From assembly GCA_964469525.1 (NCBI GenBank), contig CAYXYU010000001.1, positions 266,144 through 330,143 on the forward strand: a stretch of DNA of 64,000 nucleotides, read 5' to 3'. Made by a program: the position numbers and the translations under genes. The notes under the pieces are model-generated. The model was not told the DNA's origin. It did not search any database and saw only the letters and a list, made by a program, of their open reading frames with translations. The stretch is from an uncultured Rickettsiales bacterium. GTDB lineage: Bacteria > Pseudomonadota > Alphaproteobacteria > Rickettsiales > SXRF01. Within the stretch, counting starts at the first letter, position 1. Each line of letters begins with the position of its first letter. This document shows positions 1 through 64,000 of the stretch, piece after piece.

Positions 1-99
1 GGATTTTTGGGGATTCTGGTCGGTTTCATGGTTTTAAGGGGCGAGTTGGAAAGGGCTAATTATTAACGGCAAAACGCGAGGCTGGCAAAGGGTTTTTCT

Positions 100-195
100 G
101 TCATCCTGAGCGAAGAGCGCAGGCCGTAGTCGAAGGATCTTTCTTTGCCACAAGGAAGTAAGATCCTTCGACTTGCTGCGCTTGCTCAGGATGAC
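100..195. repeat. Two-hairpin palindromic element of the GTCAT...ATGAC class, 96 bp
   Basis: The outer arms are GTCATCCTGAGCGAAGAGCGCAG (100-122) and CTGCGCTTGCTCAGGATGAC (176-195). The inner perfect stem is GTCGAAGGATCT (129-140) with AGATCCTTCGAC (161-172). The element overlaps the stop codon of the 186..968 gene. Confidence 0.8.
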
Positions 196-968
196 AAGTG
201 GAGCACCTCCTCCACTGCCTTGAGGATTACCTCCAACTGATGGGGCTCGGACAGGCGGTGGCCGCCGCCGCCCACCATTTCCAGTTCGATATCAGGAGAA
301 GTAATACACTCCATCAGCAGGTGCGACATGCGCCAGGGGACGTCCTTGTCGTCGGTGCCGTGCACCAGTCGCACCGGCACGGGGAATTCCATCCTGGTAT
401 CGAGCAGCAGGTGACTGCGCCCGTCCTCGATCAGCTGGCGTGTGATCGGGTACGGTTCGCTGCCGTAGCAATCGAGGATCAGCATACCCCCCTCTTCCAT
501 GAATTTCTGTTTCTCCTCATCGGAGAGCTTGTCCCAGATCAGCCGCTCGGTGAAATCGACGGCGCTGGCGATGCCGACCAGCCCCGCCACCTTTTCCGGC
601 CGCTCGCGGGCGACGAGGAACATCAGCCACGCGCCCATGCTGGAGCCGACCAGCACGACCGGCTCGTCGATGAAGCGGTCGAGCATGTTCAGCGTGTCGC
701 GCTTCCAGTAGCTGATTGTGCCCTGATGAAAAAGGCCGGTTGAGCGGCCATGGCCGGTATAGTCGAAGCGCAGGAAGCGCCGCTCCTGCTCCCTGCAAAA
801 ACTTTCCAGCGCCAGCGCCTTGCTGCCGGTCATGTCCGACTTGAAGCCGCCGAGGAACATCACACCCGGCGTCTTGCCTTCGGTCAGCACGTAGGCCAGC
901 CGGCGGCCGCTACCCATATCGAGGTAGGACGGTTCAGGGAGTTGGTTCTTGACGGAGGTGCTGTTCAT
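186..968 (-). CDS. Alpha/beta-fold hydrolase
   Basis: This is a 260-aa ORF with the nucleophile elbow GSSMG, HG after strand 3 (MFLGGFKSD) and a C-terminal GGGH. The last codons and the TGA stop lie inside the 100..195 repeat. Confidence 0.75.
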   Translation of the reverse strand: MNSTSVKNQLPEPSYLDMGSGRRLAYVLTEGKTPGVMFLGGFKSDMTGSKALALESFCREQERRFLRFDYTGHGRSTGLFHQGTISYWKRDTLNMLDRFIDEPVVLVGSSMGAWLMFLVARERPEKVAGLVGIASAVDFTERLIWDKLSDEEKQKFMEEGGMLILDCYGSEPYPITRQLIEDGRSHLLLDTRMEFPVPVRLVHGTDDKDVPWRMSHLLMECITSPDIELEMVGGGGHRLSEPHQLEVILKAVEEVLHLSS

Positions 969-1008
969 CTTTAGACCGTGTTAACGATTGTTATATATAA
1001 GGGAACGC

Positions 1009-2205
1009 ATGGAAACGCAAACAGCAACCCCGCATAAACCTCCGGTGATCTTGCAATTAGTGCCGGAACTGCGAGCCGGCGGTGTTGAGCGCGGCACGAT
1101 TGATATCGCCCGTGCCATCGTCAAAGCGGGTGGCGTCGCGCTGGTCGCTTCTGCCGGTGGGCCGCTGGCCAGCCAGCTGCACCACGCCAAGGCGATGCAT
1201 ATTACGCTTCCGCTCAACAGCAAAAATATCTTCACCCTGTGGCGCAACAGCCACCGCATTGCAAAACTGGTGCGGGAGCACAAGGTGGATATCATCCATG
1301 CCCGCTCGCGCGCACCGGCCTGGAGCGGATGGTGGGCGGCGAAGAAAACTGGCTGCCACTTTGTCACCACCTTTCACGGCACCTATGGGCTCAGCGGTCT
1401 GTTCAAGCGCCGCTACAACAGCATCATGACGCGCGGCGAGCGGGTCATCGCCGTGTCGAATTTTATCGCCGACCACATTCAGCAGAATTACACCATCCAT
1501 TCCGACCGACTGCGCGTCATCCACCGCGGTGTCGATCTCAAGCTGTTCAACCCGTTCGGCCATTCGCCGCAGCGCATGATCCAGCTGGCCAGGGAATGGC
1601 GACTGCCGGACGATCTTCCACTGGTGCTCTTTCCCGGCCGTATTACGCGCTGGAAGGGGCAGGATGTCTTCATCAAGGCGCTGGCACGCCTGCCTCACCG
1701 GCATTTCTTCGCCATTATTCTGGGCGATGCCAAAGGGCATGAATCTTATCGCAAGGAACTAGAGTCTCTGATCGTCAAGTCCAACCTGGGAGGACATGTA
1801 CGTATCGCCGAGCACACCAGTTATGTCATGGAGGCCTATATGCTGTCGCGGCTGGTAGTGGCGACGTCGATTGCTCCCGAGGCGTTTGGCCGCGTGGTGC
1901 TGGAGGCGCAGGCAATGGGTAAGCCGGTTATCGCCACTAACCATGGCGGCCCGTGCGAAACGGTGGTGCCGGAAGTGACCGGCTGGCTGGTGAAGCCGCG
2001 CGATGTGACAGAGCTGGCGGACGCCATCGGCAAAGCTCTGGCACTCGATGAGTCCACCATGCAGTGGATGGGTGAGGAAGCCTACGCCAGCGCCCAGCAT
2101 TTCTCCCTCGACATCATGTGTCGGCAGACGCTTGCTGTGTATGAAGAGGTGATGGGGATGGAGAGGAAATCCATCCCGGTCGACACTCAGGAAGAAGCGG
2201 CCTAG
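1009..2205 (+). CDS. Glycosyltransferase family 4 (GT1/GT-B fold)
   Basis: The ORF track starts at a TTG at 988, but the ATG at 1009 (METQ...) is preferred. The EX7E-type motif EAFGRVVLEAQAMGKPVIATNHGGPCETV is typical of group 1 glycosyltransferases. Confidence 0.75.
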   Translation: METQTATPHKPPVILQLVPELRAGGVERGTIDIARAIVKAGGVALVASAGGPLASQLHHAKAMHITLPLNSKNIFTLWRNSHRIAKLVREHKVDIIHARSRAPAWSGWWAAKKTGCHFVTTFHGTYGLSGLFKRRYNSIMTRGERVIAVSNFIADHIQQNYTIHSDRLRVIHRGVDLKLFNPFGHSPQRMIQLAREWRLPDDLPLVLFPGRITRWKGQDVFIKALARLPHRHFFAIILGDAKGHESYRKELESLIVKSNLGGHVRIAEHTSYVMEAYMLSRLVVATSIAPEAFGRVVLEAQAMGKPVIATNHGGPCETVVPEVTGWLVKPRDVTELADAIGKALALDESTMQWMGEEAYASAQHFSLDIMCRQTLAVYEEVMGMERKSIPVDTQEEAA

Positions 2206-3188
2206 TTCCTCCCCACCGCCTTACTCATCTCGAGCATGCGCTCCAGGGGCTTGCGGGCGCGGACCATCAAATCGGGGGGGAGTTCGATGGAAGGGGTTCG
2301 ATCGCGCATGCACGCGGCGATTTTTTCCATGGTATTGAGTTTCATAAACGGGCAGGTATTGCAGGAGACGCAGGCGCCGCTTCCCATCCCTGGCACGTCG
2401 TAGAAGATGCTGCCGGGGGAGCGTTTCTTCATCTCGTGGAAGATGCCGGGTTCGGTCAGCACGATGAATTCGCCGCCCGCATGCTCGGCGCTGAATCTGA
2501 TCAGTGAAGAAGTCGAGCCAATATGGGCTGCATGCTGCAAGAGATGCTCGGGGCATTCGGGATGGGCAATAACCTGCGCCTGCGGGTGGCGGACTTTCAG
2601 CTTGATCAGTTCCTGCTCGGAGAAGCGTTCATGCACGATGCAGGTACCGTTCCAGAGCAACATGTTGCGGCCGGTTTTCCTGTTGAGATAGGCGCCGAGG
2701 TATTTATCCGGCGCGAAGATGATTTTCTGATCTTTGGGCAGCTGATTGATGATTACCTCGGCGTTGCTCGATGTGACGATAATGTCGCTGAGCGCCTTGA
2801 TCTCCGCCGAACAGTTGATATAAGTGACCACCAGATGGTCGGGATGCTGGTCCTTGAATCTTTTAAAGGCGTCCGGCGGGCAGGAATCCTCAAGCGAGCA
2901 GCCGGCCTTGAGGTCGGGAATCAGCACCAGCTTGTCCGGATTTAATATCTTGGCCCCTTCCGCCATGAACTTCACTCCGCAGAAAACAATGACATCGGCA
3001 TCGGTGGCGCTGGCGCGGCGGGCAAGCTCCAGCGAATCGCCGACATAATCGGCAATGTCCTGGATGTCATCCTCCTGGTAATAATGCGCCAGGATGACGG
3101 CATTCATTTCCTTGCGCAGGCGGTGGATTTCCGACTCGGGGTCGGCAAATCTGGCCGCGGTAACGGATATGATTTCTGAAGGCTGCAT
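2202..3188 (-). CDS. nadA: Quinolinate synthase
   Basis: The 328-aa product carries ILAHYYQ, FCGVKFMAE, INCSAEIKA and HPECP motifs, plus a C-terminal CxxC-rich region. Confidence 0.9.
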   Translation of the reverse strand: MQPSEIISVTAARFADPESEIHRLRKEMNAVILAHYYQEDDIQDIADYVGDSLELARRASATDADVIVFCGVKFMAEGAKILNPDKLVLIPDLKAGCSLEDSCPPDAFKRFKDQHPDHLVVTYINCSAEIKALSDIIVTSSNAEVIINQLPKDQKIIFAPDKYLGAYLNRKTGRNMLLWNGTCIVHERFSEQELIKLKVRHPQAQVIAHPECPEHLLQHAAHIGSTSSLIRFSAEHAGGEFIVLTEPGIFHEMKKRSPGSIFYDVPGMGSGACVSCNTCPFMKLNTMEKIAACMRDRTPSIELPPDLMVRARKPLERMLEMSKAVGRN

Positions 3189-3236
3189 AAGATAAATATA
3201 GGGGTAAAGGTTAATTTATTAAAGGGCTTTCCTCTT

Positions 3237-3331
3237 GTCATCACCCCAATCGCGTTAGCGATTCTAGGATGGTCAAAATTATATAGAAGTTGGATTCCCC
3301 TAGAATTTGCTGTGCAAATTCGGGGAATGAT
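3237..3331. repeat. Two-module palindromic element of the GTCAT...ATGA class
   Basis: Module 1 is GTCATCACCCCAATCGCGTTAGCGATTCTAGGATGG. Module 2 is GGATTCCCCTAGAATTTGCTGTGCAAATTCGGGGAATGA. The same two modules recur at 8999, 31126 and, inverted, at 43843. The element ends 6 nt from the gpsA stop. Confidence 0.85.
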
Positions 3332-3337
3332 GTTCCC

Positions 3338-4345
3338 TCATATCCCCTCGCTTACGAAGGGCCTTTCCAGGAGGCTTTCCACCACCCGGTCAACGGGGGC
3401 GTTCTCGTAGAGGATGCGGTACACGGCGTCGCAGATCGGCATGTTGAGGTCGAATTTATGGGCCAGCTTGCTGACCGACTCGGCAGCTACCACCCCCTCG
3501 GTGGCTCCCCTTCCCCTTCCGGAAAGTATTTCCTCCTTGCTGCGCCCTTGCCCAATGGCAATGCCGAACGACATGTTGCGCGATTTGGTGCTACCGCAGG
3601 TCAGGATCAAATCCCCGAGCCCCGAAAGCCCCATCAGCGTTTCATACTGCCCCCCCTTGGCGATCGCCAGACGCGCCATCTCGGCGAAGCCGCGCGTCAC
3701 CAGTGCGGCGCGGGCGTTCTCCCCGAATCTTTTGCCGATGGCGATGCCGCAGGCGATGGCGATAACGTTCTTCACCGCACCGCCGATCTGGGCGCCGATG
3801 ATGTCGGTAGTCATGTAGGGGCGGAACAGGCGCCCGCCGAGAGCATAGATCAGCATATCCCACACGGCTTCCTCCTGGCAGGCGATGGTGGTGGCGGTAG
3901 GCAGGCCGCGCGCAGCTTCGTCGGCGAAATTCGGGCCTGAGATAATGGCAATAGGGTTATGCGGCAGGATCGACTGCGTCACTTCGCTCATCAGCATCAG
4001 GCTGCCGCGCTCAATGCCCTTGCTGGCGATCGCGATCGGCACATCGGTAGCGATCAGGTCAGAGATGGCGATGCAGACCGTGCGCAATACATGCGAAGGC
4101 GTGGCAATCACTACCAGATCGCTGCGGCAGACATCGTTGAAGCGATCGGTGACGATGAGGTCGGGATCGATGAAGACCGACGGTAAATAAATATCGTTGA
4201 CGCGGTGCTCGCGGATGGATTGGATGACATGATGGTTACGCGTACCGAGCAATACTTCACTGCCGGCGCGATTTGCAAGGATGGCGAGCCCTGTACCCCA
4301 AGCGCCGCCGCCGATAACGCCGACGCGATAACGGCCGCTTTCCAT
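3338..4345 (-). CDS. gpsA: NAD(P)H-dependent glycerol-3-phosphate dehydrogenase
   Basis: The product has a GVIGGGAWGT Rossmann motif and GpsA-like GLxGLGDLxLTC and NxPIxxAVY motifs. The start is taken at the ATG at 4345, which forms a TAATG overlap with the virB9 stop. The 353-aa track ORF extends further upstream. Confidence 0.88.
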   Translation of the reverse strand: MESGRYRVGVIGGGAWGTGLAILANRAGSEVLLGTRNHHVIQSIREHRVNDIYLPSVFIDPDLIVTDRFNDVCRSDLVVIATPSHVLRTVCIAISDLIATDVPIAIASKGIERGSLMLMSEVTQSILPHNPIAIISGPNFADEAARGLPTATTIACQEEAVWDMLIYALGGRLFRPYMTTDIIGAQIGGAVKNVIAIACGIAIGKRFGENARAALVTRGFAEMARLAIAKGGQYETLMGLSGLGDLILTCGSTKSRNMSFGIAIGQGRSKEEILSGRGRGATEGVVAAESVSKLAHKFDLNMPICDAVYRILYENAPVDRVVESLLERPFVSEGI

Positions 4346-5112
4346 TACTGGTTGGCGGCTAGCCGCTTGGGCGCCCGCATCGCTTCGTTGAAAACGCACA
4401 CGATGTCCTTGCCGTGCCGCAGGGTGAAGCGCTCGCCCACGCGCTCGATCACAATATAATCGCCCCGGGTACGGTAGTTGATCAGCGATTCTTCCCCAGT
4501 ATCAGACACGAGGAAGAAGGCCGGGATATCGGCATTCTTGTTCTTGAATTGGAAATAGGTGAACTGCCCGTCGTCGAAGATCTTGATCGGCGCAATCAGA
4601 TCGGTGCCGGAGATGGTGTAATTGAAGTTATAGCCTCCCGCGTCCCGGACCGGGTCGGGAATCGGCACGGAATCCAGATAATTGCTGACCGTCGCCATAT
4701 CCTGCCCGTCGGGATAGATAAAGCGCATAATGAAGATCATGTCAGGATCTTCGATGCTATTGGTCTCACGCCCGTGCAGCTCGAACAGGTAAGTATGGCG
4801 GTTGGTGATGATGGTCATGTTGGTGGTGGCATCCTGATCAACCGGCTTCAGGAAGAGCCGGTTGCCGGAAGGATTCAGCATCCAGGCGGTGGAGTCACCC
4901 ATGGAGATGGTTGCGATTTCCTCCCCCTGCCCGAACTCGATAGCCGACTGGAAGCGATAATGCCCGGTAAAGCGGTATACCTGATCGGGCTGGTACATGA
5001 CAATGCGCACGCGGTGATCAAGCTGAATAGGGCGTGGCTCGCGTGCGGCCTGCGCGACTGAGGGTAAGGCAAGTGCCACCAGTAACAGCATATATAGTGA
5101 TATGGTTCTCAT
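4345..5112 (-). CDS. virB9: Type IV secretion system protein VirB9 (CagX/TrbG family)
   Basis: The 255-aa product has the signal peptide MRTISLYMLLLVALALPSVAQA. The N-domain reads VYRFTGHYRFQSAIEFGQGEEIATISMGDSTAWML...LFLKP...TNMTIITNRHTYLFEL. The C-domain reads IFDDGQFTYFQF...PAFFLV...INYR... Confidence 0.82.
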   Translation of the reverse strand: MRTISLYMLLLVALALPSVAQAAREPRPIQLDHRVRIVMYQPDQVYRFTGHYRFQSAIEFGQGEEIATISMGDSTAWMLNPSGNRLFLKPVDQDATTNMTIITNRHTYLFELHGRETNSIEDPDMIFIMRFIYPDGQDMATVSNYLDSVPIPDPVRDAGGYNFNYTISGTDLIAPIKIFDDGQFTYFQFKNKNADIPAFFLVSDTGEESLINYRTRGDYIVIERVGERFTLRHGKDIVCVFNEAMRAPKRLAANQ

Positions 5113-5819
5113 TATCCTTCCTGCATCCGCTTGTTGCGGTATTGGGTGACGATGAAGTTAATGGGCTTCACCTTGTCCGTTTCCTCATCCAAAGTAACGC
5201 CATTATATTCAAAATCAATCGTTGCCTGCCACATTGTGGTTTTAATGCCTGTTGGCCCTTCCACGATTGCCTCATAGGTAACTTCCATGGCATTCTGCTC
5301 CGGCAACCGCTTCGAGGATACGACCCTGATACTGCGGCGCGAGTGGCGCTGATAAAGCGCGATGGGGCTGTCGGGACTGCGCGGGTCGATGGCCTGCTGG
5401 AATTCGCGGAACACGCCTTCCGTGCTCTGGCTCCTGATGCCGCTGATGTTGCGGTCGAACGATTCGATATCGTAGCTTTCGCGGAAGGTGACATAGTTGT
5501 TCACCAGAAAGCGCAGCATCGCTGCGCTCGGGTCTTCGCCCTTGTACGCCAGCATACTGATTCGCGGCAGGTCGTCGACGATATTGTTGCTGTTGACAAT
5601 GAATGGAACGGCGCTACTCAACGGGTATAACCCTCGCGCGGCGATAACGGCAACGAACAGAATCATGCCTGCGATGGCGGTGATGGCGATGTACAGATAG
5701 CGCTCGGCCATGGGGTCGTGCACGGCCAGGTCATACATGCTGCGCGCTTCGCGGAAATACTCACCGGTACGAACTTTTTCAGCGATTTCAAGATATTCTT
5801 CCGGCGGTTTTTGTTCCAT
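5112..5819 (-). CDS. virB8: Type IV secretion system protein VirB8
   Basis: There is a single TM segment (YLYIAITAIAGMILFVAVIAA) followed by a VirB8-like periplasmic domain (FLVNNYVTFRESYD). The stop overlaps the virB9 start as TAATG at 5110-5114. The start is uncertain, either the ATG at 5819 (MEQKPP) or at 5906. Confidence 0.75.
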   Translation of the reverse strand: MEQKPPEEYLEIAEKVRTGEYFREARSMYDLAVHDPMAERYLYIAITAIAGMILFVAVIAARGLYPLSSAVPFIVNSNNIVDDLPRISMLAYKGEDPSAAMLRFLVNNYVTFRESYDIESFDRNISGIRSQSTEGVFREFQQAIDPRSPDSPIALYQRHSRRSIRVVSSKRLPEQNAMEVTYEAIVEGPTGIKTTMWQATIDFEYNGVTLDEETDKVKPINFIVTQYRNKRMQEG

Positions 5820-5929
5820 AGCGCGACTATACAATAAAAGCCTGAAAAACACTACGTTTTTGTTGTTGACGGGGGGCATGGCGAACGGTTTAATCAGTCC
5901 CGTCATGCGAAATTTGTAAGCATTATCCC

Positions 5930-6103
5930 ATGGAAAAGTTAACAGAAGTTTTCGCTATGGGCGGTTATGCCGCCTATGTCTGGCCGTCTTTCCTGCTGAC
6001 GGCGCTGGTTCTCGCGGGCATGATCGCCGCAAGTATCCAACGTCTGCGCGTGGCGCAGAGAATTCTGTGTAAACTTCAATCTTCCTCGGGCGATGAAGCC
6101 TAA
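5930..6103 (+). CDS. ccmD: Heme exporter protein CcmD (small ORF, absent from the ORF track)
   Basis: Hand translation gives MEKLTEVFAMGGYAAYVWPSFLLTALVLAGMIAASIQRLRVAQRILCKLQSSSGDEA (57 aa). It contains the CcmD signature FAMGGYAxYVW followed by one TM helix. It overlaps the ccmE start by 11 nt. Confidence 0.8.
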   Translation: MEKLTEVFAMGGYAAYVWPSFLLTALVLAGMIAASIQRLRVAQRILCKLQSSSGDEA

Positions 6104-6521
6104 ACACCAGCGGCTGGTTTTCGTCGCTGTCAGCGTGGTTCTGCTGATTGTCGCGGCATTGCTTATTACCCGCGCTTTTCGTGATAACCTGATATTTTTT
6201 TATAGCCCTTCCGAACTTCCGGCGTCTGTATCGAAGGACCGGCTTATCCGGATCGGTGGGCTGGTGGAGAGCGGCAGTATCGTTAAAACCAATGAGGAGA
6301 TACGCTTCAAGGTGACCGACGGCGCAGGCAGCATTACCGTCCGATTCCAGGGCCTTCCCCCCAATCTCTTTCGCGAGGGACAGGGGGTAGTGGCGGAAGG
6401 ATACCGAAAGGCTGACGGTACGTTCCGCGCAACCCGTATCCTCGCCAAGCACGACGAGCGGTACATGCCACCGGAAGTCGCCGAGGCGCTCAAGCGCACC
6501 GGCCGCTGGCAGGGGGAGTAA
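6093..6521 (+). CDS. ccmE: Cytochrome c-type biogenesis heme chaperone CcmE
   Basis: The 142-aa product has an N-terminal TM anchor, an OB-fold region (IRIGGLVESGSI) and the C-terminal heme-binding His context AKHDERYMPPEV. Confidence 0.9.
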   Translation: MKPKHQRLVFVAVSVVLLIVAALLITRAFRDNLIFFYSPSELPASVSKDRLIRIGGLVESGSIVKTNEEIRFKVTDGAGSITVRFQGLPPNLFREGQGVVAEGYRKADGTFRATRILAKHDERYMPPEVAEALKRTGRWQGE

Positions 6522-6523
6522 AC

Positions 6524-8440
6524 GTGGCTGCCGAGTTGGGCTTGTTTTTCCTCATCATCGCTTTATTGACTGCCTGCATGCAGGCGGCGCTGCTGCTGCC
6601 GCTTTCCTCGCTGCAGGCGGTGGCAGCACAGGCGCTACGGCCAGCTGCCTGGCTGCAGGTAGTCTGCATCACGCTGGCGCTGGCAGTGCTCGTTACGCTT
6701 AGGCTCGATTCGGATTTCACCGTCAGCAATGTGGCGTCGCATTCCAACCTGACACTGCCGGTGCTGTATAAAGTGGTTGGTGCATGGGGCAATCATGAGG
6801 GTTCCATGCTGCTGTGGGTATGGGTGTTGGCGGCGTTCGGGGCGGCGCTGGCGAGTAACATCAGGCCAGAGGCATGCGGCACGAGGGATGAGAATGCAGC
6901 TCACTCGTCCCTCATGCCGCATGCCTCGTGGCTTGGGTCTGCCCTCGCCGTGCAGGCATTACTGGCTGCCGGGTTTCTGCTGTTCATCCTATTCACTTCC
7001 AATCCCTTCGAGCGGATCTTTCCGCCGCCACCGGATGGAGCTGCGCTGAATCCGCTGCTGCAGGACGTGGCGCTCGCCATGCACCCGCCCCTGCTCTATC
7101 TAGGCTATGTGGGTTTTTCCATCGTGTTCTCGCTGGCGGTGGCGGCGCTGCTCCACAAGGAAAAGGTTGAGGAATTCATGCGCCGATGGGCTGTCATTGC
7201 CCATCCATGGATACTGGCATCGTGGAGCGCACTGACGGTAGGTATCGGACTAGGTAGCTGGTGGGCTTATCGCGTGCTCGGCTGGGGCGGCTTCTGGTTC
7301 TGGGACCCGGTGGAGAATGTATCGCTATTGCCATGGTTGGCGGGAACAGCACTGCTGCATTCTAACATCGTGCTGAAGAAACGCGGAGCGCTGGCTTCCT
7401 GGGTGCTGCTGCTCGCTATTGTTACTTTCGGCATGAGCCTTATCGGCACCTTCCTGGTACGGGCGGGCGTGCTTACTTCGGTGCACAGTTTCGCCAGTGA
7501 TCCCACGCGCGGCCTTTTCATCCTCACTTATATCATCCTTGTCGTCGGGACTGCCCTGGGGCTGTTCGCACGGCGAGCCAACCCAAATACACCGCTGGAG
7601 GAAGCAGTGCCGCCGTTGTCACGCAGCGGACTGATTGTCGTCAACAACCTGTTCCTGCTAGCGGCCTGCGCCACCGTGCTGCTTGGCACGCTCTATCCGA
7701 TGGTCGCGCAGTGGCTGGGCGACAGCGTCAGCGTGGGGCCACCATATTTCAATGCCACCGTACTGCCGATTATGGCGATTCCGCTGCTCGTTGCCGGGTT
7801 GGCACCCTACCTGCACTGGAAACAAGCGCCCGTCCGCTACGCTTTGCGTGCCGCGCAGCCCGCGCTGCTGGCAGTGTTGGCAACCATCTTGCTCGCGTTG
7901 ATGCTGGCGGAACGCGAAGTGCTGCTGTCGTCGCTCGGGCTGGGGCTGGCGGCGTGGTTACTGGCGGCGAGCCTGCGCTGGATAAAGGAAAAGCGTGCAT
8001 GGTCGGTGTTGCTCGGCCATATCGGGATGGCGGTGCTGGCGGCAGGAATCACCGGTGCGGGACTATGGAAGGTCGAGGCGGAACAACGGATGGCGCCGGG
8101 GGAAACTCTGGAAATCGCCGGGCATAGCATTCGCTTCGAGGCGCATGAGCCGGTGCATACGTCGAATCACCATGGCTGGCGCGGCCGCTTTACGCTGGAT
8201 GGGGTATTATTGGAGCCCGAGTACCGGATCTATGCCATTGCTGGCAACCAGATCAGCATTCCCGCCATCGACAGCTCGCTTATGCGTGATATGTATATTG
8301 TCATTGGCGAAACAACCAATGGGCGCACAGCGGTAAGAGCCTATGTCAACCCGCTGATCGGTTTAATCTGGGGAGGCATCGCGTTGATGGCGCTGGGAGG
8401 TATAATGGGGTTGCGGCAATGTTTGCGGAGGCGGTCATGA
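6524..8440 (+). CDS. ccmF: Cytochrome c heme lyase subunit CcmF
   Basis: The 638-aa polytopic protein starts at a GTG. It carries the WWAYRVLGWGGFWFWDPVEN tryptophan-rich (WWD) motif. Confidence 0.9.
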   Translation: MAAELGLFFLIIALLTACMQAALLLPLSSLQAVAAQALRPAAWLQVVCITLALAVLVTLRLDSDFTVSNVASHSNLTLPVLYKVVGAWGNHEGSMLLWVWVLAAFGAALASNIRPEACGTRDENAAHSSLMPHASWLGSALAVQALLAAGFLLFILFTSNPFERIFPPPPDGAALNPLLQDVALAMHPPLLYLGYVGFSIVFSLAVAALLHKEKVEEFMRRWAVIAHPWILASWSALTVGIGLGSWWAYRVLGWGGFWFWDPVENVSLLPWLAGTALLHSNIVLKKRGALASWVLLLAIVTFGMSLIGTFLVRAGVLTSVHSFASDPTRGLFILTYIILVVGTALGLFARRANPNTPLEEAVPPLSRSGLIVVNNLFLLAACATVLLGTLYPMVAQWLGDSVSVGPPYFNATVLPIMAIPLLVAGLAPYLHWKQAPVRYALRAAQPALLAVLATILLALMLAEREVLLSSLGLGLAAWLLAASLRWIKEKRAWSVLLGHIGMAVLAAGITGAGLWKVEAEQRMAPGETLEIAGHSIRFEAHEPVHTSNHHGWRGRFTLDGVLLEPEYRIYAIAGNQISIPAIDSSLMRDMYIVIGETTNGRTAVRAYVNPLIGLIWGGIALMALGGIMGLRQCLRRRS

Positions 8441-8988
8441 ACCCATGGTTTAGGCTTATCCCGCTCGGGATACTGTTTCTGCTGGCATTGGTGCTGGCCA
8501 GTGGGTTGCTTAACAGCGAGCAGCCCAAAAAAACAGTCAGCCTAGTGGGATATCATGCCGCGCCTTTTTCCGTGCCGACGTTGCCCGTAGCAGGTCAGGC
8601 AGCGGGGAAAATGTCGCCGGATACCTGGCGCGGGGAGATTGCTGTGCTGAATGTCTTTGCTTCCTGGTGCGAGCCGTGCGCGAGCGAACATCCGGTGATG
8701 ATGCGGCTGGCGCAGGCTAGCAAGGTCCCGGTGTACGGACTGGCATGGAAAGATACGCCGGAAAAGGTCTCGGCGTGGCTTAGCGCACGCGGTAACCCGT
8801 ACCAGGTAATCGGCATTGACAGCGGTGGAAGATCTACCATTCCGCTGGCGCTAACAGGTGTGCCGGAGACGTTACTGTTCGATGAGGAGGGAAGCGTGGT
8901 GTATCACCATAAATCTGCCATCGACGATGAAACCGTGGATAAGGTACTACTACCGCTGGTGGAGAAGCTGCGTGCGGGCGAGCTTTAG
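8437..8988 (+). CDS. ccmG: Thiol:disulfide oxidoreductase CcmG/DsbE
   Basis: The product is thioredoxin-like, with the WCEPC active site and a GVPETLLF motif. The start is taken at the ATG at 8437, which forms an ATGA overlap with the ccmF stop. Confidence 0.88.
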   Translation: MNPWFRLIPLGILFLLALVLASGLLNSEQPKKTVSLVGYHAAPFSVPTLPVAGQAAGKMSPDTWRGEIAVLNVFASWCEPCASEHPVMMRLAQASKVPVYGLAWKDTPEKVSAWLSARGNPYQVIGIDSGGRSTIPLALTGVPETLLFDEEGSVVYHHKSAIDDETVDKVLLPLVEKLRAGEL

Positions 8989-8998
8989 TTATTTGTCC

Positions 8999-9084
8999 GT
9001 CATCATCCGAATCGCTTTGGCGATTCTATGGCGATCCAGGAACTGGATTCCCCTAGGATTTGCCGTGCAAATCGGGGGAATAAC
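8999..9084. repeat. Two-module palindromic element, same family as 3237..3331
   Basis: The sequence is GTCATCATCCGAATCGCTTTGGCGATTCTATGG followed by GGATTCCCCTAGGATTTGCCGTGCAAATCGGGGGAATAAC. It starts 10 nt after the ccmG stop and runs into the 5' end of ccmH. Confidence 0.85.
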
Positions 9085-9442
9085 GATCGTTTTGGTTTTA
9101 ACTGCCAGCGCCCATGCCCTGACCGTCGATACCCCCCTGCCCGACCTGGCGCAGGAAGCACGGGCGCGGGCGCTGTTCCATGACCTGCGCTGCATGGTCT
9201 GTCAAGGGGAGTCGATCGCCGATTCGCCTGCCGAAGTGGCGTCCGACATGCGCCGTACCGTGCGCGAGCGTATTGCCGGGGGCGATTCGGATGCGGCCAT
9301 CAAGCAGTATCTGGCGTCGCGCTACGGCGACGCGGTGCTGATGCGTCCGCCACTCCGGGTGAGCACCTGGGCACTATGGTTCGGGCCGCTGCTGATCCTG
9401 CTGGCGGGCGGATGGATGGCCCGGCGGGTGCTGAGGAAATAA
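9065..9442 (+). CDS. ccmH: Cytochrome c-type biogenesis protein CcmH
   Basis: The product has the LRCMVCQGESIADSPAEVASDMR motif (CxxC) and a C-terminal TM segment. The start is uncertain. The in-frame candidates are the GTG at 9065 and the TTG at 9017, and both lie inside the repeat. The ATG at 8858 would overlap ccmG by 130 nt and is rejected. Confidence 0.75.
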   Translation: MQIGGITIVLVLTASAHALTVDTPLPDLAQEARARALFHDLRCMVCQGESIADSPAEVASDMRRTVRERIAGGDSDAAIKQYLASRYGDAVLMRPPLRVSTWALWFGPLLILLAGGWMARRVLRK

Positions 9443-10074
9443 TGCCGCTACTTTATCTGGCACTGGCTCTTATTGCCTTCGCCGCGCTGGCGGTGCTGGC
9501 ATGGCCAGTATGGCGGGCGCAGGATATCCCGCTGCCGCAGCGCAAACGGGCAGTTTTGGCGCTGGCGGCGTTCTTTTTTCTCGGCGGCTTCGGGTTGTAT
9601 CAACTGTTGGGCACGCCGGAGATCGTGCCATTGCTGAAGGCGCGCGAGGAAAAGCTGGCGGAGATAAAAGAAACCGTTCTGCGCCGCTCGCAGGAAGTCC
9701 AGTCGGACCCGAAAAACCTGGGGGCATGGGTCGAACTGGGGCAGAGCTTCATGGAAATCGGGCAGTTCGACGGGGCAGCGAATGCGTTCAAGCAGGCGGT
9801 GCTGATTTCCGAAGGGCACCCTGCCATCATCATGGCCTATGCCAAGGCGCAGATCGCGGCGGCAGACGGCAAGGTGACCGACCAAGCGAAAAAAGGCTTG
9901 GAGATGGTGCTGCTGCAGGAACCCGAGAATCAGGAAGCGCGCTACTGGCTGATCGTCCGGCAGCTGCAGGATGGTAGGCAGGAGGATGCGATGCGGTCGA
10001 TGAAGGAACTATACCGCTCGTTGCCGGATGATTCGCCGCTGAAGGAGCGGATCAACCGGCAGATTGGGCGTTAG
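9442..10074 (+). CDS. ccmI: Cytochrome c-type biogenesis protein CcmI/CycH-like (TPR)
   Basis: The start is taken at the ATG at 9442, which forms a TAATG overlap with the ccmH stop. The product has two N-terminal TM helices followed by TPR-like repeats. It is shorter than classical CycH. Confidence 0.65.
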   Translation: MPLLYLALALIAFAALAVLAWPVWRAQDIPLPQRKRAVLALAAFFFLGGFGLYQLLGTPEIVPLLKAREEKLAEIKETVLRRSQEVQSDPKNLGAWVELGQSFMEIGQFDGAANAFKQAVLISEGHPAIIMAYAKAQIAAADGKVTDQAKKGLEMVLLQEPENQEARYWLIVRQLQDGRQEDAMRSMKELYRSLPDDSPLKERINRQIGR

Positions 10075-10946
10075 AACCGTGCCGGATCGGCGGGGTAAAC
10101 GCCTAAAACCGACACTTTTTTGCAATAAAAACTCAGCTCTTCGAGCGCATTTTGCACTGGTTTCTGGCTCGGATGGCCTTCGCAGGTGAGGAAAAACTGC
10201 GCCGATTCGCGCGCCGCGCCGCCCGGAATATAGCTCTCGAGCTTCACAATATTGACATTATTGGTCGCAAAACCGCCCAGAGATTTATACAAAGCGGCCG
10301 GAATATTACGCACTGAGAACAGGAGCGTGGTGAGGATACGCGTGCCTTCCTGCGGCTCGGGATCAATCGGTTCGCGGGCGATGATGATGAACACCGTCAC
10401 GTTGTCGTCCGAATCCTGCATATGCTCTTTGAGCACGGTGAGCCCGTAAAGCTGCCCGGCGAGCGGCGAGGCGATGGCAGCTTTAGTGGGGTCGTTCCAT
10501 TTCGCCACGTCGGCGGCGGCGGCGGCGGTGTTGGAATAGGTGTGCGTAGTGAGCTTCAGTTGACGCAGGTTATCGCGGCATTGCAATAACCCCTGCGGAT
10601 GCGAATATACATCTTTAACTGTCTTCAGCGTGGCGCCTTTGGGGGCCAGCAGCTGATGCTCAATATGCTGGAAATACTCCCCGACGATATGCAGATTAGT
10701 TTTAGGCAGCAAATGATGGATCTCCGCCACGCGTCCGGCCTGCGAATTCTCGATGGGGATCATGCCGAGCGCCGCCTTGCCCGACGCCACTGCCTCGAAC
10801 ACATCTTCGAAACTGGGGCACGGCAGGGTCTGCATGTACGGGCAGGCCTGACGGCAGGCCAGATCGGCATTGGCCCCTTCCACGCCCATAAAGGCAATGG
10901 TATTTTCGGGATCGATGATGGCTTGAGGCACGGTTGTACTGGACAT
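10071..10946 (-). CDS. pheA: Prephenate dehydratase
   Basis: The PDT domain shows in GVEGANADLA and IPIENSQAGRV. The C-terminal ACT domain shows in TTLLFSVRNIPAALYKSLGGFATNNVNIVKLESYIP. Confidence 0.88.
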   Translation of the reverse strand: MSSTTVPQAIIDPENTIAFMGVEGANADLACRQACPYMQTLPCPSFEDVFEAVASGKAALGMIPIENSQAGRVAEIHHLLPKTNLHIVGEYFQHIEHQLLAPKGATLKTVKDVYSHPQGLLQCRDNLRQLKLTTHTYSNTAAAAADVAKWNDPTKAAIASPLAGQLYGLTVLKEHMQDSDDNVTVFIIIAREPIDPEPQEGTRILTTLLFSVRNIPAALYKSLGGFATNNVNIVKLESYIPGGAARESAQFFLTCEGHPSQKPVQNALEELSFYCKKVSVLGVYPADPARF

Positions 10947-11000
10947 AAGCTAATAAAAATCCTAAATAAGAGGGCTTTAATAACATGTAACAAAGCAATT

Positions 11001-11067
11001 GTCATCCTCGGGCTTGCCCCGGGGGTCCATTTTTAAAAGAATGGATTCCCGCCTTCGCGGGAATGAC
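11001..11067. repeat. Short two-hairpin palindromic element of the GTCAT...ATGAC class
   Basis: The sequence is GTCATCCTCGGGCTTGCCCCGGGGGTCCAT, a 12-nt spacer, then GGATTCCCGCCTTCGCGGGAATGAC. The terminal GGGAATGAC supplies the ATG at 11063. Confidence 0.85.
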
Positions 11068-12439
11068 AAAGAAAGCATATGAAATGACTGTCAAAAAATG
11101 GACCCCCGAAACCTGGCGCAAGCTGCCGATCAAGCAGCAGCCGGAATATAAAAATGCCCAGCAGTTAAAGGCGGTTGAGGGGCAGCTGGCGATGATGCCG
11201 GTGCTGGCGTCGCCCGATGAGGCGCGGGCGTTGAAGCGCGAGCTGGCGCAGGCGGCGGTGGGCAAGGCGTTCCTGCTGCAGGGTGGCGATTGCGCGGAGA
11301 GTTTTGCCGAGTTTTCCGAGGATAACCTGCGCCGGTTTTTCCGGGTATTGCTGCAGATGACCATGGCGCTGATGTATGGCGCGGGGGTGCCGGTGGTGAA
11401 GGTCGGGCGCATCGCCGGGCAGTTCGCCAAGCCGCGCTCGGAAGGTACGGAGAAAAAAGAAGGTAAGGAGCTACCGGCCTATCGCGGCGACATGGTCAAT
11501 GCCATGGAGTTCGACGAAAATGGGCGCATACCCGATCCCGAGCGGCTGCTTCGCGCCTATTACCAAGGCGCGGCGACCATCAATTACCTGCGCACGCTGG
11601 CGCGTGGCGGCTATGCGTCGCTCAACCGCATCAACCGCTGGAACATGGAGTTCGCACAGAGTTCGGCGCAGGGCAAGCGCTTCTCCGACCTGGTGGCGCG
11701 CATCAATGAGTGCATCGGCTTTATTTCGGCTTGCGGCCTGCCGATCGACGAGGTCGAGCAGTTCTCTGAGGCCAGCTTCTTCACCTCGCACGAGGCGCTG
11801 CTGCTCAATTATGAGGCGGCGCTGACCCGATTCAGCAAGACGGATGAGAAATATTACGCCGGATCGGCGCATATGCTGTGGATCGGTGACCGCACGCGCT
11901 CGCCCGACGAGGCGCATGTCGAGTTTATGCGCGGCATTGCCAATCCGATTGCGATGAAGTGCGGCCCTTCGATGACGACGGACGGCCTGCTCAAACTGAT
12001 CGACATCCTGAACCCCGAGAACGAACCGGGGCGCCTCACCCTGATTTCGCGCATGGGCGCGACCAAGGTCGGCGAGCTGTTGCCGCCGCTGGTACGTGCG
12101 GTGCAGAAGGAAGGCCGGAGCGTCGTCTGGTCGTGCGATCCGATGCACGGCAACACCATCAAGTCGCCCAACGGCTATAAGACGCGCAAATTCACCGACA
12201 TCCTGACCGAGGTGCGCCAGTTCTTCGCCGTGCACAAGGCGGAAGGCACGGTGGCAGGCGGCATGCATTTTGAGATGACCGGGCAGGACGTGACCGAATG
12301 TTTAGGCGGCGCGCAGGCGATTTCGGAGATGAATCTTTCGGACCGGTATCACACCCACTGCGACCCACGTCTTAACGCTTCGCAATCACTGGAGCTGGCG
12401 TTTTTGATTGCCGAGACGCTGAAGAAGCAGAAATCCTAA
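11063..12439 (+). CDS. 3-deoxy-7-phosphoheptulonate (DAHP) synthase, class II
   Basis: The 458-aa product has class II hallmarks: [35 protein letters not shown] and CDPMHGNT. The start is either the ATG at 11063 (inside the repeat terminus) or at 11084. Confidence 0.88.
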
Positions 12440-12441
12440 CC

Positions 12442-12574
12442 GTCATTCCGGCCAGAATTTAATTTTTGGCCGGAATCCAGTGTGCCGCGTCTGCGGCACG
12501 AATATTCCATACCGCGCCCACGGCGCTTGACTGGATTCCCCTATAATTTTGCTACGCAAAATTCGGGGAATGAC
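12442..12574. repeat. 133-bp two-hairpin composite element, paralog of 16050..16172
   Basis: The left hairpin is GTCATTCCGGCCAGAATTTAATTTTTGGCCGGAATCCAG. A shared central segment (TGTGCCGCGTCTGCGGCACGAATA...GGCGCTTGACTGG) follows. The right hairpin is ATTCCCCTATAATTTTGCTACGCAAAATTCGGGGAATGAC. The element starts 2 nt after the DAHP synthase stop. Confidence 0.88.
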
Positions 12575-12582
12575 AAAAAGAA

Positions 12583-12606
12583 GCCGAGACGCTGAAGAAG
12601 CAAAAA
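12583..12606 (+). repeat. Second copy of the 3' end of the DAHP synthase gene (direct repeat of 12410..12433)
   Basis: GCCGAGACGCTGAAGAAGCAAAAA matches GCCGAGACGCTGAAGAAGCAGAAA at 23 of 24 positions. Both copies are followed within 6 nt by an in-frame stop, and together they bracket the 12442..12574 element. Confidence 0.85.
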
Positions 12607-12698
12607 GGATGATTGATGGAAAGATGATAGATGATAAGATGACACTCTTATTATCTATTCTCTTATCATCCATTATCTATTCCTAAGGAATCATCACT

Positions 12699-13001
12699 AT
12701 GACCAAGACAAAAACCGGCGGCATCGCCGCCGATCAGTTGCGCAGCATCATTCAGCGTGTCGAGAAACTCGAAGAGGAAAAGGCGGGGATTTCCGCCGAC
12801 ATACGCGACGTGTTTGCCGAGGCCAAGGGTAACGGGTTCGACGTCAAGGCCATCCGCACCATTATCAAGATGCGCAAGATGGATCAGTCTGAGCGCGAAG
12901 AGCAGGAAACCGTGCTCGACACCTACCTTCATGCGCTCGGCATGCTGCCGGAGGACGACACGCGTGCCCGCAAACGCGAAGAGGAATTCGAGGCGGCGTG
13001 A
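12699..13001 (+). CDS. gapR: GapR/UPF0335 (DUF2312) family DNA-binding protein
   Basis: The 100-aa product reads QLRSIIQRVEKLEEEKAGISADIRDVFAEAKGNGFDVKAIRTIIKMRKMD...ETVLDTYLHALGM. This closely matches the conserved alphaproteobacterial GapR pattern. Confidence 0.82.
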   Translation: MTKTKTGGIAADQLRSIIQRVEKLEEEKAGISADIRDVFAEAKGNGFDVKAIRTIIKMRKMDQSEREEQETVLDTYLHALGMLPEDDTRARKREEEFEAA

Positions 13002-13005
13002 TACT

Positions 13006-13034
13006 CCTCCCCCTACGGGGGAAGGGATTTTTTT
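13006..13034 (+). terminator. Rho-independent terminator of gapR, embedded in the 3' end of the convergent GT2 gene
   Basis: The stem CCTCCCCC, loop TAC and stem GGGGGAAGG are followed by GATTTTTTTG. The hairpin loop contains the stop codon of the minus-strand gene 13013..13786. Confidence 0.7.
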
Positions 13035-13786
13035 GATTCCCACACCTTTGCCAGTCTGGTGAAGCGGCTGAAGCCGTACATCACGGAATTGACGAATCCC
13101 CAGAAGCCCTGCAGGCAATAGCCGCGCAGGATATAGGCCTTGAGGAACCCCAGCGGGAATGCCAGCAGGATGCGCGTGCGCAGCAAAGGCAGCGGTACCC
13201 CGCGCTCCATCATATCCTGCGCCTGCATGTCGGAGTAGCGGTTGATTTTCGCAATGCTGTGCGCGATGCCGCGTGACGAATAATGCAGCACACTATGTTT
13301 CAAATCCCCCACCGTCCCGCGCTCCATATACACCCGGTCGTGCACGCTGCTGTCGTGGTAGCGCCCGGACTGGCGGTTATAGAGGCGGATGGCATTGATG
13401 CTGTGCGCAAAGGGAGCAGGCTTGTCCCTACCCGGCATCACTTCAACAATATCTAACCGGTAAGCATCATGCGAGGGTTGGTGCGTGAACAGCGCCGCAA
13501 TCTCCTCTGCCAACTTTGGACTTACCACCTCATCGGCATCAAGGTTCAAAAGCCAGTCGTTGCGGCACTGGTCTTCCCCGAAGCGCTTCTGCGGGCCGTA
13601 GCCGGGCCAGGGATTGAAGATGACGCGTCCTCCCGCCGCCTCCGCGACCTCCACCGTATTGTCGGTGCTGCCGCTGTCGATAACCACTATTTCGTCTACC
13701 CAGTCACGTACGCTGGCGATAGTGCGACTGATGCGGTCGGACTCGTTGACGGCGATGATGAATACGGACAGCGGAAGCTTACTCAA
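13013..13786 (-). CDS. Glycosyltransferase family 2
   Basis: The product reads LSVFIIAVNESDRISRTIASVRDWVDEIVVIDSGSTDNTVEVA...NLDADEVV, with DxD-type GT-A motifs. Confidence 0.8.
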   Translation of the reverse strand: MSKLPLSVFIIAVNESDRISRTIASVRDWVDEIVVIDSGSTDNTVEVAEAAGGRVIFNPWPGYGPQKRFGEDQCRNDWLLNLDADEVVSPKLAEEIAALFTHQPSHDAYRLDIVEVMPGRDKPAPFAHSINAIRLYNRQSGRYHDSSVHDRVYMERGTVGDLKHSVLHYSSRGIAHSIAKINRYSDMQAQDMMERGVPLPLLRTRILLAFPLGFLKAYILRGYCLQGFWGFVNSVMYGFSRFTRLAKVWESKKSLPP

Positions 13787-15083
13787 CCGGTAATCCTTTC
13801 ATGCGCGGCAGGCTGGCGCTCACGGCGAGGCTATACCAGAACAGGATGGCCGGCCAGTTGGAAAAAGCGCTCTGCGTAATGATAAGCGGGAACAGTACTA
13901 CCGCCATGCCAGCGCAGGCAAACGCCGCCAGGATGCAGGACGGACCGGTAAATTCCATGTCACGCCACGCCCGCCGGACGATCAGCAGCATGGAAAATAC
14001 GAATAGCAGGAAACCGGATGTTCCGGTGGCTTCCAGCCATTGCAGGTAGATATTGTGCGGATGCATGTCGCAGAAGAATACCTGCAGCACCGGCATGTTT
14101 TCCTGACAGGCGTCGCGGAACTGCTGCGCGCCGATGCCGGTCAGCGGATGCTGCGCCCACAGGCCGATGGCGGCCTTGAACAATTGACCGTAATACGTGT
14201 TCTCGACGTCGGACAGCTGCTGGAGAGAGAACAGGATCCGGTGCTGGAGGCCGGGCTGCGTAGACACGACCACTGCCACCAGCGCCGCCATCAGCACGCC
14301 GGCCAGCAGCAGCCGGCGCCGGAGGATGGGGCGGCAGACAAACAGCGTCAGGCCGATAACGCCGAGCCCAAGCAGCGAGAGGAGAGTAGCCGAGCGTTCG
14401 GAACTGACCATGATCACCACCAGTATCAGCATGGCGGCACCGATAGCCCAGCAGAGGCGACGGTAATTCCGGTGCGCAACGAAGTAGTAGAATAGAACGC
14501 CTGTCAGGGGCAGCCCTACCTTTAGCAGGTAATTGCCTACGTTGGGATGCCCCAGCATGCCGGTCAGTCGCGTCCACCGGTTGACGATATTTCCCGTTTG
14601 CGTGATGTCGTGTCCCGACAGGGAGGTGCCGGTCAGGTACTGCCAGCCGCCATCGATCGCCACCATCAGCACAGCGGCCATCCCTGCTGTGGCAGCGATG
14701 CCAAGTGCGCTGGGCGAGATGAGCAGCCAGTAGCGCAGCGCCGCGTAAAACAGTACGAAGCGTCCCCAGATCAATGCAACGATGAAGCTCTGCCGCGCAT
14801 CGTAGGGCGTAAGCGGGCTCATCAGCATCATGAGCACCCAGAGGGCCGCAAGCGTCCGTATCTCAGGTTCACGTATCCAGCCCCAGTCGCGGGTGATGGC
14901 GCAGTGCATAACGAACAGTAGCCCGATCAGACTGGCGGCGATGTCCGCCCCTGCACGGCTGACCGCAAGCAGCAACGGCAGCGCGCATAGTAGAGTGAAT
15001 GCCGCATGCTGCGTCGAACGGAAAAACAGGCGCGGCTCAGGCAGCACTGCCTGCAACACGGCGCACTCCCTGCAGTGAGGCAA
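13779..15083 (-). CDS. O-antigen ligase/polymerase-like (Wzy_C) polytopic membrane protein
   Basis: The product has roughly 10-12 predicted TM segments and a large loop region, and it sits between two GT2 genes. The start is uncertain. The ATG at 15083 overlaps the upstream gene by 47 nt, and GTG alternatives exist at 15059 and 15047. Confidence 0.6.
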   Translation of the reverse strand: MPHCRECAVLQAVLPEPRLFFRSTQHAAFTLLCALPLLLAVSRAGADIAASLIGLLFVMHCAITRDWGWIREPEIRTLAALWVLMMLMSPLTPYDARQSFIVALIWGRFVLFYAALRYWLLISPSALGIAATAGMAAVLMVAIDGGWQYLTGTSLSGHDITQTGNIVNRWTRLTGMLGHPNVGNYLLKVGLPLTGVLFYYFVAHRNYRRLCWAIGAAMLILVVIMVSSERSATLLSLLGLGVIGLTLFVCRPILRRRLLLAGVLMAALVAVVVSTQPGLQHRILFSLQQLSDVENTYYGQLFKAAIGLWAQHPLTGIGAQQFRDACQENMPVLQVFFCDMHPHNIYLQWLEATGTSGFLLFVFSMLLIVRRAWRDMEFTGPSCILAAFACAGMAVVLFPLIITQSAFSNWPAILFWYSLAVSASLPRMKGLPVE

Positions 15084-15984
15084 AAAATTCAGTCATTTGC
15101 GCCAATTCATTGTCGTTGACGGGTTCCAGCGTCCATTTTGAGCGCACATAACGCAGGAAATCCGGTGACAAGGTAGCGCGGAGCTTGCCGCGCATGAGGC
15201 GGTGCTGCTTCCACATGGCCGATAGGCAGCGACGGTACAGGTGGCGGCGCGCCGTTTCGTCAAGATCGGGGAAATCCACCAGCATGTCGCGGTGGGCCAG
15301 GAAGCGGTCATGGTTGAGCTGCGATACGTTGCGCGACAGTTCACCTTCGACCTTGGGAATCAGTAAAATGGGTGCTTTGAGCACGATGAAGCGCCGCGCG
15401 ACGCGCGACAGGCGAAGGCCCAGCGATTCGTCCTGGATAAAGACGCGCTCGTCGCAGCCGCCTGCCTGCATGAAGGTCTCGCGCCGTACCAGCTGCGACA
15501 TGCGGTGGATACGCTGCTGGAACACGAATGCCATGGGATTGTCGCTGACGATGTATTCGGCATTCTCGGGCACGCGCCGTCCAATCAGCTTTTCACTCTC
15601 AGTCTCGGTTTTTGTCCACCCGCCATGCACCACGTCAGCGTCATGCGCCTCCATCAACGCCAGCATCAGCGAGGTGGCGTTGGCGGCCAGTATGTCATCG
15701 GAGTCGATAAACTGCAGGTACTTTCCGCGCGCCAGCCGCGCTCCCTGGTTGACGCGCACGCTTGGGCCGGCGTTGGTACTGTTTTTCACGATGGTAACAT
15801 TGAGAACGCCGCGGGTGACCTCCTCGATGACTGCCAGCGAGCGGTCGGTCGATACGTCGTCAACGAAGATATATTCGGATGGAATATTGCCGTCCTGCTT
15901 CAGCAGCGACGTCGCCGTATGCCCGATATACGGCTCCTTATTGTACACGGTGACGATATAGCTGACGGTGATGTTATCGGTCAT
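15037..15984 (-). CDS. Glycosyltransferase family 2
   Basis: The product reads VSYIVTVYNKEPYIGHTATSLLKQ...YIFVDDVSTDRS...YLQFIDSDD, which are GT-A DxD motifs. Confidence 0.8.
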   Translation of the reverse strand: MTDNITVSYIVTVYNKEPYIGHTATSLLKQDGNIPSEYIFVDDVSTDRSLAVIEEVTRGVLNVTIVKNSTNAGPSVRVNQGARLARGKYLQFIDSDDILAANATSLMLALMEAHDADVVHGGWTKTETESEKLIGRRVPENAEYIVSDNPMAFVFQQRIHRMSQLVRRETFMQAGGCDERVFIQDESLGLRLSRVARRFIVLKAPILLIPKVEGELSRNVSQLNHDRFLAHRDMLVDFPDLDETARRHLYRRCLSAMWKQHRLMRGKLRATLSPDFLRYVRSKWTLEPVNDNELAQMTEFFASLQGVRRVAGSAA

Positions 15985-16049
15985 GGCTCGCTCTTTTTTT
16001 GCTGTAATGTCAAAGCATAACGGCCGGATGTTGTAAACGGGAAGTTATC

Positions 16050-16172
16050 ATCATTCCCGGAAAGCAGGAATCCAGTAGTGCTGCGTCTACGGCACGAATA
16101 GGTTCTATACCACCCATGGCGCTTGGACTGGATCCCCCTATAATTTTGCTTGCGCAAAATTCGGGGAATGAC
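16050..16172. repeat. 123-bp two-hairpin composite element, paralog of 12442..12574
   Basis: The sequence is ATCATTCCCGGAAAGCAGGAATCCAG, then TAGTGCTGCGTCTACGGCACGAATAGG...GGCGCTTGGACTGG, then ATCCCCCTATAATTTTGCTTGCGCAAAATTCGGGGAATGAC. It ends 3 nt from the pyrF stop. Confidence 0.88.
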
Positions 16173-16175
16173 GAT

Positions 16176-16877
16176 TTAAAGATTTTGATAAATCTCCGCC
16201 GCTGCTTCCCCCGGGTTTTCGGCTTCGGTAATAGGCCGACCGATGACCAGATAATCTGCCCCCTGCTTAAGCGCTTCCTTCGGCGTCATGGTGCGCTTCT
16301 GGTCGTCTTTCGCGCTGCCTTCCGGGCGAATGCCGGGAACAATACGTAAAAAACTTTTTGGCACGGCGGCCTTCAATATATCCAATTCTAGGGCTGAACA
16401 GACAATCCCACCCAGACCGGCATTCTTTGCCAGTTGGGCCATTGATTTGACCTGTTCTTTCATATCTCTTTCAATGCCGATGGCGCGTAGATCATCGCGT
16501 TCCAAGCTGGTCAGCACAGTCACCCCCACTACCTTTGGAGCATTCTCGAATTTAAAAATGTCACTAATGGTTTTGGAGGCATCTTCCATCATCTTCTTGC
16601 CGCCGGATATATGAACCGTCGTCATGAAAATGTTTAAATCTGACAGCGCCCGCATTGCGCCGACAACGGTATTGGGAATGTCATGAAACTTGAGATCGAG
16701 AAAGATCGGAATGCCTGACGCCTCCAGCTCTTTTACTCCCCTCACCCCATTATAAGTAAAAAACTCCAGTCCCAGCTTGATAGCGCCAATATGGGGTTTG
16801 ATCTGTCGAGCCAGCCGCTTGGCTTTGTCGATATCGGTGGTATCGATGGCGCATATGATGGGATTGTGAGTGCTCAT
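16176..16877 (-). CDS. pyrF: Orotidine 5'-phosphate decarboxylase
   Basis: The product has the IICAIDT, IKLGLEFF, IFLDLKFHDIPNTV and VIGRPI motifs. The start is taken at MSTHNP (16877). Confidence 0.9.
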   Translation of the reverse strand: MSTHNPIICAIDTTDIDKAKRLARQIKPHIGAIKLGLEFFTYNGVRGVKELEASGIPIFLDLKFHDIPNTVVGAMRALSDLNIFMTTVHISGGKKMMEDASKTISDIFKFENAPKVVGVTVLTSLERDDLRAIGIERDMKEQVKSMAQLAKNAGLGGIVCSALELDILKAAVPKSFLRIVPGIRPEGSAKDDQKRTMTPKEALKQGADYLVIGRPITEAENPGEAAAEIYQNL

Positions 16878-17014
16878 AGAGATGTAAGTAATCCGCCGGA
16901 TTCGGCAAGTCACCAAAAATGTGGTTATTCCCCACCCAATTATTAGTTGATAATATAAATATATATGCTATTTTAGGTGGCATATTCTGGTGCAAAAATA
17001 GAGAGATATGCATC

Positions 17015-17629
17015 ATGATGCCCATTCATATATCCAGAACCTCCACCGATTACCTACGAAAAATTAAGGTATTGGTCGTCGACAGCGACCAGCGGATCAT
17101 CGATCTGATGGTCAATGTGCTGCAGCATCTCGGGTTCAGGGACATCTTCGGAGCCAGGGATGGCTTTAGGGCCGTGCAGACCATGCGTGGGCACGATATT
17201 GACCTAATTATCACCGACTGGGAACTGCGGCCGTTTGAAGAAGAGCATCCCCTCGACCTGCCTCCGAACCCGGTGATTTATTCCGAGCTGTGGACGCCGG
17301 TGCCGCCGGAGGACGGCGCCTGCCTGGTCAAGTATATCCGCGCGTCGAAATATTCCCCGAATCCGTATGTACCGGTCATCATGCTGACCGGCCTTGGCCT
17401 GCGCGACCATATTGAATACGCGCGCGATTGCGGCGTCAACGAAATCATGCTCAAGCCATTGTCGATGGAGCGCCTATGCCAGCGTATCACGGCCATCATC
17501 GACGCTCCTCGTCCCTTCGTCACCGCCACGGCCTATCAGGGGCCGTGCCGGCGGAGAAACCCCGACCCCTGCTTCAAGGGAAAGGAGCGGCGGCGCAAGG
17601 ATGTCAAAGTCTTTAAGCATGGTAAGTAA
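17015..17629 (+). CDS. Single-domain response regulator with an insertion after the phospho-acceptor Asp and an Arg/Lys-rich C-terminal tail
   Basis: Receiver motifs are KVLVVDSD, LIITDWEL, VIMLTG and EIMLKP. About 25 extra residues lie between DWELRP and DG. The tail reads PFVTATAYQGPCRRRNPDPCFKGKERRRKD. The start is the ATG at 17015, preceded by GAGAGA. Confidence 0.75.
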   Translation: MMPIHISRTSTDYLRKIKVLVVDSDQRIIDLMVNVLQHLGFRDIFGARDGFRAVQTMRGHDIDLIITDWELRPFEEEHPLDLPPNPVIYSELWTPVPPEDGACLVKYIRASKYSPNPYVPVIMLTGLGLRDHIEYARDCGVNEIMLKPLSMERLCQRITAIIDAPRPFVTATAYQGPCRRRNPDPCFKGKERRRKDVKVFKHGK

Positions 17630-17640
17630 AGGAGTAAAAG

Positions 17641-18150
17641 GTGCCAGTTCTGCATCCGAAGAAAAAAACTGAACCGTACCTGACAATTCCCGAAAATATC
17701 CTGCGCCGGAAGATTGGAGCGCATGTCAAATTGAGCGATATTTTCACAGCGGATAAAATCCATGAGTGCCAGGACATCATCGATCAGGCGCTGGCAGACC
17801 TGCTCCGAGAAATGGAAACCGAGCTGGCCGGTGCCGGTAATGCTTATATCATCTGTGTGGATGACCGGGCACAGGCTGCAAAGGCCCTGGAGAAAGTCGC
17901 AGCGGTGGCGGGCAGCATCAAGCATCGCATGGAGTCGCTCGATTTTGCGTTCGGTTTCCGGGTTGCGCAATCGCTCTGTGACTATCTATGCGGCGCTCTT
18001 GCCTCCAGCCAGGACACGTTGCTGATTGTGTGCAAGCACATCGCCGTATTGAACATCATCATCCGAGATCAAGTCAAAGGCGATGGCGGAATCATGGGAC
18101 AGGAAATACTAGGCAATCTGGATACGCTGATTAAAAAATCCCGAAAGTAA
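17641..18150 (+). CDS. Hypothetical all-helical protein, possible phosphotransfer/accessory partner of the upstream receiver
   Basis: The 169-aa ORF starts at a GTG located 5 nt after an AAAGGAG Shine-Dalgarno sequence and 11 nt after the receiver stop. I recognised no family confidently. A lone His sits in the helix context AGSIKHRMESL. Confidence 0.55.
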   Translation: MPVLHPKKKTEPYLTIPENILRRKIGAHVKLSDIFTADKIHECQDIIDQALADLLREMETELAGAGNAYIICVDDRAQAAKALEKVAAVAGSIKHRMESLDFAFGFRVAQSLCDYLCGALASSQDTLLIVCKHIAVLNIIIRDQVKGDGGIMGQEILGNLDTLIKKSRK

Positions 18151-18151
18151 G

Positions 18152-29697: not shown

Positions 29698-31017
29698 TTA
29701 GTGTAGCTTCTCCCCATGGATGGCCAGATCGAGGCCGGCATGTTCGGTCGCTTCGTCAACGCGCAGGCCAATCAGCAGGTCGATGACCTTGAGGATCAGC
29801 CACGACATCACGGCGCAGTAGACGATGGTCACCAGCACGCCCTCGCACTGGGCGAGGAACTGCATGAAGCTGCCGTCCACGCCGCCGCCGGCGCTGGTCG
29901 CCAGGAAGCCGGTGAGCAGCGCGCCGACGATGCCGCCGATGCAGTGCACCCCGAACACGTCGAGCGAGTCGTCATAACCGAACTTGAACTTCAGGCTGCA
30001 GGCATAGAAGCAGACCGCGCCCGCCGCGACGCCGATGATCAGCGCGCCGTTTAAGTCTACGAAACCGGAGGCCGGGGTGATGGCGACCAGCCCGGCGACG
30101 GCACCGGAGATGATGCCGATGACGCTGGGCTTGCCCCGCGTCAGCCATTCCGCCGTCATCCAGGCCAGAGAGGCGGCGGCGGTGGCGACATGCGTGACCA
30201 GCATGGCCATGCCGGCATTGGCATTGGCGGCGACGGCGGAACCGGCGTTGAAGCCGAACCAGCCGACCCACAGCAGGCTGGCGCCGATGACCGAAAATAC
30301 AATGTTATAGGGTGGCGCCATCTCGTCGCGGCCGAAACCTTTGCGATGGCCGAGCACGATCGCGGCGACCAAGCCGGCGATGCCGGCGTTGATATGGACG
30401 ACGGTGCCGCCTGCGAAGTCGAGCGTTGGCCCGAAGCCGAACAGCCCTTTATAGCCTTCGATGCCGAGGCCACCGAGCATGCCGCCCGGCCCCCATACCC
30501 AGTGTGCGATCGGCGCATAAACCAGCGTGAACCATGCAGCGATAAACAGCAACGCCGCCGAGAACTTGATGCGGGTGGCGATCGAGCCGAAGATCAGCGC
30601 ACAGGCGATGATGCCGAACGTCATCTGGAACATCACGAACACGGTTTCCGGAATGGTACCGCTCAAGGAGGCAAGTTCGACCCCCGACAGCATGGATTTG
30701 CTTAAACCCCCGATGAAGCTGCTGCCCTCGGTGAAGATCAGCGAATAGCCGTAGACGACCCAGAGGATGCTCACCAGCGTGACGGCGACGAAGCTCTGCA
30801 TCAGCGTGGCGAGCACGCTTTCCTTGTGCACCATGCCGCCGTAGAACAGCGCCAGGCCGGGGATGGTCATCATGAGCACCAGCAGCGTGGCGACCAGCAT
30901 CCAGGCAGTGTTGCCTGAATCCAGCGCAGGGTCCTGTGCGAGTGCCGGGATGGGAACAGTACAGGAAAGAAAAGCCACAAGGGCAAGAAGGGAGAAGGAA
31001 TAAAAAGCGTTCTTCAT
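29698..31017 (-). CDS. amt: Ammonium transporter (Amt family)
   Basis: The 439-aa product has a signal peptide and 11 TM segments. It carries the DFAGGTVVHINAG and DDSLDVFGVHCIGG motifs. Confidence 0.9.
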   Translation of the reverse strand: MKNAFYSFSLLALVAFLSCTVPIPALAQDPALDSGNTAWMLVATLLVLMMTIPGLALFYGGMVHKESVLATLMQSFVAVTLVSILWVVYGYSLIFTEGSSFIGGLSKSMLSGVELASLSGTIPETVFVMFQMTFGIIACALIFGSIATRIKFSAALLFIAAWFTLVYAPIAHWVWGPGGMLGGLGIEGYKGLFGFGPTLDFAGGTVVHINAGIAGLVAAIVLGHRKGFGRDEMAPPYNIVFSVIGASLLWVGWFGFNAGSAVAANANAGMAMLVTHVATAAASLAWMTAEWLTRGKPSVIGIISGAVAGLVAITPASGFVDLNGALIIGVAAGAVCFYACSLKFKFGYDDSLDVFGVHCIGGIVGALLTGFLATSAGGGVDGSFMQFLAQCEGVLVTIVYCAVMSWLILKVIDLLIGLRVDEATEHAGLDLAIHGEKLH

Positions 31018-31125
31018 CGAATACCCAAGTCAAGGGGTTGATAAAAAACGCCCTGCGAAAATTGTATTAGTTATTTTTTATGTGCCTCCGCTTAACATGC
31101 GAGGGAGGTAATGTCAAAAGAACTC

Positions 31126-31208
31126 GTCATCACCCGAATCACGTCAGCGATTCTACGGTAACCCAGCTAGATTCCCTTAAGATTCGCTGCGCGAATCCGG
31201 GGAATGAC
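31126..31208. repeat. Two-module palindromic element, same family as 3237 and 8999
   Basis: The sequence is GTCATCACCCGAATCACGTCAGCGATTCTACGG followed by AGATTCCCTTAAGATTCGCTGCGCGAATCCGGGGAATGAC. It encodes the last 13 residues and the stop of the 31167..32834 gene. Confidence 0.85.
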
Positions 31209-32834
31209 TAATATAATCCATCCCAGCAGCGCAACGGTGCTCACTCCATAAGCAATCCAAATCAGCAAAGGGTTTCCATGAGTGGCGGCGTAATACAGAG
31301 TAACGCGATGTTCACCTGCAGGAATGTCCAGCAGCATCTGCCCTGTCTGCTCCTGCGGATAAAGTGCCAGCGGTAACTCGCCAGTGTGCGCTTCCCACGC
31401 CGGAAAATGATAATGGTCAATGTGCACCGTCAGATTTTCTTTCGACTTCGTATCAAATACGATGGCGTTTTGGTCGAATTGTTGCAGGGCCAGTTCACCA
31501 GTGCCTTCCGCGATGCGCACGCGCTCCGGCATTTGGTCTTGCCGCTGGAGCATATGCCTAATGGTGAAGTCCTGCTGCGCGATCCACCGCGTGCGGTATT
31601 CGGGCTGCGTTGCGATATTCGCTCCCAGTACCCATTGCCTCCGCTCCTTTGATTCCTCTGCGCGTACTCCGACGACCAGGTACGATAAAAGCACCATCAG
31701 TCCGAGCAGCAGAATAAAATCGGCCTTCCAGGTTTTTAATTTCTTTTCACCTGCGAAGTGCTGCATCCATACTGCTGCCAGGAAGGTCAGCGTAACCATG
31801 AATATGGCTTGCATCCGCCAGGGAAAGAAAACCTGCTGCAGTGGGCCGAGCAATTCATACAACGGCTTGCTGACCGGGAAAAGCAGCAGCATGGCAACCA
31901 GCGATGCCCCGATCCATGCGATGACTTCGCGGCGCACGAAGATGTCACGAATGTGCTGCCGTTTTGCCAGCATGTAGATGGAAAACACCAGCAGTGCGAG
32001 CAGCGTGATGGCGATGGCGAGCACGATGCGCCCCTGCGCCAGCTCGGTAAGGTTATAATGCGAGAGGAATGTGTTCGGCCAGCCTCGCGGTCCGGCCACC
32101 AGATCAGGCGGCGCCATGAACTGCCGATAGTAGATGGCTGGCACGAGGTAAAAGGCGGCCAACGCAGCTCCCCATATCAGTGCTGCGTCGTAGCGCCATT
32201 TCGACAGCCACCCTCCCCACGCCACAATAAGGAGATAGGTTCCGCTGGCCACGATGGCTACTACTGCACCAGGCATATGGGTGAGAAACGTCAGGCCGAA
32301 GGTAACGGATAGCGGTAACAGCGCACGATGATTGTCGAGAGCGATCCGGCGGGTATATTTCAGCACCAGCGGCAGCGGCGCCAGGAGCCATATCTCCGCA
32401 TGTGCGGTGCGGAACAGCATGGCTTCCATGCGGTAGGGCATGAAGATGAAGAGCAGCGCGGCCAGCAGCGCCCGCCCAGGGGTGACAATATCCTTCAGCC
32501 AGCTGTAGCAGGCGAGGCCGGTAACGAAGGTGGCCAGTCCCATGCTGATGCCGTACAGACCGTAGAGCGAGATGCCCAGATGCGTCAGCGGATACAGCAA
32601 TGAAGCGATGTAATATGGCAGGGGAAAGTAAAAGAAGAATACTGGCGAACCCAGCCCGGCATTGGCTTTCATGCACCAGCGCGGGTACAGGTCGCCCTGC
32701 CAGAACTGGCCGGCGAAGCAGTCGATCAGCATCATATGCAGATCGATGTCACCGCCGAGGTCGAACAGGGCGATGGGAAGAATGTTGAGGAGAGAGGCGA
32801 GGAAGAGGATGGAGAGAAGGACTTTATGTAACAT
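31167..32834 (-). CDS. Large polytopic membrane protein, possibly a GT-C-like glycosyltransferase
   Basis: The 555-aa product has about 12 N-terminal TM helices, a GDLYPRW motif and a C-terminal soluble domain plus a final TM. The function is not firmly recognised. The C-terminal VIPRIRAANLKGI and the TAG stop are repeat-encoded. Confidence 0.5.
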   Translation of the reverse strand: MLHKVLLSILFLASLLNILPIALFDLGGDIDLHMMLIDCFAGQFWQGDLYPRWCMKANAGLGSPVFFFYFPLPYYIASLLYPLTHLGISLYGLYGISMGLATFVTGLACYSWLKDIVTPGRALLAALLFIFMPYRMEAMLFRTAHAEIWLLAPLPLVLKYTRRIALDNHRALLPLSVTFGLTFLTHMPGAVVAIVASGTYLLIVAWGGWLSKWRYDAALIWGAALAAFYLVPAIYYRQFMAPPDLVAGPRGWPNTFLSHYNLTELAQGRIVLAIAITLLALLVFSIYMLAKRQHIRDIFVRREVIAWIGASLVAMLLLFPVSKPLYELLGPLQQVFFPWRMQAIFMVTLTFLAAVWMQHFAGEKKLKTWKADFILLLGLMVLLSYLVVGVRAEESKERRQWVLGANIATQPEYRTRWIAQQDFTIRHMLQRQDQMPERVRIAEGTGELALQQFDQNAIVFDTKSKENLTVHIDHYHFPAWEAHTGELPLALYPQEQTGQMLLDIPAGEHRVTLYYAATHGNPLLIWIAYGVSTVALLGWIILVIPRIRAANLKGI

Positions 32835-32857
32835 GCCGGTCTCTTTATTCTTATCTT

Positions 32858-32929
32858 GTCACTCCTGCGTAAGCAGGAGTTTTGCTGATTGCCTTAAATA
32901 AGCAAGCCCCCTGCTTTCGCAGGGGTGAC
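32858..32929. repeat. 72-bp two-hairpin palindromic element of the GTCAC...GTGAC variant
   Basis: The sequence is GTCACTCCTGCGTAAGCAGGAGT, then the spacer with palindrome TTGCTGATTGCCTTAAATAAGCAA, then GCCCCCTGCTTTCGCAGGGGTGAC. It ends 4 nt from the metC stop. Confidence 0.8.
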
Positions 32930-32933
32930 AATT

Positions 32934-34100
32934 TTACCCCTTCTTCAGCCGCGCCAGTCCCGCTTCAAGATCACGGATCAGATCATCGGGATGCTCAAGG
33001 CCGATATGGATGCGCAGCGCCTGCCCCTTATAGGGCCACTTGCTGACCGAGCGAATCTTGGTGGGGTAGAAGGGGATCATCAGGCTTTCGAACCCGCCCC
33101 AGCTGTAACCCATGCCGAAGAGTTCCATGTTGTCCAGCATGGCGGCGAGCTGCGCCGTGCTGGCAGGTTCCTTCAGCACGAAGGCAAACAGGCTGCAGGC
33201 GCCCGTGAAGTCGCGCTTCCACAGCTCATGGCCGGGCGCGCCTTCCAGCGCCGGGTGCAGTACCGCCTCGACCTCCGGCCGACCGCGCAGCCAACGGGCC
33301 ACGGTGAGCCCCTGCTCGTACTGCTGTTTCAGCCGCACGGCCATGGTGCGCAGCCCTCGCTGTGCGAGGTAGCAGTTATCCGCGCTGGGATTGCCGCCAG
33401 TGTTTCGGAAGGTACGCAGCAGCGGCGGATAATGCTCGTTCTTGCAGGAAACGACGCCCATTACCAGGTCGGAATGGCCGGAAATGTATTTGGTGGCAGA
33501 GTGGATGGAAATATCGACGCCGAGTTCGAAAGATTTCATGTAAAGCGGAGTACCCCAGGTGTTGTCGCCGATGACGATGCAGTTCTTCTCATGCGCCGCC
33601 TTGGCAATGGCGGGAATGTCCTGCACCTCAAAGGTAAGCGATCCCGGACTTTCAACATAAACCACACGGGTATTGCTCTTGATCAGCGAAGCGATGTCCC
33701 TTCCAATCAGCGGATCGTAATAAGTGACCTCGACGCCGAAGCGTTTCATCTCATAATCACAAAAGCGCCGCGCCGGGCCATAAACGCTGTCGACCATCAG
33801 CAGGTGGTCGCCGTTTTTAAGGAAAGCCAGCAGGGACAGCACGATGGCCGCCAGCCCCGACGACAGCACGATGGCCTGGTCGGCTCCTTCCAGCTCGGCG
33901 AGGCTGCGTTCCAGCGTATCGCTGGATACGGTACCGTAGCGCCCGTAGGTGGCATAAGGGCAGTCGCCGCGTTCGGCGGCCTCGAAGGCGGCCAGCGTCG
34001 GGAACAGGATGGTCGAGGCACGGTAAGGTGGGGTATTGACAGCGCCGCGGTGAATATCGGGGGCGCAGCCGAGGGTAGCGAGAAGCGTTTCGGTTTTCAT
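32934..34100 (-). CDS. metC: Cystathionine beta-lyase (PLP-dependent, Cys/Met metabolism family)
   Basis: The 388-aa product has the PLP-lysine context SATKYISGHSD and the N-terminal pattern NTPPYRASTILF. Confidence 0.82.
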   Translation of the reverse strand: MKTETLLATLGCAPDIHRGAVNTPPYRASTILFPTLAAFEAAERGDCPYATYGRYGTVSSDTLERSLAELEGADQAIVLSSGLAAIVLSLLAFLKNGDHLLMVDSVYGPARRFCDYEMKRFGVEVTYYDPLIGRDIASLIKSNTRVVYVESPGSLTFEVQDIPAIAKAAHEKNCIVIGDNTWGTPLYMKSFELGVDISIHSATKYISGHSDLVMGVVSCKNEHYPPLLRTFRNTGGNPSADNCYLAQRGLRTMAVRLKQQYEQGLTVARWLRGRPEVEAVLHPALEGAPGHELWKRDFTGACSLFAFVLKEPASTAQLAAMLDNMELFGMGYSWGGFESLMIPFYPTKIRSVSKWPYKGQALRIHIGLEHPDDLIRDLEAGLARLKKG

Positions 34101-34199
34101 GAATCAGGCAATGGTTGAAAGGGCAGGTTGCGGAAACATCACCCGATAATCACTGCGACAGAAGGTCTTGTCAACCGCTAAGCCCTTGTCCTGCCGCTT

Positions 34200-34628
34200 T
34201 CAGATAAACATGCGGTAGGACAAGCCGACCACAACATCGGTGACACCCCGTTTCTCATTGCCGAAGGGAAGAAAGCAGGAGCGGTACTTGACCATCTTGC
34301 CGTCAGACGTGAGAAAATGCCCCTCGCCCTCGATGGCGCTCTGGGTCTTAATGACGTCCGGCAGTTCTTTGGTAAGCGTGGAAGGGAAGTGCTTGACTTG
34401 TGTATTGATTTCGCGGCCTGTCATATCCTGCCCGCAGATGGCGATGATCGGGGCGCCCATATAATCGAACTTGTAGAGGCTGCCCTTGATGCCGATCCTG
34501 AAGCAGTTGGGCCATAAATCCTCAATCACAGACGTATTAAGGTGCTGGATTTCGGGCATTGGCTTGTCGCCGCGCAGGCGATTCCAGTAATGCAGCATGC
34601 GCGCGGCCAGCCGTTGGTCTTGTTGCAT
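34200..34628 (-). CDS. PAS_5 (PF07310-like) domain protein
   Basis: The small product has the LHYWNRLRGDKPMPEIQHLN...FRIG...YKFDYMGAPI pattern typical of alphaproteobacterial PAS fold-5 proteins. The start is taken at the ATG at 34628; the track uses a TTG at 34646. Confidence 0.65.
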   Translation of the reverse strand: MQQDQRLAARMLHYWNRLRGDKPMPEIQHLNTSVIEDLWPNCFRIGIKGSLYKFDYMGAPIIAICGQDMTGREINTQVKHFPSTLTKELPDVIKTQSAIEGEGHFLTSDGKMVKYRSCFLPFGNEKRGVTDVVVGLSYRMFI

Positions 34629-34701
34629 CACGATCCTATATTGCAAGCGGCGGGTAAAGACGTTAGAAATCTTACTCTTTCACCGATAATGAATCGTTAA
34701 T

Positions 34702-37700
34702 ATGGCTAAACACTATTACCCTGAGGTCGATCCCAACCCCGATTTCTCTGTCATTGAAAAGGCAGTGCTGGCCTACTGGAAAAAGGAAAAACTATTTGAA
34801 AAATCAGTGGATGCCCGTCCTGCTTGCAAGAATAGCGAGCTCAATGAGTTCATTTTTTACGATGGTCCGCCCTTTGCCAACGGCCTGCCGCATTACGGCC
34901 ACCTGCTCACCGGCTATGTAAAGGATTTATTCGCCCGCTACCAGACCATGAAGGGCAAGCGCGTCGAGCGCCGCTTCGGCTGGGACTGCCACGGCCTGCC
35001 GGCGGAAATGGGTAGCGAAAAAGAGCTGGGCATTTCCGGTCGCGCCGCCATCACCAATTTCGGCATCGGCAAATTCAACGAGCATTGCCGTACCTCGGTG
35101 ATGAAATACACGCAGGAATGGGAAGAATACGTGACGCGCCAGGCGCGCTGGGTGGATTTCAAGAACGACTACAAAACCATGGACATCAACTTCATGGAGT
35201 CCGTGCTGTGGGCGTTCAAGCAGCTTTATGATAAAGGCCTGGTGTTTGAAGCCTATCGCGTGATGCCCTATTCCTGGGCCGCCGAAACGCCGCTTTCGAA
35301 TTTTGAAACCAAGCTCGATAATTCGTACCGCGAACGCGAGGACAAAGCCATCACCGTGGCGTTTGAACTCAACACGCCGCCGCACGGTGCACCGAAAGCC
35401 GATAAATATTATGTGCTGGCATGGACGACCACGCCATGGACACTTCCGAGTAACCTGGCCTTGGCGGTGAATGCAGAAAATGAGTATGTGTGCATTCGTC
35501 ATTCCCGCGAAAGCGGGAATCCAGTTTGTTATATTATAGGTGCTAACGCTGTAGCTAGATATGCAAAAGAATTTGGTGATGCCGAAGGAAAAGTAAGTGT
35601 GGATTCCCGCTTTCGCGGGAATGACGTGGTAGGATTAAGCTACCACCCCCTCTTCCCGTACTTTGCCTCGCATAAGCATTCGTTCAAGATTCTGGATGGC
35701 TCGTCGTTCGTTAGCGATGCCGACGGTACCGGCATCGTGCATATGGCGCCGGGGTTCGGTGAGGACGACCAGAAGGTGTGCGAGGCGAACGGTATCGAAA
35801 TCGTCGTGCCGGTCGATGGGCAGGGCAAATTCACCGACAAGATATACGATATTCCCTATCCTCGTCATTCCCGCGAAGGCGGGAATCCATACTCTGAGAC
35901 GGTGGTTATGGACCCCCGCCTGCGCGGGGGTGACGAAGTATTGAGTCTCAAAGGCCTCAACGTCATCGCCGAGCCGGGCGGCAGCAAGTTCGGTTTGGCC
36001 AATGACAGAATCATTGATTACCTCAAGGCCACCGGCCAGCTTATCAAGCAGGAGCAGATCAAGCACAACTACCCGCATTGCTGGCGCACCGACACGCCGC
36101 TGATTTACCGCGCCATGCCGAGCTGGTATGTCGAGGTGACTAAATTCCGCGACCGTGCGGTGGAGATGAACAAGCAGATCAACTGGATTCCCGCGCACAT
36201 CCGCGACGGGCAGATGGGGCATATGCTGGCCACCGCGCCTGACTGGTCGATTTCGCGTAACCGCTTCTGGGGCACGCCGATACCGGTGTGGCGCTCCAAA
36301 TCCGGTAAGATAAAAGTGTTCGGCAGCATCGCCGAAATCGAAAAAGCCAGCGGCCAGAAAGTCAAAGACCTGCACCGCCCGTATATCGACGAGATCGTCA
36401 TCCACGAGGGCGGTGAGGAATACCGCCGCGTCGAGGACGTGTTCGATTGCTGGTTCGAATCGGGCAGCATGCCGTTCGCGCAGGTGCATTATCCGTTCGA
36501 GAACAAGGACTGGTTCGAGGCGCATTTCCCGGCCGATTTCATCACCGAATATGTCGGCCAGACGCGCGGCTGGTTCAATACGCTCATCATGCTGTCGACG
36601 GCGCTATTCGACAAGCCACCCTTTCAGAATTGCGTGTGCCACGGCGTGGTGCTCGATTCGGAAACCGGCCTGAAATATTCCAAGCGCCTGAAGAATTACA
36701 AGGACCCGATGGAAGTGATGGACAAGTTCGGGGCCGACGCGCTGCGCTGGCTGATGATTTCCTCGCCCGTGATGCGCGGCATGGACCTCTCGGTTGATCC
36801 TGAAGGCAAATTTATCCGCGACGTGGTGCGCCTGGCCATCAAGCCGATCTGGAACGCGTATAATTTCTTCTGCTTGTACGCGAATGCGGATGGCATCAAG
36901 GCGAAATTCTTAATTGATTCAGAGAATGGAATGGATCGGCATATTTTAGCCAAGTGTAAGCAAACAGTGGAAAGCATTGAACAATCGCTTGATGTGTACG
37001 ATACGCCCAGTGCTTGTGATGCCGTATCTGTCTTTTTCGAGGTGCTTAACAACTGGTACATTCGTCGCAGTAAAACACGTTTCTGGGCTGAAGAAAAAAC
37101 CCAAAGCAAGCAAGAAGCTTATGACACGCTGTATACAGTACTTGTAATAATTTGTCGCGCAGCTGCCCCTCTTTTGCCCATGACATTAGAAGAAATCCAC
37201 CGTGGCCTTACTGGTGAAGAGAGTGTTCATTTGATGGATTTCCCAGATGTAAAAAGTCTCAATGTGGATGAAAACCTGGCAAGAGAAATGGATTTCGCAA
37301 GAGACATTTGCAATGCTGCACTTGCAGTACGCAATGCTGCTAATATTCGTGTGAGGCAACCGCTTGGTAAAATGACCTTGGTTGGTAATCGGCAGTTTCC
37401 ACTTGGTTTGGGAGCAATAATAGCAGATGAAATAAACATAAAGAATTTTTCTAATTCAAAAGATCTTAAACAATACGCCACTCTCAAACTCTCCATCAAC
37501 AACCCCGTCCTCGGCAAGCGCCTTCCTGCCCTGATGAAGCAGATTATTCCTGCTTCCAAGAAGGGTGAGTGGAAACAGGTGGACGGCACGGTGGAAATTT
37601 GCGGTGAGAAGCTGCTGCCTGGTGAATTCACGTTGCAACTCGAACCCAAGCCCGAATACAAGGACCGGGCGCAGGCACTCTCTACCAACGATGCGCTGGT

Positions 37701-37995
37701 GATCCTCGATACCACCATCACGCCCGAGCTTGAGGCCGAGGGCATCGCGCGCGACCTGGTGCGCATGGTCCAGCAGGCGCGCAAGGATGCGGCGCTGGAT
37801 GTATCGGACAGGATCCGGCTGCACATCGGCGCGCCGGAGCCGATCGCCAAAGCGGTGGCGGCGCATAAATCATATGTCATGGAGCAGACGCTGTCGGTCG
37901 AGCTTTCCGAGAAAAAACCGGAGCCGGCCATCTTCTCTACCGAGAACACGCTCGACGACCAGAAGGTGATTATTTCCTTTGCCATTGCGGCCTAA
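34702..37995 (+). CDS. ileS: Isoleucine--tRNA ligase, type 2 (eukaryote-like), carrying two in-frame repeat insertions
   Basis: The 1097-aa product has the HYGH (HIGH-class) motif in PPFANGLPHYGHLLTGY, a KMSKS-class motif (KYSKRLKN), and IleRS editing and anticodon-binding regions. It stays open through the repeats at 35498..35625 and 35864..35934. Confidence 0.92.
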   Translation: MAKHYYPEVDPNPDFSVIEKAVLAYWKKEKLFEKSVDARPACKNSELNEFIFYDGPPFANGLPHYGHLLTGYVKDLFARYQTMKGKRVERRFGWDCHGLPAEMGSEKELGISGRAAITNFGIGKFNEHCRTSVMKYTQEWEEYVTRQARWVDFKNDYKTMDINFMESVLWAFKQLYDKGLVFEAYRVMPYSWAAETPLSNFETKLDNSYREREDKAITVAFELNTPPHGAPKADKYYVLAWTTTPWTLPSNLALAVNAENEYVCIRHSRESGNPVCYIIGANAVARYAKEFGDAEGKVSVDSRFRGNDVVGLSYHPLFPYFASHKHSFKILDGSSFVSDADGTGIVHMAPGFGEDDQKVCEANGIEIVVPVDGQGKFTDKIYDIPYPRHSREGGNPYSETVVMDPRLRGGDEVLSLKGLNVIAEPGGSKFGLANDRIIDYLKATGQLIKQEQIKHNYPHCWRTDTPLIYRAMPSWYVEVTKFRDRAVEMNKQINWIPAHIRDGQMGHMLATAPDWSISRNRFWGTPIPVWRSKSGKIKVFGSIAEIEKASGQKVKDLHRPYIDEIVIHEGGEEYRRVEDVFDCWFESGSMPFAQVHYPFENKDWFEAHFPADFITEYVGQTRGWFNTLIMLSTALFDKPPFQNCVCHGVVLDSETGLKYSKRLKNYKDPMEVMDKFGADALRWLMISSPVMRGMDLSVDPEGKFIRDVVRLAIKPIWNAYNFFCLYANADGIKAKFLIDSENGMDRHILAKCKQTVESIEQSLDVYDTPSACDAVSVFFEVLNNWYIRRSKTRFWAEEKTQSKQEAYDTLYTVLVIICRAAAPLLPMTLEEIHRGLTGEESVHLMDFPDVKSLNVDENLAREMDFARDICNAALAVRNAANIRVRQPLGKMTLVGNRQFPLGLGAIIADEINIKNFSNSKDLKQYATLKLSINNPVLGKRLPALMKQIIPASKKGEWKQVDGTVEICGEKLLPGEFTLQLEPKPEYKDRAQALSTNDALVILDTTITPELEAEGIARDLVRMVQQARKDAALDVSDRIRLHIGAPEPIAKAVAAHKSYVMEQTLSVELSEKKPEPAIFSTENTLDDQKVIISFAIAA
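35498..35625 (+). repeat. 128-bp two-hairpin element inserted in frame in ileS
   Basis: GTCATTCCCGCGAAAGCGGGAATCCAG is followed by a 74-nt spacer of 36% GC and then GGATTCCCGCTTTCGCGGGAATGAC. It is translated as RHSRESGNPVCYIIGANAVARYAKEFGDAEGKVSVDSRFRGND (43 codons, 35497-35625). Confidence 0.85.
35864..35934 (+). repeat. 71-bp two-hairpin element inserted in frame in ileS
   Basis: GTCATTCCCGCGAAGGCGGGAATCCAT is followed by a spacer and then GACCCCCGCCTGCGCGGGGGTGAC. It is translated as [24 protein letters not shown] (24 codons, 35863-35934). Orientation and reading frame match the first insertion. Confidence 0.88.
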
Positions 37996-38127
37996 GGTAT
38001 TGATTGTTAAACCGTACTGGCAAGCCAAGTTTTTGTTTCTGTAACAAAAACTTCATATAACGCGGCTTTTGCCGATCCCCTCTTTGGAGTAATATTAAGA
38101 AAATACAGCCATTAGAGGAGCAATCAC

Positions 38128-38481
38128 ATGGCGGAAGGTCGCGAATATAAAGGTCCTGGTAAAATTACCGGCGCGGTTGGCAGAGGTGCCGCCGAGGGCG
38201 GTATTCTTGCCGGTATCGGCGCTGCCATCGGTGGACTGATCGGCTGGAAGTTCGGTAATGCCAAAGCGGGCGCCAAGTGGGGTGCCGGAATTGGTGCAGC
38301 CGCCGGCGGCGCGCATGGCGCCTATGCCGGTATGTCGAATGTCGGCGCCGCGAAAGAACAGCTGACGGATACGCAGGCCGCGCTCGATGAGGCGAATGTC
38401 GAGCTGGAGCAGAAAGGCCAGTTCGTCCAGAAGCTGCTGGCGGAACGCAGCCAGCCGAAAACCCCCGGACGTGCGGCATAA
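38128..38481 (+). CDS. Glycine-zipper small membrane protein, paralog 1 (hypothetical)
   Basis: The 117-aa ORF has a strong GAGGAG Shine-Dalgarno sequence. An N-terminal YKGPG-x3-AVGRG box is followed by two Gly/Ala-rich hydrophobic segments, a GGAHGAYAGMSN box and a charged helical tail. Confidence 0.7.
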   Translation: MAEGREYKGPGKITGAVGRGAAEGGILAGIGAAIGGLIGWKFGNAKAGAKWGAGIGAAAGGAHGAYAGMSNVGAAKEQLTDTQAALDEANVELEQKGQFVQKLLAERSQPKTPGRAA

Positions 38482-38495
38482 GAAGGAGGACGGCC

Positions 38496-38930
38496 ATGTC
38501 GGATAAGAAAGACGAAAAATACAAAGGTCCCGGCGGATTTACCGCCGCCGTCGGCAGAGGCATTACGGAAGCCGCCGTACTCGGTACGCTGGCGGCGATT
38601 GGCGGAGCGGTGGTTGGATTCTTCGTCAGGAAAAAATTGCCTTCTTCGGTAACGAAGGAAACTATAGATTTTGTTATGCACGGTGTTAGCAAAGGACACC
38701 TTGATAAGAAAGATGCAAAGATAATCTTGAATGGTGCCGCAGCCTTAGGAGGCGGCGTCATCGCCGGCGCTACCGGTGTGGCAGTTGGCGGCGCGCATGG
38801 ACTGTATGCCGGTGTATCCAATGCCTCCGCTGCCCGGGAACAGCATGCGGAACTGAAAACGGAAAACAAGTTCCAGAAAATGGTGATCGACAGCCGCAGC
38901 AATCTTTCCCCCGATAAAGGGATTGCCTAA
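38496..38930 (+). CDS. Glycine-zipper small membrane protein, paralog 2 (hypothetical)
   Basis: The 144-aa ORF has an AAGGAGG Shine-Dalgarno sequence. It shares the YKGPG..AVGRG and GGAHGLYAGVSN boxes with the upstream gene, and carries an extra AT-rich block of about 35 aa (KKLPSSVTKETIDFVMHGVSKGHLDKKDAKIILNG). Confidence 0.7.
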   Translation: MSDKKDEKYKGPGGFTAAVGRGITEAAVLGTLAAIGGAVVGFFVRKKLPSSVTKETIDFVMHGVSKGHLDKKDAKIILNGAAALGGGVIAGATGVAVGGAHGLYAGVSNASAAREQHAELKTENKFQKMVIDSRSNLSPDKGIA

Positions 38931-38976
38931 CCGGCGCCAAACCCCTTGCCAGTTAATGGCAGGTTGATTACAAAAA

Positions 38977-39004
38977 AGACCGTAACCTTACGGTCTTTTT
39001 TTTA
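38977..39004 (+). terminator. Rho-independent terminator after the glycine-zipper pair
   Basis: The stem AGACCGT, loop AACCTT and stem ACGGTCT are followed by a T8 run. Confidence 0.8.
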
Positions 39005-39681
39005 TGCCCGCTTCCGCCGCGACTCAGCAGCAGCACATGATCCTCGGTCAGCTGATGACCAACGAAGTGCTCGATCCCGCCATCCTGCAGGCCATGCAGG
39101 AAGTGCCGCGCGACAAGTTCCTACCGGAAAAGCTACGCGCCGCCGCCTATGTTGATGGTGAACTGGAGGTGGTGCCGGGGCGCTATTTGATGGACCCGCT
39201 GACCTTCGCGCGACTGCTGCACCTGGCAAATATTTCGTCTGAAAGCCGGGTGCTGCTGATAGGGTGCTTAAGCGGCTACCCGGCGGCGGTAATTGCCAAA
39301 CTGGCGGGAGAAGTCGTCGCCACCGAAACCGACGCGGCGTTGATTACACAGGCGCGCGAGCTTCTGAAACAGCTTGGCATCACCAACGTCACGCTGCAGC
39401 AGGTTTCGTCGCTGCCCGACGGCGGCACGACACCGCCTTACGACATCATTTTCATCCACGGCTCGGTGGTACTGCTGCCGGAGAAACTCGCCATGCAGAT
39501 GAAGCCAGGCGGACAGCTGGCCACCGTGCGCCATGCGTCCGATCGTCCCGGCGGGCGGGGCGGACTGGGCAAGGGACTGCTGGTGATGCGGCTCGCCGAC
39601 CGGCTACAGTACCGTGAATATTTCGATGCGGGGGCGACGGTGTTGCCCGGTTTCGAGCGGCTCGATACCTTTCGGTTCTAA
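39004..39681 (+). CDS. pcm: Protein-L-isoaspartate O-methyltransferase family protein
   Basis: The PCMT-like pattern includes VPRDKFLPE and the SAM-binding VLLIGCLSGYPAAVIAKL. The start may be the internal ATG at 39037, because the ATG at 39004 abuts the terminator. Confidence 0.72.
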   Translation: MPASAATQQQHMILGQLMTNEVLDPAILQAMQEVPRDKFLPEKLRAAAYVDGELEVVPGRYLMDPLTFARLLHLANISSESRVLLIGCLSGYPAAVIAKLAGEVVATETDAALITQARELLKQLGITNVTLQQVSSLPDGGTTPPYDIIFIHGSVVLLPEKLAMQMKPGGQLATVRHASDRPGGRGGLGKGLLVMRLADRLQYREYFDAGATVLPGFERLDTFRF

Positions 39682-39723
39682 AGCCGCTTGTCGCATTCGC
39701 ACAAACCATTTATAACCGAAGGT

Positions 39724-41277
39724 ATGACGCGTCCGATAACGTGGCTGATATGGCCGATGTTCTTCGGCGGTGTGATTGACGCGCAGGCGCAGACACCGGA
39801 TAGCGGCCTGCCCCCGCCGGATGCCGTCATCCGCTATGTTCCGCCGGACCGCGTATCGTCTCCTTCCCCTCCCCTCACTCCCAAAGTGCCGCCACACGCG
39901 CCGGTGGTGGAGGTGATTCCGCCGTCGGCCCCTGTGTCGCCTACGCTTGCGCCGCCGCTTCCGGTACCCGACGCCGATACGGGACCGCCGCCCGAGCAGA
40001 AGGATGAATTTATCGCAGCGCTTTCGCATGTCTATGCTACGCAACCGCAACTGAAGGCGCAGCGGGAAGCGCAGAAGGCGCTGGACGAAACGGTGGCGCA
40101 GGCGATTTCCGGTTTCCGCCCGGAGATCATCGCCGGTTATGACGTCAGCCGCGACCGTACCACCGGCGACGACGACCGCTGGGAGTATGAGAATTCGCAT
40201 CAGAAGACGCTGACCGTCGAGCAGCCCCTGTTTTCCGGCGGCGGCACATTTGCCAATTTTCAGACGGCTAGAGAGCGCATACGCGCCGGGCGGGCGCAGC
40301 TGACGGCTGTCGAGCAGCAGGTGCTGTTCGCCGCCGTGGTGGCCTATACGGACGTGGTGGAAAAACAGTCGGTGCTCGAAGTCAACCAGAACAATGTCGA
40401 CGTGCTGAGGAAGCAACTCGAAGCAACGCAGGCGCGTTACGAGGTAGGTGAGCTAACCAGGACTGATGTTGCCCAGTCGCAGGCACGGCTGGCCATCGCC
40501 ATGACCGGCGAGCGGCAGGCGCTGGGCGACCTCGAATCCTCGCGCGCCACCTTCCGCCGTGTCGTCGGTTACGATGCGCCGCAGCAGGTGGCACTGCCGC
40601 CCGAGCCGGAGTCGCTGCTGCCTCAGCATGTGGAGCAGGCGGTGGAATGGTCGCAGGTGAATGAGCCGACCCTGCTGGCAGCGCGTTATCTGGAGGAAGC
40701 GGCGGATAGCGCCATCAACCAGCAGGTCTCTACCCTGCTTCCCAGTGCGTCCGTGCAGGCAACGGCCTCGCGTGGCAACGATCCGATTCCCGGCCTTGGC
40801 CGCGGGCATAACGACAGCCTTCGTCTTAACATTTCCATCCCCCTTTACCAGTCGGGCGCCGAGTGGTCGCGGTTGCGCGAAGCAAGATATCTGGCACAAC
40901 AGGCCAAGTTTACTATGTTCGACACGCGCGACAGCGTGGTGGAAAACGCTACCCGTGCCTGGCAGGATTACCAGACGGCGAAGGCGGTCATCGCTTCCAA
41001 CGAGGAAGCGGTAAAAGCGGCGGAGGAAGCGTTGGAAGGCATCCATCAGGAAGCGCTGTACGGCACACGCACCATCCTCGACCTGCTGGATACGGAGCAG
41101 GAAGTGTTCAATGCCCAACTCGAACTCGTCCGTGCAAGGGTGGCGGAAAAGCAACAGGCGTACCGTTTATTGGCAGCGGTAGGCCGCTTAACGGCACGCG
41201 AACTGCAACTGCCGGTTGACCTTCACGATCCCAAAAAGCATTATGACGATGTGAAATATCAGTTGATTGGTCTCTGA
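39724..41277 (+). CDS. tolC: TolC-family outer membrane channel with a proline-rich N-terminal extension
   Basis: Two OEP repeats are present (ALSHVYATQPQLKAQREAQKA..., RYEVGELTRTDVAQSQARLA, ...YGTRTILDLLDTEQEVFNAQL). The signal peptide is taken from MTRPITW. About 65 residues of Pro-rich linker precede the TolC core. Confidence 0.82.
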   Translation: MTRPITWLIWPMFFGGVIDAQAQTPDSGLPPPDAVIRYVPPDRVSSPSPPLTPKVPPHAPVVEVIPPSAPVSPTLAPPLPVPDADTGPPPEQKDEFIAALSHVYATQPQLKAQREAQKALDETVAQAISGFRPEIIAGYDVSRDRTTGDDDRWEYENSHQKTLTVEQPLFSGGGTFANFQTARERIRAGRAQLTAVEQQVLFAAVVAYTDVVEKQSVLEVNQNNVDVLRKQLEATQARYEVGELTRTDVAQSQARLAIAMTGERQALGDLESSRATFRRVVGYDAPQQVALPPEPESLLPQHVEQAVEWSQVNEPTLLAARYLEEAADSAINQQVSTLLPSASVQATASRGNDPIPGLGRGHNDSLRLNISIPLYQSGAEWSRLREARYLAQQAKFTMFDTRDSVVENATRAWQDYQTAKAVIASNEEAVKAAEEALEGIHQEALYGTRTILDLLDTEQEVFNAQLELVRARVAEKQQAYRLLAAVGRLTARELQLPVDLHDPKKHYDDVKYQLIGL

Positions 41278-41335
41278 TAATAGTATTTCTAATACGGGTG
41301 GATTATTCCCCTTGGGGGCAGCATAGGGATGCAGC

Positions 41336-42109
41336 ATGGAGGCTAAAAAGGAAGCCAAGAAAGGCGACGATCAGGATTTATCCATGGAGGAAATCCTGCA
41401 ATCGATTCGCAAGATTATCGCTGAGGATGACGACCCGGACAAGAAACCGGGGGATAAGAAAGCTAACGGCAATAAGGCCGACGACGACGTGCCGGGGTCG
41501 GATGTCCTTGAGCTTACCGAAATGCTTAAAGAAGATGGCACTGTTGAAAGTCTGAAACCCGAGGTGGTGGTAAAACCGGAGGCTGCAAAAGAAGCCAAGC
41601 CTGCTGATGTGCTAGGCAAGATCGACGAGGCGCTGAAACCGGAAAAACCGATTGAAAAGCCTGCAGAGAAAGCTCAGGAAAAGCCGCCGGGAAAACCGGC
41701 CGAGCCGGTTGCCGCCCAGCCGGAGGAAAAGCCCGCCGCGCCACCAGAGAAACCGCCTGAGAAGCCGGTGGAAGCCGTGTCCGTTGCTGCCGCTGCTGCT
41801 GAACCAGCCAAACCCGTTGCTCCTGCCCAGTCGGCGCCATCAATGGCTCAGGCGGAGGCCGATGCGCTGCTGTCGAAAGCCGCCGCAGAAGCCAGCGCCG
41901 CCGAGTTCAAGCGCCTGCAGGCTGCCGCCGAGCCACCGCTGCCGCCGGTCGTCACCACCCCCTCCCCCGCTTTCAGTTCCGGTCTGACGGTGGAAACCAT
42001 GGTGATGGACATGCTAAAGCCGATGATGAAGGCCTGGCTGGACGCCAACCTTCCCGCCATCGTCGAGCATATCGTCGAACGCGAAGTGCGGAAGATCACG
42101 CGACACTAA
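41336..42109 (+). CDS. popZ: PopZ/DUF2497 family polar organising protein
   Basis: The N-terminus reads [18 protein letters not shown] long Pro/Ala/Glu/Lys linker follows. The C-terminus reads [36 protein letters not shown]. Confidence 0.8.
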
Positions 42110-42114
42110 AAGCA

Positions 42115-43836
42115 ATGACCAAAACCTATGGAAAGTCACGGCTTCCCAGCCGTCATGTGACGGAGGGGCCGGAGCGCGCGCCGCACCGGTCGTATCTCTA
42201 TGCCATGGGGATTCCGGAAAAGGGCATCCATGCGCCGCTGGTCGGGGTGGCGACCACCTGGAATGAGGCAGCGCCTTGCAATATTACTTTGGGGCGGCAG
42301 GCGCAGGTGGTGAAAAAAGGCGTCGCCGCTGCCGGAGGCACGCCGCGCGAATTTACCACCATCACCGTTACCGACGGCATCGCCATGGGGCATCAGGGCA
42401 TGAAATCGTCGCTGGTTTCGCGTGAAGTCATCGCTGACTCGGTGGAACTGACCATGCGCGGGCATTGCTACGATGCGCTGGTCGGGCTGGCCGGGTGCGA
42501 TAAATCCCTGCCGGGGCTGATGATGGCGATGGTGCGGCTCAACGTGCCGAGCGTCTTCATGTATGGCGGCTCGATTCTGCCGGGCAAATTTCAGGGTAAG
42601 CAGGTCACGGTGGTCGATGTCTTTGAAGGCGTCGGCAAGCACAGCGCCGGGGTGATGAACGACGAAGAGTTGCATGCGCTGGAGCAGGTGGCCTGTCCGT
42701 CGGCTGGAAGCTGCGGCGGCCAGTTCACGGCCAATACCATGGCCTGCGTATCGGAAGCAATCGGCCTCGCACTGCCCGGCTCGGCGGGCGCGCCGGCGCC
42801 GTACGAATCGCGCGATGCGTTCGCCTTCGAATCCGGCGAAGCGGTGATGATGCTGCTTAAGAATAAAATCCGCCCGCGCGATATCGTGACGAAAAAAGCG
42901 CTGGAGAATGCCGCCGCCGTTGTCGCTGCCACCGGTGGCTCGACCAACGGAGCGTTACATCTGCCCGCTATCGCGCATGAGGCGGGCATCGATTTTGATA
43001 TTCATGCGGTAGGTGAAATCTTCAAGCGCACGCCCTATCTGGCCGATCTCATGCCCGGCGGTAAATACACCGCCAAGGATCTCTATGAGGCTGGTGGCGT
43101 GCAGGCGGTGATGAGGACGCTGCTCGACGGCGGCTACCTGCACGGTGATTGCCTAACGGTCACCAGTAAGACCATTAAGGAGAATCTGAAAGATGTGAAG
43201 CTGAATCCGGAACAGGATGTAATTTACCCACACAATAAACCGCTTCGGCCGGAAGGTGGTGTGGTCGTACTTAAAGGCAACCTTGCACCTGAAGGCGCCA
43301 TCGTCAAAGTGGCGGGCATGAAGAACCTGGTGTTCAAGGGCCCAGCGCGCTGCTTCGATTCTGAAGAAGCCTGTTTTGAAGCGGTCGACAAGAAGAACTA
43401 CAAAGAAGGCGAGGTGCTGGTGATTCGTTATGAAGGCCCGAAGGGGGGGCCTGGCATGCGTGAGATGCTGGCCACCACCGCCGCGCTCTACGGTCAGGGG
43501 ATGGGTGACAAAGTGGCATTGATCACCGACGGGCGTTTCTCTGGCGGCACACGCGGCTTCTGCATCGGCCATGTCGGGCCCGAGGCGGCGATAGGCGGCC
43601 CGATCGGGCTATTGAAAGACGGTGATCTCATCATCATCGATGCTACCAAACAGCTTATCCATGTCGAACTCAGCGACGCCGAGCTTGAAAAGCGCCGCGC
43701 TGTCTGGAAATCCCGCCAAACCGATTACCAGTCGGGAGCGCTGTGGAAATACGCCCAGGCCGTTGGCTCCGCTGAAAAAGGCGCTGTCACCCACCCGGGG
43801 GCAAAGGCCGAAACGCACGTGTTTGCGGATATTTAG
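42115..43836 (+). CDS. ilvD: Dihydroxy-acid dehydratase
   Basis: The 573-aa product has the CDKSLPG, SGGTRG and ITDGRFSGG motifs. Confidence 0.92.
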
Positions 43837-43842
43837 TCATCC

Positions 43843-43964
43843 GTCATTCCCCGGATTTGCGCAGCAAATCCTAGGGGAATCCAGTCCTTATATTCAAACT
43901 GGATAACCCTAGAATCGCTATGCGATTCGGATGATGACGCATTTCCTGCTTTCACAGGAATGAT
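43843..43964. repeat. Two-module palindromic element in inverted orientation, plus an extra small hairpin
   Basis: The sequence is GTCATTCCCCGGATTTGCGCAGCAAATCCTAGGGGAATCCAG ... GGATAACCCTAGAATCGCTATGCGATTCGGATGATGAC (to 43938), then ATTTCCTGCTTTCACAGGAATGA. It fills the gap between the ilvD stop (6 nt away) and the hemerythrin gene stop (2 nt away). Confidence 0.85.
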
Positions 43965-43966
43965 AG

Positions 43967-44431
43967 TCAGGCAGCCCGCTGCTCAAGCCGCTGCTTCATC
44001 TTTTCTTCCAGAACTTCCATTTCTTCACCTAGTTCCGAAGCTTCATGTGATTCGATCTCCTGCTTGGCAGCCTTGAAAACCTGTTTTTCCTCTTCTTCCA
44101 TATGGTGCAGCAGTGCCTGGCGGATGGCCCCGAATTTTTCCCACCATAGCTGTTCCCGCGGGTGCATGCTCTCGATTTCCTCGAACATAGTTTCCACTTC
44201 CTTGTGCTCTTTCTTAAAGTTCGGCACTTTCTCGCTGAGCTGTTCGTCACCGCTTTCCTTCAGCGCTTCATAGAAAGTTTTTTCTTCCGATTTGGCATGC
44301 GACAATATTGCCACCTTCAACTCTTCGAGCACCTCTAGGCAAACCTGTTCATCGTTCCGGCCTTCGAGGATCTCATCCATCATGGAACGAGCTTCGTCAT
44401 GATCACGTTTGATTTTGGTATAGATATTCAT
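43967..44431 (-). CDS. Hemerythrin (HHE cation-binding) domain protein
   Basis: The 154-aa helical product has H/E ligand spacing: IKRDHDE, SHAKSEEKTFY, KKEHKEVE and LLHHMEEEE. Confidence 0.75.
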   Translation of the reverse strand: MNIYTKIKRDHDEARSMMDEILEGRNDEQVCLEVLEELKVAILSHAKSEEKTFYEALKESGDEQLSEKVPNFKKEHKEVETMFEEIESMHPREQLWWEKFGAIRQALLHHMEEEEKQVFKAAKQEIESHEASELGEEMEVLEEKMKQRLEQRAA

Positions 44432-44633
44432 AACGGCCTCCTTGTTGTGGGATGACCGATTATGGTGATTCCCGCATAAAATAGCGATATGTCAGTGAGG
44501 TTATTAAAGAGAGTGCTGCTGTTCCTTTTGCGCCAGGTAAAAAGCGTTCAGCAGGTTAACCATATCTTGTGTAAGGTCCAGCGTGCGTTCAGCACCTGCA
44601 TAACCTCGCGCTGTTGCGAAGGCATCGGCATGT

Positions 44634-46025
44634 TTATCCGACTTTTTCTTCCACCGCGTTGATACCAAGCATCTTGAGCTTGCGGTGGAGGGCCGAGCGT
44701 TCCATGCCGACGAAGGAGGAGGTACGGGAAATGTTACCGCCGAAGCGCTCGATCTGGGCGGCGAGGTATTGTTTTTCGAACAGCTCGCGGGCGTCGCGCA
44801 GCGCCATCGACATGATATCGGCATTGGTCTCAGGCCGTGCCAGTACGGGGTTGGAGGTCAGGATTTCCGGCGGCAGTTCGCCGGCCGCGATCGGCTCGCT
44901 CTTGTCGGAGGCCATGATGAGTAGCCATTCCATCATATTACGCAGCTGGCGTACATTGCCCGGCCAATGATAGGCCTGCAGCATGGCGACTGCCTCGTTG
45001 GACAGCTCGCGTACGGGCAGGCCAGCCATCTCGCCGGCGCGCAGCAGGAAATAGCGGCACAGGTCGGGAATGTCCTCGCGGCGATCCTTCAGCGCCGGCA
45101 TGCGGATGGGCACAACGTTGAGACGGTAATATAGATCCTCACGCACGCGGCCATTGGCAATTTCCTGCTCCAGATGGTGATTGCTGGCGGCGATCACGCG
45201 CACATCGACCTCAACCCGGCGATTACCACGCACGCGGGTGAACGCCTGCTCCTGCAGGGCGCGCAGCACTTTGCCCTGTGTCTCCAGCGGCATGTCAGCC
45301 ACCTCGTCGATAAACAGCGTGCCATTATGCGCCCGCTCGAACAGGCCCAGCTTTTCAGCGCCGCCGTTCGGGTTGCTGTCCTCAATGCCGAACAATTCTG
45401 CCTCGACGCGGTCCGGCGTCAGCCCCGCTGTGTTCATCACCACAAAATTGCCATTGGAACGCTGCGACTTGGCGTGGATCAGGCGGGCAATCATCTCCTT
45501 TCCCGTCCCTTGAGCGCCGGTGATCAGCACGCGGCTCGCTGTGGGGGCAATTTTTTCCAGGCTGGCGCGGATTTGCTGGATGGCTTGGGAATTTCCATTG
45601 AGCTGCATCTCCAGCTTGCCCCGCAGCTTCAGCTCCTGGTTCTCGCTGCGCAGGCGGGCATGCTCCAGCGCGCGTGCCACCAGCAGCAATAGGCGGTCTT
45701 CCTTGAAAGGTTTTTCGATGAAATCGTAGGCGCCGGCTTTGATGGAGGCGACAGCCGTTTCGATATTGCCGTGCCCACTGATCATGATGACCGGCATATG
45801 CGGATATTTCTTCTTGACCATCTCCAGGATGCCGAGCCCGTCCAACTCGCTCCCCTGCAGCCAGATGTCGAGGACGAGGACTGAAGGGACACGTTCGGCC
45901 AGCGCTTTGAAGGCGCTATCGCTGTTGTGGGCAGTGCGGGTAGAATAGTTAGCGTCTTTTAAAATATCCGAAATGAGATCCCGGATATCGGCTTCGTCAT
46001 CTACGATAAGGATGTCGGCGTTCAT
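44634..46025 (-). CDS. ntrX: Sigma-54-type AAA+ response regulator NtrX
   Basis: The product has a receiver domain (ILIVDDE, LVLDIWL), an AAA+ domain (GAQGTGKE) and a C-terminal HTH. It lies downstream of ntrY, as in the canonical ntrYX arrangement. Confidence 0.85.
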   Translation of the reverse strand: MNADILIVDDEADIRDLISDILKDANYSTRTAHNSDSAFKALAERVPSVLVLDIWLQGSELDGLGILEMVKKKYPHMPVIMISGHGNIETAVASIKAGAYDFIEKPFKEDRLLLLVARALEHARLRSENQELKLRGKLEMQLNGNSQAIQQIRASLEKIAPTASRVLITGAQGTGKEMIARLIHAKSQRSNGNFVVMNTAGLTPDRVEAELFGIEDSNPNGGAEKLGLFERAHNGTLFIDEVADMPLETQGKVLRALQEQAFTRVRGNRRVEVDVRVIAASNHHLEQEIANGRVREDLYYRLNVVPIRMPALKDRREDIPDLCRYFLLRAGEMAGLPVRELSNEAVAMLQAYHWPGNVRQLRNMMEWLLIMASDKSEPIAAGELPPEILTSNPVLARPETNADIMSMALRDARELFEKQYLAAQIERFGGNISRTSSFVGMERSALHRKLKMLGINAVEEKVG

Positions 46026-46109
46026 AGTAACCTTTGCGGTTAATAGATCATGCTAGGGTCGGTATGTAATTTCGAATAAAATCACGAATTACCGACACGG
46101 ATTCCAGCA

Positions 46110-48326
46110 CTAACTTGCGGCATATATATCACACTGTTGCAAAAAAGAAAGCACAACTCGCGCACCACCGGTGGGAATATTTTCCAGACTTATCCGTCCT
46201 TTGTGATCCTCGACGATTTTCTTAACGATAGCCAGCCCCAGCCCTGTGCCTTTGCTACGGGTTGTCACATAGGGCTCCAGCAGCTGTTGCGCCTCGACCG
46301 TCGGCAGCCCTATACCGTTATCCTCGATGCAAATTTCTATGGTATCGTTTTTGCAGAAGAGGCGAACATTTATGATTCCTCTTCCCCCTTGCGAAGATTC
46401 ACCTCCTGAAGAAATAAATTTCGCCTCTATTGCCTCGGCAGCATTCTTGAGCAGATTGGTCATAATCTGGCTGATTTGTCGCTCGTCGCAATAGAAAGTA
46501 AGCGGCTGGTCAGGCACATCGGTCTGATAGTCGATGGCAGGATTGGCCACCTGCGCCGAAAACACCGCCTTGCGGATGATGGCGGTCAAATCTTCCGTAG
46601 CGAACTTCGGTTGTGGCATGCGTGCAAAGGAAACGAATTCCTCGACCATGCGTCCGATATCGCCGACATGTTTGCCGATCGTGTCGGTGTATTTAATAAA
46701 GTTATCCTGATCTTCGGTGATAAACTTAAGGTATTTGCGCTTTAGCCGTTCGGCTGATAGCTGGATGGGAGTCAGCGGGTTCTTAATCTCATGCGCCACG
46801 CGCCGTGCGACGTCAGCCCAGGCGGCACCCCGCTGTGCTGCCACCAGTAGCGTAATATCGTCGAAGGTGACAATGAAACCCTCGATGGCGGCATCGAACC
46901 GTTCGGCGGTAATGCGCACATGCAGCGTAATGGTTTTGCCGTTGTTGTTGAGCGTCAGGGTGGTTTGTGCCACTTCACCTGGCAATTGCTCGGCCTGTGC
47001 CAGTACCTCCTGAATGCCTGGCAATACCGATTCGATGCTGGTTTCCTGGGTTATCGGCCGGTCAATCTTACTCAGGATGGCCATGGCGGAGCGGTTGGAA
47101 AGGGTGATATTTTTATCTCCGTCCAGCGCGATGACTCCTGCCGACACACCGGACAGTACTGCCTCTGAAAAGCGGCGCCGCTCATCCAGCCGCCGGTTAG
47201 CATCGATCAGTTCTCCCCTCTGGGCATCAAGCTGTTCAGTCATCCGGTTGAAGGCGCGCGCCAGCATGCCGATCTCATCTTTATGAGGCACATCGTCTAC
47301 GCGGGCGGAAAGATCACCGCCCCGTACACGTTCGGCAGCCATGACCAACTTGGAAATCGGGGTGGTCAGCCGTGAGGCAAACACCATGCCGTACCAGACC
47401 GAGGCCAGCAGCAGAAGCAGAGCCAGCGTCACGAATACCAGCGAGAAGGTGAATTGCAGCTGCCTTAATTGACTTTTGAGAGCATTATATTCGCTGACTG
47501 CGCCACGTGCATTATCCATGTGATTGAGCACTTTGCTGTCGATCAACCTTCCTACCAGCAGATAAACGTCATTCAATGCATCAAGCTTGATCAGCGCCCG
47601 CACCTTGTCGTTCTCCGCCGTCATCAACACTACTTCGCCACGGTCGGCGCGTGCCATGGCATCGGGGGGCATGCGCTCGAAGGCCAGGGCGAAGGAAAGC
47701 GTTCCCTGTGCGATTACCTGCCCAGAGTTGCCTTTGAAGACAATGGTTTCAGTCAACTCGCGCAGGGCCGCCTGCGTGGCGACAAGACGCTGGAATTCTT
47801 CCGCGTCACGCAATGACAGGCTGGAGAACTGGCTGACGTCGCTGGCCATGGCCAGCGCATCGCCGCGGATGTTCTCTGCATGTTCCTTGAGATAGGCTTC
47901 GGCTACCGCCAACGACTCCTGCACCGCCGTCTGCACCCGGTCATTGAACCAGGTTTGGATGCCGAGATTGAAAAATAATGTCGAGAACACCGAAACAATG
48001 ATGGTCGGCGTGATGGTGACCAGAGAAAACAGCACCAGGATGCGCTTCTGCATGCGTGATCCGGCGGAACCGGCGCGTAAGGCCCCCCACAGGCGCCAAA
48101 TGCGCCGCCCAATGATAGCGATGAGGATAGCCAGCAGTCCGAGATTGATCAGCAGCAGGGTCAGCACTCGCCGCGGTTTCATGCCCAGCGGTGCGTCGCT
48201 GCCGGTGATCACGATATAGGTGCCGATGGCGGATATAATTGCCGCTATGATAAGGATAACGGCGAGATGGCGAGTAATCCATTTGTAGTTGATGTAGTCC
48301 CGCAGCTGGATGAGATAAGCAGACAT
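46110..48326 (-). CDS. ntrY: Sensor histidine kinase NtrY
   Basis: The 738-aa product has N-terminal TM helices and HAMP and PAS regions. The H-box is VAHEIKNPLTPI, and N and G boxes are present. Confidence 0.85.
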   Translation of the reverse strand: MSAYLIQLRDYINYKWITRHLAVILIIAAIISAIGTYIVITGSDAPLGMKPRRVLTLLLINLGLLAILIAIIGRRIWRLWGALRAGSAGSRMQKRILVLFSLVTITPTIIVSVFSTLFFNLGIQTWFNDRVQTAVQESLAVAEAYLKEHAENIRGDALAMASDVSQFSSLSLRDAEEFQRLVATQAALRELTETIVFKGNSGQVIAQGTLSFALAFERMPPDAMARADRGEVVLMTAENDKVRALIKLDALNDVYLLVGRLIDSKVLNHMDNARGAVSEYNALKSQLRQLQFTFSLVFVTLALLLLLASVWYGMVFASRLTTPISKLVMAAERVRGGDLSARVDDVPHKDEIGMLARAFNRMTEQLDAQRGELIDANRRLDERRRFSEAVLSGVSAGVIALDGDKNITLSNRSAMAILSKIDRPITQETSIESVLPGIQEVLAQAEQLPGEVAQTTLTLNNNGKTITLHVRITAERFDAAIEGFIVTFDDITLLVAAQRGAAWADVARRVAHEIKNPLTPIQLSAERLKRKYLKFITEDQDNFIKYTDTIGKHVGDIGRMVEEFVSFARMPQPKFATEDLTAIIRKAVFSAQVANPAIDYQTDVPDQPLTFYCDERQISQIMTNLLKNAAEAIEAKFISSGGESSQGGRGIINVRLFCKNDTIEICIEDNGIGLPTVEAQQLLEPYVTTRSKGTGLGLAIVKKIVEDHKGRISLENIPTGGARVVLSFLQQCDIYAAS

Positions 48327-48329
48327 GGA

Positions 48330-49775
<1,446 letters not shown>

Positions 49776-49837
49776 GTCAGAGTAGATTGCCTATAAATTA
49801 GGCAGCCAGTATAGTCAGCCGCGTTGGGGCTGCAACC

Positions 49838-50932
49838 TTAACTTGTCACTGGGAGCCACACCGTAAAGCGGGTTCCGCCGTCGAGTTCCGGGTCGAGCTC
49901 GACCACCGCGCCGAGGTCTGCGGCGATCTTGGCGACGATGGCCAGCCCCAATCCGCGCCCTTGTTCCTTCGATGAAACAAAGGGTTCAAACAAATGCGGC
50001 CGGACATCCTCAGGAATGCCGGGGCCGTTATCCTCGATGGAAACACCGACCGACAGCTTTACCCTCTCCTCCCGATGCGAGCGGTAGCCGCTGCGGTAGA
50101 CAGTGGTGAAGGTAATGGTGCCGTCGAGTCGGTCTTTCAGCGCTTCAGCGGCATTCTTGACCAGATTCAGAAACAGCTGTACCAGCAGGTCGCGGTGTCC
50201 GATCACCTCAGGCAGCGAGGGGTCGTAGCGTTCATGGAAGGCGATATGGGTAGCAAAACCGTTTTGGGCTATCGAGAGGACATAGCGCAGTACCTCATGG
50301 ATATTGACCGGCTGGCGAGCTCCCGGCGCGCCTTCCGCAAAAATCTCCACCTGCGCCAGCAAGTCGCGGATGCGATCCGTCTCCATGCAGATGAGGTCTG
50401 TCAGTGCCTGCTGCTCGGGTATCACGTCTTCCTTCAACAGCTGCGCCGCGCCGCGTATGCCGGACAGCGGATTCTTCACCTCGTGGGCCAGCATGGCCGC
50501 CATGACGCCAGCGGCGCGCGTGGCCTCCTGCGCCCGCTCGCTGGCGCTCATCGGTTCGTGGCTGGCTTTGTCGATGGTGATGAGGAGTTGTTCTGCGCCC
50601 GCCACCGGCGTCAGGTGCAGGTTCACCGTGCGATGGTTCAGCGGCAGGCGCAGCGTCCAATCATACAGGTTCAGGCTTTCGCCGGAGGCGAATACCCGTT
50701 CGCACAGTGGCGCCAGCTCCGTGCAGCCTGATAAATCGGTGATGGGCTTATCCATGGACTGTGGGGCGCCGATGCCAAGCAGCCGCTCCGCTGCCGGGTT
50801 CAGGAAACGCACCGCCAGCGACGTATCAATAGCAAGCACGGCGGAGGGCAGTGCAGTGAGGTAAGCGTTAAACTCCTCCCCCTGTAAGGGAGGGGGGGCG
50901 GGGGGGCAGGATGAGCGTGACGCAGAGTTCAC
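49838..50932 (-). CDS. ntrB: Nitrogen regulation sensor kinase NtrB
   Basis: The product has a PAS domain, the H-box [12 protein letters not shown] and an HATPase_c domain. The start is proposed at the GTG at 50932, which forms a GTGA overlap with the dusB stop. The track ATG at 50971 overlaps dusB by 43 nt. Confidence 0.82.
50873..50895. repeat. Small G/C hairpin (CCTCCCCC...GGGAGGGG type) inside the ntrB 5' coding region
   Basis: The sequence CTCCTCCC-CCTGTAA-GGGAGGGG is translated in ntrB as PPPLQGEE. Related hairpins lie at 13006, 50977, 53447 and 57304-57445. Confidence 0.7.
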
Positions 50933-51975
50933 ATCATGGCCTCGGTAGAAGCAACGGTAATTGACCCCCACCTTGATCCTCCCCCTTCCAGGGGGAGGAC
51001 ACTATTGTCCAGCCCGTCATAGAACCGGCGGATTTCGTCTTTCACTTGTGCCGGGTCGGTGAGAGTATTGATACGTTGGCGGTAGGAAGCTGAGCCGTTC
51101 AAGCCCGAGGAATACCAGCCGATATGCTTGCGTGCCACCATGACGCCGTTCTCGACGCCGTAATGCGACAGCATTTCGTCATAATGGTTCAGCACGATGT
51201 CGCGCTGTTCATCGAGCGGCGGCGCGGGCGGTCTTTTCCCGGTGCGCAGGTAATGGCCCACCTGCGCCGGGAACCATGGGCGGCCATAAGAACCGCGCCC
51301 GATCATCACCCCGTCGGCACCGGATTCGAACAGCGCGCGATCGACCTCTTCGAAACTGGTAATGTCGCCATTGACGATCACCGGCAGCTTGGTTGCTCCT
51401 TTTACCGAGCGGATGAACTTCCAGTCGGCGTGACCTTTATACATCTGGCAGCGCGTGCGGCCGTGGACGGTTAGCATTTGGATGCCAGCCGCTTCCGCGA
51501 TTTTTGCCATGCGGGGGGCATTGCGACTGTTGTCGTCCCAACCGGTGCGCATCTTGAGCGTCACGGGAATCTTCACCGCTTTGACGGTAGCTTCGAGAAT
51601 TTTTCCTGCCAGTACTTCGTCGCGCATCAGGGCCGATCCGGCATGGCCACCGACAACCTTTTTCACCGGGCAACCGAAATTGATGTCGATGATGTGCGCG
51701 CCGCGGTCCTCGTTGAGCTTCGCCGCCTCGGCCATCACTTCCGGGTCGCAGCCCGCCAGCTGAATGGCGAAGGGGTACTCGCTCGGGCAGAAACTGCTCA
51801 TGCGCTTGAAGTTTTTATTGTCGATCAGCGCTGCCCGCGAGGCAATCATTTCGGATACGACCATCCCGACGCCGAAGCGCTTGGCCAGCCGGCGGAACGG
51901 CAGGTCGGACACGCCGGTCATCGGCGCCAGCCAGACCGGGTCTTTTACGGTAAGTGTACCGATGGTGATGCCCAT
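50929..51975 (-). CDS. dusB: tRNA-dihydrouridine synthase B (NifR3-like)
   Basis: The product has the [19 protein letters not shown] and VNGDI motifs. It sits directly upstream of ntrBC, as in other alphaproteobacteria. The start is taken at MGITIG (51975). Confidence 0.88.
50977..50999. repeat. Perfect 9-bp hairpin TCCTCCCCC-TTCCA-GGGGGAGGA inside the dusB 3' coding region
   Basis: I read the hairpin directly. It is translated in dusB as VLPLEGGG. Confidence 0.8.
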
Positions 51976-52140
51976 AATACAATCCTGTGGCCTGCGAAGC
52001 AGGAGCACAGGATCTCTTGCCGCAACCATTTTCTCTTTGACTATCTCAAATTTGAGAGGATGATAACTACCTTAAATTATCACGTTTTTCAAGGGTTCCC
52101 GCACTCCAATGCTTGCGCGCTGGCCACAGGATGACAAAAT

Positions 52141-53316
52141 ATGAGCGAAACGACCATAGCCCTGCTGGTAGCGGGCGGGAAAAGCGAGCGCATGCAGGCG
52201 GATATACCCAAGCCCTACCTGCCGCTCGCCGGTGAGCCCATAATGCGGCGGGCGGCGGCGGCATTCCTTAATCACCCCGGCATTGACGGCGTGCGGGTGG
52301 TCATTCGCCGCGAGCATCATGGACTTTACAAGAAGGCCATGGACGGGTTGACGCTGTTCCCCTGCGTCGTGGGCGGCGATTCCAGGCAGGAATCAGTACG
52401 GCTGGGGCTGGAAAGCATTGTCGACCGTAAACCCCGCTACGTATTGGTTCATGATGTAGCCCGGCCTATGGTCAGCCAGGCGCTGATCTCGCGCGTGCTG
52501 GAGGGTTTGAAAACGCATCCCGCCGTCATTCCGGGGCTGCCGGTGGCCGATACGGTGAAGCGTGTTGAGAACGGGCGGATCAGCGCGACCGTCGCGCGGG
52601 AAGGCTTGTATGCCGTGCAGACGCCGCAGGGGTTCCATTTCGACGCGCTGTATGCGGCACATCAGCGCTTCAGGGGCGAACAGCTGACCGATGACGCAGC
52701 GCTGCTTGAAAAAGCGGGGAACGTAGTTACACTGGTCGGGGGTGAACGTGGAAACATCAAAATCACCACGGAAGCGGATTGGAAAGCCATGCAGTCGATG
52801 CTCAGCCAGCAGATGGAAACGCGCACCGGCTTCGGCTTTGACGTGCATGCCTTGAAGCTGCATGATGGCGGCTCGCAGCAGCAGATCAAGTTGTGCGGCG
52901 TGCGGATTCCCTTCACACATTACCTGGAGGGGCACTCCGACGCTGATGTCGGATTGCACGCGCTGGTCGATGCCATATTGGGGGCGATCGGCGCCGGCGA
53001 TATCGGCATGCATTTTCCGCCGGAGGACCCCAAGTGGCAGGGCGCCGATTCGGAGCGATTTCTCCTGCACGCCTATCAACTGTTGCACCGCAAAGGTGGT
53101 GAACTGGTGCATCTCGATGTGACGCTGATCTGCGAGCGCCCGAAAATCGCTACCTACCGGGAGCAGATGCGAAACCATATCGCGCAGCTGCTGAAGCTGC
53201 CGGTGGAGCGTATCAGTGTCAAAGCGACAACGACGGAAAAACTCGGCTTCACCGGCCGCGGCGAAGGCATCGCGGCGCAGGCAGTGGCAACGGTGAGGTT
53301 GCCTGCGGTGGTATAA
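52141..53316 (+). CDS. ispDF: Bifunctional MEP cytidylyltransferase / MEcPP synthase
   Basis: The N-terminal IspD part shows LVAGGKSERM. The C-terminal IspF part shows GFGFDVHAL...GHSDADVGLHALVDA. Confidence 0.9.
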   Translation: MSETTIALLVAGGKSERMQADIPKPYLPLAGEPIMRRAAAAFLNHPGIDGVRVVIRREHHGLYKKAMDGLTLFPCVVGGDSRQESVRLGLESIVDRKPRYVLVHDVARPMVSQALISRVLEGLKTHPAVIPGLPVADTVKRVENGRISATVAREGLYAVQTPQGFHFDALYAAHQRFRGEQLTDDAALLEKAGNVVTLVGGERGNIKITTEADWKAMQSMLSQQMETRTGFGFDVHALKLHDGGSQQQIKLCGVRIPFTHYLEGHSDADVGLHALVDAILGAIGAGDIGMHFPPEDPKWQGADSERFLLHAYQLLHRKGGELVHLDVTLICERPKIATYREQMRNHIAQLLKLPVERISVKATTTEKLGFTGRGEGIAAQAVATVRLPAVV

Positions 53317-53320
53317 TATC

Positions 53321-53393
53321 GTCATTCCCGCGAAGGCGGGAATCCATGCTTCTCCATTTGCGTGGCATGGATACCGGCCTGCGCCGGGATGAC
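53321..53393. repeat. 73-bp two-hairpin element of the GTCAT...ATGAC class
   Basis: GTCATTCCCGCGAAGGCGGGAATCCAT is followed by a spacer and then GGATACCGGCCTGCGCCGGGATGAC. It starts 4 nt after the ispDF stop. Confidence 0.85.
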
Positions 53394-53414
53394 AGGAAGA
53401 TTAGTGAGGAATAA

Positions 53415-53993
53415 ATGGAACAAAACGGAATAAAAGATACCCCCCCACCCTTTCCTCTCCATCAAGGGGAGAGGGTAAATAAGTGGTGGTGGTACATCGC
53501 CACCTGGTTCGGTTGCGGGCTATCGCCGAAGGTGCCGGGGACGGTGGGCTCGCTCGGCGCGCTGCCGGTCGGGTATGTCATCCATGTGACGCTCGGCGGC
53601 TTTGGATTGCTTGCCGCTTCGGTGCTGATGTTCCTGCTCGGCTGGTGGGCGTCGAACGAATACCTGAAACGCTATGGCGGCGACGACCCCGGGCAAATTG
53701 TGGCGGATGAGGTGGCGGGCCAGTGGCTGGTGCTGTCGGTGCTGTTTCCGACCTGGCAGTCGTATCTCGTGGCGTTTCTGTTGTTCCGTCTGTTCGATAT
53801 CGTGAAGCCATGGCCAGTATCGCTCGCTGATGAAAAAATCAAAGGCGGTCTCGGCGTAATGTTCGATGACATGCTGGCGGGGTTGTATCCGGTGCTGATC
53901 TACCTATGTATCCTGCTTGAGGCGCAGCTTTTCGGTTCGCAGGAAATACTGCTGCCGGTGATGAATTTCCTGGGTGGAAGTTATGTTCAGTAA
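53415..53993 (+). CDS. pgpA: Phosphatidylglycerophosphatase A
   Basis: The product has the FGCGLSPKVPGTVGSLGALP and FRLFDIVKPWP motifs. The N-terminal 25 aa include a hairpin-encoded PPPFPLHQGERV segment (53447-53476). Confidence 0.82.
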   Translation: MEQNGIKDTPPPFPLHQGERVNKWWWYIATWFGCGLSPKVPGTVGSLGALPVGYVIHVTLGGFGLLAASVLMFLLGWWASNEYLKRYGGDDPGQIVADEVAGQWLVLSVLFPTWQSYLVAFLLFRLFDIVKPWPVSLADEKIKGGLGVMFDDMLAGLYPVLIYLCILLEAQLFGSQEILLPVMNFLGGSYVQ

Positions 53994-54471
53994 AGCGCTG
54001 GTGAAAGAAGCTTCCGAACTGCTGGCGGCCTATGCCGACAAGGGCTTCAGGCTGGCCATCGCCGAGTCCTGCACGGGCGGGCTGATCGGCGTGCTGCTGA
54101 CGGAAGTGCCGGGTGCGTCCGACGTGATGGATCGCGGTTTCATCACCTATTCCAATGAGGCGAAAACCGAGGTGCTGGGCGTCGACAAGGCGCTGATTGC
54201 AAAACATGGCGCGGTGAGCAAAGAAGTGGCCGAGGCGATGGCAAAGGGTGCGCGCGGCAAGGCAAAAACCGACATTGGCCTGTCGGTGACCGGCATCGCC
54301 GGGCCGGGTGGCGGCAGTAAGGAAAAGCCGGTGGGATTGGTCTATATCGCGGTGGCGACCGATAAGGAAACGGTGGTGGAGAAAAACCTCTTCCAGGGCG
54401 ACCGCAACGCTGTCCGCATGGCGAGCGTCGCCAAGGCGGTGGAGATGTTAAAAGACGTAATTGCTAAATAA
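53980..54471 (+). CDS. CinA C-terminal domain / nicotinamide-nucleotide amidase (PncC-like)
   Basis: The product has the LAIAESCTGGLIG and GLSVTGIAGPGGGS motifs. Confidence 0.82.
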   Translation, partial: VMFSKALVKEASELLAAYADKGFRLAIAESCTGGLIGVLLTEVPGASDVMDRGFITYSNEAKTEVLGVDKALIAKHGAVSKEVAEAMAKGARGKAKTDIGLSVTGIAGPGGGSKEKPVGLVYIAVATDKETVVEKNLFQGDRNAVRMASVAKAVEMLKDVIAK

Positions 54472-54473
54472 CT

Positions 54474-54555
54474 GTCATCCCGGCGAAGGCCGGGATCCAT
54501 GCCCATACCCATTCGCAAGCGGAAAAGCATGGATTCCCGCCTACATGGGAATGAC
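54474..54555. repeat. 82-bp two-hairpin element of the GTCAT...ATGAC class
   Basis: GTCATCCCGGCGAAGGCCGGGATCCAT is followed by a spacer and then GGATTCCCGCCTACATGGGAATGAC. It lies 2 nt after the cinA-like stop and 4 nt from the glmU stop. Confidence 0.85.
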
Positions 54556-54559
54556 AAAC

Positions 54560-55948
54560 TTATCTACGTTGGCCTTTAACCGCTTTTGTACTTTTCTTTT
54601 TTGGTAGGGTTTTTTTAGCCTGTGATGATTTTTTGCGCTTCTTCTTATTCACCTGCCGGCCGCGCGCGATGGCGAGCGACTTGGCCGGAACGTCCTCGGT
54701 AATCACGCTTCCGGCACCGACAACGGCCCCTTCGCCCACCGTGACCGGGGCGACCAGCGCCGTGTTCGAGCCGATGAAGGCGTTGCTGCCGATGATGGTG
54801 CGGTATTTATTTTTGCCGTCGTAATTGCAGGTGATGGTGCCGGCGCCGATATTGGCGTCCTCGCCTACTTCCGCATCGCCGACATAGCTCAGATGATTGG
54901 CTTTTGCCCCCTTGCCTAGCGTCGATTTCTTGAGTTCGACAAAATTACCGACATGCGCGCCCTCGCCGATGACGCTGCCGGGCCGCAGCCGCGCGAACGG
55001 GCCGATGACGGCATCCTGCCCGATGGCGGCGCCTTCGATATGCGAGAAGGAGCGGATTTCCGCATGGTCGGCGATGCTGACGCCCAGCCCCAGCACTACC
55101 TGCGGATGGATGGTGATGTCGCGCCCTAGCTGCGTATCGATGCTGAAATAGACGCTTTCCGGATCGATCAGCGTTACTCCTTGCTCCATCGCCTGCCGGC
55201 GCAGCCAGTGCTGCACCAGCGCTTCTGCCTCCGCTAGCTGGGCGCGCGAATTGATGCCGGAAAGCTCTAGCGGATCGGCTTCAAGCGCAGCGCAGCGCAG
55301 CCCTTCAGCGCAGGCAATGGCGATCAGGTCGGTCAGGTAATATTCCTGCGCCGCATTGGTGTTCTTCAGGCGGCGCAGCAGGGAGAACAGATGCTTCCCG
55401 CTGATAGCCATAACGCCGGAGTTGCACAGCGTGTTTTCCCGCTGCTTTGGTGTGGCGTCCTTTTCCTCGACGATGGCGCGAAGCTGCCCCTCGCCGTCGA
55501 TCTCCAACCTCCCGTAGCCGGTGGGGTCATCAATCCGCATGCCGAGCACCACGATATCCGACTGCTCGGCGGCATGCTGCATGTGGTGCAGCGTATGCGG
55601 CGAAATCAGCGGCGTGTCACCGTAGAGCACCAGCACGGTGCCGTCGTAGCCGGCCAGTTCTTTTTCCGCCGCCTGCACGGCGTGGCCGGTACCCAGCTGC
55701 TCCTGCTGCATGGCGAAGCGGCAATCGGGCATGATATTGTGCGCCGCCTGCCGTACTTCGTCCATATGCGGGGCGATCACCACCACGGTCTTTTGCGGCT
55801 CCAGCGTCGAAAGCGCCGAAAGCACATGCGCGATCAAGGGCCAGCCAGCCAGGCGGTGCATCACCTTCGGCAGGTCGGACTGCATGCGCTTGCCCTTGCC
55901 TGCCGCCAGCACCACGGCGGCGAATTTATGCTTGTGATCGTGTCCCAT
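54560..55948 (-). CDS. glmU: Bifunctional UDP-N-acetylglucosamine pyrophosphorylase / GlcN-1-P acetyltransferase
   Basis: The product has LAAGKGKRM and left-handed beta-helix hexapeptide repeats. The start is taken at MGHDHKHKF (55948). It has an unusual Lys-rich tail of about 30 aa. Confidence 0.88.
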   Translation of the reverse strand: MGHDHKHKFAAVVLAAGKGKRMQSDLPKVMHRLAGWPLIAHVLSALSTLEPQKTVVVIAPHMDEVRQAAHNIMPDCRFAMQQEQLGTGHAVQAAEKELAGYDGTVLVLYGDTPLISPHTLHHMQHAAEQSDIVVLGMRIDDPTGYGRLEIDGEGQLRAIVEEKDATPKQRENTLCNSGVMAISGKHLFSLLRRLKNTNAAQEYYLTDLIAIACAEGLRCAALEADPLELSGINSRAQLAEAEALVQHWLRRQAMEQGVTLIDPESVYFSIDTQLGRDITIHPQVVLGLGVSIADHAEIRSFSHIEGAAIGQDAVIGPFARLRPGSVIGEGAHVGNFVELKKSTLGKGAKANHLSYVGDAEVGEDANIGAGTITCNYDGKNKYRTIIGSNAFIGSNTALVAPVTVGEGAVVGAGSVITEDVPAKSLAIARGRQVNKKKRKKSSQAKKTLPKKKSTKAVKGQRR

Positions 55949-56011
55949 CGGTCTAGAATCCCCGTTTAGGGACTGCATACTGCAAAATAAGAGCAAAACA
56001 TAGGGGATTTT

Positions 56012-57295
56012 ATGGAGGCGCTGTTCGCGCTGTTCGGGGCGATGCTTGGCGGCGGGCTGGCCTGGACGGCATTCAGGAACCGGTCCATGCATACCGTCAG
56101 CCGTTCCCAGTATGACGAGGTGGTGAAAGAGCGCGTGGCCATAGCCACCCGGTTAGAATCGGCGCAGGAGACGCTGGAGAACGTGCAGCGCGAGCTGACC
56201 GCCTACCGCGAGCGGGCGGTGACGGCGGAGGCGGAGAATAAGGCGCTCAGCACGCGCCTCTCCGAGCAGCAGGAGCAGCTGCGGCTGGAGTTCAGCAATA
56301 TGGCCAATGCCATGCTGGAAAATATGGGCAAGAAATTTTCTACCCAGTCGGAGGAAAAGCTTGGCATGCTCTTGCACCCGGTGCAGCAGCGGCTGAACGA
56401 GTTCAAGGAGCTGGTGACCAAATCTTTCATCGATCATGGCAAGGAACAGCACACGCTGAAAGCCGAGATCGAAAAAATCGTGCTGCAGGCCGACAGTCTG
56501 ACCAGGGCGCTGCGCGGCGACGTCAAGGCACAGGGCAACTGGGGCGAGATCATGCTGGAGCGCATCCTCGAGGAATCGGGGTTGCGCGCCGGGGAGGATT
56601 ATATCGTGCAGGGCGCGGACATGAAGCTGACCGGCACTGACGGCAACCGGTTGCAGCCCGACGTTATCGTGCGCCTGCCGGACAAGAAGCACATCATTGT
56701 CGATTCCAAAGTGTCGCTGGTCGACTATGAGCGTTTCTGCGGCGAAATCGACGACACAGCACGGGCGCTGCATATAAAAAATTTTCTCAAATCCGTGCGC
56801 AACCATGTTACCGGGCTGGAGCAGAAGAAATACCAGAATATCGACTCGTTGGGCACGCCTGATTTGGTGCTGTTGTTCATGCCGACGGAAGGTTCCTTCT
56901 CATTCGCCATGCAGCATGATCCAGAACTGCATACGTTCGCATGGAATAAGAAAATCAATATCGTCAGCCCTACCACCCTGTTTTCCAACCTGCGCACCAT
57001 CGCCTCGCTGTGGAGTATCGAGCGGCAGAATCGCCACGCGCAGGAGATCGCCCGGCAGGCCGGGGCGTTGTACGATAAATTCGCCGGCTTCATCGAGGAC
57101 ATGCAGGGCATCGACCGCCATATCAAGCGTCTGCATGAGAGTTACGATCAGGCGATGAATAAACTTTCCTCGGGCCGCGGCAATCTCATCACCAGTGTCG
57201 AGAAGCTGAAAGCGCTCGGCGTGAAAAGTTCTAAGTCGCTGCCGGTTGGCGAGGCAGAGGAAACGGCGCTGATCGAGGCGGAGAAGGTGGCGTAG
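56012..57295 (+). CDS. rmuC: DNA recombination protein RmuC
   Basis: The product has an N-terminal TM, a long coiled coil and a C-terminal RmuC nuclease-like domain (PDVIVRLPDKKHIIVDSK...FMPTEG). Confidence 0.82.
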   Translation: MEALFALFGAMLGGGLAWTAFRNRSMHTVSRSQYDEVVKERVAIATRLESAQETLENVQRELTAYRERAVTAEAENKALSTRLSEQQEQLRLEFSNMANAMLENMGKKFSTQSEEKLGMLLHPVQQRLNEFKELVTKSFIDHGKEQHTLKAEIEKIVLQADSLTRALRGDVKAQGNWGEIMLERILEESGLRAGEDYIVQGADMKLTGTDGNRLQPDVIVRLPDKKHIIVDSKVSLVDYERFCGEIDDTARALHIKNFLKSVRNHVTGLEQKKYQNIDSLGTPDLVLLFMPTEGSFSFAMQHDPELHTFAWNKKINIVSPTTLFSNLRTIASLWSIERQNRHAQEIARQAGALYDKFAGFIEDMQGIDRHIKRLHESYDQAMNKLSSGRGNLITSVEKLKALGVKSSKSLPVGEAEETALIEAEKVA

Positions 57296-57303
57296 GCTAC
57301 TAT

Positions 57304-57445
57304 CCCCTCTCCCGCATTGCGGGAGAGGGTTAGGGTGAGGGTGAGGGCACTTGGTTTATAGTGCGAGAAAGCGCCCTCACCCGGTTTCCTAAGACTTGCT
57401 GCGCAAGCCTAAGGAAACCGGCCTCTCCCTCAATGAGGGAGAGGC
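57304..57445. repeat. Stack of four consecutive stem-loops between rmuC and era
   Basis: The four hairpins are CCCCTCTCCCGCATTGCGGGAGAGGG, GGGTGAGGGC...GCCCTCACCC, GGTTTCCTAAGACTTGCTGCGCAAGCCTAAGGAAACC and GCCTCTCCCTCAATGAGGGAGAGGC. Confidence 0.8.
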
Positions 57446-57449
57446 GAAT

Positions 57450-58346
57450 TTACTTTTTATACTCCAGCCCCAGCGTGCGGTAGCTCTCGATATCCTCTTT
57501 CCAGCCGGGGCGGACTTTGACGAACAGCTCGAGATGCACTTTTTTTTCCGTCAGTGACTCCAGCTCCTTGCGGGCGCTGATGCCAATCGATTTGATCATC
57601 GCACCCTTCGTCCCGATGGCGATTTTCTTCTGACCCTCGCTCTGCACGATAATAACTTGCGCGATACGGATGCCGTTCTCCTTTTCCTCCCATGTCTCGG
57701 TATCGACGAAGATGGCGTAAGGCAGTTCTTGCTTCAGCTTCAGGAAAATCTTCTCGCGGGTGATCTCGGCGGCGAGCAGGCGCATCGGGATATCGCTCAT
57801 CTGGTCTTCGGGATAGAGAAACGGCCCTTCCGGCATGGCGGCGGCGAGGTGCTTCTTGATATCCTCCACCCCGTCTCCCTTCAGCGCCGAAATCATGAAG
57901 ATACGGGTGAAGATACCTTCTGTATCGCATTGCTTCGCCAGATCGAATAGTTTTTCTTTTCCGATGGCATCGATCTTATTGAGGGCGAGGAATACGGGTT
58001 TGGAATGTTCCTTCAGCCGCCTGATCAGTTGCCTCGTACTTTCCCGCAATCCCGCTTTCGCATCGACCACCAGCAGCACGGCGTCGGCATCGGCGATACC
58101 GGCCCATGCCGCCAGCACCATCGCCTGCTCGAACCGCTTCGGCGCGTCGAAGATGCCCGGCGTATCGACGAAGATTATCTGGGTAGATGCGTAGTTGCAG
58201 ATGGCGCGGATATTGAAGCGCGTTGTCTGCACTTTTGGGGTGACGATGGAGAGCTTATTGCCGGCCAGCGCATTCAACAGCGTCGACTTGCCGGCATTTG
58301 GCTCACCGACGATAGCGACAAAGCCGCAGCGTTGCGGGTTAGTCAT
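57450..58346 (-). CDS. era: GTPase Era
   Basis: The product has the G motifs GEPNAGKST, DTPG and NKID, plus a C-terminal KH domain. Confidence 0.92.
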   Translation of the reverse strand: MTNPQRCGFVAIVGEPNAGKSTLLNALAGNKLSIVTPKVQTTRFNIRAICNYASTQIIFVDTPGIFDAPKRFEQAMVLAAWAGIADADAVLLVVDAKAGLRESTRQLIRRLKEHSKPVFLALNKIDAIGKEKLFDLAKQCDTEGIFTRIFMISALKGDGVEDIKKHLAAAMPEGPFLYPEDQMSDIPMRLLAAEITREKIFLKLKQELPYAIFVDTETWEEKENGIRIAQVIIVQSEGQKKIAIGTKGAMIKSIGISARKELESLTEKKVHLELFVKVRPGWKEDIESYRTLGLEYKK

Positions 58347-58989
58347 CGGTGAGCCTCTCCAGCAGCAGCCGTGCCGCTTCCTGTTCGGCGGCGCGTTTGG
58401 AGGCGGCTTCGGCTTGGGCGGGAGGATGACCCTCTACGGTAACTTCGATGGTGAAGCGTGGGGCATGGGCGACGCCGCCGGTGGCGGCGATGCGGTAATT
58501 TGGAATCGGTAGGCCCCTCGCCTGCGCCCATTCCTGCAGGGCGGTTTTGGCATCCTTGGGTGGGGCCTCAATGCGGCCTGCCAGTTCCTTCCAGCGCGGC
58601 ACGATGAAGGCCTCAACGGCTTCCATGCCGCCATCGAGCAGCATGGCGCCGATCAGTGCTTCCAGCGCATCCTCGAGGTTGGAGGGATTGTCGCGCCCAC
58701 CCTTCTCACTGGCGCCCATATGCAGCGCCTCGCCCAACTGAATCCCGCGCGCCACCTGCGCCAGCGTCTCGCGGCGCACCAGCCCGGCCAGCCGGCGCGC
58801 CAGCTCGCCTTCCTGCTCGTTCGGATACAGGTCATAGAGCAGCCGTGCCACGATGGCGCCGAGCACGGCGTCGCCCAGGAATTCCAGCCGCTGGTTGCTC
58901 GGGGATTTTACGACGCTTGGATGGGTCAGCGCCAGGGTCAGCAGCTTTCCGTCGCGGAATCGGTAACCTATGCGTTCCTCGAGCGTCAT
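58339..58989 (-). CDS. rnc: Ribonuclease III
   Basis: The product has the RNase III signature NQRLEFLGDAV and a C-terminal dsRBD. The start at 58989 forms an ATGA overlap with the lepB stop. Confidence 0.9.
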   Translation of the reverse strand: MTLEERIGYRFRDGKLLTLALTHPSVVKSPSNQRLEFLGDAVLGAIVARLLYDLYPNEQEGELARRLAGLVRRETLAQVARGIQLGEALHMGASEKGGRDNPSNLEDALEALIGAMLLDGGMEAVEAFIVPRWKELAGRIEAPPKDAKTALQEWAQARGLPIPNYRIAATGGVAHAPRFTIEVTVEGHPPAQAEAASKRAAEQEAARLLLERLTDD

Positions 58990-59753
58990 TTCAAGGATTG
59001 GAAGAAACGGCCAAAGCGCATGGCGGTGAACCAGCTGATGATGTTCCCCCATGAAGCCGTGCCGTCCGTCGAGAAGAAGATAATCTCGGCGCGGCCGACC
59101 AGGTTTTCCTCCGGTACGTAACCGATATCGGGGAAACGGCTGTCGCGTGAGCGGTCGCGATTGTCGCCCATCATGAAATAATGCCCCTCCGGAATATGGA
59201 ATACCGGCGTGTTGTCGGCGTTGCCGTAGCGCTTTTCGTCCAGCACAGTGATGTTGCGCCCGTTCGGCAGGGTTTCAACATAGCGGGGAATGGTTTGAAT
59301 ATCGTTGGGGTTTTCCATGTCTACGAAGTCGTCGATGCGGCGGCGCGGGACCGGCGTGCCGTTGATATAGACGATGCCGTCCTGCACCTGGATGCTTTCA
59401 CCCGGCAGGCCGATGACGCGCTTGATGAAGTCGATGCGAGGGTTGGCCGGCTCGCGGAACACGACGACATCGCCGCGCTCCGGCTTGCCCGGCTGCAGGA
59501 TGCGTCCTTCGAACAGCGGGAAGCCGAACGGGAAGGAATAGCGGCTGTAGCCGTAGGCGTATTTGGAGACGAAGATGTAGTCCTTGACCAGCAGCGTGCC
59601 TTTCATCGACCCTGAGGGGATATGAAAGGGCTCGAAGGCGAGGCTCCTGAATACCACCGCGATCAGCAGCGCGATGATGATGGTTTTGATAGTTTCGTCC
59701 CAGGAATGGTGTTTTTCGGGCTGGCCGGCGGGATTCGGGGAGGTTTTGGTCAT
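58986..59753 (-). CDS. lepB: Signal peptidase I
   Basis: The product has a TM anchor, the catalytic PSGSM box, the GDVVVF and RVIGLPGE boxes, and GDNRDRSRDSR. Confidence 0.9.
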   Translation of the reverse strand: MTKTSPNPAGQPEKHHSWDETIKTIIIALLIAVVFRSLAFEPFHIPSGSMKGTLLVKDYIFVSKYAYGYSRYSFPFGFPLFEGRILQPGKPERGDVVVFREPANPRIDFIKRVIGLPGESIQVQDGIVYINGTPVPRRRIDDFVDMENPNDIQTIPRYVETLPNGRNITVLDEKRYGNADNTPVFHIPEGHYFMMGDNRDRSRDSRFPDIGYVPEENLVGRAEIIFFSTDGTASWGNIISWFTAMRFGRFFQSLK

Positions 59754-59887
59754 GATTCCTGCGTTTTAGGGGTGGCAAACGACCGGATATACTTAGTCAT
59801 CCTGACCGGCTTATGCAATGGCAATTAAGCCTTTTTTAGTCAAAACCACCTTATACTGAAACCTTTCGTTCCGAATGAAGGAGTGCG

Positions 59888-64000: not shown

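Follow-up and report, generated by a model that had tools for sequence, protein, structure and literature searches.

The 64-kb stretch of DNA analysed here (the window) contains 14 palindromic elements which are probably copies of the CGTC-1 tagged REPs (Neisseria dRS3, Rickettsia RPE-6), alias NTS or Ssn-related motifs (SRM), and which would have an Ssn-type nuclease as their partner. The finding is an ordinary one, a known repeat family in a new, uncultured bacterium, and because earlier publications already cover the family, its location behind genes, the copies in frame and the partner nuclease, the main addition is the new host lineage.

The elements are built from an oriented hairpin unit

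All 14 elements listed in a preliminary description of this DNA are present and together cover 1,355 bp. They consist of 29 hairpin units whose consensus is CGTCATTCCCGCGAAGGCGGGAATCCA; in each element the units form an inverted pair with the outer ends GTCAY...RTGAC, to which the element at 43843-43964 adds a third unit. The tags point outwards in 14 of 14 elements, and the base preceding GTC is a pyrimidine in 27 of the 28 outer ends when the flanks are read, giving the tag YGTC. The elements had been described as two-hairpin structures; the inverted pairing stands, but the basic unit is one hairpin, and single units occur in ileS. Likewise, the three ends that had been called degenerate are so, but the count of 11 intact elements does not hold, as a fourth is degenerate at 43964, where the element ends ATGAT. 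When folded as single-stranded DNA, 11 of the 14 elements beat 200 of 200 shuffles, with Z-scores from -2.0 to -10.8 across all 14.

In an alignment of 24 units, T3 and C4 of the tag were invariant and G2 and C25 were conserved at 90% or more, so that the shared termini noticed earlier persisted with more copies aligned. In the stem, 96.5% of cells were paired with 14 double-sided changes, a level equalled by none of 500 shuffles, and compensated changes were found at three of the eight stem pairs of the unit. A covariance model built from the units recovered 16 A-type units (E < 1e-4) and matched none outside the 14 elements, and we therefore regard the A-type census as complete. These 16 units share an unpaired C/TGTC tag, an 8-bp stem starting with AT, a 4-nt loop and a CCA tail. 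The B, B' and C units depart from the CGTC-1 anatomy in having bipartite or longer stems. B and B' units, 38-45 nt long, have two stems of 7 + 7 bp separated by a 1x3 internal loop, a variant absent from the preliminary description. Their purine/pyrimidine covariation is perfect (82 A-T and 31 G-C pairs, 0 exceptions), and while the outer stem and the tag are conserved, the inner stem varies freely yet always pairs.

The units match the Neisseria NTS motif

Compared with the 28-nt NTS motif of Neisseria (CGTCATTCCCGCGMAVGCGGGAATCYRG), non-palindromic flanks included, seven units differed at 0-2 positions, where 0 such units were expected; one match, the left unit of the element at 35498-35625 (35497-35524), was exact. 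The consensus of the 24 units is identical to the NTS motif core, and the hairpin pattern ATTCCC-N8-GGGAAT occurs 8 times against 0.02 expected. The resemblance to dRS3 had been taken for convergence; since seven units fit the NTS motif this closely, it is better read as family membership, and the literature places dRS3, together with R. conorii RPE-6, in the CGTC-1 REP family (Di Nocera et al. 2013, PMC3733652). The same repeats also go by the names NTS and SRM, and it is NTS that the GIY-YIG nuclease SsnA recognises in single-stranded DNA (Chenal et al. 2025, PMC11893778). Our units share with NTS/SRM the 28-nt motif, the oriented flanks and the hairpin, and they are most strongly conserved at the tag and at the post-stem C, which were the critical bases in that work: the 3 nt before the palindrome were needed for cleavage and the C after it for binding (PMC11893778).

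The likeness to the CGTC-1 REPs of Di Nocera et al. (PMC3733652) extends from the anatomy of the A-type unit (C/TGTC tag, 8-bp stem starting with AT, 4-nt loop, CCA tail) to the arrangement of copies: outward-tagged pairs with spacers of 13-78 bp, an alphaproteobacterial host, copies in convergent gaps separated from each 3' end by under 20 bp, copies near the upstream stop in same-direction gaps, and in-frame intragenic copies that include tRNA synthetase genes. The B and B' units and the C-type of the element at 100-195, in contrast, fall outside the four published CGTC families, which have stems of 8-9 bp and loops of 4-5 nt, and relative to NTS the B-type unit adds a second, variable inner stem. 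The setting also differs from that of the Neisseria NTS: the host is an uncultured alphaproteobacterium, the window is without an ssn gene, the units form tight outward-tagged pairs at stops rather than large clusters around surface-protein genes, and 2 of 14 sites are intragenic, compared with 2% of N. meningitidis NTS copies.

With the Rickettsia palindromic elements (RPE), of which RPE-6 and RPE-4 have been classed as CGTC REPs (PMC3733652), the elements have in common that palindromes lie in frame in genes that stay intact, although here most copies are intergenic and the genome, described as very compact, has 57% G+C. Many of the related metagenome-assembled genomes are labelled Rickettsiales, with Micavibrio or Rhodospirillales labels equally frequent. 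Scattered VirB8/VirB9 genes were also seen in the window.

Elements lie close to stop codons

Genes around the elements were called from open reading frames (ORFs) and Pfam matches. In 11 of the 14 elements a stop codon lies within 12 nt or inside the element, the latter in the case of two genes. The outward-tagged C-type pair at 100-195 (100-138 on the plus strand, 163-195 on the minus strand; z = -9.7), foldable in its entirety as one long hairpin, supplies the TGA stop (CCTGAGC) of a hydrolase gene (186-968, minus strand), and an ORF of 555 aa (31167-32834, minus strand), whose 3' end is overlapped by the B'/B mixed pair at 31126-31208, runs 42 nt into the B unit and ends in VIPRIRAANLKGI followed by its stop. 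B'/B mixed pairs with a degenerate right tag are found at 3237-3331 (right tag ATCAT), 6 nt past the gpsA stop and 48 nt ahead of the nadA start, and at 8999-9084 (GTTAT), 10 nt past the ccmG stop and upstream of ccmH. The element at 12442-12574 (z = -7.8), 2 nt past the stop of the DAHP synthase gene, joins an A-like unit with a long loop (12441-12479, plus) to a B unit (12535-12574, minus), and its structured spacer is homologous to that of the element at 16050-16172, which lies 3 nt past the pyrF stop and consists of a degenerate A unit (16049-16074, plus; tag ATCAT) and a B unit on the minus strand.

At 25148-25271, 11 nt past the hflX stop, there is a matched A/A pair (z = -10.8) whose perfect arms of 28 nt are 74 nt apart; the other end of this element bears an in-frame ATG of a solute-binding-protein ORF. 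A pair of A-type variants whose stems, TCCTGCG and CCCTGCG, differ by compensated changes lies 4 nt past the metC stop (32858-32929), and an A/A-variant pair with a CCCGGCG stem lies 4 nt past the ispDF stop and 21 nt ahead of pgpA (53321-53393). The convergent ilvD/hemerythrin gap is filled by the three-unit element at 43843-43964 (B, 43843-43883, plus; B', about 43899-43938, minus; degenerate A, 43939-43965, minus), with the ilvD stop 6 nt and the hemerythrin stop 2 nt away; a GTCATCC remnant stands immediately upstream of it. An A-variant/A pair at 54474-54555 fills the convergent gap between cinA (2 nt) and glmU (4 nt). Finally, the outward-tagged pair at 11001-11067 (variant unit 11001-11029, plus; A-type unit 11042-11068, minus) lies in the gap between two divergent genes, pheA and that for DAHP synthase; the earliest start codon available to the DAHP synthase ORF is the ATG at the end of the element.

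The stop-proximity test leaves out the element at 100-195, since the gene to its left falls beyond the window. Ten of the 11 scorable intergenic elements had a stop within 12 nt, where uniform placement in the element-free intergenic space of the window predicts 11-16% of positions (P = 4e-9 to 1e-7), and in gaps between genes of the same direction the elements were closer to the upstream stop than expected (Fisher P = 0.016). The bias towards gene 3' ends reported earlier is hence significant in the window and holds in relatives, but the wording "almost exclusively at stop codons" does not carry over as a general rule: of the outward-tagged pairs in relatives, only 35% have a stop within 15 nt, a share that rises to 51% when the limit is set at 30 nt. 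A bias towards stop codons is already published for the CGTC-1/NTS family. The spacing of 2-11 nt in the window is tighter than in the relatives, and tolerance alone explains it only loosely.

In-frame copies in ileS and turnover at orthologous sites

The elements at 35498-35625 and 35864-35934 lie in frame within ileS rather than between genes, a location overlooked in the preliminary description. The first comprises two single A-type units (35497-35523, plus; 35600-35626, minus) that encode RHSRESGNP and DSRFRGND and enclose between them 78 nt of native sequence coding for the IleRS editing domain, and the second is an A/A-variant pair encoding 24 residues. The second site is empty in two relatives (CCT GAC CTC) and carries other unit types in many others. 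Across the clade, one loop of the editing domain bears many different tagged hairpins. The pair at the first site is of the TCCCGCG type in three genomes and, in both arms, of the CCCGGCG type in a fourth. Similarly, where the window has an A/A pair in the cinA/glmU gap, the related genome L146 has a B/B pair. Orthologous sites, 3' ends among them, are filled in one related genome and empty in another, as expected for repeat turnover.

These observations also bear on whether the hairpins act primarily at the RNA level, as 3'-end, stability or terminator structures of transcripts or by stalling terminating ribosomes in the manner of E. coli REPs within 15 nt of a stop, an explanation that we consider unlikely. 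It would account for the proximity to stops, which persists as an enrichment in the relatives, and for the strong predicted folds; convergent genes in the window often leave no room for ordinary terminators, and E. coli REPs lying less than 16 nt from a stop are reported to reduce translation of the upstream gene. However, the conserved GTC tag and post-stem C are oriented and unpaired, and a hairpin acting only in RNA would not need them. The unit tails read CCA and then mixed sequence, unlike the T-run of a terminator; a T-run follows only the hairpins of 11001-11067, the one element flagged by an intrinsic-terminator criterion among the six in the first 20 kb. The mixed pairs have no fixed orientation to the upstream gene, copies occur in frame in ileS and in a divergent promoter gap, and the same 3' ends can be filled or empty. 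RNA-level and DNA-level readings are nevertheless compatible and not exclusive.

Small GIY-YIG nuclease genes adjoin the repeats in relatives and metagenomes

SsnA is a single-domain protein of roughly 95 aa that binds the NTS hairpin and cuts a few nt 5' of the tag, being inactive on double-stranded DNA, on RNA and on the complementary strand; DNA cleavage and the modulation of transformation are established for it, whereas a role in repeat spreading has only been hypothesised (PMC11893778). Searching the window by tblastn with Ssn-like GIY-YIG proteins returned no ssn gene. ORFs bracketed by outward-tagged units encoded GIY-YIG proteins in five of seven cases, and Pfam PF01541 matched five flanked ORFs (E = 1e-12 to 1e-17), namely four of these five and the ORF of locus L205. 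In about 2 Mb of repeat-selected loci from relatives, 12 of 12 Ssn-like genes adjoined a unit. Among 67 metagenome loci selected by protein, 41 (61%) had a unit within 130 nt of the Ssn-like gene, compared with 2 of 85 control windows, and 31% had units on both sides with tags outward. Bracketing of ssn-like genes, which code for GIY-YIG nucleases of the cd10448 type, by units, in relatives and in metagenomes, is a further likeness to the NTS/SRM system. The link between nuclease and repeat is re-found independently here, and the neighbourhood evidence favours a GIY-YIG protein over a REP-associated tyrosine transposase (RAYT). A RAYT had been suggested as the partner; the gene that adjoins the repeats is instead a small GIY-YIG nuclease.

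We rate slightly below the RNA-level role, and likewise as improbable, the possibility that the pairs are REPINs, non-autonomous and copied in trans by a single-copy RAYT encoded elsewhere. Inverted pairs of REPs that can fold as one long hairpin are the REPIN architecture, and the elements share these features, high repetition and a post-gene location with REPIN-RAYT systems and E. coli REP/BIME. Moreover, Bertels and Rainey associate the same Neisseria repeat (master sequence ATTCCCGCGCAGGCGGGAATC) with a Group 2 RAYT, and its decay with RAYT frameshifts, and a single-copy RAYT is easily missed in partial genomes. RAYT-associated REPs are tagged GTAG and not CGTC, however, and Di Nocera et al. 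did not find CGTC units on the flanks of any tyrosine transposase gene (PMC3733652); here, too, the tag is YGTC, and what the neighbouring gene encodes is not a Y1 (HUH) transposase but a GIY-YIG nuclease. A tblastn search with E. coli RayT as a single distant query, which may miss divergent RAYTs, gave no match, either in the window or across 2.36 Mb of DNA that bears the repeats, whereas Ssn-like genes stand beside a unit in 12 repeat-selected loci and in 41 of the 67 testable protein-selected cases. Membership in the REPIN-RAYT systems was rejected on the tag and on this search of the window and the 2.36 Mb. The earlier remark that the window holds no transposase is borne out by the same search and by a Pfam scan of 50 window ORFs, which yielded no transposase or integrase, all being housekeeping or unassigned.

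Least probable by far are MITEs of a DDE-type insertion sequence, or attachment sites of an IS110-type or filamentous-phage recombinase as said of Neisseria dRS3: terminal inverted repeats of about 26-30 nt, sizes of 67-133 bp and the known use of REPs as insertion-sequence targets (Di Nocera et al. 2013, PMC3733652) would suit them, but the 28 outer ends show no target-site duplication and only a YY preference in the upstream flank, single units insert alone, the arms are hairpins in their own right and show compensated changes, no transposase or integrase was found in the window, and a target role would be a secondary use that leaves the repeats unexplained.

Model and significance

Returning to CGTC-1 repeats with an Ssn-type partner, the unit is one oriented hairpin, most copies of which sit in inverted pairs with tags outward. 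We propose that this genome encodes at least one Ssn-type nuclease outside the window, with A-type units and the longer B-type units probably served by separate nucleases. Ssn would be the means by which the repeats are spread or renewed, in the form of a selfish or domesticated SRM-ssn-SRM element together with derivatives that lack the gene. The repeats would survive mainly where they are harmless, which in so compact a genome means a few nt after stops or in protein surface loops such as that of the IleRS editing domain. The three sites described above (the first ileS site, the cinA/glmU gap and the editing-domain loop), which stay occupied while the unit type swaps in both arms, would fit copying driven by nuclease cuts, as Ssn-induced gene conversion or homing into existing units; this extension of the model is conceivable but doubtful. 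If it is true, Ssn would be the long-sought enzyme that renews CGTC repeats, and the two-stem B-type unit would be the site of a new class of Ssn specificity.

The new host, an uncultured alphaproteobacterium with a compact genome, has relatives that carry the labels Micavibrio, Rickettsiales or Rhodospirillales. The two published partners of the same repeat, RAYT and SsnA, stand unreconciled, and the gene neighbourhoods described here speak for the GIY-YIG nuclease. Specialists who study how repeats are inserted and replaced could draw on the hot spot in the IleRS editing domain, with its many independent natural insertions, and the B-type unit is a natural candidate substrate for Ssn nucleases of new specificity, enzymes that are of biotechnological interest as single-stranded-DNA cutters.

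Hairpin units and their anatomy

The 14 elements of the preliminary description (100-195, 3237-3331, 8999-9084, 11001-11067, 12442-12574, 16050-16172, 25148-25271, 31126-31208, 32858-32929, 35498-35625, 35864-35934, 43843-43964, 53321-53393 and 54474-54555) were all recovered, with a combined length of 1,355 bp, and every one is made of inverted hairpin units with the GTCAY ends facing outward. Degenerate outer ends do exist, as had been described, but there are four rather than three, as the end at 43964 reads ATGAT; a pyrimidine precedes GTC at 27 of the 28 outer ends in the window. Folding as single-stranded DNA gave 11 of the 14 elements a stability that none of 200 shuffles reached (Z-scores from -2.0 to -10.8), and the dRS3-like core ATTCCC-N8-GGGAAT, also seen earlier, occurs eight times in the window against 0.02 expected. 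An Rfam scan of the window returned only a tRNA-Ser, with no family covering the elements. A covariance model located 16 units of the short A type in the window, all of them inside the 14 elements.

We took 15 short units from the window and another nine from three related genomes; their alignment gave the consensus CGTCATTCCCGCGAAGGCGGGAATCCA. None of these 24 units varies at T3 or C4 of the tag, conservation is at least 90% at G2 and at the C that follows the stem, and 96.5% of the cells in the 8-bp stem with its 4-nt loop pair. Three stem pairs show double-sided changes (C-G to G-C, U-A and A-U), and the observed covariation was reached by none of 500 shuffles. Besides A, we distinguish the longer B-type unit, GTCATTCCCCGRATTTGC-N3-GCAAATYCTAGGGGAATCCA, the B'-type unit, which is its partner in mixed pairs, and C-type units, present as one pair at 100-195. 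Across at least 115 copies of the B type, the R of GRATTT pairs with its partner in every case (82 A-T, 31 G-C, 0 exceptions), and the distal inner stem varies freely in sequence with pairing kept. This two-stem unit is a modestly new item.

The elements belong to a known repeat family

CGTC-tagged REPs, as defined by Di Nocera et al. 2013 (PMC3733652), carry an unpaired CGTC or TGTC tag and a CCA tail, have stems of 8-9 bp beginning with AT and loops of 4-5 nt, are mostly paired with the tags outside, and are found mainly in alphaproteobacterial hosts, including Micavibrio. In that survey, copies between convergent genes lie no more than 20 bp from each 3' end, those between same-direction genes lie near the upstream stop, others occur in frame within genes, tRNA synthetase genes included, and the CGTC-1 type equals Neisseria dRS3 and R. 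conorii RPE-6 (PMC3733652). The A-type unit of the window has every defining feature of CGTC-1. Chenal et al. 2025 (PMC11893778) extended dRS3 to an oriented 28-nt sequence, NTS (CGTCATTCCCGCGMAVGCGGGAATCYRG), and seven units in the window have 0-2 mismatches to it, with an exact match in one case, where 0 were expected. The dRS3 likeness, initially assumed to be convergent, therefore reflects membership of the same family, and both the NTS matches and the CGTC-1 definition contradict convergence.

Most elements lie at gene ends

As originally described, 11 elements overlap a stop codon or sit no more than 12 nt from one; two ORFs, that of the hydrolase and the 555-aa one, each run into an element that supplies the stop. 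The genome is very compact, with frequent gene overlaps and many gaps below 20 nt; tsaD (23388-24401, + strand) is among the window's genes. As a null model we used uniform placement over element-free intergenic space, in which 11-16% of positions have a stop no more than 12 nt away. We tested 11 intergenic elements out of 12, leaving out 100-195, whose left neighbour lies outside the window, and 10 of the 11 fell within that distance (P = 4e-9 to 1e-7). Within same-direction gaps, the elements are nearer to the upstream stop than expected by chance (P = 0.016). Relatives yielded 106 outward-tagged pairs among the matches listed, 35% of them within 15 nt and 51% within 30 nt of a long-ORF stop, against 11.5% and 20.5% of random non-coding positions in the relatives' loci (P about 1e-10). 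Because the pairs exceed random positions near stops, the 3'-end bias is general and non-random in relatives, although weaker there than in the window. We confirm the observation and regard its statistics as sound. A stop-codon-like insertion target was rejected, as only a YY preference is seen upstream of the tag. As reported before, the window contains no transposase: its 50 Pfam-scanned ORFs gave housekeeping families or no match, and none was transposase-, integrase- or nuclease-like.

Several further features of the window were recorded. The terminal ATGAC of two elements places an in-frame ATG at the beginning of the ORF that follows, at 11063 (DAHP synthase, MTKK...) and at 25152 (solute-binding protein, MTIIL...), and at the head of ccmH (9079-9084, (I)TIVLVL...) the element's terminal ATG is mutated to ATA at 9081; donation of start codons to these three genes is unproven, downstream starts being equally plausible. 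Between the convergent genes argG and amtB (29650-29697) lies an ordinary hairpin, rich in G+C and bordered by runs of A and T (AAAAGGGCGACC...GGCCGCCCTTT); few other 3' ends in the window have a conventional structure resembling a terminator. Genes for VirB9/CagX and VirB8 (4345-5906, - strand) stand isolated between gpsA and the ccm genes, with no other type IV secretion gene of the window nearby; scattered type IV secretion genes are familiar in Rickettsiales. Right after the tRNA-Ser gene (60521-60612), G+C content drops from about 60% to 47-52% over about 2.5 kb (60500-63000), in a region with long non-coding gaps (559 and 490 nt), poorly assigned ORFs (a weak N-terminal asparagine amidohydrolase match, a PepSY protein) and no hairpin units; insertion of a small island at the tRNA gene may account for this region.

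Insertions in the editing domain of IleRS

The ORF at 34702-37995 encodes isoleucyl-tRNA synthetase (ileS), and the elements at 35498-35625 and 35864-35934 lie in frame within it, a location that the preliminary description had missed. Alignment with 39 homologues showed that the presumed spacer of 35498-35625 is native IleRS sequence, present in hairpin-free homologues, and this region is therefore not one two-hairpin element: a single unit encoding RHSRESGNP and another encoding DSRFRGND stand on either side of 78 nt of native coding DNA. Both sites map to the CP1 editing domain in solved IleRS structures, and the unit's terminal GGG AAT GAC (G-N-D) aligns to the native G-S-D of yeast IleRS. 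The site-1 pair was found in three related genomes, one of which has a CCCGGCG variant in both arms. At site 2 the window, whose pair encodes a 24-residue insert, and one relative are both occupied, and the compensated stem changes differ between the two; two other relatives have an empty site (CCT GAC CTC). Across the clade the loop of site 2 carries many different peptides from GTCAY...RTGAC units. This editing-domain hot spot is likewise new to a modest degree.

In many relatives (P0025, P0030, P0032, P0038, P0039 and P0044, among other IleRS proteins) the site-2 loop contains an entire inserted DUF559/MTES_1575 endonuclease-like domain, bordered by peptides of the ...SPLEGEG... or ...PSPSRGEGA... 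kind, and these suggest another palindromic repeat. Other relatives have a GNAT acetyltransferase domain within IleRS, and the protein ranges from 978 to 1,528 aa in the clade.

Turnover at orthologous sites

The gap between cinA and glmU holds an A/A pair in the window and a B/B pair in the related locus L146, and in both the pair leaves only 2-8 nt to each stop. At the argG 3' end, the ordinary hairpin of the window contrasts with a B/B' pair 27 nt past the argG stop in locus L149, and the ilvD 3' end has three units in the window, a single A unit in locus L003 and none in L004. As orthologous sites differ between genomes, this is not the behaviour of a gene-specific regulatory element, and it fits mobile or renewable repeats; the swapping of unit type at filled sites is a further, modest novelty. 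At 43833-43849, a GTCATCC remnant overlaps the ilvD stop (TAGTCATCC) immediately before the intact GTCATTCC tag, and at 43939-43965 the third unit adjoins the tag at the opposite end of the element; this arrangement suggests repeated insertion at or beside existing tags.

A primary role in RNA, as 3'-end structure or through ribosome stalling at stops, is compatible with the element positions but appears unlikely, since it leaves the oriented unpaired tag, the intragenic copies and the turnover unexplained. Only 11001-11067 is terminator-like among the six elements in the first 20 kb, and a reading as intrinsic terminators was rejected because this one element alone qualifies. Effects on RNA may be secondary.

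A partner nuclease next to the repeats in relatives and metagenomes

The GIY-YIG nuclease SsnA binds NTS as single-stranded DNA only, and its cut falls a few nucleotides upstream of the tag; cleavage depends on the three bases that precede the palindrome and binding on the C that follows it (PMC11893778); these same bases are the most conserved in the units of the window. SsnA reduces transformation of N. meningitidis by NTS-bearing DNA, and the NTS-ssnA-NTS arrangement resembles an insertion sequence, for which the authors suggested domestication (PMC11893778).

Five of the seven ORFs bracketed by outward-tagged units in our fetched loci encode small GIY-YIG proteins of about 95-105 aa, and five flanked ORFs, four of these and one in locus L205, matched Pfam PF01541 (E = 1e-12 to 1e-17). 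By tblastn we found 12 Ssn-like GIY-YIG genes in about 2 Mb of repeat-selected loci; each of the 12 has a unit no more than about 25 nt away on one side or both, and about eight have units on both sides. Because these loci had been picked by repeat, a second sample was chosen by Ssn-like protein alone (80 metagenome loci, 67 testable genes). A GTC-tagged hairpin lay within 130 nt of 41 of the 67 genes (61%), compared with 2 of 85 control windows displaced by 900 nt, and 21 genes (31%) had hairpins on both sides with tags outward; the published counterparts are 71% and 42% (PMC11893778). The GIY-YIG link, re-found independently, is a replication of Chenal et al. 2025 (PMC11893778). Subgroups of Ssn proteins gave a mixed best-match pattern with respect to A- or B-type flanks.

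The RAYT-like partner proposed earlier, by which pairs would be copied in trans by a RAYT encoded elsewhere, is likewise unlikely. It draws on the correlation between repeats and RAYT in Neisseria; however, the tag is CGTC, the survey of Di Nocera et al. 2013 (PMC3733652) was negative, and tblastn with E. coli RayT found no RAYT in the window or in 120 viral-collection, 111 genome and 85 further loci (2.36 Mb of partial genomes, one distant query). Two weak matches proved on inspection not to be Y1 transposases. An origin as MITEs or attachment sites is highly improbable, because no target-site duplications were seen at the elements and single units occur alone.

Host range and function of the repeats

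The closest IleRS in a collection of 5.8 billion proteins is 76% identical, and the named IleRS relatives are MAGs labelled Rickettsiales or Alphaproteobacteria. No same-species genome was present among the fetched loci (best nucleotide identity 66-79%). Scanning species-representative genomes for the B-type unit gave at least 111 loci, those listed coming from MAGs labelled Micavibrio, Rickettsiales, Rhodospirillales and Azospirillum and from one Bacteroidota isolate. In the latter, the cultured Marinoscillum furvescens DSM 4134 (locus L166, 4779-5203), the same B-type unit occurs, as does an Ssn-like gene with several units around it. The B type thus extends beyond the alphaproteobacterial clade, and its presence there hints at horizontal spread. 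The organism of the window is present in samples SRR27710305, SRR27710306, SRR31189351 and SRR9016293. Four sequencing runs gave short-read assemblies of it (L001, L238-L242) that break exactly at the elements, the contigs retrieved being 3-8 kb long; one, for example, extends from 35862 to just beyond the ilvD stop. As assemblies break at the repeats, genome bins of this lineage likely under-represent them and their adjoining sequence.

With the family, the structure and the conserved functional bases established, and with ssn genes beside the units in relatives, we judge that the elements are probably SRM/NTS units: hairpins recognised by Ssn-type nucleases whose genes lie elsewhere in the genome. 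They would persist where they do least harm. The genome would carry an ssn gene outside the window, A and B units may be served by separate Ssn enzymes, and Ssn could contribute to the spread of the repeats. Both the repeat family and its partner were known before, and the lineage described here is a new one for them.

Follow-up and report, generated by a model that had tools for sequence, protein, structure and literature searches.

The question raised by this locus is whether a virB8-virB9 pair joined to the housekeeping gene gpsA belongs to a type IV secretion system (T4SS) encoded elsewhere in the same genome or is what remains of a lost one. The locus lies in the window, i.e. the whole 64-kb stretch of DNA analysed here, from a metabolically complete alphaproteobacterium of 57% G+C from wastewater and activated sludge. 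The pair is very probably the rvhB8-II/rvhB9-I islet of a scattered rvh T4SS, the rest of which lies elsewhere in the same genome, and was placed once beside gpsA in the ancestor of a clade. As a stand-alone rvhB8-II/rvhB9-I piece it is already known; the only new point is a whole clade that keeps the pair joined to gpsA. A literature search found no paper on virB8, virB9 and gpsA together.

Gene order and family membership of the pair

A VirB8-family gene, a complete VirB9 gene and gpsA follow one another, as the original prediction stated and as ORFs and Pfam/NCBIfam profiles bear out; all three are on the minus strand. The TAATG overlaps it claimed are present in the sequence at 5114-5110 and 4347-4343, adjacent genes overlapping by one base in each case (Table 1). 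The virB8 start is most likely ATG 5819 (MEQKPPEEY...), the point from which relatives show homology and at which their called genes (244-247 aa) open; with this choice, the divergent intergenic stretch up to ccmD measures ~110 nt. For gpsA, the start is ATG 4345, although a longer ORF (3338-4399) opens at GTG-4399; the GpsA family models align with that ORF from residue 25 onward. The gpsA product is identified by NF000942 (385 bits) and by both GPDH Pfam domains (N- and C-terminal).

Table 1. Features of the virB8-virB9-gpsA locus (window coordinates)
Feature	Position	Strand	Remarks
virB8 paralogue, RvhB8-II type	5112..5906	-	longest ORF 264 aa; probable start ATG 5819, giving 235 aa
virB9 paralogue, RvhB9-I type	4345..5112	-	255 aa
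gpsA, NAD(P)H-dependent glycerol-3-phosphate dehydrogenase	3338..4345	-	last gene of the virB8-virB9-gpsA unit
virB8/virB9 TAATG stop/start overlap (ggaTAATGaga)	5110..5114	-	GGAAGGA Shine-Dalgarno-like run ahead of the overlap
virB9/gpsA TAATG stop/start overlap (cagTAATGgaa)	4343..4347	-	gpsA ATG and virB9 TAA have one base in common
divergent intergenic region virB8/ccmD	5820..5929	.	presumed promoter region for both units
palindromic hairpin repeat	3297..3325	-	13 nt past the gpsA stop
ccmD	5930-6103		

Profile searches keep both proteins in T4SS families (PF04335 for VirB8; CagX and TIGR02781 for VirB9), as had been predicted. The VirB8 protein has an N-terminal cytoplasmic tail, one transmembrane segment and a periplasmic NTF2-like domain, and matches PF04335 at 4.5e-21 (76.1 bits versus a gathering cut-off of 23.2; profile positions 11-210 of 213). 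Its score with the NCBIfam equivalog for canonical VirB8, 44.8 bits, is below the 188-bit cut-off, which is consistent with a divergent paralogue. Twelve VirB8/TrwG structures are matched, the closest in the PDB being 4O3V, an R. typhi VirB8-like protein/RvhB8-II (1.7e-13), and the next-best solved VirB8 being 4lso (1.5e-8). By blastp, the protein finds Rickettsia RvhB8-II at 6e-25 and has no match to Rickettsia RvhB8-I. The NPxG motif is gone and KPIN stands at its place; the motif is NPVG in Rickettsia RvhB8-I and NPLG in most operon VirB8 copies of mid-/high-GC relatives. In Rickettsia, RvhB8-II normally lacks NPxG too (PMC2653234).

The VirB9 protein covers its family models almost from end to end, with CagX at 2.9e-62 (profile positions 2-198 of 198) and TIGR02781 at 242.4 bits (cut-off 217.7; positions 5-247 of 248), and aligns over its full length with R388 TrwF (4-245 against 4-242, 3.9e-33). 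The N-terminus, MRTISLYMLLLVALALPSVAQA, resembles a signal peptide, and the N- and C-terminal VirB9 domains are both present. Identity to Rickettsia RvhB9-I is 49% over 235 aa (blastp); that of operon VirB9 copies to the window protein reaches only 28-40%. A C-terminal cysteine, C239 (VCVFNE), is invariant in 30 relatives and found also in the Rickettsia, Tisiphia and Wolbachia copies; by analogy with the family, this conserved C-terminal Cys would correspond to the one through which VirB9 is bonded to VirB7 in Agrobacterium. KPIN in place of NPxG, the match to RvhB8-II and not to RvhB8-I, the identity to RvhB9-I and the retained C239 all agree with the rvh paralogues. Judged by these sequence comparisons, the pair is orthologous to RvhB8-II and RvhB9-I rather than to generic conjugative VirB8 and VirB9.

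The likeness to the rvhB8-II/rvhB9-I pair of Rickettsia (virB8a-virB9a; R. typhi, R. prowazekii; Gillespie et al. 2009, PMC2653234) extends to gene organization. Both have virB8 followed by virB9 on one strand, tightly coupled, with a full-length VirB9 of ~250 aa that carries the conserved C-terminal Cys and a VirB8 without NPxG; both are apart from the virB3-B4-B6 islet and form a second copy besides virB8-B9-B10-B11-D4. The surroundings differ: the Rickettsia pair adjoins, and is divergent from, virB7-virB8b-virB9b-B10-B11-D4, followed by mrp genes, whereas the window pair lies between ccm and gpsA and is joined to gpsA. The hosts differ as well, a reduced endosymbiont in one case and a biosynthetically complete bacterium of 57% G+C in the other. 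Further, the operon VirB9 is truncated in Rickettsia but full length in the mid-/high-G+C relatives examined; the VirB9 of the pair may therefore not be the sole complete copy, unlike in Rickettsia, which makes its exact role less certain. The core complexes of R388 Trw and pKM101 Tra (TrwF/TraO = VirB9, TrwG = VirB8) have domain layout and fold family in common with the window pair, but are encoded by plasmid-borne contiguous operons with relaxase and pilus, whereas the window genes are chromosomal, scattered and duplicated.

The gpsA-linked clade and the remaining secretion genes

Scanning GTDB as a whole with two RvhB9-I motifs turned up 94 genomes. The nearest relatives of the window VirB9 come from MAGs titled Rickettsiales or Alphaproteobacteria bacterium (58-76% identity), the next from Rickettsiaceae, Tisiphia and Wolbachia (43-51%). 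The VirB9 tree unites the gpsA-linked loci, 44 rows with the window among them, in a single clade (support 99/97). Locus L049 and the L047/48/52/53 group fall outside it, and the Rickettsiaceae make up a well-supported clade of their own, which the tree does not place firmly with respect to these two. Judged by VirB9, the window organism belongs to a basal, free-living-type, uncultured Rickettsiales-like clade; on the tree and the NCBI record titles, the gpsA-linked clade could be either inside the order Rickettsiales or sister to it.

Both ORFs of the pair are intact in 44/44 rows of the gpsA-linked clade, and the median identity of the window VirB9 to the clade (66%) lies between those of CcmE/CcmF (54-57%) and GpsA (72.5%). 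The common synteny reads ccmF-E-D/virB8-virB9-gpsA-nadA-GT4-hydrolase, and the ccm/gpsA position of the pair is constant across 41 species-level relatives. In these 41, gpsA comes after virB9; most have gpsA start candidates between -11 and +40 nt relative to the virB9 stop. The longest virB8 and virB9 ORFs overlap by 4 nt in most relatives, a pattern that is consistent but not proven because ORF starts are uncertain. The GC3 of the pair in the window (0.69-0.73) is like that of neighbouring genes, with no composition break.

Other T4SS genes are absent from the 64 kb, as originally predicted. When the six frames of the window were searched by phmmer with relatives' VirB4, VirB2/VirB6, VirB8-I, VirB9-II, VirB10, VirB11 and VirD4, only the pair was matched; the ten otherwise unnamed ORFs of the window have no T4SS Pfam domain, and virB5, relaxase and oriT are likewise missing from the 64 kb. 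Members of the clade supply further parts. Contig JANRLL010000008.1, of identical synteny, carries virB3, virB4 (product of 806 aa) and a trio of virB6-type genes, all at a distance of 6.7-14.3 kb from the pair, so that virB3-virB4 with several virB6 exists as a separate islet in the clade. On RFOF01000064.1, a tandem of two TrbL/VirB6 genes lies 3-6 kb away from the pair. In a more distant relative, MAG JBEAVG, both the pair and a virB8-B9-B10-B11-D4 operon are found. The most syntenic relative, JBLYPR010000032.1, has no T4SS gene in 56 kb on the ccm side, which holds only housekeeping genes syntenic with the window; islet positions thus vary within the clade. The virB8/ccmD starts of this contig are back to back, the same as in the window.

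Published data touch on the same clade. MAG CoA8N_M8 (L018), which belongs to the gpsA-linked clade, appears in the RvhB4 table of PMC11077975 (Table S1) with RvhB4-I MCE2926869 and RvhB4-II MCE2926148; its VirB9, MCE2926615.1, falls within the same accession block as these two entries. The basal presumed free-living Rickettsiales (Mitibacteraceae, Athabascaceae and other MAGs; Schön et al. 2022, PMC9352585; Lehman et al. 2024, PMC11077975) are environmental MAGs with a larger metabolism and rvh hallmarks. The searchable text and supplements of both contain no description of the ccm/virB8-virB9-gpsA arrangement.

The remaining islets were traced in wastewater and sludge metagenomes that hold the organism, by run-by-run comparison of Logan contig word depth. 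Contigs with virB9-B10-B11-D4 were compared in eight runs and those with virB3-B4-B6 in four (Table 2). The former match the window in depth in six runs, leave traces in a seventh, where the window does too, and are absent from X22, a run without the organism. The 38,483-nt contig of X1 is collinear with relatives' D4, B11, B10 and B9, and no virB8 copy was seen on it; contigs of X1, X2 and X10 are collinear with VirB3, VirB4 and VirB6. The genes traced for this population do not include virB2, virB7 or a second virB4. Matching depth and the gene content of relatives, not one contig, thus indicate that these islets belong to the window genome. VirD4 itself is 70-78% identical throughout the order and has no resolving power among the top 120 matches.

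Table 2. Word depth of the window and of T4SS contigs in metagenome runs
Run	Window	D4-B11(-B10-B9)	virB3-B4-B6
X1	24.6-27.3	27.4 (38,483 nt)	25.8 (14,911 nt)
X2	20.1-22.3	21.5	23.6
X10	14.5-15.6	16.4	16.9
X6	5.6-8.6	5.8-8.2	
X5	6.1-8.9	5.1-8.9	
X9	2.7-4.9	3.6-5.0	
X21	traces	traces	
X22 (run without the organism)	none, only 40-nt scraps on ccmF	none	none

The scattered rvh-like T4SS put forward in the original prediction gains support from orthology, from virB3-virB4-virB6x3 on the same contig as the pair in a relative, from the published RvhB4 pair and from co-abundance. The window genome would hold at least two further islets, virB3-virB4-virB6 (multi-copy) and virB8-virB9-virB10-virB11-virD4. 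A single event in the ancestor of the clade would have brought the pair itself to its site immediately ahead of gpsA(-nadA), with the ccm operon back to back on its other side.

Competing readings of the pair

It is possible, if unlikely, that the pair forms a separate constitutive envelope complex (gate, scaffold or second outer-membrane ring) whose output is tied to membrane growth. This idea arises because the pair is bound to gpsA, the first step to membrane phospholipids, in >40 species-level lineages and beside the ccm genes, and because related mid-/high-G+C operons keep a full-length VirB9 and a mostly canonical VirB8. If true, the truncated RvhB9-II of classical Rickettsiales would be a later simplification, and the long-puzzling rvh duplications would acquire an origin and a testable role.

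There is little probability that the pair works within the rvh system as a separate regulatory or scaffold module, for instance in channel closure or as a second outer-membrane complex, and is constitutive via gpsA. The VirB8 copy is divergent, the pair has its own transcriptional wiring, and duplicates are proposed to autoregulate secretion (PMC11077975). Given the full-length operon VirB9 and mostly NPLG VirB8 of mid-/high-G+C relatives, the pair also looks redundant for a basic channel; however, such loci may come from outside the gpsA-linked clade, and RvhB9-I is the only complete VirB9 in Rickettsia, hence structural there.

The original prediction had also considered a relic co-opted into a housekeeping operon. 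The pair would then be left over from a T4SS since lost, surviving only through its capture by the gpsA operon or put to an envelope use unrelated to secretion. This is very improbable and is contradicted by intact, conserved ORFs and by the other T4SS genes of clade members and depth-matched contigs. A relic would fit the lack of any other T4SS gene in 64 kb, and in ~67 kb around the pair of the most syntenic relative, as well as the tight junction with housekeeping genes and the missing NPxG of VirB8. Yet no row of the clade has a broken ORF, VirB9 is conserved like housekeeping proteins, clade members have virB3, virB4 and virB6 either on the pair's own contig or within its MAG, the source metagenomes contain virB3-B4-B6 and B9-B10-B11-D4 contigs at matching depth, and NPxG loss is usual for Rickettsia RvhB8-II (PMC2653234). 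Finally, membership of the pair in a conjugative element (Trb/Tra/Vir) or in an integrated plasmid that has decayed, rather than in an rvh-type chromosomal system, can practically be set aside: the VirB9 match bears the NCBIfam label 'P-type conjugative transfer protein VirB9' and weaker TrbG matches exist, but the TrbG models score far under their cut-offs, relaxase, integrase and composition break are missing, the chromosomal ccm/gpsA position is fixed in 41 species-level relatives, and the near relatives are all RvhB9-I orthologues of Rickettsiales lineages.

As an islet of a scattered rvh T4SS, the pair would contribute to both membranes. By analogy with its family, VirB9 would be exported via its signal peptide and enter the outer-membrane core ring with VirB10 and a VirB7-like lipoprotein, and the VirB8 paralogue would be a bitopic inner-membrane protein with a periplasmic domain. 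Having lost the NPxG turn, the latter would probably not mix with canonical VirB8, as proposed for RvhB8-II. The window bacterium would then be a member of a basal Rickettsiales-like radiation that has the rvh machine while still free-living, a stage when the machine presumably acted against other microbes, ahead of its turn to eukaryotic hosts; killing of neighbouring microbes with it has been proposed in print for free-living relatives of this type. In genomes of this kind, an 'orphan' virB8/virB9 pair is thus better not called a relic. For the candidate effectors elsewhere in the window, a T4SS is probably available, which does not make any of them a substrate. The fixed ccm/virB8-virB9-gpsA order also makes one large clade of uncultured bacteria cheap to recognise by synteny.

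Probable expression of the pair with gpsA

The tie of the pair to the gpsA operon, as predicted, is real and clade-wide, and RNA contigs run over both junctions. A 708-nt metatranscriptome contig covers 4684-5390, with the virB8/virB9 junction, and a 308-nt one covers 4126-4433, with the virB9/gpsA junction; RNA contig sequence extends to 5875 within the virB8/ccmD intergenic region. These are assembled, unstranded contigs in which some DNA is possible; over the neighbouring 20 kb, RNA cover is patchy and DNA cover even. The three genes would form one transcript with coupled translation, in which case this part of the machine and a housekeeping enzyme that helps to synthesise phospholipid precursors would be produced jointly.

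Region 5820..5929 is a presumed promoter for the virB8 and ccm units. A sigma-70 scan gave no consensus match upstream of virB8, and its overall counts were no higher than in shuffled sequence; the same scan placed promoter-like sites for nadA at 3241-3195, after the hairpin. This hairpin (dG -21.2 kcal/mol, z = -3.15) probably marks where the virB8-virB9-gpsA transcript ends. Its repeat has a second copy at 43849-43877, directly after ilvD (two copies versus 0 expected by chance). Every short-read assembly breaks at the repeat, and in the three runs that show it (X1, X2 and X6) a 42-nt hairpin piece has 1.5 to 2.2 x the flanking depth.

The virB8–virB9–gpsA unit

Three minus-strand ORFs occupy positions 3338-5906 of the window. 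As the original prediction had it, a VirB8-like gene and a complete VirB9-like gene lie between the ccm cluster and gpsA, and profiles assign both proteins to families of the type IV secretion system (T4SS); the VirB9 score exceeds the curated TIGR02781 cut-off of 217.7 bits. The VirB9 also aligns end to end with TrwF of R388 (3.9e-33), and its N-terminus resembles a signal peptide with AQA at its end. The predicted TAATG chaining of virB8, virB9 and gpsA is present at both junctions. Homology to relatives, whose called genes (244-247 aa) begin there, most probably places the virB8 start at 5819, ∼110 nt from the divergent ccmD. gpsA starts at the ATG within TAATG, on the evidence of the family models, which begin seven residues further on. 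The claim that virB10, virB11, virD4, virB4 and virB6 are missing from the 64 kb also stands: six-frame phmmer searches with relatives' VirB4, VirB2/B6, VirB8-I, VirB9-II, VirB10, VirB11 and VirD4 returned the pair alone, and none of the ten window ORFs without a name has a T4SS domain.

Features of the window (gpsA coordinates are those of the longer ORF)
Feature	Position	Strand	Details
VirB8-family ORF	5112-5906	-	PF04335 4.5e-21, profile positions 11-210/213
virB9, complete	4345-5112	-	TIGR02781 242 bits, positions 5-247/248; Pfam CagX positions 2-198/198
gpsA	3338-4399	-	family models
ccmD	5930-6103		divergent from virB8
TAATG, virB8/virB9	5114-5110	-	
TAATG, virB9/gpsA	4347-4343	-	
Palindromic hairpin	3297-3325		13 nt past gpsA stop; dG -21.2 kcal/mol, z = -3.15
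Second hairpin copy	43849-43877		just past ilvD stop
nadA promoter-like sites	3241-3195		after hairpin
ileS	34702-37995		
CGTCATTCCCGCGAAGGCGGGAATCCA copies within ileS	35496-35523, 35600-35626, 35862-35889		in frame
CGTCATTCCCGCGAAGGCGGGAATCCA copies, other sites	11041-11067, 25148-25175, 25244-25272, 53319-53347		
pyrC–pyrB slot ORF	19477-20466	-	329 aa; GC3 0.42
tRNA gene	60521-60609		
Two low-GC3 ORFs	60885-61175, 61172-61921		
tolC, DUF2497 gene, then ilvD	39688-42109		
Longest plus-strand ORF	32925-34118	+	397 aa; GC3 0.61

Four metatranscriptomes of the same study contain parts of this region. One assembled RNA contig (4684-5390) spans the virB8/virB9 junction and another (4126-4433) the virB9/gpsA junction; further contigs cover 4929-5124 and 5539-5875. 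RNA covers the next 20 kb unevenly, with almost none on ccmF and more on some other genes, whereas DNA cover is even, which argues that these strandless contigs represent RNA rather than carried-over DNA. Given the junction-crossing contigs, the hairpin past gpsA and the promoter-like sites for nadA behind it, virB8-virB9-gpsA is therefore read as a single unit ending at the hairpin. As for the proposed translational coupling to gpsA, the overlaps are there and co-transcription is supported; from these we infer the coupling itself.

Paralogue type and history of the pair

The closest solved structure to the window VirB8 is 4O3V, a VirB8-like protein of Rickettsia typhi (1.7e-13), followed by 4lso (1.5e-8). 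Against L078, a Rickettsia endosymbiont locus bearing both paralogue sets and used as the reference, VirB8 matches RvhB8-II (6e-25) with no match to RvhB8-I, and VirB9 shares 49% identity over 235 residues with full-length RvhB9-I, with an N-domain match only to the truncated RvhB9-II. Canonical VirB8 features an NPxG turn; the position reads KPIN in the window, APFN in Rickettsia RvhB8-II and NPVG in RvhB8-I. Loss of NPxG of exactly this kind was described in virB8a by Gillespie et al., who also noted a C-terminal Cys in VirB9a (PMC2653234). This Cys is C239 in the window, invariant across 30 relatives and found in Rickettsia, Tisiphia and Wolbachia copies. Among known systems, the rvhB8-II/rvhB9-I islet of the Rickettsiales vir homologue (rvh) T4SS comes closest; its defining features, so far as they could be tested, are present. 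What sets the window apart is a pair with a fixed place between ccm and gpsA and a fusion to gpsA, together with a wastewater host of 57% G+C and full biosynthesis. The pair is a known rvh islet type, and the gpsA wiring a small clade-specific twist; no literature linking virB8/virB9 with gpsA was found among searchable papers.

A protein search returned >120 clusters (63-77% identity), every one of them from a MAG labelled as an Alphaproteobacteria, Pseudomonadota or Rickettsiales bacterium. A scan for two RvhB9-I motifs, run on one genome per GTDB species in a collection lacking the window's own genome, found 94 genomes; the nearest VirB9 relatives are uncultured MAGs (58-76% identity), followed by Rickettsiaceae, Tisiphia, Wolbachia and Mesenet (43-51% to the window). 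virB9 is followed by gpsA in 41 loci; nadA and genes for a GT4 glycosyltransferase and a hydrolase usually come next, and in most closer gpsA-linked loci a divergent ccmF-ccmE-ccmD lies upstream of the pair. Measured from the virB9 stop, candidate gpsA starts fall at -11 to +40 nt in most gpsA-linked loci and at ∼90-107 nt in a few.

A maximum-likelihood VirB9 tree places the window among Rickettsiales-type RvhB9-I relatives, within a single clade of gpsA-linked loci (44 rows, support 99/97; the two rows without visible gpsA are contig ends). Its nearest rows are L001, L012, L010 and L008. L049 and a four-member group fall outside, and Rickettsiaceae group in a well-supported clade of their own, whose order relative to these the tree does not settle. 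From this single gpsA-linked clade it follows that the fusion arose once and has been kept since. Median identities of the clade to the window (VirB9 66%, VirB8 48%, GpsA 72.5%, NadA 77%, CcmE 57%, CcmF 54%) show that the pair is constrained in the same manner as its housekeeping neighbours.

The probable remainder of the secretion system

A clade member, JANRLL010000008.1 (VirB9 66% identical to the window's), has the same synteny: hydrolase, GT4, nadA, gpsA, virB9, virB8 / ccmD-I, pheA-like, DAHP synthase and gapR. Beyond gapR come three VirB6-type genes (two with TrbL matches), VirB4 (806 aa) and VirB3, at a distance of 6.7-14.3 kb from the pair. In RFOF01000064.1, two TrbL/VirB6 genes stand in tandem 3-6 kb away from its pair. 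The clade's MAG CoA8N_M8 (L018) is listed with RvhB4-I MCE2926869 and RvhB4-II MCE2926148 (PMC11077975 Table S1), and its VirB9, MCE2926615.1, falls in the accession block of these entries. The more distant MAG JBEAVG (VirB9 51% identical) carries both the pair (L060) and an operon virB8-virB9(139 aa)-virB10-virB11-virD4 (L087).

All sampled words of the window (100%) are present in four wastewater runs and in activated-sludge, sludge and biofilm runs of other studies. A metagenome scan for the invariant VirD4 motif KPGQMVDDVQK, with G/C-ending codons at four positions from window codon usage, yielded 48 loci, many of 50-62% G+C with B8-B9-B10-B11-D4 operons; their D4 genes share 80-89% mutual DNA identity. 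The D4/B11 reference was L151, which shares its mini-metagenome with L012, the pair-bearing relative closest to the window. In run X1, a 38,483-nt contig matches D4 and B11 of L151 at ∼85% and is collinear with D4, B11, B10 and B9 of L147, and a 14,911-nt contig is collinear with the entire virB4 of the L153 VirB3-B4-B6 islet, with more pieces in virB6 and virB3. The depths of the three sets of contigs agree run by run. This match is one of co-abundance, not of physical linkage, and is strong over eight runs from five studies. Clade linkage, the published CoA8N_M8 data, JBEAVG and co-abundance, four indirect lines, agree on a whole T4SS, as expected from the scattered rvh-like system originally proposed.

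Contig word depth by sequencing run (virB4 depths cover X1, X2, X10 and X22; X22 is a run without the organism)
Run	Window contigs	D4/B11 contig	virB4 contig
X1	24.6-27.3	27.4	25.8
X2	20.1-22.3	21.5	23.6
X10	14.5-15.6	16.4	16.9
X6	5.6-8.6	5.8-8.2	
X5	6.1-8.9	5.1-8.9	
X9	2.7-4.9	3.6-5.0	
X21	traces	traces	
X22	none (40-nt scraps on ccmF only)	none	none

From its family, the VirB9 of the pair would be exported and become part of the outer-membrane core together with VirB10 and a VirB7-like lipoprotein, and the divergent VirB8 would sit in the inner membrane. The mid- and high-G+C relatives examined (L149, L112, L119, L121, L147) encode a full-length VirB9 (CagX positions 1-198/198) in the main operon, and most of them also a main-operon VirB8 with NPLG, whereas RvhB9-II is truncated in L097, L087, L093 and Rickettsia (PMC2653234 for Rickettsia). 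Loss of its C-terminal domain therefore looks like a later event. If a full-length operon VirB9 holds for the clade too, the pair would be a true second set, with a structural, gating or regulatory role. In free-living basal lineages, rvh has been proposed to act against other microbes (PMC11077975).

The T4SS of L119 is contiguous: virB4 and an ORF resembling a VirB2-VirB6 fusion (TrbC and TrbL domains, 898 aa) immediately precede virB8-B9-B10-B11-D4. The slot downstream of DAHP synthase and gapR (window 12500-16000; L153 11378-19221) holds virB3-virB4-virB6x3 in JANRLL and a GT2 / O-antigen-ligase-like (Wzy_C) / GT2 cluster in the window and in JBLYPR010000032.1, its most syntenic relative. 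Different members thus carry either a T4SS islet or a surface-polysaccharide cluster at one and the same position. In JBLYPR, the 56 kb examined on the ccm side of the pair contain no T4SS gene, virB3-B4-B6 included.

Repeats and variable slots elsewhere in the window

The hairpin past gpsA belongs to a REP- or terminator-like family, CCCCTAGAATTTGCTGTGCAAATTCGGGG, with a second copy past ilvD, which itself follows tolC and a DUF2497 (PopZ-like) gene; neither an ankyrin gene nor virD4 accompanies these genes. All Logan assemblies break at the gpsA copy, where the depth of a 42-nt piece is 1.5 to 2.2 times that of its flanks in the three runs showing it. A palindromic repeat of ∼28 nt, CGTCATTCCCGCGAAGGCGGGAATCCA, has at least seven sites in the window, and short-read assemblies break at the copy at 11041-11069. 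Its copies in ileS recall Rickettsia palindromic elements, which insert in frame into genes; they add sequences such as HSRESGNP and SRFRGNDV to the protein, and IleS has 1097 aa vs 1076 aa in a syntenic relative.

Between pyrC and pyrB (GC3 0.78-0.81 in the neighbours), the 329-aa ORF has no Pfam match; JBLYPR encodes a PMT_2 membrane protein there, together with an unknown of 522 aa. The ORF marks a variable position within a pyrimidine gene string that is otherwise conserved, and is a candidate acquired gene. The two ORFs behind the tRNA gene (60521-61921 with the tRNA gene), at a place where the syntenic relative has an MCP gene and unknowns, may form a small acquired islet; the second ORF weakly matches PF14736 (4.3e-5, just below cut-off), a eukaryote-type protein N-terminal asparagine amidohydrolase. 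The longest plus-strand ORF looks like an antisense artefact: the syntenic relative has a Cys/Met-metabolism PLP enzyme (392 aa) at its position, on the opposite strand.

Follow-up and report, generated by a model that had tools for sequence, protein, structure and literature searches.

The ileS locus studied here raises the question of how palindromic repeats come to be translated within an essential gene and, once there, what keeps one pair of them nearly unchanged. The gene (34702..37995, plus strand) belongs to a 64-kb window, that is, the whole stretch of DNA that was analysed, and encodes a type-2 isoleucyl-tRNA synthetase (IleRS) of 1097 amino acids in an uninterrupted ORF. The host belongs to a MAG clade carrying the labels Rickettsiales or Alphaproteobacteria, with a gene GC content of about 53-57%; aromatic amino-acid and isoprenoid biosynthesis genes are also present within the window. 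The HIGH, KMSKS and CP1 editing motifs and the fold are all those of a type-2 IleRS. The HIGH motif reads HYGH (34891-34902, residues 64-67), the KMSKS motif reads KYSKR (36673-36687, residues 658-662) and the editing motifs are WTTTPWTLPSN (residues 241-251) and GTGIVHMAPGFGEDD (residues 342-356). The Pfam families tRNA-synt_1, Anticodon_1 and DUF5915 are found on ileS orthologues. IleRS2 from P. megaterium and yeast IleRS are the top structural matches, the top PDB matches being type-2 and eukaryotic IleRS. Moreover, the gene order Cys_Met_Meta_PP - PAS_5 - ileS - PCMT is kept among relatives. The open ORF, the catalytic and editing motifs, the AF2 fold resembling that of type-2 IleRS and the kept synteny suggest that this ileS is apparently functional.

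One palindrome (site 1) follows the WTTTPWTLPSN motif and the other (site 2) follows the GTGIVHMAPGFGEDD motif. Both lie between HIGH and KMSKS, within the editing domain, as the initial annotation of this DNA had proposed. Excising either palindrome (128 and 71 nt) would shift the frame; therefore, both must be translated. At the mRNA level, loss of the palindromes was ruled out, since neither 128 nor 71 nt is divisible by three and site 1 surrounds native sequence. That repeats were mis-assembled into ileS, or that this is a decaying copy, is scarcely credible. It is true that the window, like all its relatives, derives from metagenomes and that repeats are prone to mis-assembly, but the same arrangement occurs in independent JGI, ENA, Logan and NCBI assemblies with synteny kept, the frame is open with every motif intact, and conservation of the protein goes together with saturation at synonymous sites.

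To which family do these palindromes belong? The pattern ATTCCCGCNNNNGCGGGAAT has eight matches in the window versus 0.09 expected, and none of 100 shuffles reaches eight. With the unbroken ORF, this bears out the earlier claim of palindromic repeats lying in frame inside an apparently functional essential gene. CGTC-1 REPs were defined by Di Nocera, De Gregorio & Rocco 2013 (PMC3733652) by a CGTC tag (TGTC or CCTC being allowed), an 8-bp stem with AT first, a 4-nt loop and a CCA tail. The same survey describes them as inverted dimers with spacers of 20-100 bp, commonest in Alphaproteobacteria, mostly intergenic and without a known flanking transposase; intragenic units encode (C/R)HSRE.G(N/D)P and DSR(F/L)... 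peptides (PMC3733652). In the window, the unit stem is ATTCCCGC-GAAA/GAAG-GCGGGAAT, with 8 bp of which the first two are A-T pairs, and a 4-nt loop. The tag is CGTC at 35497-35500, 35863-35866 and 53320-53323 and TGTC at 25147, 54473 and 11000, and copies in orthologues are likewise tagged CGTC or TGTC. The CCA-type tail reads GGGAATCCA at both ileS left arms, TGGATTCCC at the site-1 right arm and TGGACCCCC at site 2. All six loci of the window are inverted dimers (spacers about 15-76 nt), and the doublets are able to fold as one long hairpin. The repeat is multi-copy and mainly intergenic, eight units being found in the 64 kb surveyed, with four dimers of six between genes and the other two inside ileS. 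The intergenic dimers, given without strand, are a long form with a TGTC tag and a spacer of ~72 nt between hflX and a solute-binding protein gene (25147..25272), a dimer between ispDF and pgpA (53320..53394), one with a variant left arm, ATCCCGGC, between cinA-like and glmU-like genes (54473..54556), and one with a variant left and a canonical right arm between prephenate dehydratase and DAHP synthase genes (11000..11068), which is of the same superfamily as the CGTC-1 units. Pfam searches of ten ORFs adjoining dimers gave housekeeping families only. Finally, exact copies of the 26-mer were present in at least 120 stretches of genome, belonging to many phyla. Judged by their sequence, the ileS palindromes are thus CGTC-1 REPs, the published tag, stem, loop, tail and dimer arrangement all being present.

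The family has several known relatives. CGTC-1 was equated with RPE-6 of R. conorii and with dRS3 of Neisseria, and RPE-4 with CGTC-4 (PMC3733652). The analogy with Rickettsia palindromic elements (RPEs) drawn initially was therefore apt, but the elements are not sequence-distinct from them, the family being CGTC-1 and RPE-6. Like RPEs, they are selfish palindromes found in frame in housekeeping genes; RPEs are translated and thought to be fold-compatible in position (PMC10969869, PMC3733652). RPE-1 differs by its length (~150 bp) and by encoding a conserved peptide module, and the present host is a MAG clade rather than the genus Rickettsia. For guanylate kinase of R. conorii, an RPE has been excised and the enzyme assayed. 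The Neisseria dRS3 unit is the 20-bp ATTCCC-N8-GGGAAT (PMC1797815), a pattern that the window's unit fits. The unit is also identical at 20 of 21 positions to the N. meningitidis REPIN master ATTCCCGCGCAGGCGGGAATC (bioRxiv 10.1101/2021.07.10.451892). A literature search with nucleotide strings led to this Neisseria REPIN paper; a literature search with the encoded peptide strings gave no match. As in Neisseria dRS3/NIME, dRS3-spacer-dRS3 blocks with GC-poor spacers form doublets foldable into one long hairpin; unlike NIME, the window holds isolated dimers only and no large arrays interleaved with RS families. In contrast with REPIN-RAYT systems, where REPINs are almost exclusively extragenic, two of the six dimers here are in ileS. 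In such systems, the cognate RAYT is a single-copy gene with the same REP on its flanks; the window contains no RAYT. More generally, no RAYT or other transposase was found in the window and clade loci (tblastn, no match at E<0.1 for RAYT fragments given in the supplement of the 2013 survey). Family membership would imply that these REPs are mobile and that a mobilising enzyme moves them.

The ileS copies share with other CGTC-1 REPs their anatomy, their arrangement as inverted dimers and their in-frame peptides. A CGTC-1 dimer in an IleRS has already been catalogued (E. litoralis ELI_13550) and twice-hit genes were also described; REPs in genes of the same category usually occupy different sites, recB of two Xanthomonas species being the exception (PMC3733652). 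Both ileS elements are translated alike, as RHSRE(S/G)GNP ... R(F/L)RG(N/G)D, in agreement with the initial annotation. Their common orientation, also pointed out there, is real but uninformative, since an inverted dimer reads alike on both strands save for the spacer, and their common frame is a ~1-in-2 event since one frame of the three is closed.

Site 2 has the features expected of an insertion. The block (35857..35937, plus strand; residues 386-412, ~27 codons) is absent from basal orthologues. Its left CGTC-1 unit (35863..35889, plus strand) has the CGTC tag, the stem-loop ATTCCCGC GAAG GCGGGAAT and the CCA tail, and its right unit (35909..35935, plus strand) has a variant stem, ACCCCCGC CTGC GCGGGGGT, forming its own perfect 8-bp hairpin. 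The two arms of 30 nt (35862-35891 and 35907-35936) are 83% complementary. In 59 of 120 orthologues, the position is basal and reads ...FDLPDL(S/K/Q)LKGLNV with nothing between. The codon gain first reported is thus genuine, although it amounts to ~27 codons, counted from the basal state, and not to 24. Other orthologues carry short insertions (49/120) or domain-sized ones (10/120), and DUF559 and GNAT are the domain-sized insertions at the same loops. The short insertions start with GTCAT, end with ATGAC, use differing frames and represent ~nine palindrome families, a count that reflects our own grouping of the inserted peptides. In the AF2 model, residues 389-411 have a pLDDT <50 and stand between structured elements, and the block is accordingly predicted to be a disordered, fold-compatible surface loop of the CP1 domain. 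Sequence comparison indicates that site 2 is a true REP-dimer insertion of ~27 codons, in a loop that tolerates insertions and has repeatedly received them across the alphaproteobacterial clade. Such striking of one loop by many families was not a feature of the 2013 CGTC-1 survey. The RPE-like situation, in which an element is absent from orthologues while the ORF stays open, is encountered at site 2 and not at site 1.

At site 1, the left CGTC-1 unit (35497..35523, plus strand) has the CGTC tag, the 8-bp stem ATTCCCGC/GCGGGAAT, a GAAA loop and the CCA tail. The right unit (35600..35626, plus strand) is its exact reverse complement, with a TTTC loop, so that the two 27-nt arms are 100% complementary. 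Between them lie 76 nt (35524..35599, plus strand), hereafter the spacer, whose GC content is 36.8% versus 53.3% for the ileS CDS. The initial annotation had correctly noted this low GC and had taken it as a sign that the whole 128 bp, which it read as adding 43 codons, was foreign. Its general proposal, that both elements are wholly foreign (43 and 24 codons) and form a new family analogous to but distinct from RPEs, is very improbable. Site 2 does behave in this way, the site-1 spacer is GC-poor, and site 1 is sized and built like the long dimer at 25147-25272. However, the spacer is homologous to native IleRS sequence, as seen in hairpin-free orthologues (NICYILGAKRVSSYEKELG versus VCYIIGANAVARYAKEFG) and in eukaryotes, the yeast and human enzymes being alignable through site 1 with the right-arm peptide SRFRGND over yeast EKIKGSD. 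The homologous peptide exists without hairpin DNA; therefore, not all of the 128 bp is foreign, and a wholly foreign origin of site 1 is refuted. Neither is there any gain in length, the PWTLPSN-to-PLFPYF stretch measuring 62-68 aa in seven type-A hairpin orthologues versus 62 aa in the hairpin-free L087. Low GC is no mark of foreign origin either: the homologous segment is GC-poor in L087 too (40% versus 47% for its CDS), and in L017 it has 35% GC. Finally, the family is not new, being CGTC-1, RPE-6 and dRS3. It follows from these comparisons that site 1 is best described as two REP arms around native IleRS sequence, with no net gain in length. Hence, the notion of two lineage-specific indels stands for site 2 and fails for site 1.

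The structural model extends this picture. Whereas site 2 looks like a surface loop, the site-1 region is predicted as a confident strand-turn-strand-helix-strand. The left arm encodes RHSRESGNP (residues 266-274), modelled as the end of strand 261-267 followed by a turn at 268-274 (pLDDT ~80). The spacer gives a beta-strand (275-280), a helix (281-291) and a loop (pLDDT 78-85). The right arm encodes (V)DSRFRGND (residues 300-308) and contains the strand 302-305 (pLDDT ~88). In this model, the left unit would widen a beta-turn and the right unit would supply a native-like strand, RFRGND replacing K-I-K-G-S-D. In type-B proteins, the right arm is still followed by the native GSDLI, a sign of an intermediate step. 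Arms surrounding native coding sequence and replacing native residues set site 1 apart from the 2013 CGTC-1 survey. With one arm now coding a native structural strand, selfish DNA would have been absorbed into a protein core, beyond the decoration of loops.

At least 14 orthologues have the arm pair, always at equivalent positions; about 100 of 120 orthologues have no pair and three have decayed or variant forms. The arm boundaries are the same in all holders, namely EY + 4 aa + H and RGND + 2 aa + GL. In seven orthologues, arm codons are identical at 12 of 13 positions versus 59 of 525 elsewhere in ileS (Fisher p=1.4e-10), the left-arm codons being identical throughout and six of the seven testable right-arm codons invariant. 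Across ileS, third-position identity at conserved residues is 0.37-0.58, and among hairpin holders the synonymous sites of the spacer and just outside the arms have diverged as much as the rest of the gene. The arm loops covary: they are GAAA/TTTC in three sequences and GAAG/CTTC in five (four of type A and the type-B L002), with zero mismatches. Both-sided changes are seen in seven arm-to-arm pairs, and in the type-B and type-C variants both arms are altered together. Orthologous intragenic units that are codon-identical across deeply diverged genomes distinguish site 1 from the cases of the 2013 survey. The site-1 arms also differ from RPEs, which, in the wording of work cited in PMC6649704, lose repeat identity with time.

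How did the pair come to be shared? A neighbour-joining tree of 120 IleRS sequences is star-like with scattered site-1 holders, and fits a single origin, recombination or repeated loss alike. Independent and recent gain in each lineage by site-specific insertion, or a recent horizontal spread of an arm-spacer-arm cassette, would agree with this scatter. It would also agree with the resemblance of spacer peptides among holders (similarity 0.59, versus 0.28 among non-holders, the rest of the protein being equally diverged) and with the sharp difference in the segment between P0028 and P0038, which are otherwise a close pair. We nevertheless regard such recent gain or transfer as improbable. At synonymous positions, divergence within the spacer and immediately beyond the arms matches that of the rest of the gene; therefore, the cassette is not young, and its recent spread is ruled out as the cause of arm identity. 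In addition, a single insertion event cannot put two arms round pre-existing native sequence, and no holder departs from the common arm boundaries.

Our preferred explanation, which we consider probable, is that the ileS palindromes are tolerated selfish CGTC-1 REPs and that the old site-1 pair is kept by templated correction or by constraint at the REP level. CGTC-1 is a pan-bacterial non-coding selfish repeat, usually found as intergenic inverted dimers, of which copies here lie in frame in a functional ileS. Site 2 would be an ordinary insertion of a REP dimer into a tolerant CP1 surface loop, and site 1 an older event, with two inverted units on the connections flanking a native strand-helix segment, inherited by many orthologues. 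We infer that the constancy of the arm DNA is kept by something other than protein-level selection. Arm-to-arm templated correction, by quasi-palindrome template switching or gene conversion, would most likely keep the site-1 arms, together with the REP-level constraint that holds the CGTC-1 sequence identical across phyla. A parallel is found in Nematomorpha mitochondrial genes, where coding palindromes have both arms protein-coding and mismatch-free, and where template switching or repeat conversion, not function, was proposed as the cause (PMC6649704). These perfect inverted repeats also lie within functional genes, but they are gene-specific with no dispersed family, reach 284 bp and are organellar. 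Homogenisation to the commonest REP variant of the genome was also considered and is weakened, since ileS site 1 carries GAAA/TTTC loops versus GAAG/CTTC in the window's other A-type arms. In relatives, no further CGTC-1 copy that might serve as donor was found within 3-4 kb of ileS. It should, however, be noted that templated correction keeps the arms complementary, not free of drift; the pair is near-invariant, which leaves room for selection on the hairpin.

Such selection could be exerted by the host. The site-1 pair might be a host-selected cis-element, a 27-bp stem in ileS mRNA or a DNA cruciform controlling IleRS expression, possibly by way of cleavage by RNase III, of mRNA stability, of a ribosomal pause while the editing domain folds, or of a bound protein; purifying selection on structure would then keep the arm nucleotides constant. 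This accords with codon invariance limited to the arms, with covariation even at the loop position, unpaired in local hairpins, and with a very stable predicted stem (-74.2 kcal/mol, z=-8.5). It also accords with persistence in at least 14 orthologues as far diverged from one another as from non-holders, and with ileS arms that are not simple matches of the window's other copies. We consider it unlikely all the same. About 100 of 120 orthologues have no pair and three have decayed or variant ones; therefore, the pair is dispensable. L004 has lost the hairpin while retaining the peptide ARFRGNE, the sequence recurs in the window and across phyla as an ordinary repeat between genes, and loop-matched arms are typical of CGTC-1 dimers everywhere. 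Moreover, an Rfam search of the whole window at gathering thresholds gave a single match, a tRNA (60521-60609), and none at the palindromes.

A related reading, to which we give rather little weight, is that the pair forms a conserved structural element, a 27-bp mRNA stem or DNA cruciform bracketing the strand-helix module of the editing domain. It is conceivable that such an element serves in IleRS regulation, or that it bounds a REP-flanked cassette exchanged between lineages. Exchange between lineages has been proposed for dRS3-flanked segments in Neisseria. A cassette of this kind would fit the unusually conserved enclosed peptide, the scatter of holders and the presence of DUF559 and GNAT as domain-sized inserts in the same loops.

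Returning to tolerated REPs, repeats translated inside essential genes have already been documented, by the Rickettsia RPE work and by the 2013 CGTC/GTAG REP survey, and the ileS case adds no new category. An orthologous intragenic REP pair whose DNA is frozen amid saturated synonymous sites offers a natural test of upkeep, in which templated correction, element-level selection and host function are all testable as causes. Moreover, within a single clade, ~nine families of palindromes and two entire protein domains have entered one and the same loop of the IleRS editing domain, which makes this loop well suited to studying how aminoacyl-tRNA synthetases tolerate insertions and accrete domains. 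In the predicted IleRS, the tryptic peptides across the REP arms include ESGNPVCYIIGANAVAR, GNDVVGLSYHPLFPYFASHK and EGGNPYSETVVMDPR.

The ileS gene (34702-37995, + strand) is a single long ORF encoding a type-2 isoleucyl-tRNA synthetase of 1097 amino acids, whose nearest solved structures are those of eukaryotic IleRS, Priestia megaterium IleRS2 and Thermus IleRS. HYGH and KYSKR correspond to residues 64-67 and 658-662, and both editing-site motifs, WTTTPWTLPSN (241-251) and GTGIVHMAPGFGEDD (342-356), are present. Elsewhere in the window are genes for prephenate dehydratase, class-II DAHP synthase and a fused IspDF (10074-12439 and 52141-53313). Such biosynthetic capacity and a GC content of about 57% are atypical of classical obligate intracellular Rickettsiales; the nearest relatives nonetheless carry the label 'Rickettsiales bacterium'.

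Two hairpins lie within ileS. The 27-nt arms of site 1 (35497-35523 and 35600-35626) are 100% complementary, and the 30-nt arms of site 2 (35862-35891 and 35907-35936) are 83% complementary. The window contains 8 copies of their core, ATTCCCGCNNNNGCGGGAAT, where 0.09 are expected, a count reached by no shuffle. The other copies make up four inverted dimers between housekeeping genes, at 11000-11068, 25147-25272, 53320-53394 and 54473-54556. Arm complementarity, the core count and the intact ORF thus bear out the initial annotation: the hairpins form a family, and two of its members are in frame in ileS. Each unit comprises CGTC (or TGTC), ATTCCCGC, a 4-nt loop, GCGGGAAT and CCA. Judged by this anatomy, the units can be assigned to the CGTC-1 REPs (short palindromic repeats), as they exactly fit the published definition: a CGTC/TGTC tag at the terminus, then an 8-bp stem whose first pairs are A-T, closed by a 4-nt loop and followed by a CCA tail (PMC3733652). 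CGTC-1 REPs are most frequent in Alphaproteobacteria, occur predominantly as inverted dimers whose units are 20-100 bp apart, and are equated with Neisseria dRS3 and the Rickettsia palindromic element RPE-6 of R. conorii (PMC3733652). The dRS3 unit is ATTCCC-N8-GGGAAT (PMC1797815), and the window unit is identical at 20/21 positions to the REPIN master sequence of N. meningitidis, ATTCCCGCGCAGGCGGGAATC. The family is therefore not a new one, sequence-distinct from RPEs, as had been claimed. Intragenic CGTC-1 units encoding CHSRESGDP, DSRFRGND and VIPAKAGI are catalogued, as is a dimer within the IleRS of Erythrobacter litoralis (PMC3733652, supplement); the ileS copies belong to this already known kind of intragenic REP.

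In a scan of genome contigs, the exact 26-mer GTCATTCCCGCGAAGGCGGGAATCCA was found in at least 120 genome stretches. The matches listed include Bacteroidota, Chloroflexota, Planctomycetota, Patescibacteria, Nitrospirales and many Proteobacteria, with some isolates; cultured carriers among them are Massilia, Ramlibacter, Sphingomonas, Sphingopyxis, Thiohalobacter and Endozoicomonas, and a Rickettsia endosymbiont is also listed. At least two units lie within 160 nt in 26 of the 120 stretches listed (L088-L207). Dimers in these stretches measure 66-141 nt, with unrelated spacers and mostly matched loops; among the matches listed, matched loops between arms are typical of CGTC-1 dimers in unrelated genomes.

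The window IleRS was compared with 120 orthologues (60-100% identity, all from MAGs labelled Rickettsiales or Alphaproteobacteria). At site 2, 59/120 display the basal FDLPDL(S/K/Q)LKGLNV sequence, 49 carry a short additional block and 10 a block of 150-200 amino acids. The short blocks, whose DNA begins with GTCAT and finishes with ATGAC, represent about nine palindrome families in different frames, by our grouping of the inserted peptides; the large ones are entire DUF559 or GNAT domains. In the window, the block spans residues 386-412 (about 27 codons, 35857-35937), and residues 389-411 have a pLDDT below 50 in an AlphaFold2 model built from a 56-sequence alignment (mean pLDDT 78.5). By these comparisons, site 2 is a true insertion at a hotspot. 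As in a classic RPE, the palindrome is in frame, stop-free and located in a permissive surface loop, as predicted by the model.

Site 1 is of another nature. The PWTLPSN-to-PLFPYF stretch measures 62-68 amino acids in seven type-A orthologues (type A being the variant of the arm pair found in the window), versus 62 in the hairpin-free orthologue L087. The 'spacer' peptide between the arms (35524-35599), VCYIIGANAVARYAKEFG, is homologous to NICYILGAKRVSSYEKELG and to like segments of hairpin-free proteins. With HMMER, the whole region aligns with human and yeast IleRS, the right-arm SRFRGNDVVGL lying over yeast EKIKGSDLVGL. The region is confidently modelled (pLDDT 78-88) as a strand (261-267), a turn (268-274), a strand (275-280), a helix (281-291) and a strand (302-305). 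Of the two in-frame insertions proposed, that at site 2 is thus retained; the 43-codon insertion at site 1 is not. It fails the refuting condition set initially, since hairpin-free proteins carry the homologous peptide, and the region gains no length. Nor does a GC content of 36.8% mark the spacer as foreign, hairpin-free genes also being GC-poor there. In type-B orthologues (HPGEGR...DPGLRRDD), native GSDLI is still present after the right arm, whereas in type A the GND of the arm itself occupies its place, which has the look of an insertion that was later trimmed. In L004 (P0057), the left arm is absent and the peptide ARFRGNE is retained at the right position, encoded by GCG CGT TTT AGA GGA AAT GAA without hairpin; it may be either a decayed arm under protein-level selection or a native arm-like sequence.

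At least 14 orthologues carry the site-1 pair at the same positions, in three variants, A, B and C. The seven type-A genes share 0.66-0.81 amino-acid identity, with a third-position identity of 0.37-0.58 at conserved residues. Yet 12/13 testable arm codons do not vary among the seven, versus 59/525 codons outside the arms (Fisher p=1.4e-10). Codons of the invariant spacer residues C276, Y277, I278, A283, R286, Y287 and A288 vary freely, as do those just beyond the arms, so that recent transfer of the cassette cannot account for the identity of the arms. Outside the arms, CCC CTC TTC (codons 316-318, PLF, 35647-35655) is also identical in the seven orthologues, which could reflect codon preference or chance. 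A loop base covaries across arms 100 nt apart, with GAAA/TTTC in three sequences, GAAG/CTTC in five (four type A and the type-B L002) and no mismatch. Seven arm-to-arm pairs changed on both sides (L002 included) and four compensatory pairs in local hairpins were counted; given the relatedness of the sequences, such counts describe the alignment and do not stand for probabilities. RNA prediction encloses the native segment in a perfect 27-bp stem (-74.2 kcal/mol, z=-8.5); at site 2, the values are -54.7 kcal/mol and z=-5.5. Orthologues with the pair (holders) are scattered across a star-like protein tree. In the rest of the protein, holders resemble one another no more than they resemble non-holders (identity 0.75 versus 0.73), but their enclosed peptide is far better conserved: 0.59 among holders, 0.34 between holders and non-holders and 0.28 among non-holders. 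An orthologous, codon-frozen intragenic REP pair around native sequence is an unusual sub-feature that deserves follow-up.

Both ileS features are most probably members of a selfish REP population, tolerated in an essential gene and translated with it, where only stop-free, frame-preserving insertions in permissive places would survive. Since such a dimer can be read without a stop in two frames out of three, the shared frame of both elements is unremarkable; their 'same orientation', also invoked initially, is meaningless for a palindromic dimer. Site 1 would be an old pair whose arms were absorbed into the protein fold. Its DNA constancy is probably due mainly to templated arm-arm correction, by analogy with the proposal made for coding palindromes of Nematomorpha (PMC6649704), together with some constraint that keeps the REP identical across phyla. 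Templated correction accounts for arm complementarity, not for the failure of the pair to drift. Because of this failure, because the loop of the ileS site-1 arms differs from that of the other A-type arms of the window, and because no further CGTC-1 copy lies within 3-4 kb of ileS in the relatives' loci examined, a host-level function of the stem keeps some weight. It is nevertheless unlikely, as the pair is absent from most orthologues and L004 retains ARFRGNE with the hairpin erased. In six ileS loci of 8-11 kb each (L081-L086), CGTC-type units occur only inside ileS, the flanking intergenic DNA having none; in these genomes, ileS is thus a local concentration of the repeat. Returning to the selfish REP population, a mobilising enzyme was not found in the window or clade loci by Pfam on genes beside dimers or by tblastn with RAYT (REP-associated transposase) fragments, which agrees with the literature, where CGTC REPs are described as having no known dedicated transposase (PMC3733652).

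Other palindromes and domains were observed. In the IleRS editing domain, endonuclease-like DUF559 (PF04480/PF18741) is in frame in P0032, P0039, P0044, P0087, P0095 and P0119, and GNAT acetyltransferase domains (PF13302/PF00583) in P0074, P0075, P0092, P0096 and P0115. Site-1 loops contain DUF559 in P0038 and GNAT in P0022, P0024, P0042, P0065, P0118 and P0120. These domains occupy the same loops as the palindromes, and PSP..GEG peptides, from a second palindrome family, border the DUF559 blocks, which suggests that palindrome-flanked genes may be captured into a host ORF. In the window, this second family, CCCTCTCCC...GGGAGAGGG (PSPxGEG-type peptides), forms an intergenic pair (57305-57329 and 57421-57445) after the ORF ending at 57295. 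A further copy (about 53440-53470) is within the pgpA ORF, at its 5' end and ahead of the PgpA domain (starting at residue 28). A similar palindrome that we group with this family, TCCTCCCCCTTCCAGGGGGAGGA (50977-50999), is located past the Dus domain, in the 3' tail of the dus ORF; the next gene, which overlaps the 3' end of dus, starts close by. Palindrome-encoded peptides, such as ADRASVILSESEGSP... and VIPA(K/Q)AGIH, also occur in IleRS after PLFPYFA (P0007, P0009, P0017, P0117) and at residues ~840-910 (P0003, P0037, P0053, P0080, P0089, P0108); in P0119, PLFPYF is followed by a GNAT domain. The window IleRS is of basal length at both places.
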